Below are positions 1 to 64,000 of a stretch of DNA of 64,000 nt, piece by piece. The stretch is from Ginglymostoma cirratum (lineage: Eukaryota): positions 2,937,427-3,001,426 of the forward strand of contig JAHRHZ010000100.1 in assembly GCA_024137785.1 (NCBI GenBank), in the 5' to 3' direction. Positions within the stretch are counted from its first letter, which is position 1. Every line of letters starts with the position of its first letter. Position numbers and translations under genes: made by a program. The notes under the pieces were generated by a model. The model worked only from the letters and a program-made list of their open reading frames with translations, made no database searches and had not been told where the DNA came from.

Positions 1-214
1 GTCTTCAAGGTCCCCACAAATTGTACTTGCTTGGCCAGTCACAACTCCTTTCCATTAAATAGTGTTCATTCAAATGCCACTCTGGTGGAACATATAACTG
101 AAAGCAATGTCTGTTTTCTTTCTGTCCTAGTGTTCTATTGTTACTTCTAACCAGTTTGCTGTCATTTTGAGAATGTGTCCCTCAAACACAAGGACTTCTA
201 CAAAGTAACATGTA

Positions 215-362
215 TAACAAAAGCAAAACGGTGCAGCCGCTTGAAATCTGAAACAAACAATTAGAATGCTGAAGAAACTCAGCAGGTCTGACAGCATCTG
301 TCACAAGAGAAACGAGAGGTAACATTTCGAGTCCAATACAACTTTTCTTCAGAACTTCAGTT
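215..362 (-). mobile_element. Degenerate Neptune-type PLE terminus (HHR remnant plus ~100-nt tail)
   Basis: Matches the tail of the long copy at 3438-3575 (gctgaagaaactcagcaggtctgacagcatctg...aacatttcgagtcc...cttcagaact). Confidence 0.7.
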
Positions 363-3300
363 CTACTGAGTTTCTCTAGCCTTCTCTGAAATAACTTGGG
401 GGTGTTTGGATGGCAATGCCTGAACACAATACATTAAATGATGAGAATTTTATTTTTCCAAGGAATTTGCAATATTTTTCGTTGATATTGCATAGAATCT
501 GAGGACATTAAATAGTTCATACTGGGTGAGTGAAAATACATCGAGGACATAGAAGTATTCTGAGTGATCCAAGAGAGCAGGCAGGGTAGATGGGTACATT
601 GTAATGAAATGGAGTCCCCTGAGTAATCTGAGGGAGCATAACCTGGCATGGAGTTGGGTGTGAGAGTGAGGTTTAAGGGAGAATTAAGAAATTGTGTTTG
701 ATAAATAAAAGCCTGGCATTTCTAATGGACCCACATTTCTCATGCACTCCAGTGTGCGTCTCAGCCGTACTCCAAAAGTGACCCCATTCAAAAGACAAAA
801 ATGGTGGGTCGAATGTGTAGTTCACAAGCAACACAAAGGTGTACTGGTCAGGTTTTCCTCAAAACCAGGAAAGAATTCAGTCCTTGCTCTCAGACTGGTT
901 TGATAACATTCAAGGAAAAAAAAAGGCCAATACTTTGTATTAAAGACCCATATTCCGCACATAATAACAGTTGGCTGACAGTCAGTCAATGTTATGCCCA
1001 ATATCACTGGAGAAAACAAGCAAAAAGCCTGACCACATATAATCTGTCCATCCGGACAGAGAAAAAACAGAATAATATCTTAGGTGGAGACCATTGGTCC
1101 ATTTAGCTTTGAAATTAGTTGAGATTTGAATGGAAGTTTAAGTATAGAAAATGGAATGTTTGAATAAGAAGAATAAGAGTGAAAATGGATATTGGGAATT
1201 TTAGTCTGACAATCTGTCAAGAACAACTGCAGAACATTCCCTCAAGTGAATAAATACATGTCACGGAATGTAACAGTGAGCAGATTAGACTTGACCAATA
1301 GAAAGAATAAATAGTCAACCAAACTTGACTTATTTGTGTTGTTGTAAGCTTTGCAGGAAGTGGTGAACTTCCTAAACCCAAAATGAGACATGAACTGAAG
1401 CTGTTCCAAATTACTGACATCATTACTCCATCTTCTCCTGGAAAATATTTTTTCAGCTTTTCTTCATTGCAGTTTTTGCTTTTATTTTCTTTGTTCTTTA
1501 TTGAATTCCCAAAGATCACTTTTAACTTTGGGTATTGCAAAAGTATCATATTAAATGTTTATTTTAATTGCAACCCTTATTTGTTTAAAGTTCATCCTCT
1601 CCATCACTGTTCGATTCTGCTATGAGAGAAAAACAGGAATATTTTAGCTGTCCATTCTTTCATGGCAGACTGTCAATCAAACATGGTGGAGAGAGGAGAA
1701 ATATTTTCAGAAGGCAATGAAAAAATTCCATCCAGGCAGTTGTCTAACCCCTGTCATGAAACTCAGGCTCTCTAGTCAATAGCACCCTAGAGTCTCATGA
1801 AAGGACCTCTGCACAAAGCTTCATGATTTTCAACTGACTGATCAAAGCTGCCATAGGCACAATTTATAAACCACTAACTGATTTTCCAAAACATTTCTTA
1901 CAGGTCATCTGGTCTCCAAAGCCAACCTAATAATTATAATCTCTCATTCCTGGTGTAACTCTGATTTTTTTTGTGCCTATTTCATAGCTGCCATACACTC
2001 TTTTCATACAATCATATAGTTTGCTCAGAACAACATACAGTAGTCAGACAGTTGCTGAACTCACATTGTGTGCCCATTCAAAATCACTTTTTGGCATGTA
2101 TATTCAGTAAACTGATGCATACATTTCAGAATATCATTTCTGTCATTTTTGCCTTGTTCGGTGTATACACTCATACTTTAAAGTCTATTATTCCTTGACG
2201 TTTTTTAAATTTCAATTTGTTAAGAATCTTACTGTCTTGCGTATTAAAGTTGGTCCACACTTAATGTTGCACTCTGTTCCTGAGAATCACTACTTAAAGT
2301 GAAACAACTTTAACTGAAACATGGGTTCCCACACGAATTAATATTAAACCCAAAGTTCCTTCAGATATTTGCTTGCCCTAGAAAAATGTAATACACAACT
2401 CGCAAAATAAAATGTCATTGAATGTTTCCTGTGTGAATTCACATCTAAAAATTAATTGATGAATGCAAGTCCATGGGGTAAGAAGGTGTTTCAGTTCTTT
2501 TTTTGTTGCTTTTACAAAATGTTGGCATTGACAGACTTAACATCATTTACAGCAAACCTGAGAGGTGACTACGACAGGGTACTTATGTCTCTATTCTCTC
2601 TCCTGGCAGAGTTCAGCTTTGCCTTAGCTCATTTTTTTTCCAATGTTTTGTTTTCTCTTTCAAGCTTCTTTTCCTCTCTGCTGCACATTAGCTTGGGGAA
2701 GATACCACACCTCCACCATGGACTCACTCTCAACAACACTTGTATATGTATTCACTGACTACTTATTTGCAAACCCTATAATTTTCTGTTACTCCCTGAG
2801 TATCTTTCACTCTCTCTCTCTTTCTGTCTCTCAGAAATGTTCCTGTTCAAAAGCCAGTTATAGCTCCCTTAATGTACTAAGCTTTCCAACTCTTCTTTTT
2901 TCCATGTTGTTTTGAAAAATACATATTGCCAATCCAACGGAAATCTTGAGAGGGATAACCTGGAACCTGGCCAAACTGCTCAAGGCTGCTCCTAGTGTTG
3001 CAAAAGAATACTGCAGCTTTATCGTTGGAATGATGCTCACCAGTGAAATTTGATTCAAAGACTGGAGAGGCCATGACATTGCTCTTACACCTTCAAAAGA
3101 GTGTCAATTTTTTTTTTTAAATGGCTCAGAAGGTTAAGTTATCTATTGGCTAGTGAACAATGCACAAATGCTGAGAGGTAGCATGATTCCATTTGGGTAC
3201 TGACAGCTGACTGTGCATGACATATTGCTGCATCATCAATTTTAAACTGAAAATAGAATGTATACCAAGGAAATAGTCACAGAGAGAAAGCAACATTTTT

Positions 3301-3437
3301 GCAAAATATTTTTTGAAATAACCGCGTAATGTTGAGTTTGAAATCCCTGCACTTCATTTTGCTGATCTATTTTACACTTTATGCATCGAAATTGCCACCC
3401 TTCTTTTCACTCAACTAATGAGTGCTAATTCTCTTAT

Positions 3438-4502
3438 AAAAACCAAAAGAACAGTGGATGCTGTAGATCAGGAACAAAAACAAAGTTGCTGGAAAAGCTC
3501 AGCAGGTCTGGCAGCATCAGTGAAGGAAAAAACAGAGTTAACGCTTTGGGTCCGGTGACCCTTCCTCAGAACTGATGGTGGCTGGGAAAACATCAATTTA
3601 TATTCAGAAAATAGGGAGGTGGGTGGGGTAGGGGGTAAACGATAGAAGTAGACTAAACAAAAGTAGAGGATAGAGCCCAAAGAGAGAGAAAGACTGTTGG
3701 ACAGACAAAGGAGTTGCTAATGATCAGGCTGGGAGGGTGAATAGTTGTTAATGGGTACTGTTAGTGACTAACAACAGGGAATGTGTAATGGCAGGCTATG
3801 TGGTAACAAGGCTGGTGCGTGGGGTAGGGGGCTGGGACATAGGAGAGTTTAGGCCCTAACATGATTGCACTCAATATTGAGTCCGGAGGGCTGCAGGGTA
3901 GCCAAGCGGAAAATGAGGTTTTGCTCCTCCAGCTTTGCTGGAACACTGTAGCAAGCCAAAGACAGAGATGTTGGCCGGGGAGCAGGGTGGTGCACTGAAG
4001 TGGTTTCAGAGATCGTAGGAACTGCAGATGCTGGAGAATCTGAGATAACAAGGTACAGAGCTGGATGAACACAGCAGGCCAAGCAGCATCATAGGAGCAG
4101 GAAAGCTGACGTTTCAGGCCTAGACCCTTCGGCAACTGGTAGTTCAGGGTCTTTTTTGCGTGCAGAAGGTAGATGTTCTGCGAAGTGGTCGCCAAGTCTA
4201 TGCTTCGTTTCCCCAATGCAGAGGAGACCACATTGTGAGCAGCAAATGCAGTAGACCAGATTCTGGGAAGTGCAGGTGAGGTGTTGCTTCACCTGGAAGG
4301 TATGTTTGGGCCCTTGGATATCCGGGAGGGAGGAGGTAAATGGGCAGGTGTTGCACCTTTGCTGGTTACAGGGGAAGGTGCTGTAGGGCCGTGGGGAGGT
4401 GTTGGGGGTGAAGGAAGTGTGGACCAGGGTGTCGCAGAGGGAACGGTCCCTGCGGAAGGCGGACAATGGAGGGGAGGGGAGTATGTGTCTGGTGGTGGTG
4501 TT
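3438..4502 (-). mobile_element. Penelope-like element (Neptune-type), 5'-truncated: Zn-linker/GIY-YIG endonuclease, 3' UTR, HHR and tail
   Basis: ORF 4089-4574 reads FRRDRSLCDTLV...PCNQQRCNTCPF...TCTSQNLVYCICCSQCGLLCIGETKHRLGDHFAEHL, a GIY-YIG domain. The C-terminal LEEQNLIFRLATLQPSGLNIE is in ORF 3849-4082. A 12-bp TSD taattctcttat lies at 3426-3437 and 4503-4514. Confidence 0.9.
4004..4130 (-). mobile_element. Second-subfamily PLE terminus nested inside the Neptune endonuclease
   Basis: Interrupts DPELPVA|HFSA. It belongs to the same subfamily as 31113-31238, 35172-35300 and 46067-46277, and begins inside the HHR (gaagggtctaggcctgaaacgtcagc on the minus strand). Confidence 0.85.
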
Positions 4503-4814
4503 TAATTCTCTTATGTTTTCCCTCAACTCTGGTGCACTTCCTAATTTGGGATAAGAAGCAAGCCTTGGTATCACTCCAACATACTACGGTCAATTAATTT
4601 ATAAAAAATGAAGATAAAATATCAATAAAAGGCCCAGTACTGACCTCTGGGTCACAGGACTGATTCATACTCCAAACGTGAAAACAAAACGTAGCCCTTA
4701 AACTTTTGGCCTATCATCTTGAATGTTGTTGGATCGCCTTCAATACGATGAGAACTTGTGTTCTTCACAAATCTTCCATGAAATACTTTTAGATCCTTAA
4801 ATTGCACCAGGTTC

Positions 4815-5225
4815 ATGTTAACTTTTATTTATGAGGATAGAGTGAAGAAACTGGGACTGTTGTCCTTGGAGAGAAGAAGGATGGAAGGAGATTTGATAGA
4901 GGTCGACCACGTAATGTGCGGGCTGAGTAAAGCAGATTGGGAAAAGCTGTTTTTGCTCATAAAAGAAAATATAAAGAACAAGAGATCTTATATTTGCATA
5001 AAGAAGCAAGTGCAATTTGAGAGAAAAAGACTCAATGAGTATCCAGTGTGTGGAATATACTGCATGTAATGGAGGCAGGTTCAATAGAAGCATTCAAGAT
5101 GGCACTGGATGGTTATTTGGTTAGAAATGCGGTGATATTCAGAAAAGGCAGGAGATAGGTAGTAGACAAGGTGCAGGCACCAAGGGCTAAACGGTCTCCT
5201 TCTGCATTGTAACAGCTGTGATTCT
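4815..5225 (+). mobile_element. CR1 LINE 3' fragment
   Basis: YEDRVKKLGLLSLERRRMEGDLIEV is the CR1 ORF2 C-terminal signature, followed by a CR1-type 3' tail. Confidence 0.8.
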
Positions 5226-6224
5226 TAAGCATTCGTACTATAATTTTCTCTGAAATTTCCATTAACTTAAGATAAACTAGACCTGCCCTTCACAAATCGG
5301 TGCAAACTGTCCTGACGTAGTCCTGCCTTTCCCTTGCATTCACTCATTTTATTTCACATCACGAATTGACAAATGGCACATACTGAACATTCGCATACAT
5401 GACATGAAACATTTTATAAGTATTGCCCCAAACAGTTTGAAAAGCTGTGTACTTATATTTGCAAATACAACGTTATATAAGACTACATATTTGTTAAATG
5501 GTTACTTCAGCGTTGTTACCCAGATTTCAGATTCTTCCATCTGAAATAAAATCCTGCCACCCAAACGTGCAAAAATCATCAGATTAATTCAGTTGATTTT
5601 GGATCAAATTTAATTGATTTTGTTTAGGGAGCCTGCACATTCATTCAAACATTCGGTGTCTTTGCCCACCCTTTTGATTCTAATAAATGAAAACAAGTTT
5701 AATTTTGACAGAATGGCGGAGAAACAAAATGGATGGCCTCAAATAGATAGCTTGAAAAATCGGTTAAGAATCCTAATGCATATTGAGCCATGTAAGTTGA
5801 TTGAAATTCATGCAGTTTGCCAGTTTCTTGCTGCCTGCTCATTTATTGGCTACAACGAGCACCAAGTGTGCTGTTCATTGACAGCAAATTTGCCACACAT
5901 GCTAATACCCACTGAAGCTGGGCTGCCCAGGCTTAGAATTTCTCGAGGTTGTCCTGCAATAGCATCTGTTGTCTTCTCCACTAAGTTTCAACAGATTTCC
6001 ATCAACCATGTTTCAACAGGTGACATTAAAACAGACAAAAACATTTCAATACTGAGCTCAAAGTGGCTACTCAAGTATTATTTGTTTCCATCTGTCTGCA
6101 ATAGCACACGGTTAGTTAATAGATTTCATTTGGAATCTTTATTTTGTGCCTGTTTTGTTATTGCACTGTGCCCAGTTGACAATGTGATGATCAGTGGCAG
6201 ACTGAAGCTAAGGTTGTTTTTCTC

Positions 6225-6560
6225 ATTGCAAAAATGTACTTTATTCATAAAAAAATCTTTATGTACATGCACAGTCACTGATGCAGTTCCATACAGTCTT
6301 TGTACCTGAAGAATGAGCGAACATTAGAATTTGATATTCCCTGCATTTACAAAACAAAACCTATGGCATTTCTTACTTATACAGGATTATATTTACAGAT
6401 ACTTGAGGCACCGAGAAGGTCTGATAACTGGACAGACCCCCATTGTACTTTGGCAGAAAGACCTTAAATGATGGTCTTTCCCCACTGTCTCTTGGCAGCA
6501 GCTGCCCCAAACTTCATGACATCCCTCAGCACGTAGTCCTGGACCTTGGAATGTGACAAT
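6225..6560 (-). mobile_element. Tx1/L1-clade LINE 3' end
   Basis: The minus strand encodes SHSKVQDYVLRDVMKFGAAAAKRQWGKTII*, followed by a 3' UTR ending tttatgaataaagtacatttttg. Confidence 0.65.
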
Positions 6561-6569
6561 GTACAACAC

Positions 6570-6948
6570 TGGAGGTTGAGAGTTGACCTTATAGAGGTTT
6601 ACAAAGTCATGAGGCGTATCGATACAGCGAATAGCAGGTGTCTTTTCCCTAAGATGAGGGATCTTAAGCCTAGGAAGCATATCTTTCAGGTGAGAGAAGG
6701 AAGATTATAAAAGACATGAGGGGCAATTTTTTTACAAATGGTTCATGTGTGGAATGAACTTCCTGAAGAAGTGGTGGATGCAGATACAGTTACAATGTTG
6801 AAAAGTGATTCAGGTAAGGATATGAATAAGAAAAGTTTTGAGGATATGGGCCAAGCACAGGCAGGTGGGACTAGTTTAGTTTGGGATTATAGTCAGCACA
6901 GACTGTTGGACCAAAGGATCTGATTCCATGCTGCATGACTCTATGATT
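6570..6948 (+). mobile_element. CR1 LINE 3' fragment
   Basis: Encodes RLRVDLIEVYKVMR and VHVWNELPEEVVDADT; the tail ends gactctatga. Confidence 0.85.
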
Positions 6949-7071
6949 TTACACGCAATCAAGGTCAACCTTGCACTGGAAGACCAACAGGTTTCAGGCA
7001 GATGAAAGAGCATCTTTCACCGAGTTGATGGTCTTCCAGCCGCAGTCAATATTCATCTCGGTGTTTAAAAT

Positions 7072-7822
7072 TTTTGAAAAGATTTGTATCTTGGGTTGAG
7101 AACAAGGTTGTGGACATGATCGCCGAGCTGATGGGTTTGGATGCAAATGTTTCATCACCCTGCTAGGTAACAATATCAGTGCGCCTCTGGTGAAGTGTCG
7201 GCGTTCTGTCCCACTTGTTATTTATATGCCTCGGTTTGCTGGGGCGGTTGGTATTAATTCCAGTTCTGTTTCTCAGTGGTTTGTACACAGGGTCTAATTC
7301 AATGTGTTTGTTGATGCAGTTCCAGTTGGAATTCCAGGCCTCCAGGAATTCCCTGGTGTGCCTCTATTTGGTTTGTGCAATTATGGACGTGTTGTCCCAG
7401 TCAAATTTGTGTCCCGCATTGCCTGTGTGCAGTGAGACAAATGAGAATTGGTTGTGTCTCTTGGTGGCTAGTTGGTGTTCTTATATCCGTATTGTGAGTT
7501 TTCTTCCTGTTTGGCCTTTGTAGTGCTTCTCACAGTCCTTGCATGTATATTGAAATGTATATATGCATGTACATGTGCATTTTGTATATAACACCGGTTT
7601 TGCTGGTTTTGGGTATGGGATCCTTTACATTTGTCAGTAGCTATCGCAGGATGGTTCCAGAACTGGAAGTGATGCCAACCACCCCAGCAAACTGAGGCAT
7701 ATAAATAACAAGTGGGATAGAATACCGATGCTTTGCCGGAGGCACACTGATGATGTTACCTAGCAGGGTGACGAAATGTTTACATCCAAACGCACTGGCT
7801 TGGCAAGCATGTCTACTACCTC
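7072..7822. mobile_element. Poseidon/Penelope-type PLE 3' fragment (minus, ~7072-7660) with an inverted terminal copy (plus, ~7660-7822)
   Basis: The minus arm encodes CKDCEKHYKGQTGRKLTIRI..HQLATKRH (GIY-YIG). 7660-7822 is the reverse complement of about 7105-7270. Confidence 0.85.
7744..7783 (+). ncRNA. Type I hammerhead ribozyme motif in a PLE terminal repeat (core intact, stems I and III eroded)
   Basis: CTGATGA (7747-7753), stem II GTTACC/GGTGAC around TAGCAG, GAAA (7773-7776), then TG-T-T. Confidence 0.65.
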
Positions 7823-8360
7823 ATTTGTCCGGTGTGCATCCCAGGAAACAGACCATAAAACGCAAAGTCCTGCATCACAGAACTGTTCAGATGAACTTCA
7901 ACAAGCTAAGGTTGTTCTTGCCTGAGGAATAGTGCTTACAGTTACGGTCTGTTAGTTTGGCCTGGTCTGCATGAGCTGGTTTGCTTTCTCAGTCCTGCTC
8001 AGTTCCACCCTGCACCAAAGCAGCCACGTCTAGAAGCAAACGGTTTTGCATATGTCCTTTAGGACTTGTCACAACTCTCTGTAGAGAGTTAGCAACCTCA
8101 AACAACCATTGCAAGCACCAAGCGCATGTTGTATCATAGTGACACGATAAGAAGAAATCAGTAACCAACGAAGCTGCAAGCAGTCGATCCTTATAGATAG
8201 CACTGGTGGGAGGGTTCTCCTTGCTGCTGAGAGTTTTAGTGTAAGTGTTGGTTTCAAACCCACGTTGCAGGCTGACTGGTATCATGAATTGCCTGTGATG
8301 CCACAGATGATGGATATTATTTGTGGGGCTAGCTAATCCATTGACTAATATCCATTGACA

Positions 8361-8714
8361 GGGAAAGTGATGGCCTAGGAGTATTATTGCTGGACTGTTA
8401 ACCCAGAGACCCAGATAATGTTCTGCAGACCTGTGTTTGAATTCTGCCACGGCAGATGGTGAAATTTGAATTCAATAAATAGCTGGAATTAAGAATGTAA
8501 TGATGATCATGAATCCATTGTCGATTGTCAGGAAAAGCCCATCTGGTTCATTAATGTCCTTTAGGGAAGGAAACTGTCATCCTTACCTGGTCTGGCCGAC
8601 ATGTGACTCCAGACTCACAGCAATGTGGCTGACTCTCAACCATCCTCTGGGCAATTAGGGATGGGCAATACATGCTGCCTGGCCAGTGATCCCCTCATCC
8701 CGTGAATGAATAAA
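8361..8714 (+). mobile_element. tRNA-derived SINE whose tail is shared with the LINE at 42265-42578
   Basis: A-box-like tggcctagg and B-box-like gtttgaattc. The body and tail (ccatctggttca...gggcaattagggatgggcaa) recur at 22538-22718. Confidence 0.75.
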
Positions 8715-8918
8715 GGATATAGACCATAGTGCAATTCATGCCAGAAGTGAACACCTGTGTATTACCCACCACTCTGAATCCAAATTGCTTCTGAAGAAGG
8801 GGAACGTTTGAGCACATGCTTGCGTCTGTAGTTTTTTCATCATCACCTTTATTTTGTTGAAGTTTAAAAAATGTAGAGTGTTAGGCATCTCACATCATCT
8901 GTCCTTTGACCATTGCAT

Positions 8919-8954
8919 GTGAGAGAGAGACAGAGAGAGCGAGCGAGAGAGAGA
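8919..8954. repeat. Imperfect (GA)n microsatellite
   Basis: gtgagagagagacagagagagcgagcgagagagaga. Confidence 0.85.
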
Positions 8955-10415
8955 AAGATTTAGTGCGGGGAGTGCCTAAGGCACAAAGGCAGTGGTGGTT
9001 CCTGCAAGCATACTGATCTTTCCACTGCAGAAGGGGATATAGCTGGCCAGGAATTGGATAAATGGGGGAAAAAATGGGTATCATCCAAGTGTAAATAGCA
9101 ATACGGTTATTGAAGAAAACTGTTTGAAACGTCGTAAGAAATGGGAGATAGATGCAACATTATTGCAGACCTCTAAGTTCAGAAAGAGGAGGAGGGAAGA
9201 AAATGAAGAAAATATGATTGGGCAATGGAGAACTTTGAAATATGTGAAGTAAGGAATTTGAACACTTTAAGATTCTGAGGAAAAATGAGTTGGAAAATGC
9301 ATTGGGTTTTTCTTTTGCTAATGTAAACCTTTGTGGAATTCCATTCATGAAGACAACACAAAATCATTGGAAACTCACGCATTTTGTCACAAGTTTTGAA
9401 CATACTGCCAAGCAAAATCCAGTCCTCGTTCACTGCCCATATTAAATATGTATGAACATGCCTCCTTTGAAATGATACTCTTGAATTGAAACTGAAAGGG
9501 AATGAAAGAAAAGTATTTAGATTAGATCTTAAATGTCTTTAAAATAAGAATGAGGAGAATGGAAAGGCTAAGAATAAGCAGGAGGAAAATACTGTAATTT
9601 CAATTCACAATAACTTCCAGTAAATTAGACTGCAGAGACAGATGTATACACCTCCAGATACAGCACCATTTCAATTGTTATTCAGATGAACACTGAGAAT
9701 TGAGGAACGGCGAGTACATTTGATAATAAGCATTCATTATGTAACTAAAATTAAAAAGATACGATGTGACCTTGGAGTCACATTGTTGGACGATCAGGTT
9801 CTAAGAACATAGTTTACAACTTTAATCTGTTTCAATATCTGATGCACCCAGCACTCGTTGGTCAATTTGCTCAATTGTTGAAGATATTGCTCTCACAGGC
9901 CCTCACACAATCATTTTTGCTACTTTTATGAATATTCATATCACTCAGGAAACAATTCCTGATATCACTCTTCATACCATTTTTGTGTATTAATTAGCAA
10001 ATTTAATTGGTACTTTTAAGCTTTTGGACATTAGGGATAATTCTAAAGTCCAGCACTCCCAGAAGGGAGTCTCATTCAAAGCATCAATGCAAGCACTTGA
10101 AACATTCTAGCCCCAAATCGGAAAGTCTTGCTCCAGTCAAATGTGACAGTCTATAGGGAGCACTAAACTGTAGAATTGTCCAAATCATGTCACGTATCAT
10201 CAGTCAAATTATGATTACTGCTTGCATGTGTGCAGATGAACAGAAACTCAAACTGTGTTGATGCAAATTCTCCCTTTCTGTATTGTAACTGCTGAATAAT
10301 TCTCCAAAGCGCGTTAAATTTTCATGTATTTTCTGACAATGCTATAAGGAACCTTCCCACAAAGGGTGATGCTGTACTGAGTCTTGTTGGTCTGCATTCC
10401 AGGGTTTTATTAAAC

Positions 10416-11285
10416 CCATAGGACGTAGAACAGAAGAAGGCCAGGTGGCCCATTGTTATGGACCAGACCATACCCCCTTCAAACATATCAAGGAGATTGC
10501 CTAGACCCTAGCTTTTATCTTATTTGAAGGCAAGTGTAGGGTGCTGTGTTCCAGATGTGATTCAAATGGTTATGCTACTCAGCTTTAAGCAAAACACACT
10601 TTATCCTTCTCCTATAGTTAAAACACAAACAAAAGCAAAGCAAGACTTGGTACAACGTAACTCTATCAGAAAAAAATAGAATAACATATTAATTAACTAC
10701 TAAACAGCAACTGATCCAAAATAGTAACATCTCATAAACATACCCTTGGCAAAGGCAAATTCAATAAAATAGATTGTCTCACATGCGATTTTGGCAGCAG
10801 AGAAAGAAAATTCTGTTGTGGGAGGTGGGTGGGGGCAGCTTCCACAGCAGACTTCAAAACCCCAACATCTGAAAAGCAAACTAAAGCCCTGGTTCTGTGG
10901 GAGCCTGTCTCCACCTATCCATGCTACTTCTATTGTGCCAAATTTAAAACGAAACCAAGACCTCACAAGCTGTTTAATTTATTGGCTTTGAATAGACAGC
11001 TCTTCACCAATGGTCAAAATCTCTCTTCAAAAAGAATCTAGGACAAATATACATCTCTTAAAACCATAGAATTGTCACACCATCAGGTCTGCTGTACCAT
11101 TCAATGATGTCATGGTTGCTTTGATAATCCTACATTCCACTTTCCGATCTTTCCCCATAACTCATGATTCCCTTACTGATTAAAAATCTGTCTGTATCAG
11201 CGTTGAATATACTCAATGACCCAGGCTCAACAGACCACTGCACTGAAGAATTCAACAGATTCACGACCCCCTGAGAAAAGAGACT
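10416..11285 (-). mobile_element. CR1 3' end split by a solo LTR
   Basis: The CR1 tail cataggacgtagaacagaagaaggccaggtggcccat|caggtctgctgtaccattcaatga rejoins across 10454-11079. ORF 11130-11321 has FSQGVVNLLNS. Confidence 0.75.
10454..11079 (-). mobile_element. Solo LTR (Gypsy-type, 4-bp TSD)
   Basis: TG...CA ends with a perfect CCAT duplication at 10450-10453 and 11080-11083. Homologous to 36356-37311 and 43861-45523. Confidence 0.85.
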
Positions 11286-11287
11286 GA

Positions 11288-12210
11288 TTGATTTATTGCT
11301 GTTAGGTGTACCAAGATGCAATGAAAAGTGTTGTTTTGTGCGCTATACAAGCAGATTGTACCATACAAAGTGTATCAGGGTAGCAGAGCAGAGCGAAGCA
11401 CACAGTGTTACAGCTGCAGAGAAGGTACAAGGAGAGAGATCAGAATTAACATTTGAGAGGTCAGTTCAAAAGTCTGATAACAGTGGGAAGAAGCTGTTCT
11501 TGAATTTACTTGTACCTGTTCAAACTGTTATATTATCTGCCTGATGGAAGACAGTGAGAGAGAGTATAACCGTGGTGGGAGGGGTTGCTGTTTGTTGCTT
11601 TATTGAGGCAGCAGGATATATAAATGAGTAAGTGAAAGGTTGGTCTGTGCGATGGATTGGGCTGTGTTCTCAGCTCTCTGCAGTTTCTTGTGGTATTGGG
11701 GAGAGCAGTTGCCATTCAAAGCCTTGATGCATCTGGATAGGATGTTTTCTATGGTGCAGCTATAAAAATTGGTGAGAGTCCTTGTGGGCATGCTAAATTT
11801 CCTTAGCTTCCTGAGGAAGTGGAGATGTTGTACTATCTCAACTGTCACTTCGAAGCAGTTGGACTAGGACAGATTGTTGACCGTCACTCCCAGGAACGTG
11901 ACACTCTCGGCCATCTCCAACTCAGCACCATTGATGAGGGTAGACACCATTGATGTAGACAGGGGCGTGCCCTCCACTCTGCTTCTTGAAGTCAATGACC
12001 AGCTCATTCGTTTTGCTGACATTGATGGAGAGATTGTTGTCTTTACTCTATGTCTTCTTTGTATTCTGTCTTGACATTGTTTGAGAGCTGGCCTACAACA
12101 GTGGTGTCATCAGCAAACTTGTAAATGGAGTTGGGGTGGAATTTGGTCACACTGTTGTGAGTGTATAAGGGGTACAGTAGGCAGCTGGGTACTCAGCCTT
12201 ATGGGGCACT
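11288..12210 (-). mobile_element. Rex1/Babar-type LINE 3' fragment (RT)
   Basis: The minus strand has KFADDTTVVG (~12095-12122) and QHLHFLRKLRKFSMPTRTLTNFYSCTIENILSRCI. A short related piece lies at ~13985-14095. Confidence 0.8.
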
Positions 12211-12560
12211 TTGGTAGGAAGAATAGAGGAATTGAATATTAGTTAAATGAAGAAACATGGCAGAAAGTTACAGAAATGATTTTAAAACTCTTGACCTTGA
12301 GTCACAAAAAGCTGGCAAGTATCAGGGAATGCAAAGGAATGGAGCATAAAAATAGGGAGGCTTTGCTAAAACTATGCAAAACACTAATTAGACCACAGCT
12401 GGAACACTGTGAACAGCTTTGGGCCCCTTATCTAAGGCCAGATATACTGACATTGGAGCCAGACCAAAGAAGGCTCAATAGTTTGATACCAGATATAGAG
12501 GAACCATCTTATGATGAGATATTGAGTAGATCGAGACAGTACTCATTAGAATAAAGAAGA
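12210..12560 (+). mobile_element. CR1 ORF2 fragment
   Basis: KGMEHKNREALLKLCKTLIRPQLEHCEQLWAPYL. Confidence 0.85.
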
Positions 12561-13179
12561 ACTGAGTTCAAACCATCTCTCTTCAGACTAATTCAATCAG
12601 ATCCATTTCCCCACTCTAGCCTGGTGGTCCTAGGAATATATTTTCTTCAAGTTCCTATCCCTTTTTCTTTTGACATTATGCACTATGTCCATTTCCAAAA
12701 CCCCTGTAGGGTGACTTCCAAATCATTATTATTCATTCACTATAAAGTTCTTCTTCATATCTCCTCACATCTCTTGCCCAAAACGGTAATATCTGTGCAC
12801 CTTCCTTCTTGTCCAATATTATAATAGGAGCAGCTTTTCTAAATTTGGCTCGGAGAAGGGAAATAAATAAATGCCAAATAAATAAAGCATTCATACGCAT
12901 TGCAAAATGATGAATTGTAAGCATAGAGTTGCCTTGTTAAAGCTGATGTCTTAAGCCCACTTTGCCAATCAATATCTGTTCAGCTCTTTTATGAGTGTTT
13001 TGACTTGGTATGTCAAGTAATTACCAAGTAACCAATTCAGTTCAAAATCTTCTTCACAGCATCAGGTGCAAAGATGCAAGCATTGAAGCAATTGGTATGA
13101 CAGATGTTTTGTTTTTAGCTTTGAAAACTGCCTCATCGGATATCAGTGTTCATACTTTGTAATGAATTAATTCTTTTAC

Positions 13180-13370
13180 AATGAAAGCAGAATCCAGTGG
13201 AGGTCTGAAACAAAAGGGGAAAATGTTACAAAAATACAGTAGGTCTGGCAGCATCTGTAGAAAGGGAAACAGAGCTACTTGAAGAACTCACTGGACTCAA
13301 AACTTTGCTTCTCTCTCCACAGATCCAGCAAGAACAGTTGTGTTCCTCCGGTATTTTGTGTTTCTGATTG
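13180..13370. mobile_element. Old inverted pair of Neptune-type PLE termini
   Basis: aggtctggcagcatctgtag (minus arm) is followed by tgaagaactcactggactcaaaac...ctctctccacagat (plus arm). Confidence 0.55.
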
Positions 13371-14094
13371 TTTTTAAAACATTAATTAACAATTAGAGTT
13401 GGAGAGGATATTGCAAAGGTGCTTCTTTTTTGAAAGAGGAATTTTTTAGTAGCTTTTAGAAGATTTGTTGTTTCGTCTTAAACAAATAAAGACAGTTACT
13501 TCATGTTATCCATTGCAACTGTGTGACCATTTTAGAAATAGGATCATGGCAATTCACCTTATTAACAAATGGGGTGAAGCAGTTAAAATATTAGGTGAAA
13601 AGATTAGGATGTTTAAGTTGAACAAAATAATTTGGCAAAAATACTGTTTATGTAATTGCTTTGAAATGTACAATCAAATTGTCTATCACAAAACAAGCAC
13701 AATATTATCTTTTCTATAATTCTCACTGTCTATAAATGAAACTTTTTTTTGCAGTTGTATTCTTTGGAATGTATCCAATTTGAACTCAATTGAAACCATA
13801 CATCACATTATAGGACTCGTTCAGCAAACTGAGGAGAAAGATGAATTTCATTATACCGAAACACAAACTATGACAGATGCTAGAAATTAACATGGGGAAA
13901 GGAAATGCTGAAGATACTCTTAAGGTCAGGTAACATTAGCGGAGAGAAGAACAGAATTATTCCAGTGTCATTATTCTTCACAGTCCTGGGCAGATTAGTT
14001 GCCACACCAAGCCATGATGCATCTGGATAGAATGCTTTTGAAGGTGCATCGATGAAAATTTAAGAGTCTTTACGGACATGCTGAATTTCCTTAG

Positions 14095-15063
14095 CAAGGA
14101 GCAAGAGTTGGCCACACAGCTTTGGCATTCAATAAGATCATGGCTGATCTAACATTAACCTCAACCCTACATTTCCACATATCCCCAATAATCTTTCATC
14201 CTCTTGGTAATGAAGAATCTTATCTACCTCAGCTTTAAAAACATTTACAGATTAAGCCTCCATTGCCTTTTGAGGAAGAGACTCCCAAAGACACTCAATT
14301 CTCAGAGAGAGAACATGTTTCCTCATCTCAGTCTTAAATAGGTGACCCCCTTAACTTTAAACAACGACTCCTAATTTTAAAGTGTCCCAAAACAGGACAC
14401 ATTCGTTTAACGTCCACCCAGTCAAGTCCCCTCAGCATCTTGCATGTGTCAGGTAAGTCACCTCGGACTCATCTAAACTCCAAAGGATACAGGCCTAGTC
14501 TATCTAGCCTTTCATCATAAGGCAATCCACATATTCCAGGTATTTTTAAGTAAACTTTCTCTGAACAGCTTCCAATGCATTAACATCCCTCTGTAAGTAC
14601 AGTAGACAGTACTCCAAACACAGTTTCATCAATGCCCTGTGTAGCTAAAGCATAATCTCCCTGCTTTTGCATTCAATTTCCCTCACAACAAAACATAGTA
14701 TTCTATTAGCTTACCTGTTTACTTGCTGCACCTGCGTACTAAGCTTTATGCATTGGGGCACCCAGACCTGTCTGTACCTCAGAGCTCTGAAGCCTCTCAC
14801 CATTTTGAAAATATGCTTTCTTATTCTTTCTGCAAAAATGGATAATTACACACTTTCCCACATTGTACTCCATTTACCAGATCTTTGCCCACTTGATGAA
14901 TCTATCTATTTCCTTTTGTAATCTCCTTCTGTTCTCTTCTCATCTCACTTTCCTCCTCTACCTTTGTGTGATCAGCAAATCTACCTACTGTACTTTTGGT
15001 TGCTTAATCCAAATTGATTATATAAATTGTAAAGAGTCGAGGCCCCAGCACTGACCCCGAGGA
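14095..15063 (-). mobile_element. CR1 LINE 3' ~1 kb
   Basis: The minus strand has a PRGQCWG/QGSVLGP-like motif (~15040-15060) and a FADD-like motif (gatcagcaaat), and the CR1 tail lies at ~14095-14160. Confidence 0.8.
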
Positions 15064-15194
15064 GTAGCTGTCCTTTGTTCTGATTGTTCTGGTCAAAATG
15101 GAACGTGTGCATACTTTTGGTGCACTTTTGATTGTGAGAGCTCTGGACTACAGTTAACTCATAAAGGCAGTTAACCATTCATAAAGGGCTTTCA

Positions 15195-15558
15195 GGAGTG
15201 ACAAAGTGGTTCAGTGGTTAGCACTGCTGCTTCACAGCGCCGAGGACCTGAGTTTGATTCTACTTTCGGGTGACTGTCTGTATGGAGTTTGCACATTCTC
15301 CCTGTGTCTGCATGAGTTCCCTTCGGGTGCTCCGGTTTTCACCCACAGTCCAAAGACATGCAGGTTAGGTGGATTGGCCATGCTAAATTCCCCATAGTGT
15401 TCAGGGGTGTGGAGACTAGGTGGATTCGCCATGGAAAACATCGGGTTACAAGGATAGAGTATGAGGTTTAGTCTAGGTTGGATGCTCTTTGGAGGGTTGG
15501 TGTGAACTTGATGGGCCAAATGGCCTGCTTCCACATGTAGGGATTCTACGATTCTATG
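15195..15558 (+). mobile_element. HE1-type V-SINE
   Basis: tRNA head gtggttcagtggttagcactgctg, V-domain ctgtatggagtttgcacattctccc...cagtccaaagacatgcaggttagg, and CR1-derived tail gattctacgattctatg. Confidence 0.9.
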
Positions 15559-17597
15559 TGACATATGCTTAGTGGCAAAAATACACTGGAATAACTAGGT
15601 GGTCTTGATGACTCCCAAATCTGGTTTCATCAAAGCCAATTGAAAAGTCTTTTGTGCGTAGATGGCTGCCCAGCTTTTACACTTTCCAGAACAATGATAA
15701 ATTCCTTTTAAATATTGAAAGAATTTCTATTGAATTTTTTGTTTATTGTTCCACAGCAGCATGTGTTTTATTAACCATCAAAAAGGTCCAACTTGCAGAG
15801 CTGTGAATCTTGTTGTGTTCATTGTTAAACTCATCCAAGCTGACTGCTCTCCTCATTGCTTTGTGAGAAGTTGCTGGGATAAAAGGCTGACTTAGACTGC
15901 CTTGATCTGGTTCACTTTTAAGGAGTATGATTGATGTGATATATTCCTCTGCCTCAACATCAGTCTTCCAATTATCCTAACAATTTGGAAGACAAAGAAT
16001 TAAATGACAAAAAAAACCTGACAATTTAAAAAAGAGCTTTCTATTTACCACAAGAAAGGTATACCTTAATTTTGGCTGACAGCCATGTGCTGTCTAATGA
16101 GGGATTGTCTTACCAATCATTAATCATGGAAGCTATACTCCTCAGGGATTCAGATTGTTAAGTTAAAAATGGAATTGTTGATTAGTGAACCGTTAAAGCT
16201 CTCTCCATGTAAAATAGAATGAGAAGTAGGTTTGGCCAAGGTCCCTTAGAAAGCAAAAAGGAAGCATTAAAAAAGTTCTACAGATTTTAATTTATGTTTC
16301 TCTGTCTGCATGACAGCTCGATTTCCGTACGGCCACTATTAACAGTGGCATGATAGACACGTGAAGCATAGGTCTGCAACCCTAGACACAGTATGGTACT
16401 CAGGGATGGGTATTAAACATGCTCACAGGGTAGCACAGTTTGCTGCAAAGAATCTTATTATTCAGTTCAAAATGGAATGTGTGTGTATTTTTCGTGCGCT
16501 TTTCATTTTTGGGAGCTCTGGACTGCAATTAACTCATAAAGGCAGTCAACCATTTAGGTAAAGGTTTTCAGATAGTTTATTAAATTTGCAACAAGCAGCA
16601 ACTTTGATCCAAAACATTAGTTAATTAGATTTTTCAAAGTATATGACCCATTACAGATGAAATTATTGGAGGCAGCATCCTTGTCTTCAGCTGTTTAAGT
16701 CTTCTTCATCATATCCTGGTCTATGTTTTATCTGAAGTAGGCAAGCACTGCCTCTTGGTGAGGTCTGCAGCCCGACTATAATTGGCGCCATGACTTGGAA
16801 CATTTCTTGATGCCTCCTATTTATACGGGGTCTATTAATTAGTCCTATGTCAATCGACCATCTGAATCCGTCTACCTAAGGGACTCAAGACAGGTACTCA
16901 CCACATCTGAATAAGCATTGTCCTCTTGCTCACCCCCAGCTCAAGGTTGGCTTATGTTTTGTAATAGCGTACCCTTCTGCTTTTCTTAATCAGCTTGGGG
17001 CACGAGAATCAGTTGCCCTTGTTACCTCTGTCTAGAACCGGCCTTGTCCTAGTTTGTTTGAGGTTATTTATATTTGACACAAAGTAAAAGATTCAAAGTT
17101 GTCTCAGCTAAATTTATTTAAAAGTTTCAATCTTTGGAATAAGAAATGAGAGTCCTGAATGATAACAATGTGAAGATAAATTTGAACAATTCTTTTCTTC
17201 ATCTTGAGTGATCTTGTGGAAGGAAACCATTCTCGTGATTACGCAGCATAGACTTTGCCCTGCATAAATTTATCCAATTGCAAGTCTATAACTTACAGAT
17301 TTTATGCTGAATTTGACAATTTGTTTTTTTTTAAAAAAAGAACATTGCTGTCATTGAAAGTGTTTTGGCAAATCATTTTCAATACTTGCATAGGGAATGT
17401 CGTGTCTGTGATGTGACAAAGTTGTGCATTTCTGTGAATCCAATTAAAATTCATTTTAGAGAAGTCCCTTGTGTATCTGAAAAAGAAGCTTATCCCAGGC
17501 AGATGCTCTTAAGATCGATACGTGGGTTCAGTTAGTGAGAGGAAAACTCAACCAGGATTTCACTCCACATGTCAATGTATCAGTACAGGTCTGATCA

Positions 17598-18122
17598 ACA
17601 CACTACCAGAAGGATGTGGATACTTTGGAGAGGGTACAGAAAGGGTTCACCAGGATGATGCCTGGTATGGGTGATTTTAACTATGAAGAAAGGTCGGACA
17701 GACTGGGCTTGTTTGCACTGGAACGCAAAGGTTGAGGGGGGTGACCTGATAGACTTTTATAAGATTATGAATGGCATGGATAGAGTGAAAAGTATGAGGG
17801 CTTTTCCCAAGGTGGAGGAGTCAATTACCGCGGGCACTGGTTCAAGGTGCAGGAGTGGGGTGGGAGTGGGGAAGATTGAAACAAATGTGCAAGGGAAGTT
17901 TTTCACACAAAGGGTGGTAAGTGCCTGGAACACATTGCCAGAGGAGGTGGTGGAAGGTGACATAATCACAGTATTCAAGAAGCATTTGAATGAATACACG
18001 AACAGGGAGGGAATAGAAGAATATGGATCCTGTAAGTGAATACAGTTTCAGTACGGAAGGGCAAAATGTGTCGCCACAGGCTTGGAGAGCTAAAGGGCCT
18101 GTTCCTGGGCTATATTGTTCTT
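17598..18122 (+). mobile_element. CR1 LINE 3' fragment
   Basis: GDLIDFYKIMNGMDRV...FFTQRVVSAWNTLPEEVVE, followed by a CR1 tail. Confidence 0.9.
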
Positions 18123-19399
18123 TGAAAATGTCCTTGAGGAGACACTGTGTGATGATGATATTAGCATCATCTGGAATTTTTACGTATGAAAGTCTGAAGA
18201 ACTGTGGCAAGTTAACTTGGTGCTTCCAGGTGGGTGCAGGGTCAAGGATGGAGGAGAAGTATAAAATAAATAATGTTGCAGGTAGCTTTCTTTCCAACAA
18301 TTGGATCTTGATTCTTTAATGTTTGAAAATGTCACTGCCATTGCAACACCGGGCATCATATGGGAGTGGGGAGTCATCTACAAATTGTCTGCCAAATCTT
18401 CCAACATTTGCATTGATGGAATGAGCCATGTGCACTAATGGAAGCTAGAATTTTGGAAAAGATTTGACAAAAAACAGTTAATAATGTTGAGATTAAAATG
18501 GATAATTAACTCAAGAGCATTAGCATTTAATGTTTGAGCTGTCAGAAACATTTCAAAACGTGTTCAAAATGTTAAATGAATATTCTGTTGAAGCAAAGAT
18601 TTGTAGCACTGTTGGTGCATGACTGACCTTTAGTTTGTGCAAAGGATCATTAAATCTTTCAAATGTATGTAGTAAACACAATGCCTGGTCTTTTCATGTT
18701 TGATTCTCTTGCCAAAGACTGATATTAATGAATAGTAAGTAATCCTACGAATAAATACCTTGGATAACTAGATAGTTATAGATGCGATACATATTTTTAC
18801 ACTTCATTGTTCATGATTATTATTACAACTGGCATTTCGTGGCGCAGGCAATATTAGTGAAAAGTAGCGTCTGTTCAATCATTGTTGAATTCAGCTCCCT
18901 GATCCAACAGTGACAAATTTATGCTACCATTTGCTGCAAACATGATTCAGTTTGGCGCTGTAGGCAAAGCAAAGAGGTGGGAGTGGCATGGCCAATATGT
19001 AATACATTTCTGAGGATTGAGCCCAACACAGATCGGAAAAGCAGGTTATTTGATGAAGGCAATGACTGTGGAACTTAGCTCCATTGCTCCACTTGTGCAA
19101 ATTCCTATAAGTAGAGTTCGTATGTTTGGTCTCCTATGCAGATAAATGCATGTTCAGTGACAGTGAGTATGGGAGGATATTCATGATATGCAAGGTCAAA
19201 AATTGGAGTTTTAACATTACAAGAGACCATCCACACTAGCACTAGTCATAAATGATGACTGGCAGGTATCTCAGTGAGATGCTTTAACCTTCCTTTGCTA
19301 CAGAACCAGTGGAAGAACTGTGCTGAGTGTTGCTGGAAGGGTTTATAAAGGTTTTGAAGTTCACAAGCAAGTGGTGGTGGGCTTTGACAAGGAGTGGGA

Positions 19400-21200
19400 A
19401 AGCCTGCCAGGAGAAAATCTACTTTGAATAATGATGCTTTCCTCCTTGGCTGCAACACTGCAAGGAGATGATGAACAGGCACCAGAGAGGGGAAATTGTG
19501 CACATGTGGAGGAGGGTCTGTGGAGACCTCTCCACCGACCTCCACTAAATCTGGGAGCAATGTGGTGGTTAGATCCCATCGAGGAGCAGGTTACTGAACT
19601 GTGCCACCGTCTTCCACTCCAACTGCAACTTCACAGCACACCCTACTCTGTATGTCATCAGGGAATCCTCTTGTCCAGAATCCTGCAATATAAGAGACCA
19701 GGAACTAAGTTCCTGGTGACAAAGAGGCAATGGCAAGGACACTGGCCAAGTGACACTGCCAGGTATGCTGGCATTGTGATTTTGAGAGGCAAGAGCGGGT
19801 TTGTGCACTCAGGAGTTATTGCCAGTCCCCTGAAGAAGCACCTCAGCAAACTTTGTGACCTGCAGCTGCTCATTGCTGCACTGTGGAGAGATCCTGTAAG
19901 TTCCTTTGAAAACTGGTATCTGCTGCCGTAATGGCACCTGCAGGCTCTCAGATGGACTTGCAAGGCTGCCAGCATGGATTTCATGATATCAGTCTAACTT
20001 GCAATGCAGCATAGGGAAAGTCTGTGCTGCAATAGAAGCTAAAATGTTGATCACCTAATTGTACTATATCCACAAGTGCTGTCATGGAGATACCCATTGC
20101 TTAGATGGTGGAAGTTATATGTTCCAAGTTCAGTCAAAAGCTTTGTACCAAATCAGTTTTTCTTCTTTCACCTTGATAGTAGCAACATGATCTGAGGCAG
20201 GCGTGGTGTTACATCAGCATTCCTGTGTAAATGCACATCGACGATGTCGATATGAGAACCCTATTCTCGTCTGAGTCCTCTCCATCATAAAGTATCTGCA
20301 ATCTCACATTTCCTTAAGTTGGCAGATGCTCTGTCCCTTTCTCCCTGGTCTCGTTGTAGCCGGTGATTCACCATGTACTGATCCCAAGTCAGTGCTATCC
20401 TTTACCTGTAATGTAGTGCTCATATCTGAACTGGAGGTTGACTTTCTCAAATCAAGGGTAGGATGCTTCTTCATCAGAGATCTGCTGTTTGTCTTGCCTT
20501 TCAGTTTGAGGCTTCACTGAACTGGTCGGATGGCAAATCTTTTGCAATTAACAGTTAAAATGCAAAATGGAAGGACTGTTTAAGGGAACATGGGGAGAGG
20601 ACTGGGGAGTAGGTGAAGAGGGAGGTGTGGTGAAAAGTAAAAGGTTTATGGTCACACCATTTATGGTTTGCACTTCATGCCAGAGAGGGATTCAATTGGA
20701 ATGTGAGAACGTGTCTCAGGCAAGAACATAGTGTATTCAGTGTTCGTTAGGATGACAGCCAGCACAGTGCCAGCCCTATTCAACCTCTTCTTCAAAGTTT
20801 CAGGATATATTAACATGCTAGTTCCCTTCTGGTTCTCTGGTGGTCCCTACATTTATGTGAAATTTTGTCCTGCAATGGAATGTCCATGAGTATGTTGCAA
20901 TGTGTTTGTATGATATACTTGCCAGAGCTGAATAACTCAGTGTGCATGAAAACTGCCAGTGGTGACTCTAAGACTGGAAAATTGGCAAGTGAGGGCAGGT
21001 GGACCATCTGAACGTAGGAGATGGTGTTAGACTGTGGTGCATTAAACGGCATGAGAAGTAATAAGTAAGAAATGTCATTCTTTCACTGATCCTGACATTA
21101 CAATTAAGACCTTTAAACTTTTTGCAGTACTACAAAATGGTACTTGCAGATTGATTCTGGGAATTCCTTTCCTTACCATCTGCCAGAGGGTATGTCCTGG
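19400..21200. mobile_element. Probable decayed PIF/Harbinger element (transposase N-terminus on plus, Myb/SANT partner on minus)
   Basis: The plus strand has EQC...EEQVTELCHRLPLQLQ, resembling the HARBI1-like N-terminus. The minus strand at 20310-20440 reads STSSDMSTTLQVKDSTDLGSVHGESPATT, resembling the partner protein. Boundaries are uncertain. Confidence 0.4.
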
Positions 21201-21599
21201 CTCTCCCTCCCTTTCTCTAGAGTCCAGTTTTGAGTGCCTTTTTCTGCATTTGTCGTCTTCTCCGTTCCTTCTTAGACGTTTTCAGTCTGTCTACCAAAGA
21301 GGGACAGGCTGCGTACGAGCTGACTGATGTGAAACCTATGCACGTTTCTGGCCTCCTGCAGAGTGTGCAGGTAGTCAGCAGCATTTTCTGTACTGGACTG
21401 CACACTGTTATCATGCTGATAAGAGGATGGCTAGTTTGTATGTTGTTGCTTCAGTTCAATCAAATGCAGGACAATTGCAAATTGTGAACCCTGCTCCAGG
21501 GCTAATCTAATTTTTTTCCCAATAACTCTAATATGACAACTTGAGGGTGAGGGTGAGGGTGTGAGCAGTAATTGGTCAGTACATTAACTGATTAGAGTG

Positions 21600-22385
21600 T
21601 TTCCCCACAGAAAGTAAGATGGTTGTGGTTACTTGCAGTCAATCATCAAAGCCCTAGAAGATCACTGCAGGATTTTCTCAGGATAGTGTTTTAGGCAGAA
21701 CCATCTTTAACTACTTCATCAATGACTTTCCTTGTGCCATTAAGGTTGGAAGTAGGGGTGTTTTTTGGTGATTGTGCAATGTTCAACACCGTTTGCAACT
21801 TAAGTACTGAAGCAGTCCAAAGACAGCAAGGCCTGGGCAATATTCAGGTGTGGGCAGATAAGTGGCAAGTATGATTAGTACCAGGTAGTGATTTCCAACA
21901 AGCGAGGATCCAACCATTATCTTGTGGCAAAAACAAAGTTGCTGGAAAAGCTCAGCAGGTCCGGCAGAGTTTTGAGGAAGGGTCACCAGACCCGAAACGT
22001 TAACTCTGTTTTCTCCTCCACAGATGCTGCCAGACCTGCTGAGCTTTTCCAGCGACTTTGTTTTTGTTCCTGATTCACAGCATCCGCAGTTCTTTTGGTT
22101 TTCATTATCTCGTGACATTCAGTGGCATTGTTATTGCTGAGTCTCCCATGGTCGAGATCCTGAGGGTTACCATTGACCAGCAACTGAACTCGACTAGCCA
22201 TCGAAATACTGAATGCAATACTAAATACAAGGGCAGGTCAGAGGCAAGTAATTCGCTTCCTGTCTCCCCAAAGTCTGTCCACATGCACAAAGCATAAGAT
22301 TGAGTGGAATATTCTCCACTTGCCTGGATGAGTGCAGCTCCAAAAGACTCAAGCTTGACTCCATCCAGGACAAAGCAAGTCGCTT
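21600..22385 (+). mobile_element. CR1/L2-group LINE RT fragment, interrupted by a PLE insertion
   Basis: QDSVLGRTIFNYFINDFP, then ILRVTIDQQLN and EYSPLAWMSAAP. Confidence 0.75.
21930..22102. mobile_element. Fold-back Neptune-type PLE terminus with HHR
   Basis: A short inverted arm (21930-21967) precedes the plus-strand HHR and tail. The TSD cattatcttgtggca / cattatctcgtgaca (13/15) lies at 21915-21929 and 22103-22117. Confidence 0.85.
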
Positions 22386-22537
22386 GAATTCAAGCAGTTT
22401 AACACCAGTCTCGGAAAAGACAATTCATGCCTGGCTATCAAAAGACCTGTTTTGTGACTTAATTGAGGTTTAACACATCAGTGGAGTTCCTAAATGAAGT
22501 CAGTATTGATATTACCCTCAGATACCCTTTACCCTTT

Positions 22538-22718
22538 CCCCATCTGGTTCACTAATGCCCTTCAGGGAAGGAAACTGCCATCCTTACCTGGTCTGGCCTA
22601 CACGTGACTCCAGACCCACAGGCATGTGGTTGACTTTAGACTGCAGTCTGGGCAATTAGGGCTGGGCAATAAATGCTGGCCTGACCAGTGATGCCCACAT
22701 CCCATGAATGAACACAAA
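22538..22718 (+). mobile_element. 3' half of the SINE family seen at 8361-8714
   Basis: High similarity to 8537-8714. Confidence 0.8.
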
Positions 22719-24117
22719 AAGTAAACCTGCTGGACATATTCCTAAAATAACTGCAGCATAGCATAAACAAAAATATAAGACACTTACAGAGTCATAGACT
22801 CCTGAAGCCTGACAGAGTTTCCTGAGATTTCCACATCATGCACCATTCATTAGGGATTTGCCATTATTAAGGTGCAAGCTTTGAGCAAATTCAAGTCCAT
22901 GAGTGCTAATTATAACTGGATGGGTAAATATTAGGGCTAAATACCGTAGCATATCCACGCAAACGATACCTATTACTAGTTTAAATGTTATGAGTAATTA
23001 AATGGATAACTGTTAATCAGACAGAAACTATTTCGTTAGTTAAATTTGAGTTAGCTGATCGATTCGTTCCTTATTAGACACATTCTGCAGTAAAATGAGT
23101 AAATGCTATAGTTGTGGATAAATGCCATGAATAATTATACAGATGATTATGTGAGGAAATAATGTTGTAGAATGCTATTGATAAACATTGGACAATTGGA
23201 TCGATGATTACAGCTTTTTATGTCAGTTGGTTTGAGCCTTGCTTCAATGGTAGTACTTGAACCTTTAAGTCAGTTGATTGTTGTTTCGAACCCAACTCCA
23301 GATGTTGACTGTGCTTTGGACACTTTGACCAATTTATGTATTAAAACAATTTTATCCAAGTGCTCTTGCTGGTGGGACAAAGAGACACAAAATTCGGTTT
23401 GTGTTCAGCTCGATTTTATTAACAAAGTATCCTTTATTAAAAATGTCATGTAAGCATTTCACAAATTTCCACAGCATTTACCCTCTATCCAGCTCTGTCA
23501 GTGGATATGATTCACAATGATTCACATGTTTCAGCTGGGCTGTTGGAATCTCCTTCCTCTTTGACATCTCTTCCACAATGTTGGGTCCTGCACGTCAGGG
23601 TGGATCTCCTCCTGGGTCTTCTTGGGTGGCTGCATGGTCTTCCTCCATGAGGCTTGCAGTGAGTCTTTGCTGAGGGAGTGGCGTCAGTGTGTTCCCTTAT
23701 CTCTCTCATGCCAGATCTTCCAGAACATTCTGTGGCCATTGGCCAGTGAGGTCATGGGTGGGTTCAAAGCATTCAATGGGGTCGCACCAACACCCTTCAC
23801 TATTGCCATGCTGAGGAGGTGTAAAATTCACATACTCAGGCACTGGCTAGAAGTCAAGGTGCCAGAAAGTCTGATTGATACTTTTCCAATACATAACTTT
23901 CAGGTTGGTTGTAACTGATTTCTCCTGAGCCTTTATGACCTCTTTGACCTTGGATTCCTCTGTTCTCTGTAGTCGATAGCTGCTGGCTGCTGTTTAGTTT
24001 GGCTAATTTTCTGTCAAGCCTGATTTCTCAGGCTGTGGATCAATCTAGAATGTCCAATTTTAGGGCCAGGGTCAATTGACCACAACACATCTGAGGAATG
24101 CAGGTGGATGTCTACGC

Positions 24118-26240
24118 TGCCTCTGGTGAAGTGTTGGTGTTCTGTCCCACTTGTTATTTATATGCCTTACTTTGTTGGGGTGTTTGCATCACTTCCGGTT
24201 CTGTTTTTCAGTGGTTTGTATATCGGGTCTAGTTCAATGTGTTTGTTATTGGAGTTCCGGTTGGAATGCCAGGCCTCCAGGAATTCCCTGGCATACCTCT
24301 GTTTGGTTTGTATGATGATGGATGTGTTGTCCCAGTTGTATTTGTGTCCTTCTCTGTCTGTGTATAGTGAGACCAGTGAGAATTGGTCATGTTTCTTGGT
24401 AGCTAGTTGGTTTTCATGTATCCTTATTGTCAGTTTTCTTCAAGTTTGGCCTATGTAATGTTTCTCACAGTCCTTGCATGGTATTTTGTATATTACATTA
24501 GTTTTTTGGTTTTGGGTATGGGATTCTTTACGTTCATCAGTAGCTGTCGCAGAGTGGTTGTTGGTTTGTGTGCTACCCTGATACCTAGGGGTCTGAGTAG
24601 TCTTGCGGTCACCTCTGAAATGTCCTTGATGTATGGTAGGGAGACTAGTGTGTCTGGCTGTGTTGTGTCTTCCTGTTGTTGTCTATCATGGAAGTAACAG
24701 CTGATTGTGTTTTTGGGTATCCATTCCTTTTAAAAACTCCGTATAAGTGCTCCTGTTCTGCTTTGCGCAATTCCGGGTTGCTGCAGTGTGTTGTGGCCCA
24801 TTTGAATAATGTCCTGATGCAGCTCCGTTTATGGGTGTTTGAATGGTTACTGGTGTAATTAAATATCTGGTCCAAATATGTGGTCTTTCTATGTACGCGA
24901 GACTGGACTACCTCGTTGTTCTTACATTCTACCATAATGTCTAGGAAGGGTAGTTGGTTATTGTTCTTTTCTTCTTTTGTGAATTTTATTCTGGTGAGGA
25001 TGTTGTTTATGTGTCGGTGCGTTTCTTCCAGTCTTGTGCCTTTGATAATCACGAAGTTATCACCCACATAGTGGACCCAGAGACTGGTTAATCTAGTAGG
25101 GAACGCTGTACTTTCTAACCTTTGCATTACCGCTACTGCAATCAGTCCTGATATCGGGGATCCCATTGGCGTTCCGTTGATTTATTTGAATACACGATCA
25201 TTGAAGGTGAAGTGGGTTGTGAGGCACAGATCCAGCAGTTTCAGGGTGATGTCCATGTTGATGCAGTCGGTGTCGTGGGGTGCCTGCCTTCCTGATTCAT
25301 CCAGCAGTGTGGCAATTGTTTCTTTGGCTGCATCAATATTTATGGATGTAAATAGTGCTGTTACATCGGAGAATAACATTATCTCATCCTCTTCTATTCT
25401 GGTGTCCTAGATGATGTTGAGGAAATCTTGAGAGGAGTGGATGGAGAGGGCCGTGTTGTCAACTAAGTATTTCAGTTTCCTTTGTAGTTCTTTGGCTAGT
25501 CTCTATGTTGATGTACCTGGTAGAGGGACAATGGGTCTGAGGGGGAGCCCTGCCTTATGTACCTCAGAGAGTCTGTAGAAGTGGGGTGTGTTGGATCTGT
25601 CTAGCCTCATGTTTTGGTGGTCTGCCTTGCTGATATCTCCTGAGTTGTGTAAATTCTTCAGGGTTGTTGTAATCCGGTTCTCTAACTGTGGTATTGGGTC
25701 TATTACCATCTGTCAGTAGGTGTTGGTATCTGGAGGTAGTGCATTAGCTTTCTCAACGTATTGGGCTCTATTAAGGATTACTGTCATGCCTCCTTTGTCC
25801 ACTGGTAAGAACACTATGTTTCTGTCTTTCTTGAGCCTTTCCAGGGCTTTCTTCTCTTCTGAGTTGAATGTATTCCATTTACTTCTTCGGTTCAGTGTTG
25901 GGGCTATTGTCTGTCTAATAGTCTGTTGTACTTCTTCCATGAGTCTGTCATTCTTTAGTGTCAATTCTAGCACAGCCACAAGGTCAGTGTTTTTGGCATC
26001 TCTGCAGTTATAATTCAGTCCACATACTAGGACGATCTTCTCAGTGTCTGTAAGTTGTCAGTCTGAGATGTTCTTAATACATGTTTCTGTTTTGTCTGTG
26101 TCATTGTGGGTGAATTTGGATAGTTTTTTCTTGTAGGGCTATTCTTTTCTTTATTCTGGTCTTTTGTTGTTGTATAGTGATGGCTTGTTCCAGTGCGCTT
26201 GTCCATTCTTTGTTGATTGGTTGGTTGCGAGTTCTCTGAC
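24118..26240 (-). mobile_element. Near-full-length Penelope/Poseidon-type retroelement, disrupted RT plus GIY-YIG ORF
   Basis: Successive frames give LPVDKGGMTVILN, FYRLSEVHKAGLPLRPIV, SDVTALFTSI, MGSPISGLIA...WVHYVGDNF (YVDD box), LPFLDI, and NVIYKIPCKDCEKHYIGQT (~24445-24503). Confidence 0.92.
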
Positions 26241-27249
26241 CACTTTGGTTACTCATCCCTCAACAGCTCAAAATAAAACAAATTAGCCATCTACACATCA
26301 AACATAAAGAAATAGCGCTAAATTATTATGTAAAGACCTAAATTCATGAAAGGAGCTACAAAATCCAAATTCTTCATCCACCTCTATACTGGGGCAATTT
26401 ATAGAATTATCTGCATAGTTTATAAGGAAAATGGCTTTTGATAAATGCTACGGTTAATTTTACAAATTGCTATTTGGATTGCCATCTGGATAATATCATA
26501 AATAATCATATGGATATTGTGCATTATCTTCTAATTGTTTTCATCTCTTTTCTCATGGATTGTCTGTAAGGCATTCTATTTCCCAGGCTAGAAGATGGGG
26601 AAGACCTCAGTCTTTATGGTACCATTGCCTTCCACGTATTACAAGGAGCTCATGTGATAACAGCTGCCAAAATAGATAGGCTTAGCTTTCCTCCCTTACT
26701 TAGATGTAGTCCTTTCTCTCTCCAGAGCTCCCATAACAAGATGTTCAATCTGGACATAGACTCTTACGGAATTGCAATGCCCTTTTTCATCCTTGATGCC
26801 TCTCAAGCTTTATACACTGAATGTTTGAAAGATATGAGAATATGCATTGTGAAGTCAAATGAAAGCAACAATGCACATTGAGTGTCAGGGTGTCAGTTCT
26901 AATCTGAATAATTCAGTTCACGTACATCATTTTGACTATATAACTGTCCAATGTAATATCACTCTCACTGGCTACTGCCTTAGGCTATATTCAACAATTT
27001 ACAACGTTTGCATCATGTTCAATTCTGAGCTGAACTCTAACATCATGACATATATCTATCATCAGGACAGCTGACTGCAATATCCCATTTATATCTCTCT
27101 TACAGATGCCTTTGTTACTTTGAGACTCAACAACTCCATAGGTCAGTGTTTTGGCTTCTTAACCTTCAACCTCCCTAACTCCTTACAATGCTCTGTTGAA
27201 TATATCATGTATAATTTGCCCATTATAGCATTTTTAGTGGTCAATCAAG

Positions 27250-27465
27250 TCAAGTTGCCATAGTCTTAGCAAAACATAGGGCTGCTCTCTCATTAGATTT
27301 CTGGTGGCGATTTAATCTGTGGGTCACCATACGTCAAGCAAGGTGGGAAGAGGTTGAGAAGGAGAGTCTTTCATGATAACCTCAGCTAGTGTGGGGTTTG
27401 AACCAACGCTGTCAACATCACACTGCTTTACAAACCTACCATCCAGCCAATTGAGCTAAACCAAT
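27250..27465 (-). mobile_element. tRNA-derived SINE
   Basis: Minus-strand A box GGTTTAGCTCAATTGG, B box GGTTCAAACCC, and tail gactatggcaac. Confidence 0.75.
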
Positions 27466-28557
27466 GCCCAATCTTCACTGGCACAAGGCCACTGGTTCAC
27501 CACTCCCACTGTGTCAATTGAAAAACTTCTATCCTTATTCATAGATCCTTTGTGACATTGCCTTTGCCGATCTTAAGCAATGTTCATAAGCACTATATTA
27601 ATTTCTGAATACTCTTAATGTGACTGCGGCCTTCTGTGTATCCCTTCTCCTTCACCAAAACTGCACCTTCAACTGAAATGGTTCATCTCTTTGGAATTCT
27701 TTTCCTAAACATCACTGCAGCACTCTCTCAACCTTGAACAACCTCATCAGAAATGATCTCTTTGGCCAGCTTCAGGTCAACACACCTACTTTTTTTTTCC
27801 CTGACTCAGAAATGATTTTGCTGATATGCAGAACGACCTGTGATTTGGATTTAAATTAAGGAACGACATAAATGCAAATCATTGTTATTGGTGAGGTATA
27901 AAACTGAGTAAAGCAGTTTTCATTGTTATCATTCTCTCACAATTGTCAAGGTTACTGGATTAACCAAGCATAATCTGAGTATTTCACCTCACATCTCTTT
28001 TTGTGTAATGTTGCATACTCAACAGAAGTCCTTTTTCTATTTACCCTGATTCATAAAGTATATGCGCTCTGATTTTTTTTTAATTTTATGGCACTGATAT
28101 GAGGTAAGACTCCAAGAGACGAATAATATGAAGAAACATGGGAAGAACCCAGTTTCATTGTCAGATAATGTTCTTGAGGGTATGTTACAAGTGACAATAG
28201 GCTACAGTGGAGTTTCTGATCACTCTCCAGCTGTAGAATGCAGACGCATGAAGACTGAATGAAGGAATCATTGACTGCAAATGCCCCCTTTTTTGACACA
28301 CAAGTCTGGACTTTTTGCCACTTATTTTAAAACAGTGAAAAGTGGAAAATAGGTGTTAGTTCAGGTTCAGATATGATTTGAAATATTATTATATACTAGA
28401 TTTTTGAAAACGCAATGACACGGTTCTCAAGGTGATACATTACCTAAAAGGTTCGGACATGAAAGATGGTCATATTGATGGGTTTGAGGGAATTTTACTG
28501 TTCACAGGAAGTGTTAAAGTGGTCATGGGTTCACTAATGCGGGATTCATTTCATTGT

Positions 28558-28711
28558 AAAAGTTGAAAGAACTGCGGATGCTGTAAATCAGGAACAAAAA
28601 CAAAGTTGCTGGAGAAGCACAGCAGGTCTGGCAGCATCTGTGAAGGCAAAAAACAGAGTTAACGTTTCGGGTCTGGTGAGGAAGGGTCACCAGACCCAAA
28701 ATGTTAACTCC
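28558..28711. mobile_element. Fold-back Neptune-type PLE terminus
   Basis: A minus-strand tail is joined to an inverted HHR piece. The perfect 14-bp TSD attcatttcattgt lies at 28544-28557 and 28712-28725. Confidence 0.9.
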
Positions 28712-29707
28712 ATTCATTTCATTGTGCCATGTTGAACAGTGGTTGTACGTCAGCAGTAGGTAGAACGTATGGAAATGTTATTTGGAGTGATAAATGTTAA
28801 AGTGAGGTCAGGAAGTATGAAATTTATACTTTCAGTCTCAGGGATGACAACCATAATGGTCAATGAAAAAAGTGGCATTCAATGCCGAATAACTGGAATA
28901 AGCCTCTTTATTCATACAAATGTGATATCGAGAGTGACATCCTTGTTGCTTAGCAAACTTTCCATGAAAAAGGCACAAATGAATTTCAGCACGTAACATG
29001 GTGAAAAACAACGTCTTTGGAAAGTCAGTAGGTTTTCAATTTACACAGTCAGGACATTGTTGCATATTCCTTTTACAATACCAAGTACTTGTAGTCAGAA
29101 CTTTAAAGTAGTGCTGATAGCATTTGCTAGTACGAGTTGGAGAGGGTAACAAAACAAATATTCATAATGTTCCATCAACAATTTTCTCATCCCATTTTTA
29201 ATGGACTAAAAATACTACTGGTGGATGGAAGTTGATGATGAGTATACAAAGTTTGCTGGAGAGATTGTGAAAAATATGACATATGCAAAAGGCATTGCTC
29301 GACAATCTCATGGCATGTACTTAAGTCTCTGATTACCATGGCACTTTTTAATAAAGTCACAGCTATAGATTTTAATGTGTTCAGACAGGACAACAACATT
29401 TTCACCTTGAGCTTTATCAACTTCGCAAAAGGTTTCAGGGCAGAATCTTGTCACGTTTTGACTAAAGGCAATTTTGTCAATGATTTTCATGAGGCCCAGT
29501 GAGGTTTCTTGCCACATTGTCCCCAACTCGTGTCATTACTTAAGTGCCCCACTGTTACCGTGACTGACTTGATTGATGCCCACTTGACTCTACCACTCAT
29601 CATACCCAGAAGGTAGCCAGTGCCATCTTTACATGACCCTTTTGCACAAGGACTACCACTGTCCATCCGGATCTGCCATTCACAGTGACTGACCTTTGAC
29701 CCGGTCA

Positions 29708-30290
29708 TGACAGAGAAGGGCAAATTGGAGTCTTACTTTGTAGACGGACGTTTGGAGTTCTTTGTGGATGGGGTGATGCAGAGGAGAGACATCCTCTGCC
29801 CTCAGGACCATGGATGAAGGCCATGACTCCAGAACCTACTAGGCAGGTCCAAAATTACCACCATGGTCAATTTGGTTTCAGCTCTATGGAAAAATGTCCA
29901 GCAGTGTTAGAAAAAGAAACGTCTGTAACCTTGTCCATTATGCCACAACAAAAACCATTATTTTCTGCCTGGTACCTCACACTCACTCTATCCCTGCACT
30001 GCACAAACATCTCACTAAAGCTCATGTTCTTTCACCCACACTATTGTATGCAAGATCTTCCCCCAGTCACTCTCACTCAAACTAATACCCAACACCACAA
30101 ACCCTGCATGCTTCTGTGCTACCTATCCATTCATTGAGTACAACACATTATGTTTTCCTCATCTGCACTATTACTGACCACTGTAACACCCACTTTCACT
30201 CACTGAGTCTTTCCCTTTATCTCAATTCGGAGAAAACTGCCCGCAATAAGGTAGAAAAAGCCAAAATGGTTGGCTCCTCACTCATTGCCC
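29708..30290 (+). pseudogene. Harbinger-associated Myb/SANT-like (NAIF1-like) gene relic, two pieces
   Basis: MTEKGKLESYFVDGRLEFFVDGVMQRRDILCPQD (from 29708, in-frame stops follow) and EKTARNKVEKAKMVG (~30230-30275), separated by C/A-rich intron-like sequence. Confidence 0.55.
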
Positions 30291-31112
30291 CAGAGGATCC
30301 TGGCCCTGATCACCACATGTGGCTGACCCTGGACTGGTATCAGAGAATGCCCTTGACTTAGTGTACCAGGACCCTCTGCCTGAAGGGTGTCTTCATTTGA
30401 AGTGACTGAGAACTACTGATATGACTGATTTCTCAGCATAGTTCAGGCTCCAATAACATTCTGGCCTCAACCTTTCTACAATAATCCACATAAAAGTCAA
30501 AGATATAGTGATAGTAGATAAGTTCTGGTGAAAATAGATGGAGACCAGATCAGAATAACTGGCTAAACTCAGAACGGATGATGAGGTGAGGAGTTTTCCA
30601 ATGATGAGTTTGGAGACGTGTGTGATAATATCAGCATCACTGTTATGAATCTCACAAACTGAAAGTTCTTTCCGTGATGGACACATTGAAAGAAGTCATA
30701 TAGTGAAAGTGATCAATGCAATGCTCCTTAAGATCATAGCCAAACCAAACTGCAGACTCGCATCAGCCCCAGTGTGGGCAGTTCATGTAAAGGTTAACTT
30801 AAATTTGTAGGTGGCTATCGTATATATTACTTGGTTCATGACATGCATTTCCTTTCCATATTCTGTGACAATCCCCTGCTACAATCAAGTCCACTTCTTA
30901 TGCCTTCTTGGATACCCTGCATAGAGGGAGATAGGCATTCATCAAGGTAAAAGAGACAATTTTGAGGGCCTTTTGTCTCCACATATAACAATCAGTGATT
31001 AACTTTAACCCTGGGGATTTAGTATACTACAAGTCAGAAAGAGTGGACAAGTCCAGGTGAAGTGATAGGTTGCAAGAGGCTGACAATGACTTACCAATAA
31101 GATAGTCAAACT

Positions 31113-31238
31113 ATTTCAGAGATAATAGGTACTGCAGATGCTGGAGAATCCGAGACAACAAGGTGTGGAGCTGGATGAACACAGCAGGCCAAGCAGCATC
31201 ATAGGAGCAGGAAAGCTTGACGTTTCGGGCCTAGACCG
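31113..31238 (-). mobile_element. PLE terminus (second subfamily), truncated inside the HHR
   Basis: Near-identical to 4004-4130; the minus strand reads ggtctaggcccGAAACGTC. Confidence 0.85.
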
Positions 31239-34200
31239 TCCATTTATCTCCATTGATCAGATGTTTTTTGAGTTTTCAGAATCTGAACCATAATAGAGTG
31301 TGCTGAGACAGCCTATACCCTTCATACTCTCATGTTTGACAGGTATAAGGCACAGAATATGGTAGATAGAGGGCCAGATGATTATTGACGAAGTAATTGT
31401 GATGTATAGGATGGGATTATTGTACTGACAAAAACTGATCGAAGGTAACATTCAAAAACAGAAGGATCCCACGAATGGAGGGATACAACCAAATATAGGC
31501 AGAGCTAGGAAAGCCACTGGCAATTTCACACGGTGGCAAAATGTCCAACATCATGGATGAGACATCAGATCTGTGAATTGGGGAAACGAGGTGATACAGT
31601 GGAAAGCAAGTGAACAGTATGGGTTTCCATAGTTGATCCAGAAGTGATCCTGGCTGAAAATAAATGAAACTGAGGGAAATGCCAACATGAGTTTCCAGCC
31701 CTAGGTGACCTGAAAGACATGACATTAGTCCTTTTCAGCAATGCTTCCCATGCCAATCTTGCAGATGCACATAAGCGTACTGGAGGATAGTTATGTTTAT
31801 TATAATCGAAGTGGGTAAAAATAGATAATGTCTCTTGGCCTGAAAAGGTCAGGGGAGTTAAAAGTACTCCAGCAGAAATACTGGCTGTAATTGTTATGAT
31901 AGCAATAGGACGTTACTTGCCCAACATTTTTGAAGGAAATTCTTACATTTTAAGAAAGGTTTTCCCATTCAGAACTAAACAATGAGCCATTCTCTCTGGG
32001 GAAAAATGCTCAGCTAAGAAAAGGAGAAATTAGACTTCCAAAATAAATGATCAATGTCAACACTTACCAATACTATTTAATGTAATATCCATAATGTTGT
32101 ACTATCCACTCTCCATGAATGACTCGGACTGATCTCTGTTTTTTTTAAAACTTTTATCTTATTTAGTCACACTTTTTATTTATAAGTGTGTGTGTGTTGC
32201 ATCATTATTTCTTCTTGTGTTTACTTGTCAGTAATCTCATGCTTTGGTTGAATCAAGAACGCCTGGTTAAATTGGCTCCTTTTAAAACCAAAGTTCCTCT
32301 TGTCAGGGAGAAATGTATTCACAATGGAAGGGATTCTTTTAAAATGAACCTTGTTGTGACCAACTGAGGGGAGCAGGTGAATAAAAATGTTTTAACAATT
32401 TAGTATATCCTAAATGGAACTATAATGATTTGAGGAACTTCATCCAGCGACCAGTTGCAGCACTTTGTTGAAGTTGTACAAAGAAACATTGCATACTGAT
32501 GAGGTCAGATTATGGATGCAGATGTTGAGCTAGGCTACTGTGCCTACATGTAGAGCTCAGACTGGTACATGTTCACTTGGCAGAATGCAGTCGTTTACAA
32601 AGGAGAGCAGAGAAAGCTTGATCTCGAAGATTACTCAGATTTGGGTTTTCACAAGCAGCAGATCAGGGTAACGATGGATTGTTCAACCAGTTAGGAGCAT
32701 GCTGAGGATTCCTTTATGCTCATTCAATTATGCATGACCAATAAGTTATTAGCCAGCATTTCCTTCCAGATCAGCGTTTCGGCAATAATTCCTGTGCTGT
32801 TGATGTGTTCTTCAGAAAACTACCTTGAACTCTTGTGACATCATGAGGATGATGGAGGCAAGCCTTTGACAATCTTAAAATTGGATAGATTTGCAAATTA
32901 GGGATGGGCAAGCAATACTGGCTTATCCAGCAACACCTAAAATTGTGAATGTGTTTAAAAAAATGCTATCTGGATGAGCTTTTAGTTTCATGGGAAGCAC
33001 CAGGCCAAAACATTTTTAGGAATATAACTGGGCCTTCTAACCTGCCCACTCTGGATTCTGCTCAAAATAATTTCAGCCTCATGTCTGAACCCTCCGAAGA
33101 TCCTACTTGTTGGGTATCTTGTGACAGAGGTGGAATAGTGTTTCCCATTCCTGTCTCCGATATGAAAATCTGGCTCCCAATGCCACTATACATGGCTCCT
33201 TGTCTATCTGCCATATTGTGCCCAAGCCCTGATTCTTTATGAAATATTACAATGAAGTTTTCCCTGTCTTTGGTTTTTTTGATGGGCAATTCCAGGCAGT
33301 GACGGGATCTGACCCTTGACCTTTGCATGCAATATCTAAATCTGCTGGGTCAATTGCTTGTGCTAGACTGTCAAGGATGAGAGTGAATTTCTGTCAATCT
33401 GTGAAGAGGAAGAAATTGTTGGCAGTGATTCAACCATATCAGCATGAACAGGGGGAATCAAAAATTGACAGAAGTGCAAAACAGTTTGAAGAATAGGGCA
33501 TAACTTCTGGTGTGCATTGTGAACTACTGAGCAAAAATGTTTAAAAATTAACTGCTACTGAATTGTCAGCACATATTTTAAACTTTTATGTTGTGCTGCT
33601 GCTCCTGTTCATCTAACTGTACAAAAGAATAGCTTTAAATTGCAACATGCTATTGCTCATAGTCACAAAAATGCAATCATAAATAAATTACAGTGCTGCC
33701 AATTCAAAGTAGGCTATAAGTTAAAGCACATGCAATGTTCAAAGCATACTATTGACACATTTAATTATTTCAAGATACAAAACTACTAACTGTTCCACTG
33801 AGACAGCAGGTGAGCAATGTCTTTGCCGCGGAACTTGCAAAACAAGTATTGCCACAGGAATGCCTTAAAACCTGATGGTGCCAGGAAGTGTGCCACAATG
33901 GATTCCAGACATTCTCTTTAGCAAAACATAATGCCAGTACAATGTCAGTATTTATACTACTGTTATGCTGATTGTGCAGCAAAGCAGCACAGATTTCCTC
34001 TTGAACTCAGAAATGTTGAGCCAGTATTCCTAGGAAGGGCACTCACTGTTATGTATCTGGTAGCTGACAGCAGATTGAGATATTTGCATCATACATGAGT
34101 ATGGTGCATTGTTGCAAGAGTCTGCCCATTCAACTGATCTTAGTGAACTTCCAACCCCTCCTCCCACCCCAACGTACAGACAGATATGCAAAATTTTCAT

Positions 34201-34924
34201 CTTTTTCTCTTGAAGGCATTTACATCCTGCATGTGAAATTTTTGTGGCAAAAACAATACATTAAGAATCAGTAAGAAACATTCAGAATCAGAACTATACA
34301 CGTTGTTAAATCATGCTAATCTTTTACTCTGCTTCAAGACTCATTTTACTGATTTATAAACGTAGAGTATCCTTAAGAGGACAAAATGCACAACTGGATT
34401 GTCAGTAAGCTTGCACAGTCCTCGGTGCAGGAATATCCAAAATCTCCAAAATGCTCATTTTTCACATTGAATCCTCAACAGTAAGCATTGGACAACATAG
34501 TTCAACAAGCGATAAGACAACAAAGCTCAAAGGCTCTCATCTCAGAGAATGGGAATGATGTGGCTCAGTCCAACCTGGATTCAGATCAGCTGAGTCACCA
34601 GAGGCTGAGGGATAAAGTGTTAAACCTTACTGACCAGTTTGACTCAGTAACACTGCACAGTGATTTAATGATGGACATTTTGGGTGTGCATTTTTGTCTT
34701 CACTAGCTGTCCTGGGATTTGAGGATGATGTCTTCTCAGGGTTACAATATCTGCCATGAGTCTTTATGTGCTTAAACAGAGAGATTCTCAGTCCCATACA
34801 TATTTTGGCTCATGGAGGAAGCTGCCTCTTGAGGTATTGAGATTCAGAGTGCAAGATCTGCTTATGTTTTTGTTCACTCCTTCCAAACATCAATCTTGCA
34901 AATCTCTGCCAGAATGTATCCAAA

Positions 34925-35945
34925 GCATTTACATCCTCCCTTAAAGTAAGGATGTCAAAATTGAGTGCAATATTCAAAATGTGGTCTCACCAGGTTGTGT
35001 AAATGAAGCATTAACATTCTTAATTTTATTCCATTGATTTTGTTAGAAAGGATAGCATTCCATTAACCTTCAATAATTACTTGCTGTACAGGTGTCTTAA
35101 CTTCTTGTGACTCGTGCATTAGACCACCTAGATTCCTTGGAATTCTGCAGGCATTCTGTATTTAAATAAGAGGTAGTAGGAACTGCCGTTGCTGGATAAT
35201 CTGTGATAACAAGGTGTAGAGCTGGATGACCACAGCAAGCCAAGCAGCATCAGAGGAGCAGCAAAGCTGACATTTTGGGTCTGGACCCTTCTTCAGAAAT
35301 GGGGGAGGGGAAGGGGATTCTGAAATAAATAGAGAGAGGGGGGGTGGCGGATGGAAGAAGGATAAAGGAGCAGATAGGTGGAGAGGAGTCAGACAGGTCA
35401 AGGAGGCAGGGATGGACCCAGTAAAGGTGAGTGTAGGTGGGGAGTTAGGGTGGGGTCGGTCAGGTCAAGGAGGCGGGGATGAGGCTGGTAGGGAGGAGGT
35501 GGGGGTGGGTGTTGAGGTGGGAGGAGTAGATTGGTGGGAGAAAGGACGGACCAGTTAGGGAGGCGGGGACGAGCTGGGCTGGTTTTGGGATGCGGTCGGG
35601 GACGGGGAGATTTTGAAGTTTGTGAAGTCCACTTTCATACCATTGGGCTGCAGGGTTCCCAAGCGAAATATGAGGTACTGTTCCTGCAACCTTCTGTATT
35701 TAAATAAGATGTTTTTTATTCTTCTTGCCAAAGTGAAGAACTTCACATTTTCCCCCGCTTTACACATAAAATATCAGATTTTTACCCTTCACTTAGCTAT
35801 TTTTGTCTGCAACCTCTGTGAATTCTGTTCACAACATAATTACCAACTGTTTATGTGCTATCTGCAAATTTAGCGAAAATACACTCATTCCCATCATATA
35901 AGTCACAGATATATAGCCGCAACTTTTAAGACCCTAGGCTGAAGT
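34925..35945 (-). mobile_element. Degenerate CR1 fragment split by a Neptune insertion
   Basis: aaattgagtgcaatattcaaaatgtggtctcaccag (LVRPHFEYCTQF on minus) lies on the left, and cttcacattt and atctgcaaattt (KFAD) on the right. Confidence 0.65.
35172..35691 (-). mobile_element. Neptune-type PLE 3' fragment
   Basis: Encodes RLQEQYLIFRLGTLQPNGMKVDFTNF, followed by a C-rich 3' UTR and an HHR remnant at ~35265-35300. An 18-bp direct repeat ttctgtatttaaataaga lies at 35154-35171 and 35692-35709. Confidence 0.9.
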
Positions 35946-36355
35946 TCATGAAGTCCAGAGGATTGTCAGACTGCAGCTTAATCCATTTCCTCAGATAAGC
36001 TTCCATTGTAATCATAATTTTACTAATTTCCTTTGCCCTCCCACCTCTTTATTTACAGTTATTACTGGAATCTTTTGTATCCTCTGGAGTGAAGACAGAA
36101 TCAGCATATTCATTAATTTAATCTGCTGTTTCCTTATTATCTACTATTAATTTTTCCTTCTTATTCTCTAGATGACTAACAGTCACTTCCTTACATTTTT
36201 TAAAGGTCCTGAAGAAACTCTTGCCATTCATTTTTACATTTCCAGCTAGCTTCCTCTCATTTTCTTATTTACTTCTTCTGAGTGACTTCTTAACATGCAT
36301 GAACAATAATTGTTTGCTCCTTAACCCTGCCACACTTCTGTCTGTCCTTTCACAT

Positions 36356-37311
36356 AGTGACAGTGCCGCAGCTTTGAGAGGTTATTTTGTTCTGATTTCT
36401 TTTCAGAGAGAGATTGAAAGAGAGGTATGAACTAGCTATTAAAGTTCACTTGAGTAAACAGCTTGGGAGGCCTTGGGTTTTGCTTTGATGCAACCTGAAT
36501 AGGTATGAGCTGGTCTCACAGATCAGGATTTCTGAGTAGCATCAGAAGTTATTGGACGGCATGGTGGCTCAGTGGTTAGCACTGCTGCCTCACAGCGCCG
36601 CCCTAGTTCGGTTTCAGCCTCAGGCGACTGTCTGTGTGGCATTTGCACATTCTCCCTCTGTCTGAGTGGGTTTCCTCCGGGTGCTCCAGTTTCTTCCCAC
36701 AGTCCAAAGGTGTGCAAATTAGGGGGATTGGCCATGCTAAATTGCCCGTAGTGCCCAGGGATGGTTAGGTTAGGTTAGGTGGGTTAGACATGGGGAATGC
36801 AGGGATAGGGGAATGGGTCTGGGTGGGATGCTCTTCAGAGGGGCGGTATGGGCTTGTTGGGCTGAACAGCCTGTTTCCACACTGCAGAGATTCTATGGTT
36901 CAACAGAGTTGGATGCTTCAGTGAACATCTCCTAGCTGTCATTTTGTCTTGGTGTTTTTCCCTCTTGGATTGGAGAACTGCATGTGAGAATCTATGTCTG
37001 AATTTTCCTTTTTTGCCAAGAGGTGTGTTTATGTGATGTATCTGTATTAGAACTGTTAATTAATAATAGTTACTGTACCTATTATTCTGTTAAATTTTCC
37101 AGTAGAGTTAAGTTATTCTAACTTCTACTTTCTTTTATTGTATTTTAACTACAGTGTCTAAGTAAATTGTGTTTTGCTTAATGTTGAGTAGTTTGACCAG
37201 TCATATTGCATCTGGAACAGGCATGGTACATTTCCTTTAAAATGAGAAAACATTAGAGTCTGGGGCTACCTTCTTAAAATATTTTGAGGGCGTCTAATCC
37301 AGTCCATAACA
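36356..37311 (+). mobile_element. Solo LTR carrying an inserted HE1 SINE
   Basis: Ends ccataaca with flanks acat/acgt; homologous to 10454-11079. Confidence 0.75.
36555..36899 (+). mobile_element. HE1-type V-SINE
   Basis: ggtggctcagtggttagcactgctgcctcacagcgcc head, V-domain, and tail gattctatg. Confidence 0.9.
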
Positions 37312-37399
37312 ACGTACCACGCTCATGTAAACTTTAAAGCAACCAGTTCCTCTAATGGTAAGCGCATGCTTGATAGTTGTTGTTGGCTGTTCAGTGCAC

Positions 37400-40020
37400 A
37401 CTACTATTAACCCACCATTGGAATGATATTCTTTTGCCAGGGAATGTGATTCATGCGGTAAGTGCTGTGGCCATGGTGACTGTTGTTGCTTATCCTTTGT
37501 CTGGCTGGGGAAAGGTGGAGCTCTGGAACTGATGGTCATTCTCTACTCTATGCTTTTGGTGATACCATATCTTCCTCATCAGGTTTTTGCAGTGAGCAAC
37601 TTCTCGGGTTGTACATTTATGTCTGCAGTTGTGGCAATGTACTGGTTATTCACCAACTGCTTCACACAGGTTCCAATTGGCCATGTGTACTGACGCTAGT
37701 TGAGAATGTTGTCACTCTGACTGGATCTCCAATGCTTGGCTCTGGCAGTGTTGTCGTCAGTTGTCGTTTTAAGTGAAAGTTGCTCCTAAATTGGTGCACG
37801 TTCCAAGAGAGAGTTTATCTACGCTCGCAAATCCAACAGACTTTTTCTCTGCTTTCATATTTACTTTCACTGTCTTGTCATCGCCTATGCTGTTCACTTT
37901 AGGCATCTTCAATTGCACCTTTTCTCTTTCAACTTCATCTGATAATCTCTCTCCAGCAGTCGCACCAAATTTTGGTCATGGTCCTCAATGGCCTATTCCA
38001 TCATATAATAGATATTCAATAAACTCAGAGAGCATCCATGATAGTCCCTGCTGTTTGAAGATCACTGATTCTGAGTTGTACTCACAGAATTGCAGAAATG
38101 CTGAACAGTATGTAGAAGAAATCGTATCCAGTCACCATCCTTCACATTTCAGGTTGAAAAGACCTATGCTTTGGCAATTATAGCAATATTTCCTCAACGC
38201 TTACATGGTGTAAGTAGATTCTTCAAAACTTTACTGAGATGCTTTTGTTCTATGCATGCTCTCAGCTGTCCAGATTTTATTTTTGTTTGCTGATGAGCTA
38301 CCATGCAGCTCATCCACTCTATAGGAGTTGCCACTTTTTGACTATTTCCCTGTTTTCCAGCCCTGACGTCTTATCTTTCCGGTTCAATTGAGGGCAGCTG
38401 GAACTCTACTCTGCAGAAGCTGAGTTCATCTCTCATGCTGATCAACTTTGAGATGATATTGATTAGTAAGAGGTGCAAGACCAATTAAAAACATTTTTGT
38501 CATGTCTTTTAGAGTTTGTTCATTGGACAATAGCTCAGTGCTTTGTGAAACACTGCAACACCTCTGGTTGTGTTGTGTGGCTGCTTTATTTGTTTTCTAA
38601 TCAATCCACTCAGAGATGATAATACATATCTCTGGAGCAGGTGGGACTTGAACCCAGGTCAGACTCAGCTCAGCCGGGCTGTGTAGTTCCTTGTTATGCC
38701 CAATGCGTTGGCTCACAGCTTAATTTGTCCACTTGGGGTGAGTATCATTTGAACATAGAGCCTCAGCCTTACCAAGCAGGTTGTTTATTCTTGGGGTTGC
38801 CCACCTTGACTTTGCACAGGTCAGCAAAACTCAATCCGTTGCAGGAAGCACAAGTGTCTCATTGACACCTGACATCCAGTCAATATTCTCCTTCTGTAGT
38901 CATTATAAACATCAAGAACCATTATCATCTTTAAACCTGATGATGTCAACCTGTTGTATGACATAGATTGAATCCCAAGAATCATCATCTGACCTTTCTA
39001 CAGCAGCCATATGCGTAGGTTTACTTTCCAGCAAAATATGTGCTTGCACAGGGATTCCTCTGCGTGTGGTTACAATGCTGCTTTCCCCACGCAGAACATT
39101 TTTTTTTTTGTTCTTCTAGTGTGGAGGTTCTGAGCTTCTACAAAAGGTCCTGTAACAGGTCGCTGGACCTGAAACATTAACTCTGATTTCTTTCCACAGA
39201 TGCTGCCAGATTTGCTGAGCTTTCTCCAACAATTTCTGTTCTTGTTTCCGATTTACAGCATCTGCAGTTCTTTCGGTTTTGATCTTTCTGCTGGTCTTTT
39301 TGCAACCATTTCTTCCATCGTTTTTTCCATTATGTTGTTTTGTTCAGCCTGCACTGTCTCTCAGTATAATGCAAACACTTCTCTGTTCTCCCTTTTGATA
39401 CTCTCTTGCTGATGATGAACAACTTTAGTGCTTTCGCACATGTCAATGGCTTTGTTGAAAGTTACTTTCTCCTCCTTTAGTGGACACAGTCTCACAATGG
39501 AATATCTTATGCCTGAGATAATTGTATCTCTAATGAGTTTACCTTTTAATTTTCAATACTGTCAGGATTCAGCCAGATGTATCAATGCAGGCACATACTA
39601 AGCAAGTGTTTCCCCTAAGTTCTGATGAAGAAAACATAACTAACATGTAGAACATTCAAAACATTTTCAAGGCTGTCAACATTTCAGCAATCTGACCTTT
39701 CTGCTCCTCTATGGTGCAATACAGTTTGTAGTCTTGCTTCCCTCCTACTGACAACAGAGTCACTTTGTTTATTTGATCAGCTTTTCTTGTATAACGCTAT
39801 AGCCACTTCAAATGTTGCCTTTGTAGAACTCCAATTCTGTCTCCTTTCACCTTTCATTTCCAAAGCACCAGGTACTGAAAAATTCACAGCTATCCTGACT
39901 CACCCAGTGCTTCAGAGTTGCAGACTGCTGTCCTAGTTCTTCTTTGCTCTTTCTTACAGTAGTTAACTCTCTTACAGCTCAGAAAGTCTACCCAGTTTCA
40001 GCTGCACAATTCTAACAGCA
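37400..40020 (-). mobile_element. Highly decayed Gypsy internal region (gag and integrase C-terminus)
   Basis: Minus 39425-39550 reads KGKLIRDTIISGIRYSIVRLCPLKEEKVTFNKAIDMC (gag). Minus ~37715-37750 reads LPEPSIGDPVRV. A PBS-like tgctgttagaa follows ...aaca at ~40010-40025. Confidence 0.6.
39150..39282 (+). mobile_element. Neptune-type PLE terminus (eroded HHR plus tail)
   Basis: ggtcgctggacctGAAACATTaactctg...cacagatgctgccagatttgctgagc...cagcatctgcagttc. Confidence 0.8.
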
Positions 40021-42264
40021 TGTTTCATTTGGTGTCATCGTGTAAAATGCAGAAGTCACATGACCACACGAAGCCAGACTACACAATATACAAATGCATT
40101 TCTCCAAACAATTCCATTTAATATTTGCACCTTAGAGCAGTTGCTTTTTGATGTGTTAATATGGACATGGACTGCAGCAGTTCAAAAGTGGATTTCATCA
40201 CTTTCTCAAGGACAACTAGGAACAGGCAATATAAACTGTCCAGTAAGTGATGGCACATCCTGTGACAGCATTAAAAAAAAAGCCACTGCCAGTAGTCGGG
40301 GTTGGGGGACTACAACACAGACTTGCTGGACATCGGTCTAGATTATGAAGGAGACAGATTTATGAGAGTTCTATTCATGTTATCAAGAAGCAGTTGCAGG
40401 ATTGTGAAGTACACAATTGGACACCCATATCTCAGCAATACAATCCAGAGAACCTCATGATTTGTGTTGTCACATGCTTGGTGTGTGCTTGATGTGGTTC
40501 TCAATCTTTACCTTGGAAATTTTTGGGAAGGACAACCTTGTCAGAAATTCCTCAAAATGAGTCAGTCGGAGGATTCCCTCAGCTGCAGGAAGTAGCCAAT
40601 TCAGGAGAATGTCTGTCAGAATGTTTCCTACTCCAACACTTGCTGTCTTACTCCTGACCAAATTTATGTTTAATATATCCCTGCACTGGAAAAGTGGTAA
40701 ATAATTTGGCAATTTTTCAACATTATTACTGGGACATCAACATAAATATGACAGATCAAATTATGTCGTTCTGTGCTGTAATAGTGGCTCTCTGGTTCCA
40801 CGATAAAACTCGAGTGGAAACATTAACATCTGTAAAATGTTAAATTAAAATTAATGGGATAATTATAATGCACCCAACAATTCATTAACGAGAAGCAATT
40901 TTTTTTTTTACGTCATGGCTATATGCTATCTAAAAATGATAGGCATTTTAAATTCCCTGGCTTTTGAATTTTGATGTACACAAATAACAAATGGTATTAA
41001 TTTCATCATGAGAAACATGCAACACAAGTTATTAGAATCATTTTTTACTGTAGCATTGCAATATTAATACATCAACTCTGCAATTGTAAATCAATGATAA
41101 ATAGTTTTGAACAAATACTTGCAATTGAAATATAAATATTTACGTAAATATTGTCACATTTACATTTAAAAAATCATTTCTTTTTCTATGTGTGGAAAGT
41201 GCATATGCTTGCCAATTATTAGACTGAATTTGGTCAAATAAGGTTATTTTATTCATCTCCCATATCTAATTGTTACAAAGACAAGGGCTTTTTGCTAAAA
41301 CCAAATTGGATCTCTTTGATACTGCATATAGGACTGAAATAGGAATGTCTGGCGAGGGGAACGGGTTTCATTTTTCAACTCATTGAACTACATCTTTGCA
41401 TTGCAAGAAGGAAAACAGGTTGTGTGTGTCTCTCTCCTGAGACTCTGGTGGGTGTTTCTTGTTGCCAATTATGAGCTGACAGAAAACAGCAGGTTAATTT
41501 CTATCTTACAGATGGCCACCTTAATCACCAGTAACAAAAGGCCATGGAAGAATTATAGAGCCACAATTCAGTACCATGGTCAGTGAAAGAATTAAATGTG
41601 TCATGAGTCATAAAGGGAAATAGAAAGTTTTAAAATAGATTGGACAAACTCAGAACTGTCAGAGGCTCTACATCCTGGTGAGTTGTGGGGTTAATCAGTG
41701 ATTCTGTAACAATACCACTTTGCTGGTGCTTTTATAGATCATTAACAATGTTATTGCCTCTTCCAAGATATTTCTTTCAATCCCTAAGGTCCAGTAGATA
41801 ATTGAGTGATATTGCAACTTGCTTGAACAGCTAAGGACAACACTAAAAATAGAAATTTTGATTAAAATTGTCCCATGTCTCATCACACTCACTTTATCAC
41901 CACAGCGATGGGTTTCTTGCATTCTTATTAACCCACTCATGTGGGATAACTTCATTGCTAAAACTGCAGCCCATAAAATTCATAATATTTTCATCATTCC
42001 TCGGGGACAGCATGTGACACTGTGCTAACTCATTTCTTTTCAATAGGTTACAGCAGAATTCAGTTAGATCAGCACCTTCCCGCAAGTAGAAAGCCAGATG
42101 ATATGTTATTCAGAATTAAGATATACAGATAAATTATCTAGCAAGTTTGATGTTGATATCCACTATTAACTTATTAGTTGACACAGTGGTGGTAAGTCGC
42201 TCTCTGGGAAGTGTTGTAAATGCAAACCTAAGTATATCTGTAACAATATGTACGAGTCCAAGAG

Positions 42265-42578
42265 ATGCATTGTCCCGGCTCATCACAGCATTTTCCAGAT
42301 CCACGGCCATTACCACCATGACGATCAAGGGCAGCAGATGTGTGGGAGCACCACAACTTGCATGTTCTCTTCCAAGCCACACACCAACCTGATTGGAACT
42401 ATATTGGGGTTTCTTCACAGTCACTGGGTCAAATTCTTGAAAATCTCTCCTGATAGCACTGTGGGTTTTCCTCTGCATGGACCACAGCTGTTCAAGAACG
42501 TAGCTCACCACTACCTTCTCTAGGGACATGAGTAACAAATGATGGCCAAACCATTCAGCGATGCCCACATTCATGGGC
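42265..42578 (+). mobile_element. 3' end of a CR1/L2-group LINE (probable partner of the 8361 SINE)
   Basis: Tail gttcaagaacgtagctcaccactaccttctc...gcgatgcccacatt; shorter copies at ~40165-40275 and ~32895-32950. Confidence 0.65.
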
Positions 42579-42734
42579 TTAAAATTTATTATTTTTTTCT
42601 GCTTCTGCTTTGGCAGTTCCACAGCACAGGCTAAGCTCTTTATTTCACTCACATTTAAATTAGATTCAGGAGCTGCATCGACAAGCAGCTCAGACATTGG
42701 TTGTAGCACTGCAAGGAAAATAAGGCAGAAGTAA

Positions 42735-42813
42735 TGCAGTGTGGAGCTGGAGGAACACAGCAGGCCAGGCAGCATCAGAAGAACAGGAAATTGACATTTC
42801 AGGTCGGGACCCA
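42735..42813 (-). mobile_element. Partial PLE terminus (second subfamily)
   Basis: gtgtggagctggaggaacacagcaggccaggcagcatcag...tgacatttcaggtcgggaccc. Confidence 0.75.
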
Positions 42814-43860
42814 ATTTCTCCGGACAATTTTAATCAAAATTTTTATTTTTAGTGTTCAAGCAAGTTGCAATCTCTTTGAATTATCTACCGGACCTTAGGG
42901 ATCGAAAGAAATGAGGCAGAAGGTTTTTCTTCAAAAATGCCAAGTTCCAACTAGATGTATGGATGTCATGGATCTCGGAATGAATGCACAGGAAGATTGA
43001 TGGTGCTTGAAGAGAATGAGAGATTACAATCTGTTGTAAATGAAGAATGTGTGTCTGCTGTTCTGATAACAATGTTGTGAGCCACATCTTTTTAACAAGT
43101 GTATCAGTTGCTTGGTTTTCTCGCATTTTGAAATCCATCTGGTGCTAAAGACAAGATGACTTTCATGGCACCAGGAACCTGAGATATTATAGAACACTTT
43201 TTTTAACCATTAATGATACTCTACAACTTGAAGAGAATGTCAGATGTGATAATTCTTTTGGTGCTCTGTTGGTTAAGCTGACATTCTCTTATTTCAGTAC
43301 CCCAGGGCCAGTGAGAGATTAATCTTCTAATCTATTTTCTAATTGCTAACTTGTGTTTCTGCTGGAAAGTGAGCCCTAAATATTTTGGGTGGGGACATGA
43401 TCGGGCATAAAAGCAGTGCCCACAGTTAGCGTATAGTCTATCAACATCATTCCTTGTTCACGCACATCACGAAAGGCTGTTCATGCACCATAGCAGATAG
43501 TGTTTGATTTTGTGGAACTATAGTCCTTTGTGAATCAGTGGCCCTTAGCAGAAACGGGAACAACATTAATAGAAAAATAATAACCTCAGTTTTACAATAA
43601 CTACATATTCTGTGATCATTTCAGGAGAACATGCAAAGGTGTGACAAGAGTGAGCCATTTGTCTGCAGAAGTGTATTTTTCCAATACAGTCAATGCAACA
43701 AATTTAAGCAGATGTAATTCCTCAGCCCGTTAAGACAAGTAGATCATAAAGTCTCAGCATAATTTATTTAAACTTAAATCTTCTCTTTTGCATTTGTACC
43801 CCAGCATCTTCTTTTATTCAATTGCCTCATCAAATTGTCTCATTTTTAATATGGACCAAA

Positions 43861-45523
43861 TGTGGCAATACTATGGTTTTAAGAGGTGTATTTATCTTTT
43901 TTGTTTAAAGAGAGGTTTTAGGACAGAGGTATAGAGAAGTCTGTTTGCATCCAATAAAGTAAACAGCTTGTGAGGCCTTGTTTTTATTTTAAGTAGGAAC
44001 AATAGAAGCAGCCTGAATGGGTGGGGTAAGCTCTCACAGAACCAGGATTTTTATTTTTAGTTTTCAGTAGCATTCGATACTGGGGTCTTGACGACATGGA
44101 AGCTATTTTCTTTCCTCTTTTGGTTACAACTAAAAGCTGGGGGTTGTCTTCCTGCTGCTGGAGTTGCATGTGAGACAATCTGTTTTTCCCCATGGTAGGC
44201 TATTGCAGAAAATTCGGAGGCATGGGATTGAGGGTGATTTAGCAGTTTGGATCAGAAATTGGCTAGTTGGAAGAGGACAGAGGGTGGTGGTTGATGGGAA
44301 ATGTTCATCCTGGAGGTCAGTTACTAGTGGTGTACCGCAAGGATCTGTTTTGGGCCCACTGCTGTTTTTCATTTTTATAAATGACATGGATGACGGCATA
44401 GAAGGATGGGTTAGTAAATTTGCGGATGACACTAAAGTCGGTGGTGTTGTGGATAGTGCGGAATGATGAGGCAGGTTACAGAAGGACATAGATAAGCTGC
44501 AGAGCTGGGCTGAGAGGTGGCAAATGGAGTTTAATGCAGAAAAGTGTGAGGTGACTCACTTTGGAAGGAGTAACAGGAATACTGAGTACATAGATCCCTG
44601 CAAGTTGCCACCCAGGTTGATAGGGCTGTTAAGAAGGCGTACGGTGTGTTAGGTTTTATTGGTAGAGGGATTGAGTTTCGGAGCCGTGAGGTCATGTTGC
44701 AGCTGTACAAAACTCTGGTGCGGCCGCACTTGGAGTATTGCGTACAGTTCTGGTCACCGCATTATAAGAAGGATGTGGAAGCATTGGAAAGGGTGCAGAG
44801 GAGATTTACCCGGATGTTGCCTGGTGTGGAGGGGAGGTCTTATGAGGAAAGGCTGAGGGACTTGAGGCTGTTTTCGTTAGAGAGAAGAAGGTTAAGAGGT
44901 GACTTAACAGAAACATACAAGATGATCAGAGGATTGGATAGGGTGGACTGTGAGAGCCTATTTCCTCGGATGGTGACGGCTAGCACGAGGGGACATAGCT
45001 TTAAATTGAGGGGTGATAGATAAAGGACAGATGTCAGAGGTAGATTCTTTACTCAGAGAGTAGTAAGGACGTGGAATGCCTTGCCTGCAGCAGTTGTAGA
45101 CTCGCCAACTTTAAGGGCATTTAAATGGTCGTTGGATAAACATATGGATGATAATGGAATAGTGTAGGTTAGATGGGCTTCAGATTGGTTTCACAGGTCG
45201 GCGCAACATCGAGGGCCGAAGGGCCTGTATTGAGCTGTAATGTTCTGTGTTCTGTGTTCTGTGTTCTATGTTCTATGAATCTGCCTTTGACAAGGGTGTG
45301 TTTTACTATATTGGAACAGTTACTGTTTCATAGTAAAATAATCTATTATTTTGTTAGGTTTTCCAATAGAGTTGTTATTCCAATTTCTTTTTTCTTTTGT
45401 TTTATTTTAACTATAGTGGATGAATAAAGTGTGTTTCTTATATTTACCTTTAAAATAAGAAAAAGTTAGCATCTAGACTACCTTCTGAGTACATTTTAAG
45501 GGGGCTTGGTCTGGTCCACAACA
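43861..45523 (+). mobile_element. Solo LTR interrupted by a young CR1
   Basis: tgtggca...ccacaaca with flanks caaa/caac; homologous to 10454-11079. Confidence 0.8.
44187..45277 (+). mobile_element. Young CR1 (HER1-like) LINE, 3' 1.1 kb
   Basis: [16 protein letters not shown]...KFADDTK and LYKTLVRPHLEYCVQFWSP, with a (ttctrtg)n tail at 45243-45277. Confidence 0.95.
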
Positions 45524-46066
45524 CAACTCACTGTTACTTGTAAATCTGTTTAAAAGTCCTCTCGTGGCACATTGATTCTCTTCATTATATTTCTGTACAT
45601 TTTTGTTTTTTGTCGAACATGCAAAAGCTTGTTTTATTTAATGTTGCATTTAATTGGTCATTGGTTTGTATATTTGCATGATATTTATAACTCTTTATAT
45701 AAATCTTTGCTGTCCTCCATTCCTGTCACGTTTCTAATTTAGTTTTAGTTGCAGAGTTAATAAATTTTAATTTGGTTTCTGTATTCAGGTCACTCAGAGA
45801 GATCAAAAATAATAAGGATGTTAAGTATTCTGTTCAACTGTCTCTCAAAAAAACCCCTATTTCCTATTCAATTTCTTAGTCTTTCCTGCATTCTTAGAAT
45901 CTTAGAATTAGCTTTACTGTCAATGTACTCAAATGAGTACAGTGAAAAGCTTACAAGTCACCAATTATTCTTAAGTATACATTCTGAGGGAAAAATAAAT
46001 TAGAAATAAAAAGTCCAGCATTACAAATCATAGGAATAAATTAGAAAAAAACAAAGAAATAACATG

Positions 46067-46277
46067 AGATAACAAGGTGTAGAACTGGATGGACACAGCA
46101 GGCCAAGCAGCATCAGAGGAGCAGGAAAGCTGACATTTTGGGCCTAGATCCTTCTTCAGAACACTAGGCCCAAAACGTCAGCCTTCCTGCTCCTCTGATG
46201 CTGCTTGGTCTGCTGCGCTCATCCAACCCTACACCTTGTTATCTCAGATTCTCCAGCATCTGCAGTTCCTACTATCC
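46067..46277. mobile_element. Fold-back PLE terminus (second subfamily)
   Basis: Two inverted arms meet at the HHR. The 13-bp TSD aagaaataacatg lies at 46054-46066 and 46278-46290. Confidence 0.9.
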
Positions 46278-47627
46278 AAGAAATAACATGTTCAGAATAA
46301 CAGTCCTACCAACTCAGGCCACGCTAGCACCTAGCCTCCAGTCCTCCCTGAGCCTTGACTCCAGATTGCACAAGGCTTCACCTTGAGGATCTCAAGGCTG
46401 GATGTCCACACACTGGGCTGGAGATCGCCATGCTGGGCCACCCCAGTTTGAACATTGTTGTTTCCTTCCGTGTTCAAAATCCTTTGATAATTAGGTGCCA
46501 ACAAACAGAATGACCCTCTGTCTTCCAATGTTCTGCTTCATACTCAAGGGTATCAGGATTTTGCATAATTCTATCTTGGTATAATCAACTAAGTAAATTA
46601 TTCATCATGATGACAAACCTGCATGGTGATAACCAAAGCAGACACTGAAGTTGCTTTGAATACTTACCTCCAACTAGAAAAGCCAATCTGAAGGTTAGAT
46701 TTCAAAACCATCAGAGAATAAAATGAATTGTAATGCTAAGACTTTTTTTTGTCTGTAACTATAATCTCTGTAGACTGATGTCTGGGCAGAAAGGTGCAGA
46801 CTCAAAGATGATGCTGCGTCTGGCGATGATTTTAATCTCCTCCTGCCTGAGTAACTACATTGGTTACATAAGAAAGATTCTTGTGGAATCAGCATTATGT
46901 TGTCTTAATTATGTCAGACTTCATTAGGCTCTCTCAGTCTGTCTGAGAGTACTATCATCCAGGAAAATATAACAGTCTGTGATAGCATTTAATTTACATT
47001 GGTAGGGAAGGGCAGGAAGTTTGGCATGAATTCACTCCAGTCATTGTCTTGTCTGCAAAATCAATGGATAACTTCCATTCTACTGTAAATAGAGCAGGGG
47101 ACACCTCAGGAGGTGCATTTCCAAACCTCCAGTATTCAGCAAGTATAGAGATCAGAGTAACTTAGTTCTCAGTGTCAATGTATGGGTATGGACAACCCAG
47201 ATTATAATTGTGGAATGTTTCTGAATTATGTAGTTGTTCTAGGTCAAGTACAGAACAAGGATTTTGTAATTGAAAATAATATTTGGTGGGTAGGGAAAAA
47301 CGAATTAGGTTTCAAACGTTGTTCTATATCTCACACCAGTGACATACTGGAAAGCAAGACACACTATTCCAGGAATCATCACAAAAAATATTAAAGATTC
47401 TATAAGAGGATGCAAAATCCTCCAATTTACCGATTTTTTAGATTTAGGTGAACAGAAAGTATGAACCAGGTTTCTGTGCTTAGCAACAATTAATATTAAC
47501 TACAAATAAATAGACACTGGCTACTTGTAAACTGTTATGAATTGTCAGCATATAACTCTTCTGGTTAAAATTCTAACCGCCTTAAAAATTCCCCCGTTCA
47601 CTCATATACAGACAGATATAGACAGGT

Positions 47628-48873
47628 TTTGGAGTAGATTTGTAGCTCGGGTTGTGGGTGTTGAGGTTGGTTGGTTCATCGAGCTGGTTTCTTGTTTCGC
47701 AGACGTTTTGTTACCGTGCTGGGTAACATCCTCGGTGCAGACACCGATGAAACGTTGGTGTGTTTTCCCGCCTGGTTTTTAAACTCTGGGGTCCGTTGCG
47801 ATGGATTGCCTCACTTCCGGTTTTCCTTCATAGTGGAATGTATATGGGGTCAAGTTCAATGTGTTTATTAATAGCATGCTTCGTAGAGTGCCATGCTTCT
47901 AGGAATTCTCGTGCCTGTCTCTGCCTAGCCTGTCCCAGGATCTTGGTGTTGTCCCAGTCGAAGTGGTGGTTCTCCTTGTCCATGTGGATTGAGATGAGTG
48001 AGTATTGGTCATGTCTTTTTGTAGCCAGTTGGTGTTCATGTACTCTTGTTGATAGTTTCCGTCCTGTTTGTCCGATGGGGTGTTTCTCGCAGTCTCTGCA
48101 GGGGGATCTTGTAGATGACATTGGCCCTGTCCATGGCGGGGAGTGGGTCCTTAGTTCAGGAGAGCAGTTGTCGTAGGGTTGATGTGGTTTTGTGTCCCAC
48201 TCTGATGCCCAGCGGTCAGAGGAGTCTTGTGGTGAGTTCCGACGTGTTTTTAATATAGGGTAGCGTGATGAGTGTGTCGGGGCATGTAGTATCTTTCAGA
48301 TGCTGTTCGTGTAACACGAAACACGTCGGAACTAAGCACAAGACTCCTATGACCACTGGGCATCAGAGTGGCACACAAACCCACATCAATCCTATGACAA
48401 CTGCTCACCCGAACTAAGGTCCCCTGCAGAGACTGCGAGAAACACTACATCAGACAAACAGGAAGGAAACTAACAACAAGAGTACATGAAAACCAACTGG
48501 CTACAAAAAGACATGACCAATACTCACTCATCTCAATCCACATGGACAAAGAGAACCGTTATTTCGACTGGGACAACACCAAGATCCTGGGACAGACCAG
48601 GCAGAGACAGGCACGAGAATTCCTAGAAGCATGGCACTCCACAAAGCATGCTATTAATAAACACATTGAACTCAACCCCATATACAATCCACTACGAAGG
48701 AAAACCGAAAGTGAGGCAATCCATCTCAACAGAGCCCAGACTTTAAAAACCAGGCAGGAGAACTCACCGATGCTTCATCGGAGTCTGCACTGAGGATGTT
48801 ACCCAGCACGGTAACGAAACGTCTGCCAAACAAGAAACCAGCTCAGTGAACCAACCCAACCTCAACAACCTCA
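47628..48873. mobile_element. Palindromic Poseidon-type PLE insertion (two inverted GIY-YIG/terminal arms)
   Basis: ORFs 47828-48121(-) and 48542-48793(+) encode the same peptide (REFLEAWHSTKHAINKHIEL). The 14-bp TSD agatatagacaggt lies at 47614-47627 and 48874-48887. Confidence 0.92.
48787..48826 (+). ncRNA. Type I hammerhead ribozyme with complete catalytic core
   Basis: GCA-CTGAGGA-T-GTTACC(CAGCAC)GGTAAC-GAAA-CG-TC-TGC. Predicted cleavage is after C48823; stem III is reduced to palindromic ACGT. Confidence 0.8.
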
Positions 48874-51419
48874 AGATATAGACAGGTACAAAAATAAGTG
48901 TTATGGGCAGAGGGAAAGACTGGCAAGCTGGTTCAGTGGCCCCTGTTCACAGGGTTCATTGAAGTGATCCTTTTGTCTTGTCAGGACTTTGGTGTACTTC
49001 GATACTGTTTCTCCAGGCACATCTACATGTTTGCAGGAGGCACAGAGTGGCGAGCCCACAACTTACAAAGTCTCTGATTTACTGCTTATAGCAACTACTG
49101 AGGGAAGCATTTTTGCCTGATTTAACGTAAGCTTTATGCCAAAGAAGAGAGACAGCTTCTTCCCTTTTTGAAATCCTCCCTTAAATGTTCATTCCCCCCC
49201 CCGCCCTTGAGCTTTTGAACTACCTGGGAGTCAATCACGTAGTAGTTGACAGGAAAAAAGTTTGTGTCATTGAAAATTAGTTACGAGTTCACATACCAGC
49301 CAGCTACTTGTTGTCAGGTGAATTTCCATCTGTTCACACTCCTTGACTCCAGCTCAACTCTAATTCAATATCCCCTTGCTGGGTGAACCTCAGCTGTGTA
49401 AGTAACACTTGTAGTGAGTGTCAGGTAACTTGCTTTTGAAAAAGTGCAGCAGTTCCTTAGTTTTTAAAAGCTGTCATTTTTCCCATTTCAGTTGACAATA
49501 AAAAATACAAAAAAAAATACGGTTGTTATAAATGAAAGCATTGTCCCTAGCGTACGGTTACAATATTAATTATGAGTTCTTGGCTATTAGAACCCAATCA
49601 ATGAGAGCAGATATCATATTAAAATGTCATCCGGACACAGAAAAACAACTGCCAAACAACAGACTCAACCTTATGAGGAAAAATGTCTCTACACATAGTT
49701 TCAATGAATAGTTCTGGCTTGGGTGTTACTAATTTTTTGCCATCAGGTCATGAAAGCTTCTTCAGACTGTAGAAACATTCTTTTCCAGCACAGCAACACC
49801 AAGACTATTATTTCACCCAAGCTCACTTAACTCATCCACTCTACCCACTTATCCATTTACTTCACCCATCTACCATCTTCCCACTCATAGTCATTCATCA
49901 ACTCACCTGTTCAACTGTTCTTTAACTTGCAGCTATTTACCCAATCACTAAGATTCACACTGGACATTTAAATTTACCTTAAGGCAGCTAGTGCCATTAT
50001 AAAAAGAAAGGGGGAACATGTCCAGACTTTCCCCCAAAGCTACTGGGTGGTGATGGGGTTCTTTAAGTGAATGTGTGCTCACAGCTCTGGAGAAGCTGGT
50101 CTCAGAAGATGCAGCCAGTTATGTGGACCAATGTTAGGGTGCATAAAGGTTTGAGTCCAAATGTCGGTCTGACAACGATTGCCACTTAGTGAGAGATGTG
50201 GGCAAGTGTAACTCACCAGGATTGAGGTAAATTCTGTCACATCAGCAGTGATGATTTCTACTGGGACATTTCGTCAGGAAACCCATACATTACAAATTGT
50301 TACAAGTCTGTTTTAAAAAAGAAATTGGCAGACATCTTGCATCTTTGAATAATGGTTAAAGTATTCTCTTTATGCATATTTAATACTGTATTGCATGATC
50401 TAAAACATACACCTATGCCAACATATCCTGTGCTCATTGAAGTTCAGTTATTTGATGTACTGAGGCTATGTCAATATGAATAGAGAGAAGAGAGAAGAAT
50501 CCCTTTAGGTATTACATAATGAGAATGAGTTAGAAATGCAATACTTGCTTAACAATTCATCAATATAGAGCATTAGCTTTGGGTGCAATCATTTAAACTC
50601 GTCTGTTATTCAAGATTTACTTCATTAGTGTATTTATTTTTTAAATAAAACCTGTTTGGAATTCTTCAGAAAAATGTGTACTTTCATTTATACAGCGATG
50701 CTGAGACTGAAATTTTTGTTAAAAAAACCAGAGGTTGAGGTTGCTGCACAAATCAGTCTTACTTATAAAATGCTCTTGAAAAAAATAAATTACTCTGAGA
50801 CTCAGGGGGACTGTTCAAAAGCATTATTAAATTGTACTTTGCAAAATAACATTAAAATATAAAGTAATTTGGCTGTAATTATTTAATCACAAGTGTTGTT
50901 AGTCGTTGATTAGGTGAGCAGTTGATATGAAAACCCATTCATCAATCTTGATGAAATTGGATTCTAATAAAGACGCTGAGGTCATCAGTAGATCAGTTTT
51001 TAGATATGCTTCCGAGCCAGTTGCAGCTTTATGATCCTCCAACTGACACATGATAACCACGTTAAGCAAGGTACTCTTCCTTGATGAGATAAGATGTTAC
51101 AGTTCATGTGCTCATTGTTATTATGACATTAGTCACTTGGCATAGTCTAAATTCTGTGTATTAATTGATATAAAACAATTATCCTTGAAAATCGCATTGA
51201 TCGCAAGGTTTCAGTGGAATGCATGAAAAGCAATGTGATATATTTTTCACTTGAACCATGACTGTACCCTTTTATCTTGCATCATCAGCCCATATGCTGA
51301 TTAATATCTCATCTTTCACCCTATCATGGACCTTACCTCTTGTCATTTCTCCCTTTCCCGCATTACGTTGACTCTCTATTTGACTGGAGAAAAATCAATA
51401 CATTGATAACTGTTTTCCA

Positions 51420-51545
51420 ATGCTGACAAAAAATCACTAATCCGAAATATCACCTCTGCTTTTCTTCACAGATTTTGCATCCCCTGATGAGTATTTGTAG
51501 TATTTTCTGTTTTTTGTTCCAGATTTCTGGTATCTGCATAATTTT
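51420..51545 (+). mobile_element. Old Neptune-type PLE terminus
   Basis: ctgacaaaaaatcactaatccgaaatatc...cttcacagat...gttccagatttctggtatctgca. Confidence 0.5.
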
Positions 51546-51859
51546 ATCTTTGCTTTGAGATACTAGCACCCTACAAATATCACTTGAAAGAAATATAAGA
51601 AAAAGTGAGAAAGAAACAGAATGAGAATGAAAATAAAGACTAATAAATACTTTTCTTGATCACAGAAAACCTCAAAAAACCTTTCAACTATATGTTTCTT
51701 CTTTAAGTATAGTGTTGTTGTCTTCTCTCATTCATCCTACAAGGCAAAGATTATTGTTTTATTAACTGGGATATATGATAGGGAATCAATGGTATTTGCA
51801 GTCACATACATACCCAATCTATGACTGGAGACTTGTGCTGCAAATAGTGCAGGATACTG

Positions 51860-52720
51860 CAGCTGACAGAGTTCTGCATGAGTTGCTGGTTTGTGACTTC
51901 CTTTCCAGGTGGTTTCTCTCTGACTCTGATATGTGCTTGCTTTCAAAGGAAGCTGCACTATTTTTTGTTCGATTGCATCAAGTTTAATCATCCCGGGTGA
52001 GCTTTTCCCAGGACTCTAAGTTCATATCAAAAGTCCTAAGTAAAGCCTTCAAGAATATCCTTGTAATAGTACCGTTAACCAATGTGAGAGCATATCCCAG
52101 ACTCTAGTTCTCCTTAGAAGATGTACTTTAGAAAATAAGGGTTATCCCCCTGACTAACTTCACCAGCCTAACTTAGTTTTGATTATCTCAATGTAGGCTG
52201 GTAGCTCAGGGGAGCATCTCAATGTCTTGCATTTAGCCGTGTCATCTAATCTTCAACAAATTCCAGAGGCAGCCCAAGTGAAAGTCTTTGAGCTTCTTGG
52301 AAAGTCACTGGCACACAGTCCGAGTGTTGCATTTGTAGAGTAGAGCGGACAAGGTTGTTGCTCTTTGGCACTGCATTACAAACTATTTTCCAATGTTTGC
52401 CCATTCTGATGTCTGTAGGCTGTTAGTGTGGAAGGAAGAAATATTTCTCTTCATTTGCAGGTTGGTTTGCAAAAATCTGTAAAAGGCTACACTGGCTTTG
52501 GCAATTCTTATATGTATCTCATCGAAAATATAGGTTGCTCAGGAGAGGTTGCTGCTAAAATAAGTGAATGTATTCACTTGTTAAGAACACAGGCAGACAC
52601 TTTGGACTTATGGCAGGCTTTAGAAAGCTAGTCCACGCTGCATCATATGTCCTGCTGCGATTCGGCAGCCGGTGCACAAACATGGCTAAACAGAAAATTT
52701 TCCAAAGTGAAAAATTAGTT
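51860..52720 (-). mobile_element. RTE-clade (BovB-like) LINE relic
   Basis: The minus strand reads ...KKLKDFHLGCLWNLLKIR...KYIF*GELESG...YYKDIL, plus an RT piece near 52610-52690. The element may extend further right. Confidence 0.65.
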
Positions 52721-54414
52721 AAAATAACGCAATACTTGGAAATGAACATACCGTTTGTGCTGGATCTCAAAATGAAGTGCACAAGATGAGTTGGACCAGT
52801 CTGTTTAATTTACTGGTTTTTGTTTCTGGGTATATGCTTGTAGACCTTGGTCTTTGCCTGGAGTCCTTTCAGTTTGAACAGCTTGCTGACCACGTGACAT
52901 CTGGATTTGATGCCAGGAATAAGATCATGGATGGCATCAGGCAGCATAGTAGAGAAAAATATGCAGAAGGGAGTTGGTATTAGCGCAAGGCTATGTTTAT
53001 TGACTGGGAATAGGTTAGATGTCTCACCACATTGGATGGACATACTGGCTCTGTGTTGTATGAACTGCCGCTCATGATGAAATTTACTACCTCCATCCTC
53101 TTTAAATGAAGGAGACAGTCCCTGCTTGATCTACTGAATCATCAAGTGGCAAAACATATTGATGATCTGCAACTATCATGCTGTCAACCTGATACACAGG
53201 TCATGTCGTACTTAAGAATGCAATGAACCTTTACTTGCTGCTCCCAGTATTTACTTTTGCACATTACACTCACAGATACTTCCTGATCTGGGGTCACGCT
53301 GAGCAATTTGGATGTACTGTGGCGTGCTTGCCTCAGCATGTCATACTGCAAGATAGGCACCTCTATATTCTTGTGGGATGGTTCCTTGATATCTCGGAGA
53401 CAGGAATGAGTTTGGTGAGGTTCTTGACCAGTTATTGGTCCCCAGCCCTGCACATCTCAGCTGTTGGTCACATCAAAAAGACAGGAGTTTAATTGCATCT
53501 GTTCTTTCTAAGGGCATGAAGACTGAAGTCAAAGGCAAACCATGACAGCCCATTGATTGCTGCTTCATTAATGCACAAAAGCCAACTGAGGACACAATGA
53601 ACATGCTCTGCCCAGCTTTCTAGAATTTGAGTTTTCTCTGTGAGGAATGTTGACCCATGGACACCAAGGAATGATGATCAACCAGTTTTAAAGCATGACT
53701 TCACAACCTCATAAAATTGAAATTCACCTTCTTCCTGATTTAGCCAAGTGATTTGCATCTTTCTAAACTTCCATCAGATATTCCTGCATATGTTTCATGA
53801 GGTATTGTGCTTTACACAATGACTTACCATTGATGTAAACTTGACTTTTGTCGACTGCAGTAATTGCTGAATTATCTTTATTAAATCAAATTAATCATAA
53901 TGCACATGAGAGGTAGGGACAAGAGCCCCTAGTGCAGTAGAGTACTCTATATCCATGAAGATTTCCCAGACATCCTTAATCTAATGTGTGCCAATTTTCC
54001 ATTGTACATAGGAGACTTTTCAGTTTCTCTGAGCAGGGATGCACATGTGCAGTGGGTGGTTTCATGGATAATGGGAATACCAAATGTGTAATGCAGTGAC
54101 TAAGGCACAATGGTTAGTATTTGGTCTACAGACTCAAGCTTCCTGTTACAGAAGGCATATTTTCACGATAGAAAGCATGTGATGTTACTTGATCAGTCTT
54201 TGTGGTGAGATTTGAGGCACTGTGACTATTTCCTTTCAAAGGATTCAAGAGAGAAAGAAGTTTCCCGAGGCATATTTGGGGGTGTGGGCAAACTACTGGA
54301 AGTATGTAAACTCAAAAATAGGGGGGGGGGGGTGCAGGGAATTCAATTTTAGATGGTAGGGAACTAATGTTAGTGAGTACAGTAAAAGTGAATGGCAATG
54401 GGATTTGGTGCTTA

Positions 54415-54525
54415 AAAAACAAAAGAACTGTGGACGCTGGAAATCTAAAACAGAAACAGAAATTGCTGGAAAATCTCAGCAGATTTGGCAACATCTTTGG
54501 AAAGAAATCCCTTTTTCAGAACTGA
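54415..54525 (-). mobile_element. Neptune-type PLE terminus
   Basis: aaaagaactgtggacgctggaaatctaaaacagaaacagaaattgctgg...cccttttcagaactg-like end. Confidence 0.75.
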
Positions 54526-55779
54526 TTCAGGATTTGAAGCATGATCACATAGATATGGAAGAATTTCAGGACAAATGAAGTTCAGTGGATGAATGCAGGA
54601 GACTGTGTCTAAATAGCAGGAATTCAAAGGTGAAATGAAAGGTGGCACTGGACAATATTGAAGGGGTGGAATTGGTTGCCTTGTGATAGAGAAGACATAG
54701 GATGGGAGCTATTGAGTAATGAACGGAATGCTAATGTTTCAAGCAATCTGATTCAGTTTGAGCTTGGAGACATGGAGGTTAAATGGAGTTGGTGGTGAGG
54801 ATATGGTGGAGGTTGAAGATGTTGTCTAAGGTCTATGCAACAATCATCAGGCATGCAAATTGAAGAAGCAGTATGAAAACACAGAAGGAATTGTGGTTTC
54901 AAGTAAAGTTGTTGGAGCGGTGTAGTGGACTGTGTAGACGATGGCCACTCATTTCTAGGTTATGTCATAAAAGGTCAGCAGAGAGTTCTTGAGGCAAAGG
55001 CCGCATTATCACGGGTACAAATTGAGATGCAGACTATTGGATCATATAAAGATAAATGTACAAAAAAAATGAAGCAGAAAATTGACAGGCAAACTGAAAA
55101 CAACACGTTTAGATTGCTTTTTGCAGAGAATTGGGCTGATAAGCTGAATGATCTTTTTTCTTTAAAAAAATGAGGCTGTGTGTAAAACTGGGATTATACC
55201 AAGCATAAAGAATTCATTGTTAATTTAACTCTGCAACTCAACCATTAATAAACTCTTGTGGATAAGGGATCAAAAAATATTCTGGCATCAATGATTTATT
55301 GCAGCAGCTCAAGTTCAAATTAATGCAAACATGGTAATGTAAACACATTAAAAAAAATTAAATTTGTATTGTTGCTTTAATCTCCAGTGAGGGCACAGGG
55401 TTGTATTAGCTGCAATGGAATCTTTACTGTCAACAAGTAGTAATTTGAAAAAACAAGAGATTATTTTATTGTAGATTACTTCAGAAACATAAGCAGAGGG
55501 TGGGAAATGCTCAAACTAGAAACCAGGACAAAGATCACTCATATGTCAGATAAATGTATCAAAACACTACCAACGCCAGGTGCAACTCCTTAAAAAGCTG
55601 TCATGCAACAAATACTGCCCTCATGTATTAATGGCTTGTGTGGGAAATCCTCTAAGTTAGATCTGTTCTCTGTATCATTGGCTGGCTTCACATCCTAAAT
55701 AGAATTACTGAAAGGATTCTTAAAGTTGTACTCTCCTATGCTGAAATGCAAAAGGAGGTGAACATAGCAAACACACACA

Positions 55780-55900
55780 TTTCTGAAGAAGAATCATATC
55801 ATACTCAAAATGTTAGATCGCTTTCTTCCTCCACGATGTTGTCGGACCTGCTGAGTTTATCATTCACATTGTATTAATTTCAGATTTCCAGCATCCACTT
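55780..55900 (+). mobile_element. Old Neptune-type PLE terminus
   Basis: ttCTGAAGAagaatcatatcatactcAAAATGTTag...gacctgctgagt...cagatttccagcatc. Confidence 0.65.
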
Positions 55901-57000
55901 TACTGCTCATTTATATTTGGTTTGCCTAGAAGGTCCCAAAAAGACTATGCATCTTGATCACCTGTTCAGTATGGAGCGGGCGTACAGCTTCATTTGAAAG
56001 AGAAGTGTCCGCAAGGTTTTCTGCATCAAACAAAGATCAGTTATTCAAGCAATTGACATGGTCTGGGTAGTTGTGGCTTTTTTGATGAATCAGTGGTGGT
56101 GCTTTTGACTGCAAAGTGGTGAATTTTCACCTGAATATTTCCTTTGCTTTTCTTGCAACCTTTTGTACTTTTGTTCTTTCTTATGACTGATTGTGAGACT
56201 TGGTTTAATTCATCCTTTGGCTTCAGAGGGAAGTGACTTTCATAAACCACTAATAATGAACCATTATAGATAAAGTATATATTAGCAGTGACCACTATCA
56301 GAAATCTAAGTACAGGCATATCGTGACAAAGAAAATAGGGACGAAGAATAATAAAAAAAGTAAATCTTCCAATGCCCTTTCTTCTTACTGTTTATTTGTA
56401 TGCATACCTAACTAAAGAATGTGTGAAAATACTAGTAATAGCATTGTGTCCACAGTTTAAAGGTTCTGAATAGGACTGACCTTGGAAGTAAAGAACAGGA
56501 ACACATGAAGTTGGAAATATACAGGCACCTGGGGCTGTATTAACTTACCATAAAATGTACAAAGATAATTCTACTGGCATTATTAATCTGCTAATAAATG
56601 CTGGTTGGTAATTTTATATTATGTTTGTATGTTCATACTATTACTGATTAGGCAGGAATATGCTTATTCTGAGGATGAGGCAGTAACAAAAGAGTCCTGA
56701 GGATATATTCTTTGGTTCTGAATGAATATATGACTCTAAACATTATTTGGCTGTTTGGTGGCAATAATCAATTCAGTTACCCTAGATATCCAAACTCTTT
56801 GGTAGGATATCTGTATTGCTTCTTCTGGTATAGTTTTCTAACTCCTCATAACTGTGAAGTGATTTTCTGGCTGTTTTAAAGGCTTTGTTGTGGCTGCATG
56901 GCTTTGGGAAGGTCTATTTTGAAGGAAAATGTAAAGGATAGTGAAGGCTATGCCTCGAAACAAGAAGGCCCTGACAAAATCCTCTGTGTGGGCTATTGAA

Positions 57001-58278
57001 AGAACAAAGGACGTAAGAACCAGGAGCAGGAGTAGGCTATCTGGCCCTTCGAGCCTGCTCCACCATTCAGCAAGATCATGGCCGATCTGTTATGACCTCA
57101 GATCCACTTACCCATCCCCTCACCATAATCCATAATTCCTTGACTGTTCAAAAAATTATCTATCTCAGTTTTAAAAACATTCAATGAGGAAGCCTCAACT
57201 ACTTCTCTGGGCAGACATTTTCACAGATTCACAATTCAGTCCATCCTCAATTCAGTCCTAAATCTGCTCCCCCTTATTTTGAGGCAAGGCGCTCTTGTTC
57301 TACTTTCACCCACCAGTGGGAACATCCTCCCTGCTTCTATCTTATTTATTCCCTTCATAATTTTATATGTTTCGATAAGATAACCCCTTCATTCTTCTAA
57401 ACTCCAATGAATATAGTCCCAGTCTACTCGGTCTATCCTCATAAGCCAACCCCCTCAACTCTGGAATCAACCTAGTGAATCTCCTCGGCACCCCCTCCAG
57501 TGCCAGTACCTCTTTTCTCAAGTAAGGAGGCCAAAACTGCACACAGTACTCCAGGAACAAAAACAAAGTTGCTGGAAAAGCTCAGCAGGTCTGGCAGCAT
57601 CTGTGAAGGAGAAAGCAGAGTTAATGTTTCAGGTCTGGCGACCCTTCCTCAGAACTGTACTCCAGGTGTGGTCTCATCAGCACACTACACAGCTGCAGCA
57701 TAACCTCCCTGTTTTTAAACTCCATCACTTTAGCAACGAAGGATAAAATTCGATCTGCCTTCTTAATTACCTGATGCACCTGTGAACCAACCATTTTTGA
57801 TTCATGTGCAAGGACACCTAGGTCCCTCTGCACAGCAGCATGCTGCAATTTTTTACCGTTCAAATAATAGTCCTTTTTACAATTGTTCTTGCCAAAATGG
57901 ATGACCTCACATTTATCAACATTGTTCTCCATCTACCAGACCTTTGCCCACTCACTAAAATATCTATATCCCTCTGCAAACTTTCAGAGTCCTCTGCGTA
58001 CTTTGCTCTACTACTCATCTTAGTGTCATCGGCAAATTTTGACACACTATACGTGGTCCCCATTCCAAATCATCTATGTAAATTGTAAACAATTGAGGTC
58101 CCAACACTGATCCCTGAGGCACACCGCTAGCCACTGATCGCCAACCAGAAAAGCACTCATTTATCCCCACTCTCTGCTTCTTGTCATCCTTTATCCTTGC
58201 TAATACTTGCCCATAAAACCATGCATGTTTATCTTATGCAGCAGCCTTTTGTGCGGCACCTTGTCGAATGTCTTTTGA
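57001..58278 (-). mobile_element. CR1 LINE 3' ~1.2 kb, interrupted by a PLE terminus
   Basis: [20 protein letters not shown] and LEYCVQFWPPYLRK, with a CR1 tail at 57001-57090. Confidence 0.92.
57556..57656 (-). mobile_element. 101-bp HHR-plus-tail PLE mini-insertion
   Basis: The 10-bp duplication gtactccagg lies at 57546-57555 and 57657-57666. The minus strand reads AGTT-CTGAGGA-AGGGTC(GCCA)GACCT-GAAA-CA-TT-AACT. Confidence 0.9.
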
Positions 58279-59549
58279 TAAGCATCAAATAAAAATAATG
58301 GTTAGGTGACCATCTTTTATACAGGAAACATAAAGCGGATTTATCACTTTCCCCTTTAAGCAAAATGTAGAAAGTTTTCCAAGTTTTCAGAATTGATCTG
58401 TTCTTACTTCACTCGATGTCTACACGTAGGCAGAGACTATTTTCCATGGGACAACACAGCCAGCCTTTTAAGGAGTGTAGCAGATAAAATTTAGGGTTTC
58501 TTTTTTGCATTCACCTTAACATGAATGAAGAGTTTGGTGTTTTCTTCTCCTTTCTTTCAAAGAAGGGACCTCTATTGAACATCCTTCCTCCTGGCTAACG
58601 CAGTCTGTTTTCTTATCTGGCAAGATTTGGTCAGAACTGTATCTGTTGCTGTGATGTTACTTTTTGTGAAGTTTTTCAGTTTATTTTATGATTTTATTGA
58701 TACAATTGATCATTGCTTATCTTGGAAGTTCTGTCTCTATCTTTCTGTGGTCCATGTATTGTTTCATCTTCTCTTTTTATCCTGTTCAAATTAGAATTGA
58801 TGCAATGTGCCTCATTTCAGCGTAATTTTCAAGGACAACACAGGGGAAACATTTGGCTCCTATCATTTCTGGGTGTGCAGTTAGTGAATGGTAAGCATTC
58901 CCAGCATCCGAATGATAAGACGTGAGGATCCTGACACACTGGGCTACAGCCACCTTTATAATGTGGCCAAGTGCTGCACATCTGGTGAAGATCAGTGTGT
59001 AACTGAGGTTTGTCCTGGTGGCCTTCAGGTAAATGGGTCAGGGCTGCGGGTAGTGCCTGAGGTTTGAACCTGAACTGAAGGATCAATCATAGATTGAGGA
59101 GTAGGACCAAAGATCCAAAAATCAAGATCCAGGGGTGAGCTTGATCGGTGCAGAGTTACAGGCAAATCAGCGACCATCAGCTCCTTTAATGTGAGGCCAA
59201 AGGAACACTCCTGGAACACTTCCAGGTTTAATTCATTCACTTAGTTATTTGGGTAAGTGCCAAGCATACAATCTGAATCCTTTGGTTCGTTGTTCCTGTC
59301 TGCCTGAGGACATGTAATAAAGGACCTCAAACAGATATTAAATATATTACTTCAATATACAAAGAGCCTAAAGCTTGCATCAGGTGCAGGTAATGTGTAA
59401 ATATGTATTGTATGTCCTTTCTCGATACGATAGACAATGTTTTTCTGATCAGAAGTACATGTGTACTTCCTGTTGCGACTTATCTGAAAAATGGGTGCTT
59501 CATGTACTAATCTCCGGATCCAAAAGTCTGAAGTGCATCGGTTTCCCTT

Positions 59550-62500
59550 GGCTGTAAGACACCAGTCTGTGTCCTCCTGTGTTTTTCTTGAACTAGTTAG
59601 AAGATGGATTTCTGCAGTGAGTGTCTCATGGCTGAGGTCACATGGCAATCCCAAACCAGGAGGCACATTAGTACAGTATTCCATTTCTATGCCAAGCACT
59701 ATCTTTTCAAGGAGAAAAAATGTATGCATTATTGTTTTTTTCATTGTGACTGTTTCTATTACGTGTTATTAACTGTTCATCCGGTTCCTTCTCCAAGGAG
59801 TGTCATTCCATGGTCACTTGTTGTTACTAGGCTACATGTTGTTGTTCCTTTTATCTTGTTGGGCTGCTGTGAACCTGTGGAATTGTGTTTGGTCTATGGT
59901 CTGTGCAGGCAGCGAGTTCATGTCTCCCTGATTGGCGATCCGCAGGGAAGCAACAGTTTTTCCAAGTGTGCGTAGGTACCTGTAGTTGTGACAGTGTATT
60001 TGGTTGGTCATTTCCGCCACAAATGATTGAGATGAAAACTACTATAAGCAGGTCCCAGTTTGTTACTTGGCATGACTGTTGTTGAGAATATTGAAGGTTT
60101 GCTCAATTCTCAACTCGAGCAACATCAATCATCAGAATCAAATTTGACTTTTGACAATTCAAGTTTGATTTTGTCACTCTCACACATACCACTCAGTAGT
60201 TTTTTTTTCCCACTATTGGAAGAGTGCTTTGAGTATTGTCTGACATTAGTCTTTGTGCTGGACGACTTTCCATGTCTTCAGAAGTGTGTACCTCCATTCA
60301 AGGATTGCTGTGTATACGTTCGGGTGCGATTTGCTTTATTTCTGCCATCCCTTTTGGTAATTTCCGTTGTTCTCTGCACCAATACCATTACGTATCTTTC
60401 ACAGAGTTCGCATGATGGTTCACGCTCCAGTGACAAGCTGGACAGGAATTTTGCCAAGTATTCCAATCGAACAAATCATTGCAACAAAAGCAGAAATTGC
60501 TGGAGAAAGTCAACAGCGACTGTGGAGGGAGAAACAGAATGAATGTTTCGAGCCCTGGTGACCCTCCTTCACTGCTGTTATATCTGATGGTGCTGTACAA
60601 CGTCCATGCATCTCACCTTTTCGGAGAGCTGGGTAAAGTTCTTTTGATGTAAACACATGACCTTGGGCACCATCATTTGCAATATTTTTCTTGCTCAGCT
60701 TCAGCTATGTCTGACCAAAATTGTCTAGCAGCTGCAATAGTTCTTTTATCATGGTAACCAATGGCCTTTCCCACATCCATAAAGGAGCAAATCATCCACC
60801 ATGTCCACTACTCTAAGAAGATCACTAATTATCTCATGTCAATACTTCTCCGGAGCCATGGAAATGTCAAATGGCATGAGCAGCCAACTGTGTCCCATGC
60901 ATGTTTCAACTAGCTTCACTTGCCAGTAACTGTCTTTGACGCCTTGGGTAAGGAAGACATTTTTCCTTTGTCATTTATGTTAAAATTTCTTTGATGGTTG
61001 ACATGGGGTTATGAGATCTTTTCAGAACTTTAATTCAATCTTTTGGCACAATGCAAACTCTCAGTTTTCCAGGTTGTTTCATTGCTGTCATGCTGCCAAT
61101 CCATTCGTAGGAGTTGTCACTTTCTTGATTACTCCCTTTTTTTTTAGCTTTCAGGCTGGCCTCAAAGACAGCTAAAAGTTTCCTCCGCAGATATTGCACT
61201 GGTCTCACACTCTCAATTGTTCTGAGATGATATTCACCAGGAACCTGTAAACAAATTGTTGTACTCCTCTAGGATCTGTTCCATGGTAAACTGTTCAATG
61301 TACGGCAACACATTGCAAAAAAACTTCTGTCATGCAGAGGGTTACCAGTCCAAGCTTTAGATTTGCTTTGACTGAGATGAGTGGCTTCTGTTTGCTGCTT
61401 GTGTTCTGGGACTCCAGATCTCTATTGATTTGATGTTCTCCTTCTGCATCCATTGTCACAACAGTCACAAATCCCCATGTCTCACCAAATGACCTGAGCA
61501 AACCAACCTGTTGTACAGTGTAGTGTGATTCATTAGAATCTTCAAGTGATATCTCTCCAGTGGCCATCTGTACCAGCTTTTTATGTCTCCCTTCTGTCCA
61601 AACACTAGTGTGCAAAATGATTTGGCTTTTTACATTGAGAACACTGCTTTCTCCAGCCTAGACACTCTTCCTTCTCGTTTCTATGATGTCCTCCACAGTA
61701 TTTGCATTCTTCCCTTTGTATGTGATCTTTCTGCCCTTAGTACCTGAAATGTTTATTTGCAAAATGCAAGGCCTGGTCTGTTCTGCTATGAATATGTTGT
61801 ATCTACTGATTTACAGTCTCAGTACTTCTGCTCCTGTTGATCACTTTTGACAGGAAGTTTCCCCTCTCTCAGTATATATGCTTACAATGGGATCTCTACA
61901 TTTCGAATGCAAACCTATTTCTAATTTGATCATCTTTATGTTGTGTAAATTCACAGGGTTTTGCAAACTGTGTTAATGTGGTCATATATTGCTTAATGGA
62001 TTGTTTTCACCTTGATCCTTAATATTGATACTATTTATAATTTCCATTCACTTGGCACTCAATATATGCCTTCAAGGCAGTCAAGATTTCCATACCTTTT
62101 TCTTCTGTACATTGGACAGATTGAGGATAGAAATCACTTTGAAACAATCTCTCTTCAATTACTACAAGTGTAGCTAATTGTAGCTGTTTCAGCTTGTTAA
62201 TTAAATCTGTTGCAATCTTGTGGCCTTTCCAAATGGAAAACGTTCTTGTTTCATATTGATTTTCATTTCAAGTGTGTCTTAGCTAGTGCTTTCAATTCTG
62301 ACTTGCTTCTTTGTTTGTTTTCTATGGCTTCTTGTGGTGTTTAGCAGTTTTCAGCATCTCTGAACATCTCTGTGTTCTTCTTTCAGTAGCCGTGCTCCTG
62401 TACAGCTCTTCAACTTTCAATCTCAACTCCACTCTGATGCCATGTTATAAGTTCACAGGACAACAGTCTGGCTTGTACTGTGTCTTTATTGAACTGGCTG

Positions 62501-62640
62501 AAAGATGGATGTCTACTATGAGTAAGATATGGTTGAGGTTACCTGACCATAGCATGCCAGGAGGCACATTAATATGGTATTGCATGTCTATTGAAAAACT
62601 CCTGTCTCCGTTTCTATGATCTACAAACTCCTAAAATCTA
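59550..62640 (-). mobile_element. Ancient Gypsy element with both LTR remnants
   Basis: RT LLMPFDISMAPEKY*HE...VVDMVDDLLLYG (60760-60905) and YLAKFLSSLS. A PBS-like TGGCATCAGAGTGG at 62442-62429 abuts ...ataaCA. Direct repeats lie at 59558-59690 and 62459-62591. Confidence 0.75.
60483..60572 (-). mobile_element. Neptune-type PLE terminus inserted in the Gypsy RT
   Basis: aacaaaagcagaaattgctggag...aatgtttcgagccctggtgaccctccttca. Confidence 0.7.
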
Positions 62641-62674
62641 AATTTGATGTTAACTGGCCATTTTTGTTTTGTTA

Positions 62675-62764
62675 CAATAACAGAAATTGCTGTAGAAACT
62701 TAGTAGATCTAGCAACATCTGTGGAGAGAAAGTAAAGTTAACATTTTGGGTCCAGTATCCTTCA
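62675..62764 (-). mobile_element. Neptune-type PLE terminus
   Basis: aacagaaattgctgtagaaact...catctgtggagagaaagtaaagttaacattttgggtccagtatccttc. Confidence 0.7.
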
Positions 62765-63594
62765 AGAGACATGAGTTTTTGTTGTTCTCTGCTATTGTTT
62801 TCAGCTCAGGTATACTACTGCACTATTTTTTTTGCTATTCACCTAACACTCTGTAGAAAATAATACCTTGTTCTCTTTTCCCTCACTAAGGCATTCTGAG
62901 TATATGGATGTAATGATAGCTCATTGTCAATGTGTGCAAAGAATCTTACCCTCTGTATTGATACAACAGGAAATATCATTTTTGATCCAGTATACAACAC
63001 TATCGAAAAGAATCTGTTTGTATGGAATCTGTTTTCCAGCAGCAATCCTGCTTGGCATTGATCATGTAGTGCACTTGATTTCCTCAACTCTTGAGCTGAT
63101 ATTGACATATGAAATTACACACGAGCAGGAACCACAAAGATTTTGACTCTGTGTTTTTCACACTGCAATTCATACTGCCATGCTTAGTACTGTGTTTAAG
63201 CAAAGTCTTAATGAGTGATTAATAAGGTAATGGGAAAAGCAATGGGTTTGAGAAAGAGGAACAACATCTGAATCAGTTAGCTTTTGAGCTTAATTAGTAT
63301 TCTCCCCATCTTTTAACACCCAGAAGGAGAAAGCAGCATTAGCAGAAACAGACACTTCAGTTGTATATTCCATTAATTATTCTCGCTGAAATCACTGGTA
63401 AAATAAGCAGCTGCAGCAGAGATCGCAGATTGAACCCATTCTGGATTGCAAGTCGCAAAATGACTGAAGTGAACTAAAGCAATTGATTTTTTAATTGACA
63501 GCTTGCTCTCATGTTCTAGCACTTCAATCTTGGCAAGTACTTGAGTACGGATGTTGGTCAGCGAGCATAACAAATCGAGAACGTACACTCTAAC

Positions 63595-63730
63595 ACATTG
63601 CGGGCATTGGAAATCTGAAATATAAAGGGAAAATGTTGAAAAAAATCAAACCAGCAGCATCTGTAGCAGTAGAAAAATCATTAACATTTTAGCTTTCTCC
63701 TGCTGAGTATTTCCAGCATTTTCTATTCTC
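63595..63730. mobile_element. Old inverted pair of PLE termini
   Basis: ggaaatctgaaat...gcagcatctgtag is followed by the inverted cctgctgagtatttccagcattttct. Confidence 0.55.
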
Positions 63731-64000
63731 AGTATCAGCTTCCTGGGTCAGTGACTTAAACCAGTGAAGAGATCAGATTGAGGAGTTTTTTTTACACTTG
63801 TTGTCCTCTTTCTATTTTGGTAAGTGAGTTAAAAATTGTTTCAATAGATGAGCATAATTGTGGGCAGTGTGTTCCAGGTTGAGCAAAACATTGACCAATT
63901 TTCACCCAATTATAAATAGCTCAGGTAGCTTGTGTTTAATAGAAATGAAATGAACAACTCCGTCTCATATTGGTTTGCACCTCACAAGGCTAATGCTTCA

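Follow-up and report, generated by a model that had tools for sequence, protein, structure and literature searches.

Short Neptune copies in a Ginglymostoma cirratum contig mostly begin at or slightly within a hammerhead motif and may be run-off copies of uncleaved element RNA

Penelope-like elements with a GIY-YIG endonuclease, Neptune among them, leave truncated copies and solo pseudo-LTRs that are described, in the portions of PMC8557442 and PMC3846280 drawn on here, as having a head-to-head inverted arm, an optional tail of 30-40 nt, often at one end only, and a variable target duplication. The same portions treat truncation as variable and solo repeats as products of recombination or deletion, and already note a TATA box and initiator in the pseudo-LTR of rotifer Pen2a, with the ORF start inside it. 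A CX2-5CxxC linker between reverse transcriptase (RT) and endonuclease is assigned to Neptune and Nematis (PMC8557442, same portion). The promoter is supplied by the upstream repeat (PMC2377424), and both the rebuilding of the pseudo-LTR and the role of the hammerhead are stated as open (PMC2377424 and the cited part of PMC8557442). The minimal hammerheads of metazoan Penelope elements, in the part of PMC4209133 used here, have the core, a bulged base before stem II, a closing G-C pair and a palindromic GAAACGU box, and have no stem III; a single minimal motif did not cleave, and thousands of dispersed single motifs were called probably truncated copies. For PAc, an anole element of the Poseidon clade studied in vitro, the excerpt of PMC11167929 consulted reports priming at two internal sites that bound the tail, extension of both DNA strands, shorter products from 5'-shortened RNA, uncleaved RNA as the main substrate and an ORF that begins within the hammerhead; that excerpt discusses neither 5' ends in the genome nor a start site. 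Non-LTR retrozymes, according to the available part of bioRxiv 10.64898/2026.07.22.740005, are non-coding and have Penelope-derived termini and a type I hammerhead; their defining form is a tandem repeat containing two or more complete hammerheads, though dispersed monomers also exist.

The window analysed here is the whole of a 64,000-nucleotide stretch of G. cirratum DNA (contig JAHRHZ010000100.1). A terminus profile was built from 11 window termini; nhmmer returned 28 rows at E<=10 and 24 at E<=0.1, and the reversed window gave one row (E=0.94). The census comprises 24 Neptune-type termini in 19 insertions, five of which are head-to-head pairs; 21 arms are short and three extend further upstream. 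The initial annotation had counted about 17 short termini in two subfamilies. The families are more than two (A, two B variants and older A-like copies). All 11 upstream boundaries it listed are correct within 3 nt, and it was right that only two copies keep coding sequence, which are the first two of the three upstream-extending copies:

3436-4520, minus strand: long 5'-truncated Neptune copy of family A, with Cys linker, GIY-YIG coding end, C-rich 3' UTR, hammerhead and tail, split by an insert at 4004-4130; 13-nt target duplication (3404-3416/4516-4528) with 19 nt of filler
35169-35691, minus strand: long family B copy with GIY-YIG end, 3' UTR, hammerhead motif (35265-35300) and tail; 18-nt target duplication
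51310-51538, plus strand: old copy (51419) that seemingly keeps about 110 nt of pyrimidine-rich sequence upstream of the hammerhead; upstream edge read by eye

The proposed Neptune origin was upheld at the level of sequence. The translation of 4137-4520 and 3860-4003 predicts a GIY-YIG endonuclease at the C terminus, with two cysteines lying between its GIY and YIG boxes, and the linker of the window peptide, C-x4-C-x2-C, is invariant or nearly so among 24 aligned sequences. Four long homologues have RVT_1 followed by GIY-YIG; the Pfam GIY-YIG model gave no match on the window fragment itself. The optional 30-40 nt tail, the inverted 5' arms and the variable target duplication are all found in the window copies. 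These copies have no RT, and no full-length element of the host was seen.

Positions were numbered from the first base of stem I, so that +1 is 3573 in family A and 35300 in family B. The remaining, short insertions (minis and head-to-head pairs) are as follows.

232-356, minus strand: old A-like mini, starting at +1
4004-4130, minus strand: family B mini, starting at +10, within the GIY-YIG region of the long A copy
13198-13368, head-to-head: old pair, minus arm from +34 (the cleavage site), plus arm from about +5
13874-13980, minus strand: old degenerate mini, starting at about +6 by eye (profile E=0.0035)
21928-22105, head-to-head: family A pair, plus arm 21968-22105 from +1, minus arm 21928-21967 from +60; 12-nt target duplication with one mismatch
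28566-28710, head-to-head: family A pair, arms from +16 and +6, 3-nt microhomology at the joint; 14-nt target duplication
31114-31237, minus strand: family B mini, starting at +14 (5' base of stem II)
39158-39283, plus strand: A-like mini, 80-86% identical to family A, starting at +14
42739-42812, minus strand: family B mini, starting at +13
46065-46276, head-to-head: family B pair, arms from +2/+3 and about +17, tails unequal (one short, one long); 13-nt target duplication
54413-54526, minus strand: old A-like mini, starting at -3 to +1, hammerhead with an internal deletion
55778-55899, plus strand: old mini, starting at -1/+1
57556-57656, minus strand: family A mini, starting exactly at +1 (or at a shared C at -1); 10-nt target duplication (57546-57555 and 57657-57666)
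60483-60572, minus strand: old mini, starting at about +6
62671-62764, minus strand: old mini, starting at about +6 to +10
63599-63729, head-to-head: old pair, arms from about +26 and +68

The minis are single insertions of the hammerhead-plus-tail segment of Neptune. Target duplications of 10-14 nt flank four of 16 short insertions (six of 18 among all insertions tested). Unlike the solo pseudo-LTRs described in the cited portions of PMC8557442 and PMC3846280, they have no TATA-bearing part and carry target duplications of their own, and their truncation, rather than being variable, falls in a step at one site. Among all 24 arms, five of whose starts, in old copies, were determined by eye, six begin at -3 to +3 and are outnumbered by a shoulder of 11 at +5 to +19; four begin at +26 to +68, all in head-to-head pairs, and three upstream. 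When the longer arm of each insertion was entered in a hazard test, 15/19 insertions stopped within -3 to +19, a stop hazard of 0.054 per nt against 0.0013 and 0.0021 elsewhere (likelihood-ratio p=4.8e-12; none of 200,000 constant-hazard simulations reached it).

Contigs of two related genomes (X2 and X14) showed the same step and breakpoint peak. Over 3423-4562, at 85% likeness, summed contig depth was 3.8-fold (X2) and 4.0-fold (X14) lower in the bin that follows the hammerhead bin, and the drop against the best upstream bin was 2.9-fold and 3.5-fold; this depth is not copy number, and families with the same terminus and a different 3' UTR inflate the step. Upstream of the step the depth declines by only about 0.001 per nt. 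Ten of the 15 listed joints lie at 3572-3574 (1,723 further joints exist beyond those listed), and joints equivalent to the pair at 21928-22105 (3514/3572) occur in 12 X2 and 11 X14 contigs. Loose contig ends at 4130 matched family B sequence for only about 10-11 letters before agreement was lost (629 and 1,777 contigs). At the other end of the segment, loose ends peak at 3435-3436 for family A, and family B 3' ends lie 34 nt apart at 4008 and 4042 (869 and 722 contigs in X14). Window and contigs together bear out the non-random boundary that had been suspected at the hammerhead, the 5' breakpoints forming a step there and no smooth decay.

A step could also appear if many Neptune families shared hammerhead and tail and not the 3' UTR, in which case ordinary 5' truncation would look like one. 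For nine of the 19 insertions the window offers no long reference that matches, the UTR of family A does not align to that of family B, and the depth profile mixes families. Against this, 8/10 insertions that match a long reference in the window at 84-100% stop within -3 to +19 (p=1.6e-8); the target duplications of four short insertions abut the boundary or lie within a few bases of it; X2 and X14 contigs contain the empty site of 4004-4130, joining 4003 to 4131/4132 with 2-3 letters between; and the upstream flanks of 10 tested copies share nothing with one another or with the long copies. Such an artefact is contradicted for the young copies and is very improbable as the general cause.

The two long copies whose terminus is young both have an initiator-like A at the boundary, with YYANWYY at +1, and in both a TATA-like box precedes this A by 29-31 nt. 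The boxes and the family B initiator listed here are sequence-based calls.

3597-3602, minus strand: TATA box (TATAAA), family A, -29 to -24 from the boundary base 3573
3569-3575, minus strand: initiator-like YYANWYY, its A at 3573 opens stem I and is where transcription is predicted to start
3536-3573, minus strand: minimal type I hammerhead motif, family A, with GAAA mutated in this copy
3436-3535, minus strand: family A tail downstream of the hammerhead; 3' ends are favoured near +100-105 and +138, the putative reverse-transcription start sites
35325-35331, minus strand: TATA-like box (TATTTAT), family B, -31 to -25 from 35300
35296-35302: initiator-like motif, family B

The box and initiator marking the boundary had escaped the initial annotation. 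From window frequencies, the post hoc chance of the motifs is about 3e-5 (A) and 9e-5 (B). TATAAA at 3597-3602 is absent from the best 40 of 582 contig differences ranked by support; no clear TATA box is left in the third long copy, 51310-51538. In distant Neptune loci with a core, TATAWA begins 33-43 nt before the CUGA core in 30/44, against 0/44 in each of four shifted-window controls. These 30 loci form one broad lineage, and the box is weak or absent in two other families. The 22 secondary termini of the distant loci scatter from -280 to +52 around the core with no sharp peak, and 2/13 of those at -65 to +36 fall in the predicted start window (p=0.13). One full-length relative has a repeat-ORF-repeat form, and its 964-aa ORF begins at the cleavage triplet of the 5' hammerhead, much as the PAc ORF starts in its hammerhead. 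By our own reading of the PAc template printed in the excerpt of PMC11167929, an initiator-like A stands 14 nt upstream of the core, with a TATA-like run 30 nt ahead of it. No cap-derived extra G was seen at the six +1 junctions, and translations of the tail did not match the start of any of 202 proteins.

On balance, the minis are probably run-off copies, for which RT would initiate within uncleaved element RNA, 100-138 nt from its 5' end, and halt on reaching that end, where a Pol II start site is predicted (first base of stem I). The box would drive transcription from +1 and so place the hammerhead at the very 5' end of the RNA, where a lone minimal hammerhead would mostly remain uncleaved. 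The element protein would then nick DNA and prime at the internal site, as published for the anole Poseidon protein (PMC11167929, in the excerpt consulted), with two priming sites bounding the tail as in PAc. Blunt joining of the short cDNA to the other DNA end, or joining through trimming or microhomology, would yield the shoulder at +5 to +19, and priming from both DNA ends the head-to-head pairs. Against run-off speak the scatter of the distant termini, a shoulder larger than the peak in the window and the third long copy with its lack of a clear box, as do the missing extra G and the B minis that match no long donor. Because 19/21 short or partner arms begin upstream of or at the cleavage site (17 well upstream), the template was most likely uncleaved, as had been suggested.

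The motif itself shows the minimal type I features reported for metazoan Penelope hammerheads: CUGANGA and GAAA..UH core, a bulged base, a G-C pair closing stem II, a short stem I and the palindromic 15.2-16.2 box in an alignment of 17 copies. Helix II, at 4-5 bp, differs from that report. Stems I and II are paired in 84% and 87%, against 23-43% in slid controls. The statement that most copies carry the core or remnants of it needs correcting: a relaxed pattern found both core halves in only 2/17 aligned copies, and an Rfam scan returned no hammerhead family among six matches at E<=1. As to covariation, 3/19 pairs change on both sides, a score that 103/500 shuffles attain, and RNAalifold predicted no pair.

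Since the predicted start site coincides with stem I, the window alone cannot separate the two, and RT might instead stall or switch strand at a folded or protein-bound hammerhead on a longer RNA. Stem I starts exactly at +1, the 11 shoulder arms begin inside the motif (in three cases at the 5' base of stem II), the motif is a recurrent site of head-to-head junctions, and folding of the anole hammerhead is protein-assisted (PMC11167929, in the part seen). Arrest at the ribozyme, as originally proposed, is nevertheless a poor fit as the main cause, because the sharp peak is found beyond both helices, on their 5' side, and six minis fold no more stably than shuffles (z -0.35 to +0.90). Poseidon-like copies carry a hammerhead too, yet 0/5 of their termini are minis, and the TATA spacing is left unexplained; we regard stalling as unlikely. 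All 4 complete Poseidon-like termini have a TATA-like box 47-48 nt before the core, which favours run-off, yet the absence of minis among the five despite the box counts against run-off too.

The boundary might also mark a preferred GIY-YIG endonuclease nick in a DNA intermediate, during resolution of a tandem or self-primed copy, and no RNA end. The anole protein cuts ATT inside its own repeat (excerpt of PMC11167929), and ATT is present at +1 in family B and at the predicted start of the distant lineage; the consulted parts attribute tails and inverted repeats to endonuclease resolution (PMC8557442) and propose self-priming on an antisense template (PMC3846280). Family A, however, has AGT at +1 and yet the sharpest peak, whole minis are directly flanked by target duplications, and the fixed-distance TATA box is given no reason. 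This origin appears quite improbable.

A dedicated non-autonomous retrozyme or SINE of its own lineage, perhaps with circular or multimeric RNA and mobilised by Neptune, had been put forward earlier. Short copies are in large excess, and retrozymes are related to Penelope-like termini (bioRxiv 10.64898/2026.07.22.740005, in part). Identity is 92-95% between A minis against 91-92% to the long copy, and 88-92% against 85-90% for four B minis. These B minis share nine differences from the long B copy and so have no matching long donor in the window; the A minis share seven, several private to the long copy by contigs, with one long copy per family. The minis nevertheless fail the retrozyme and SINE tests, because there are no tandem arrays, which define retrozymes (Tandem Repeats Finder gave three rows, with periods of 7-21 nt, all of them outside the termini), and Pol III boxes are missing (an A box with one mismatch or a B box in 0/7 minis tested, and no tRNA). 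They also lack the upstream box, carry their own target duplications and are found for each of four or more terminus types. Circularisation would put the joint at the cleavage site (+34/35) and not at +1, and none of the 15 joints listed, with 1,723 more beyond them, is of this sort; the minis can be accounted for without any multimeric or circular template. A separate mobile unit is thus distinctly unlikely, and annotators should not file such pieces as SINEs or retrozymes.

Under the run-off explanation, a donor could be a full-length element, through its 5' repeat, or any truncated copy retaining the box, since priming from within does not depend on a defined RNA 3' end; box-bearing fragments could seed minis in trans, and the template in vivo would be mostly uncleaved. 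Daughters lack the box and would be dead, in the manner of processed pseudogenes from a small RNA whose promoter lies upstream. The minis are thus likely promoterless dead copies and not a separate ribozyme-driven element. The part of PMC4209133 used here gives no breakpoint map or start-site link, unlike the present analysis, in which a promoter-tied breakpoint step would turn abundant repeat debris into a readout of the RNA start.

Neptune run-off works like the minus-strand strong-stop step, but the element is not an LTR element. In LTR elements, priming near the RNA 5' end yields minus-strand strong-stop DNA, a short cDNA that always has the same length and terminates at the cap. Neptune minis, by comparison, have no tRNA primer or integrase, and chromosomal DNA would serve both as the primer of their short product and as the place where it is fixed. 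It is possible, though doubtful, that Penelope-like elements have a hidden U3-R plan as LTR elements do. A TATA promoter would start the RNA at the first hammerhead base, and priming 100-138 nt downstream would give a strong-stop cDNA. This cDNA would either insert directly as a mini or, through strand transfer or a circle made by the ribozyme, be extended as far as the element 3' end, yielding long copies and partial tandems. On this view the hammerhead would decide whether a dead mini or a productive copy results, and the very abundant minis of the genome would record, as fossils, where elements start and where cleavage takes place in vivo. A small group of arms does begin at the cleavage site, at 13277 in the window and in about 3/13 in distant loci.

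The window is repeat-rich animal DNA with 40% G+C. A profile built from 11 Neptune termini, each comprising the hammerhead motif and tail of this Penelope-like element, was searched against the window and returned 28 rows, 24 of them matches at E ≤ 0.1; the reversed window, used as a control, gave a single row (E = 0.94). These 24 termini correspond to 19 insertions, including five head-to-head pairs of two arms each, and coding sequence is kept by two copies. The copy at 3436-4520 encodes a C-x4-C-x2-C linker and a GIY-YIG end, and its long homologues encode a reverse transcriptase followed by GIY-YIG. This linker is the one that characterises Neptune/Nematis elements in PMC8557442, and the putative Neptune/Nematis assignment is based on it. 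Each terminus has a minimal type I hammerhead and, after it, approximately 65-100 nt. Among 17 copies, stem I is 84% paired and stem II 87% paired, with covariation of the two stems not above that of shuffles; both core halves are intact in only 2/17, and most copies show decay. The Rfam check proposed in the initial annotation matched no hammerhead family in the window, and RNAalifold returned no consensus structure. The tail patterns had no match in viral or metagenome contigs, nor did protein alignment of the element find one in viral contigs.

Arm starts were numbered from the first base of stem I (+1), which lies at 3573 in the long copy of family A (3436-4520) and at 35300 in that of family B (35169-35691). 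Six of the 24 arms start at -3 to +3, 11 at +5 to +19, four at +26 to +68 and three upstream, the positions in five old copies being judged by eye. When only the longer arm of each insertion is counted, stops occur at a rate of 0.054 per base in -3 to +19, compared with 0.0013 in +20 to +60 and 0.0021 upstream (p = 4.8e-12; reached by 0 of 200,000 constant-rate simulations). Eight of the ten insertions with a matching long reference stop in -3 to +19 (p = 1.6e-8). Target duplications of 10-18 nt were found at 6 of 18 insertions tested (4/16 short, 2/2 long), and at 57556-57656 the duplication directly abuts +1. The LINE targets are presumably CR1-like. For the short copy of family B at 4004-4130, the empty site is present in two related genomes.

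Contigs from other sequencing runs were aligned on the window. In two of these runs (X2 and X14, at 85% likeness), contig depth drops approximately 4-fold between the hammerhead bin and the following one, and approximately 3-fold relative to the best upstream bin before a near plateau across 900 nt; such depth is not copy number, as the tool warns, and the step is inflated by families with a common terminus. Ten of the 15 listed joints in X2/X14 contigs fall within 3572-3574; at 4130, loose ends match the B sequence for only some 10-11 further letters, reaching the same boundary. The step is steeper in contigs of X17 and X23 (5- and 15-fold), which are guessed to be RNA runs and were not counted toward the start site. 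The best-matching sequence sets share just 0.24 of words with the window, and are therefore relatives or fragmented assemblies. The boundary at the hammerhead is a real, non-random feature: the stop-rate test, the referenced insertions and the contig depth all bear out what the initial annotation had noticed, and the smooth decay of breakpoints that it named as the contrary outcome gives way to a step.

Sequence around the boundary was compared with consensus motifs for TATA boxes and initiators. The long A copy carries TATAAA at -29 to -24, and its +1 base forms the A of a YYANWYY motif. In the long B copy, which has a UTR that cannot be aligned to the one of family A, TATTTAT occupies -31 to -25 and the +1 base is likewise the A of YYANWYY. 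The probability of these motifs from window frequencies is about 3e-5 (A) and 9e-5 (B), figures that are post hoc and limited by two initiator letters being fixed by the ribozyme. A third, old long copy (51310-51538, hammerhead at 51419) has no clear TATA box, and no cap-derived G was found at the +1 junctions. The start site coincides with stem I, so the window is unable to separate the two.

We lean, by a modest degree, towards reading the short copies that start at or inside the hammerhead (minis) as run-off, strong-stop-like copies of an RNA predicted to start at +1. According to PMC11167929, a Penelope-like protein primes inside its own RNA at two sites bounding an optional tail, extends both DNA strands, yields shorter products from 5'-shortened RNA and works mainly on uncleaved RNA. 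The 3' ends of family B fall at two positions separated by 34 nt, and each of two young head-to-head pairs has one long and one short tail. An RNA driven from the upstream box would start at +1 and stay uncleaved; priming at +100 to +138 would then copy just 100-138 nt before running off the RNA 5' end. Such a start and such priming would give the size of the minis, their boundary and the intact upstream core. The uncleaved template suggested in the initial annotation fits this run-off, and its multimeric or circular template becomes superfluous if RNA starts at +1. Trimming and microhomology where the ends are joined would account for the shoulder at +5 to +19; an overlap of 3 nt is used at the 28678 junction, the 21967/21968 junction is blunt at +1, and three copies begin at the base of stem II.

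Four B minis share nine differences from the sole long B copy, which argues for a separate lineage of minis. Under run-off, any box-keeping copy could act as a donor in trans because priming is internal, and such donors may account for both the mini excess and the B variant, while daughter minis would lose the box. The retrozyme/SINE label of the initial annotation is not supported: the window holds no tandem array, the defining trait of a non-LTR retrozyme in bioRxiv 10.64898/2026.07.22.740005, and Pol III boxes were absent from the seven minis tested, as was a tRNA. Several terminus types occur, each with its own minis. Arrest of reverse transcriptase at the ribozyme, also put forward there, fits poorly, since an arriving polymerase would have to pass the helices before it reached the sharp peak; the six minis tested by folding are, in addition, no more stable than shuffles. 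The idea that the boundary is a splice acceptor was rejected, as no common upstream exon is seen and a target duplication abuts +1, and solo repeats formed by recombination were rejected because recombination would retain the TATA-bearing part. Among the readings compared, run-off from promoter to primer is the best fit.

The window also contains Penelope copies that belong to two further families, carry hammerhead motifs of their own and are taken to be Poseidon-like from their protein motifs.

Poseidon-like Penelope copies in the window
7105-7821, Poseidon-like copy
24116-25181, Poseidon-like copy
47652-48859, Poseidon-like copy

In the four complete Poseidon-like termini, a TATA-like box precedes the core by 47-48 nt. 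None of the five Poseidon-like termini is a mini, which neither the start-site reading nor the ribozyme reading explains. These copies form two large head-to-head inverted pairs.

From 501 confirmed distant Neptune loci, 80 were kept (40-50% identity), a sample chosen for long copies. A core was found downstream in 44; 17 break off before one could be reached, and 19 yielded none. TATAWA occurs 33-43 nt before the core in 30/44 loci, all of one broad lineage, against 0/44 in four shifted windows. One locus (L001) has a TATTTATA run at roughly the TATAWA position; the box is a weak match in the L043 family and absent from the L064 family. L043 is a full-length Neptune-like element with two repeats (910-1110 and 3794-4180) and an intact 964-aa ORF (1057-3951) whose ATG overlaps the first hammerhead at its cleavage triplet. 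This start places the hammerhead at the mRNA 5' end in that relative, with the tail forming the beginning of the body. An ORF-hammerhead overlap of this kind is described for anole PAc (PMC11167929) and rotifer Pen2a, the latter with a published TATA box and initiator in its pseudo-LTR. L043 is a good candidate for in vitro assay.

Secondary termini in the distant loci number 22 and range from -280 to +52. Only two of the 22 lie at the predicted start, which is not significant; of the 13 near the core, these two occupy the predicted start window (p = 0.13) and three the cleavage site (p = 0.02, with one of the three doubtful). Short arms whose starts coincide with the predicted cleavage site or follow it by up to 6 nt (L035 510; L004 422 and 3072; window 13277) are possibly copies of cleaved RNA. 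At L014, the junction of a head-to-head pair (2411-2663) includes multiple short repeats of sequence immediately upstream of the hammerhead.

Earlier publications (PMC4209133, PMC11167929, PMC8557442, PMC2377424 and PMC3846280) already describe Penelope-like ends that are truncated, minimal hammerheads in dispersed positions, tails, inverted arms, internal priming and a TATA/initiator in one pseudo-LTR. A step at a predicted start site with a strong-stop-like reading was not found in searches of open-access papers outside Repbase.

Single-arm Neptune insertions are on the minus strand in 11 cases and the plus strand in three (p = 0.057), a bias that could reflect selective removal of copies lying in an intron of a gene on the plus strand. 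The tails hold pyrimidine runs ending in CAG that resemble splice acceptors. The head-to-head junction 21967/21968 recurs in related genomes as joints 3514-3518/3572 (X2 and X14, 5-17 contigs per row). Sequence just upstream of +1 matches the reverse complement of the tail at 6/7 positions, which may favour fold-back at this junction. Mini 42739-42812 adjoins the right arm of an inverted repeat (41770-41873/42813-42950; ~104 nt, 81% identity, around ~1 kb), possibly an old DNA transposon. The conserved ATG near +57 is a possible ORF start; frames differ between families, and no match was found among 202 proteins. The GATGCTG/CAGCATC helix of the tail reaches 95% pairing with no two-sided change, CAGCATC lying ~50 nt after GATG. 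Tails (e.g. 22024-22104) carry this nearly invariant GATG at ~+57, which in family A opens a reading frame without stops through to the end of the tail and is a candidate start codon or binding helix.

Follow-up and report, generated by a model that had tools for sequence, protein, structure and literature searches.

We identify the hammerhead motif at 48787-48826 (+) of the window, by which we mean the whole 64,000-nt stretch of Ginglymostoma cirratum DNA that was analysed, as by its sequence an intact minimal hammerhead (min-HHR) of Penelope-like retroelements (PLEs), a known kind. Our preferred explanation, which we consider very probable, is that it lies in the pseudo-LTR of a decayed Penelope/Poseidon-like insertion as a silent fossil, its sequence kept by chance. 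One intact copy is ordinary, given that min-HHRs, defined in metazoan PLEs by Cervera and De la Pena (2014, PMC4209133), number thousands per genome in coelacanth and frog according to the same source. The insertion around it represents a clean fossil of PLE integration, with a target-site duplication (TSD), a junction palindrome, a one-sided tail and a probably uncleaved template, and the overlap of the ribozyme with a likely start codon bears on the question of what role PLE hammerheads play.

The hammerhead motif and its relatives

In the motif scan the sequence is laid out as GCA / CUGAGGA / U / GUUACC-CAGCAC-GGUAAC / GAAA / CG / UC / UGC, a minimal type I hammerhead with the required nucleotide at every core position (C3 U4 G5 A6 N7 G8 A9, G12 A13 A14 A15.1 and U16.1 H17), a 3-bp stem I and a perfect 6-bp stem II with a 6-nt loop. 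C17 is position 48823, after which the cut is predicted, the G10.1-C11.1 pair is G48798-C48815, and an extra, unpaired nucleotide, U48797, stands between A9 and G10.1. A monomeric stem III is absent; positions 15.2-16.2 are the palindrome ACGU (48819-48822, +), which would form the intermolecular stem III of a double hammerhead and which overlaps the K-R codons of the ORF frame. Re-reading of the letters bears out the core boxes, both stems and the ACGU as they were given in the original prediction, and the claim that this is a PLE-type minimal hammerhead, with stem III possible only in a dimer, fits the published min-HHR layout. U48797, and the anti-core helix and the pairing with the antisense arm described below, had no place in that prediction.

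The motif is the sole match on either strand with no core mismatch and at least 3 bp in each of stems I and II; the loosest scan setting (stem I of 2 bp) gives two matches in the window. In 1000 dinucleotide shuffles of the whole window, a match with at least 6 bp in stem II and at least 3 bp in stem I arose once, compared with 17 shuffles for at least 4 and 3 bp and 39 for at least 3 and 3 bp, respectively. The check that had been proposed against Rfam Hammerhead_1 did not bring confirmation: there was no covariance-model match to 48787-48826 at the gathering score or at E up to 10, the whole window is without a hammerhead match at the gathering score, and the Rfam hammerhead families, at E up to 10, have none in 47500-49000 or in 48760-48860. 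Rfam miRNA matches were set aside, as they reflect a long hairpin.

A sister motif, found by the motif scan and the arm alignment, lies on the minus strand at 47699-47738 and, read from 47738 to 47699, differs at two of the 40 positions, U4C and G12A. It had been described as having lost both core boxes; each box is indeed altered, by one transition apiece and not by loss of the box. G12 is the general base of the hammerhead (PMC6155905), and since this base is changed the sister would be inactive; we regard it as very likely dead. As it lies on the opposite strand it cannot serve as a cis partner, and no strictly intact same-strand partner for a dimer was found within the window. A relaxed scan returned 13 hammerhead-like candidates, one of which (48787-48826) is fully intact; the candidate at 44882, in unrelated sequence, is probably noise. 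The hammerhead relatives in the window preserve stem II pairing through wobble changes.

Among the other sites, a hammerhead from a second repeat family at 21963-22010 (+) has a 9-bp stem I, a 5-bp stem II, an intact ACGU, a GUU site and the change C3U, and is located at the apex of an inverted repeat of 40 bp (21928-22066). When isolated it folds better than 48787-48826 (active-like fraction in the folding model 0.26-0.41, against 1e-5 in context), but it has C3U; U3 with G8 is present too in a Saccoglossus PLE motif (PMC4209133). Seven decayed hammerhead-like motifs (3569-, 4135-, 28676+, 35296-, 46159-, 57652- and 60572-, with signs for strands) lie in short dispersed repeats and have a GG(G/A)TC-type stem II, most of them hit at the CpGs of GAAACG, and a second type of GIY-YIG remnant (4146-4259, -) adjoins the one at 4135. 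At 7080-7830 lies another inverted pair of PLE copies, from a related subfamily, with damaged hammerheads at 7179 (-) and 7747 (+) and a longer tail apparently on one arm; a search for its TSD found none. A longer decayed PLE with reverse transcriptase (RT) and GIY-YIG (24110-26078, -), which has 43% identity to the protein P0031, breaks off just before its hammerhead. Fragments like the C-terminal part of P0040, the translation of a related shark copy, belong to another dispersed repeat (4827-4970, 6558-6689, 14355-14558, 17646-17846, 44826-45005 and 57257-57458), which may be the ends of CR1-type LINEs.

An inverted insertion and its coding remnants

The right arm of a head-to-head inverted, 5'-truncated PLE insertion at 47628-48873 carries the motif close to its 3' end. 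The right arm (48314-48873, +) is a 5'-truncated PLE end consisting of linker, GIY-YIG remnant, hammerhead and 50 nt past the cut site, and a 43-nt deletion removes the GIY-type strand of its GIY-YIG remnant. The left arm (47628-48312, -) carries that PLE end in inverse orientation; stops and a frameshift interrupt it, and its divergence from the right arm is 8.9%. On both sides the unit is bordered by identical 14-bp direct repeats (47614-47627 and 48874-48887, both +), a word that the window contains only at these two places. Both arms start at a 7-bp palindrome, TTCGTGT-A-ACACGAA (48306-48320), at the head-to-head junction; palindromes of at least 7 bp number 24 in the window (0.037 per 100 bp). 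A tail of about 25 nt (47628-47652, -) is found by arm alignment on the left arm only, and a predicted 6-bp stem around a 30-nt loop of 90% A/C (47644-47685, -) is reminiscent of the AC-rich stem-loop at which reverse transcription initiates in Anolis Poseidon; the sequence of the right arm ends within the equivalent loop. The insertion thus has the inverted 5'-truncated copy, TSD and one-sided tail of a PLE insertion, and inverted truncated copies, TSDs, junction palindromes and one-sided tails are standard for PLEs (PMC8557442, PMC3846280). The right arm also carries two deletions, of about 60 nt beside the junction (48314-48321) and the aforementioned 43 nt in the endonuclease (48420); hairpin instability near the palindrome centre might produce such losses.

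The arms extend 50 nt (right) and 74 nt (left) beyond the cut site, and as both were copied through it the RNA template was likely uncleaved at the hammerhead. Two independent priming events were ranked below fold-back as the origin of the arms, because both start at one palindrome; PAc, the Anolis carolinensis Poseidon, extends both strands in vitro (PMC11167929), which would allow for independent priming. We favour fold-back, and the following course of events may be proposed. The RNA of the ancestral element would act in pairs, two copies exchanging strands with ACGU-ACGU as stem III and GCA with the partner's UGC as stem I, and would cleave slowly after C17, probably aided by PLE protein. 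For this copy, reverse transcription would have begun downstream of the ribozyme on uncleaved RNA; fold-back of the cDNA at the palindrome likely gave the second arm, and both arms would have decayed after insertion.

With tblastn, the 832-aa RT-bearing protein P0031 and the protein P0003 cover the linker and GIY-YIG end in both arms, the coding remnant matching P0031 residues 662-815, the C-terminus of an RT plus GIY-YIG protein. P0003 has a sub-cutoff Pfam GIY-YIG match; the window fragments themselves gave no Pfam GIY-YIG match. Of four protein matches to the remnant, the two that bear a species name are both from sharks (Chiloscyllium punctatum and Stegostoma tigrinum), and the translations P0001 and P0040, from related shark copies, run through related hammerhead motifs. 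The C-terminal GIY-YIG endonuclease with a CCHH motif after the RT, which characterizes Penelope/Poseidon, is present by way of the P0031 and P0003 matches, and the hammerhead lies downstream of the GIY-YIG domain in the PLE pseudo-LTR. No CX2-5CxxC zinc finger was found in the RT-EN linker of P0031 or in the window linker, which points to the Penelope/Poseidon clade. Pfam searches of the 18 long ORFs of the window gave no host gene, one weak RT match and three weak unrelated matches. A sigma-70 promoter scan was disregarded, the host being eukaryotic.

A9, the extra U and G10.1 together spell AUG (48796-48798, +), the likely start codon of the PLE ORF (frame MLPSTVTKRL, against MMSSRLVTKRL at the N-terminus of P0031). 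A VTKRL-type peptide follows the endonuclease in P0006, P0007 and P0070 and lies near the start in P0036; the motif [VLI]TKRL occurs in 5 of the 154 proteins compared, at the N-terminus in one. BLASTP of the 17-aa N-terminal peptide against P0031 gave no alignment, and a search with P0031 residues 1-160 returned one other protein, P0154, a chimeric Clonorchis sinensis entry without the peptide, so that wider conservation of the start is unsupported. Motif and position support, without proving, that U48797 belongs to the PLE start codon; Fig. S3 of PMC4209133 often has A as the extra nucleotide, so the AUG is not universal. With the A of AUG as the first nucleotide, cleavage after C48823 would come 28 nt into the likely ORF and cut the AUG off from the coding sequence. 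P0154, from the liver fluke, is the only N-terminal relative found for P0031, and Clonorchis hammerheads closely resemble 48787-48826; the elements of flukes and fish might belong to one PLE sub-lineage or have passed between these hosts by horizontal transfer.

Folding, decay and rival explanations

An intact hammerhead core does not equal activity, and the RNA 48760-48870, the construct originally suggested for a cleavage assay, is predicted to misfold. In a folding model of nearest-neighbour energies, whose fractions rank constructs only, as it has neither tertiary core nor Mg2+ and no known active dimer as a control, the active-like fraction (stems I and II formed, core open) is 7e-3 for the bare motif, 3e-6 for 48760-48870, 4e-5 for the right arm and about 1e-47 for the whole element. 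The predicted trap is CUCAGUG (48842-48848, +), a perfect complement of 48788-48794 that would sequester stem I and the CUGA box in a 7-bp anti-core helix. This helix has a pair probability of 0.97-0.99 in 48760-48870, of 0.14-0.39 in three longer 5' contexts and of 0 with more 3' flank, and the active-like fraction is at most 4e-5 even in the longer contexts where it is weaker; it is not kept in register in the relatives 7179 and 7747. Stem I is likely in the bare motif (probability 0.69-0.80) but has a probability close to zero in RNAs long enough to include 48848, in which 48788-48794 is taken up by pairing with 48842-48848. In read-through plus-strand RNA all 40 nt of the motif are predicted to pair with the left arm, so that RNA made across the locus today would keep the motif paired, within a long duplex or through the anti-core helix. 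A double hammerhead of the bare motif, with only 10 intermolecular bp, is placed 5.4 kcal/mol above two free monomers, and that of a tandem dimer 10.6-11.4 kcal/mol (trimmed units) or 20.5 kcal/mol (48760-48870) above the free ensemble. A trimmed RNA might plausibly cleave weakly as a dimer; activity in place is unlikely.

Alignment of the arms over 552 columns shows 49 differences, and CpG loss is strong, with 17 of 26 such sites left in just one of the two arms. At rates derived from the arms, a fully intact motif is expected with a neutral chance of 0.06-0.18, depending on the number of positions required, and the motif itself has two differences where 3.6 would be expected (P=0.3). As neutral decay would leave the motif intact in 6-18% of cases, its intactness is not evidence of selection, nor does a single locus argue decisively against it.

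These results allow the alternatives to the silent fossil to be weighed. The motif might be active in the cell, in a transcript from the pseudo-LTR or a host promoter that forms a trans dimer with family RNA or meets PLE protein from an active copy. Its core positions, stem II and palindrome are all intact, related copies exist in sharks (P0001, P0040), PLE pseudo-LTRs may contain promoters (PMC6765202), making a short transcript that avoids the left arm possible, and PLE protein enables cleavage in vitro (PMC11167929). Against this stand the misfolding predicted in all contexts longer than the bare motif, the few intermolecular pairs and energetic cost of the double hammerhead, and the absence of RNA-seq ends at the cut site of the Anolis element, although that element is expressed (PMC11167929); we hold activity in the cell to be rather improbable. 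It had been proposed as the best candidate for an active ribozyme in the window, of which one half stands: this is the most intact motif by sequence, but with a dead insertion, no strictly intact same-strand partner in the window and predicted trapping, its being a good candidate for activity is not supported. Alternatively, the copy may have been exapted by the host, either as a signal for processing or to supply double-stranded RNA, since the inverted arms would give a very long hairpin and both differences between the arms within the motif fall in the core of the other arm; the deficit of differences is however non-significant, G12A is an ordinary CpG transition and no host gene was seen among the long ORFs, and exaptation appears highly improbable to us. 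A reading in which the motif is no ribozyme, having arisen by chance or only from the coding of a protein, would accord with the lack of an Rfam hammerhead match and with its overlap with the conserved peptide VTKRL. We find this barely credible in view of the shuffles, the position, which is where PLE hammerheads always sit, the wobble-preserved stem II of the relatives in the window, and the agreement of the layout with the published consensus (PMC4209133).

We also speculate, while holding it decidedly unlikely, that the hammerhead of this PLE lineage is a protein-gated switch over the ORF start, in which the A9-U-G10.1 start codon and a dimer palindrome over Lys-Arg codons are combined with a strand (AGCUC... 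at 48839-48848) that pairs with the core (off) or with the AC-loop stem (on). If this was the case, the core would be released when PLE protein binds the AC-rich loop, and the ensuing loss of the AUG by cleavage would feed back on the element's own translation; this would account for protein-assisted cleavage in Poseidon, and the right arm, ending inside the loop, would be locked in the off state. A literature search on start or initiation codon and twin priming found no paper with a switch model, which is weak evidence of absence. The silent fossil remains the explanation we prefer.

Comparison with known systems

The min-HHR consensus is NNN CUGANGAH G..C GAAA, palindrome, UH, NNN, and like min-HHRs our motif is of type I, with a short stem I, a long stem II closed by G10.1-C11.1, an extra nucleotide, palindromic 15.2-16.2, no loop III and a place at the 3' end of a truncated PLE (PMC4209133). 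It resembles Clonorchis PLE motifs in particular, one of which has the identical GCA/UGC stem I and a 6-nt loop II (Fig. S3 of the same paper); cartilaginous fish are absent from the Fig. S3 rows examined. Opposite-strand min-HHR pairs lie 100-700 bp apart in that study, as compared to about 1.05 kb here. Min-HHR monomers did not cleave, and dimers and trimers cleaved at low levels (PMC4209133), a review giving a like account for Lunse et al. (PMC6765202). A preprint (10.64898/2026.07.22.740005) reports hammerhead retrozymes in one chondrichthyan, so the hammerhead class has a precedent among cartilaginous fish; a literature search by title and start of abstract found no work on Penelope hammerheads in sharks.

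The satellite-2 non-LTR retrozymes of newt and axolotl likewise have a weak stem III that is rescued by dimers. Arranged as head-to-tail tandem repeats, they have a partner in cis (PMC7229834), whereas the only close copy here is inverted and broken; the head-to-tail tandem repeats with a hammerhead in each that define non-LTR retrozymes were not found, the window holding an inverted pair and dispersed relatives only.

The PAc hammerhead of Anolis carolinensis cleaves only with protein and is dispensable for insertion in vitro (Frangieh et al. 2024, PMC11167929). In PAc the ORF begins at stem II and reverse transcription initiates in a downstream AC-rich stem-loop, and the expressed element has no RNA-seq ends at the cut site. 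Compared by description, an ORF start at stem II with an early cut is shared (26 nt in PAc, 28 nt here), as are the downstream AC-rich stem-loop, the tail at one end and insertion from uncleaved RNA; the insertion ends here, at +78 and +102, compare with a main start site at +111 to +118 in PAc. Unlike PAc, the copy at 47628-48873 is dead and 5'-truncated. In its architecture the insertion is like the inverted-pLTR Penelope of Adineta vaga (Arkhipova et al. 2013, PMC3846280), which likewise is head-to-head with a junction palindrome, a TSD (8-10 bp, against 14 bp here) and a tail at one end (31 nt, against about 25 nt), and whose pLTR similarly holds the first codons of the ORF.
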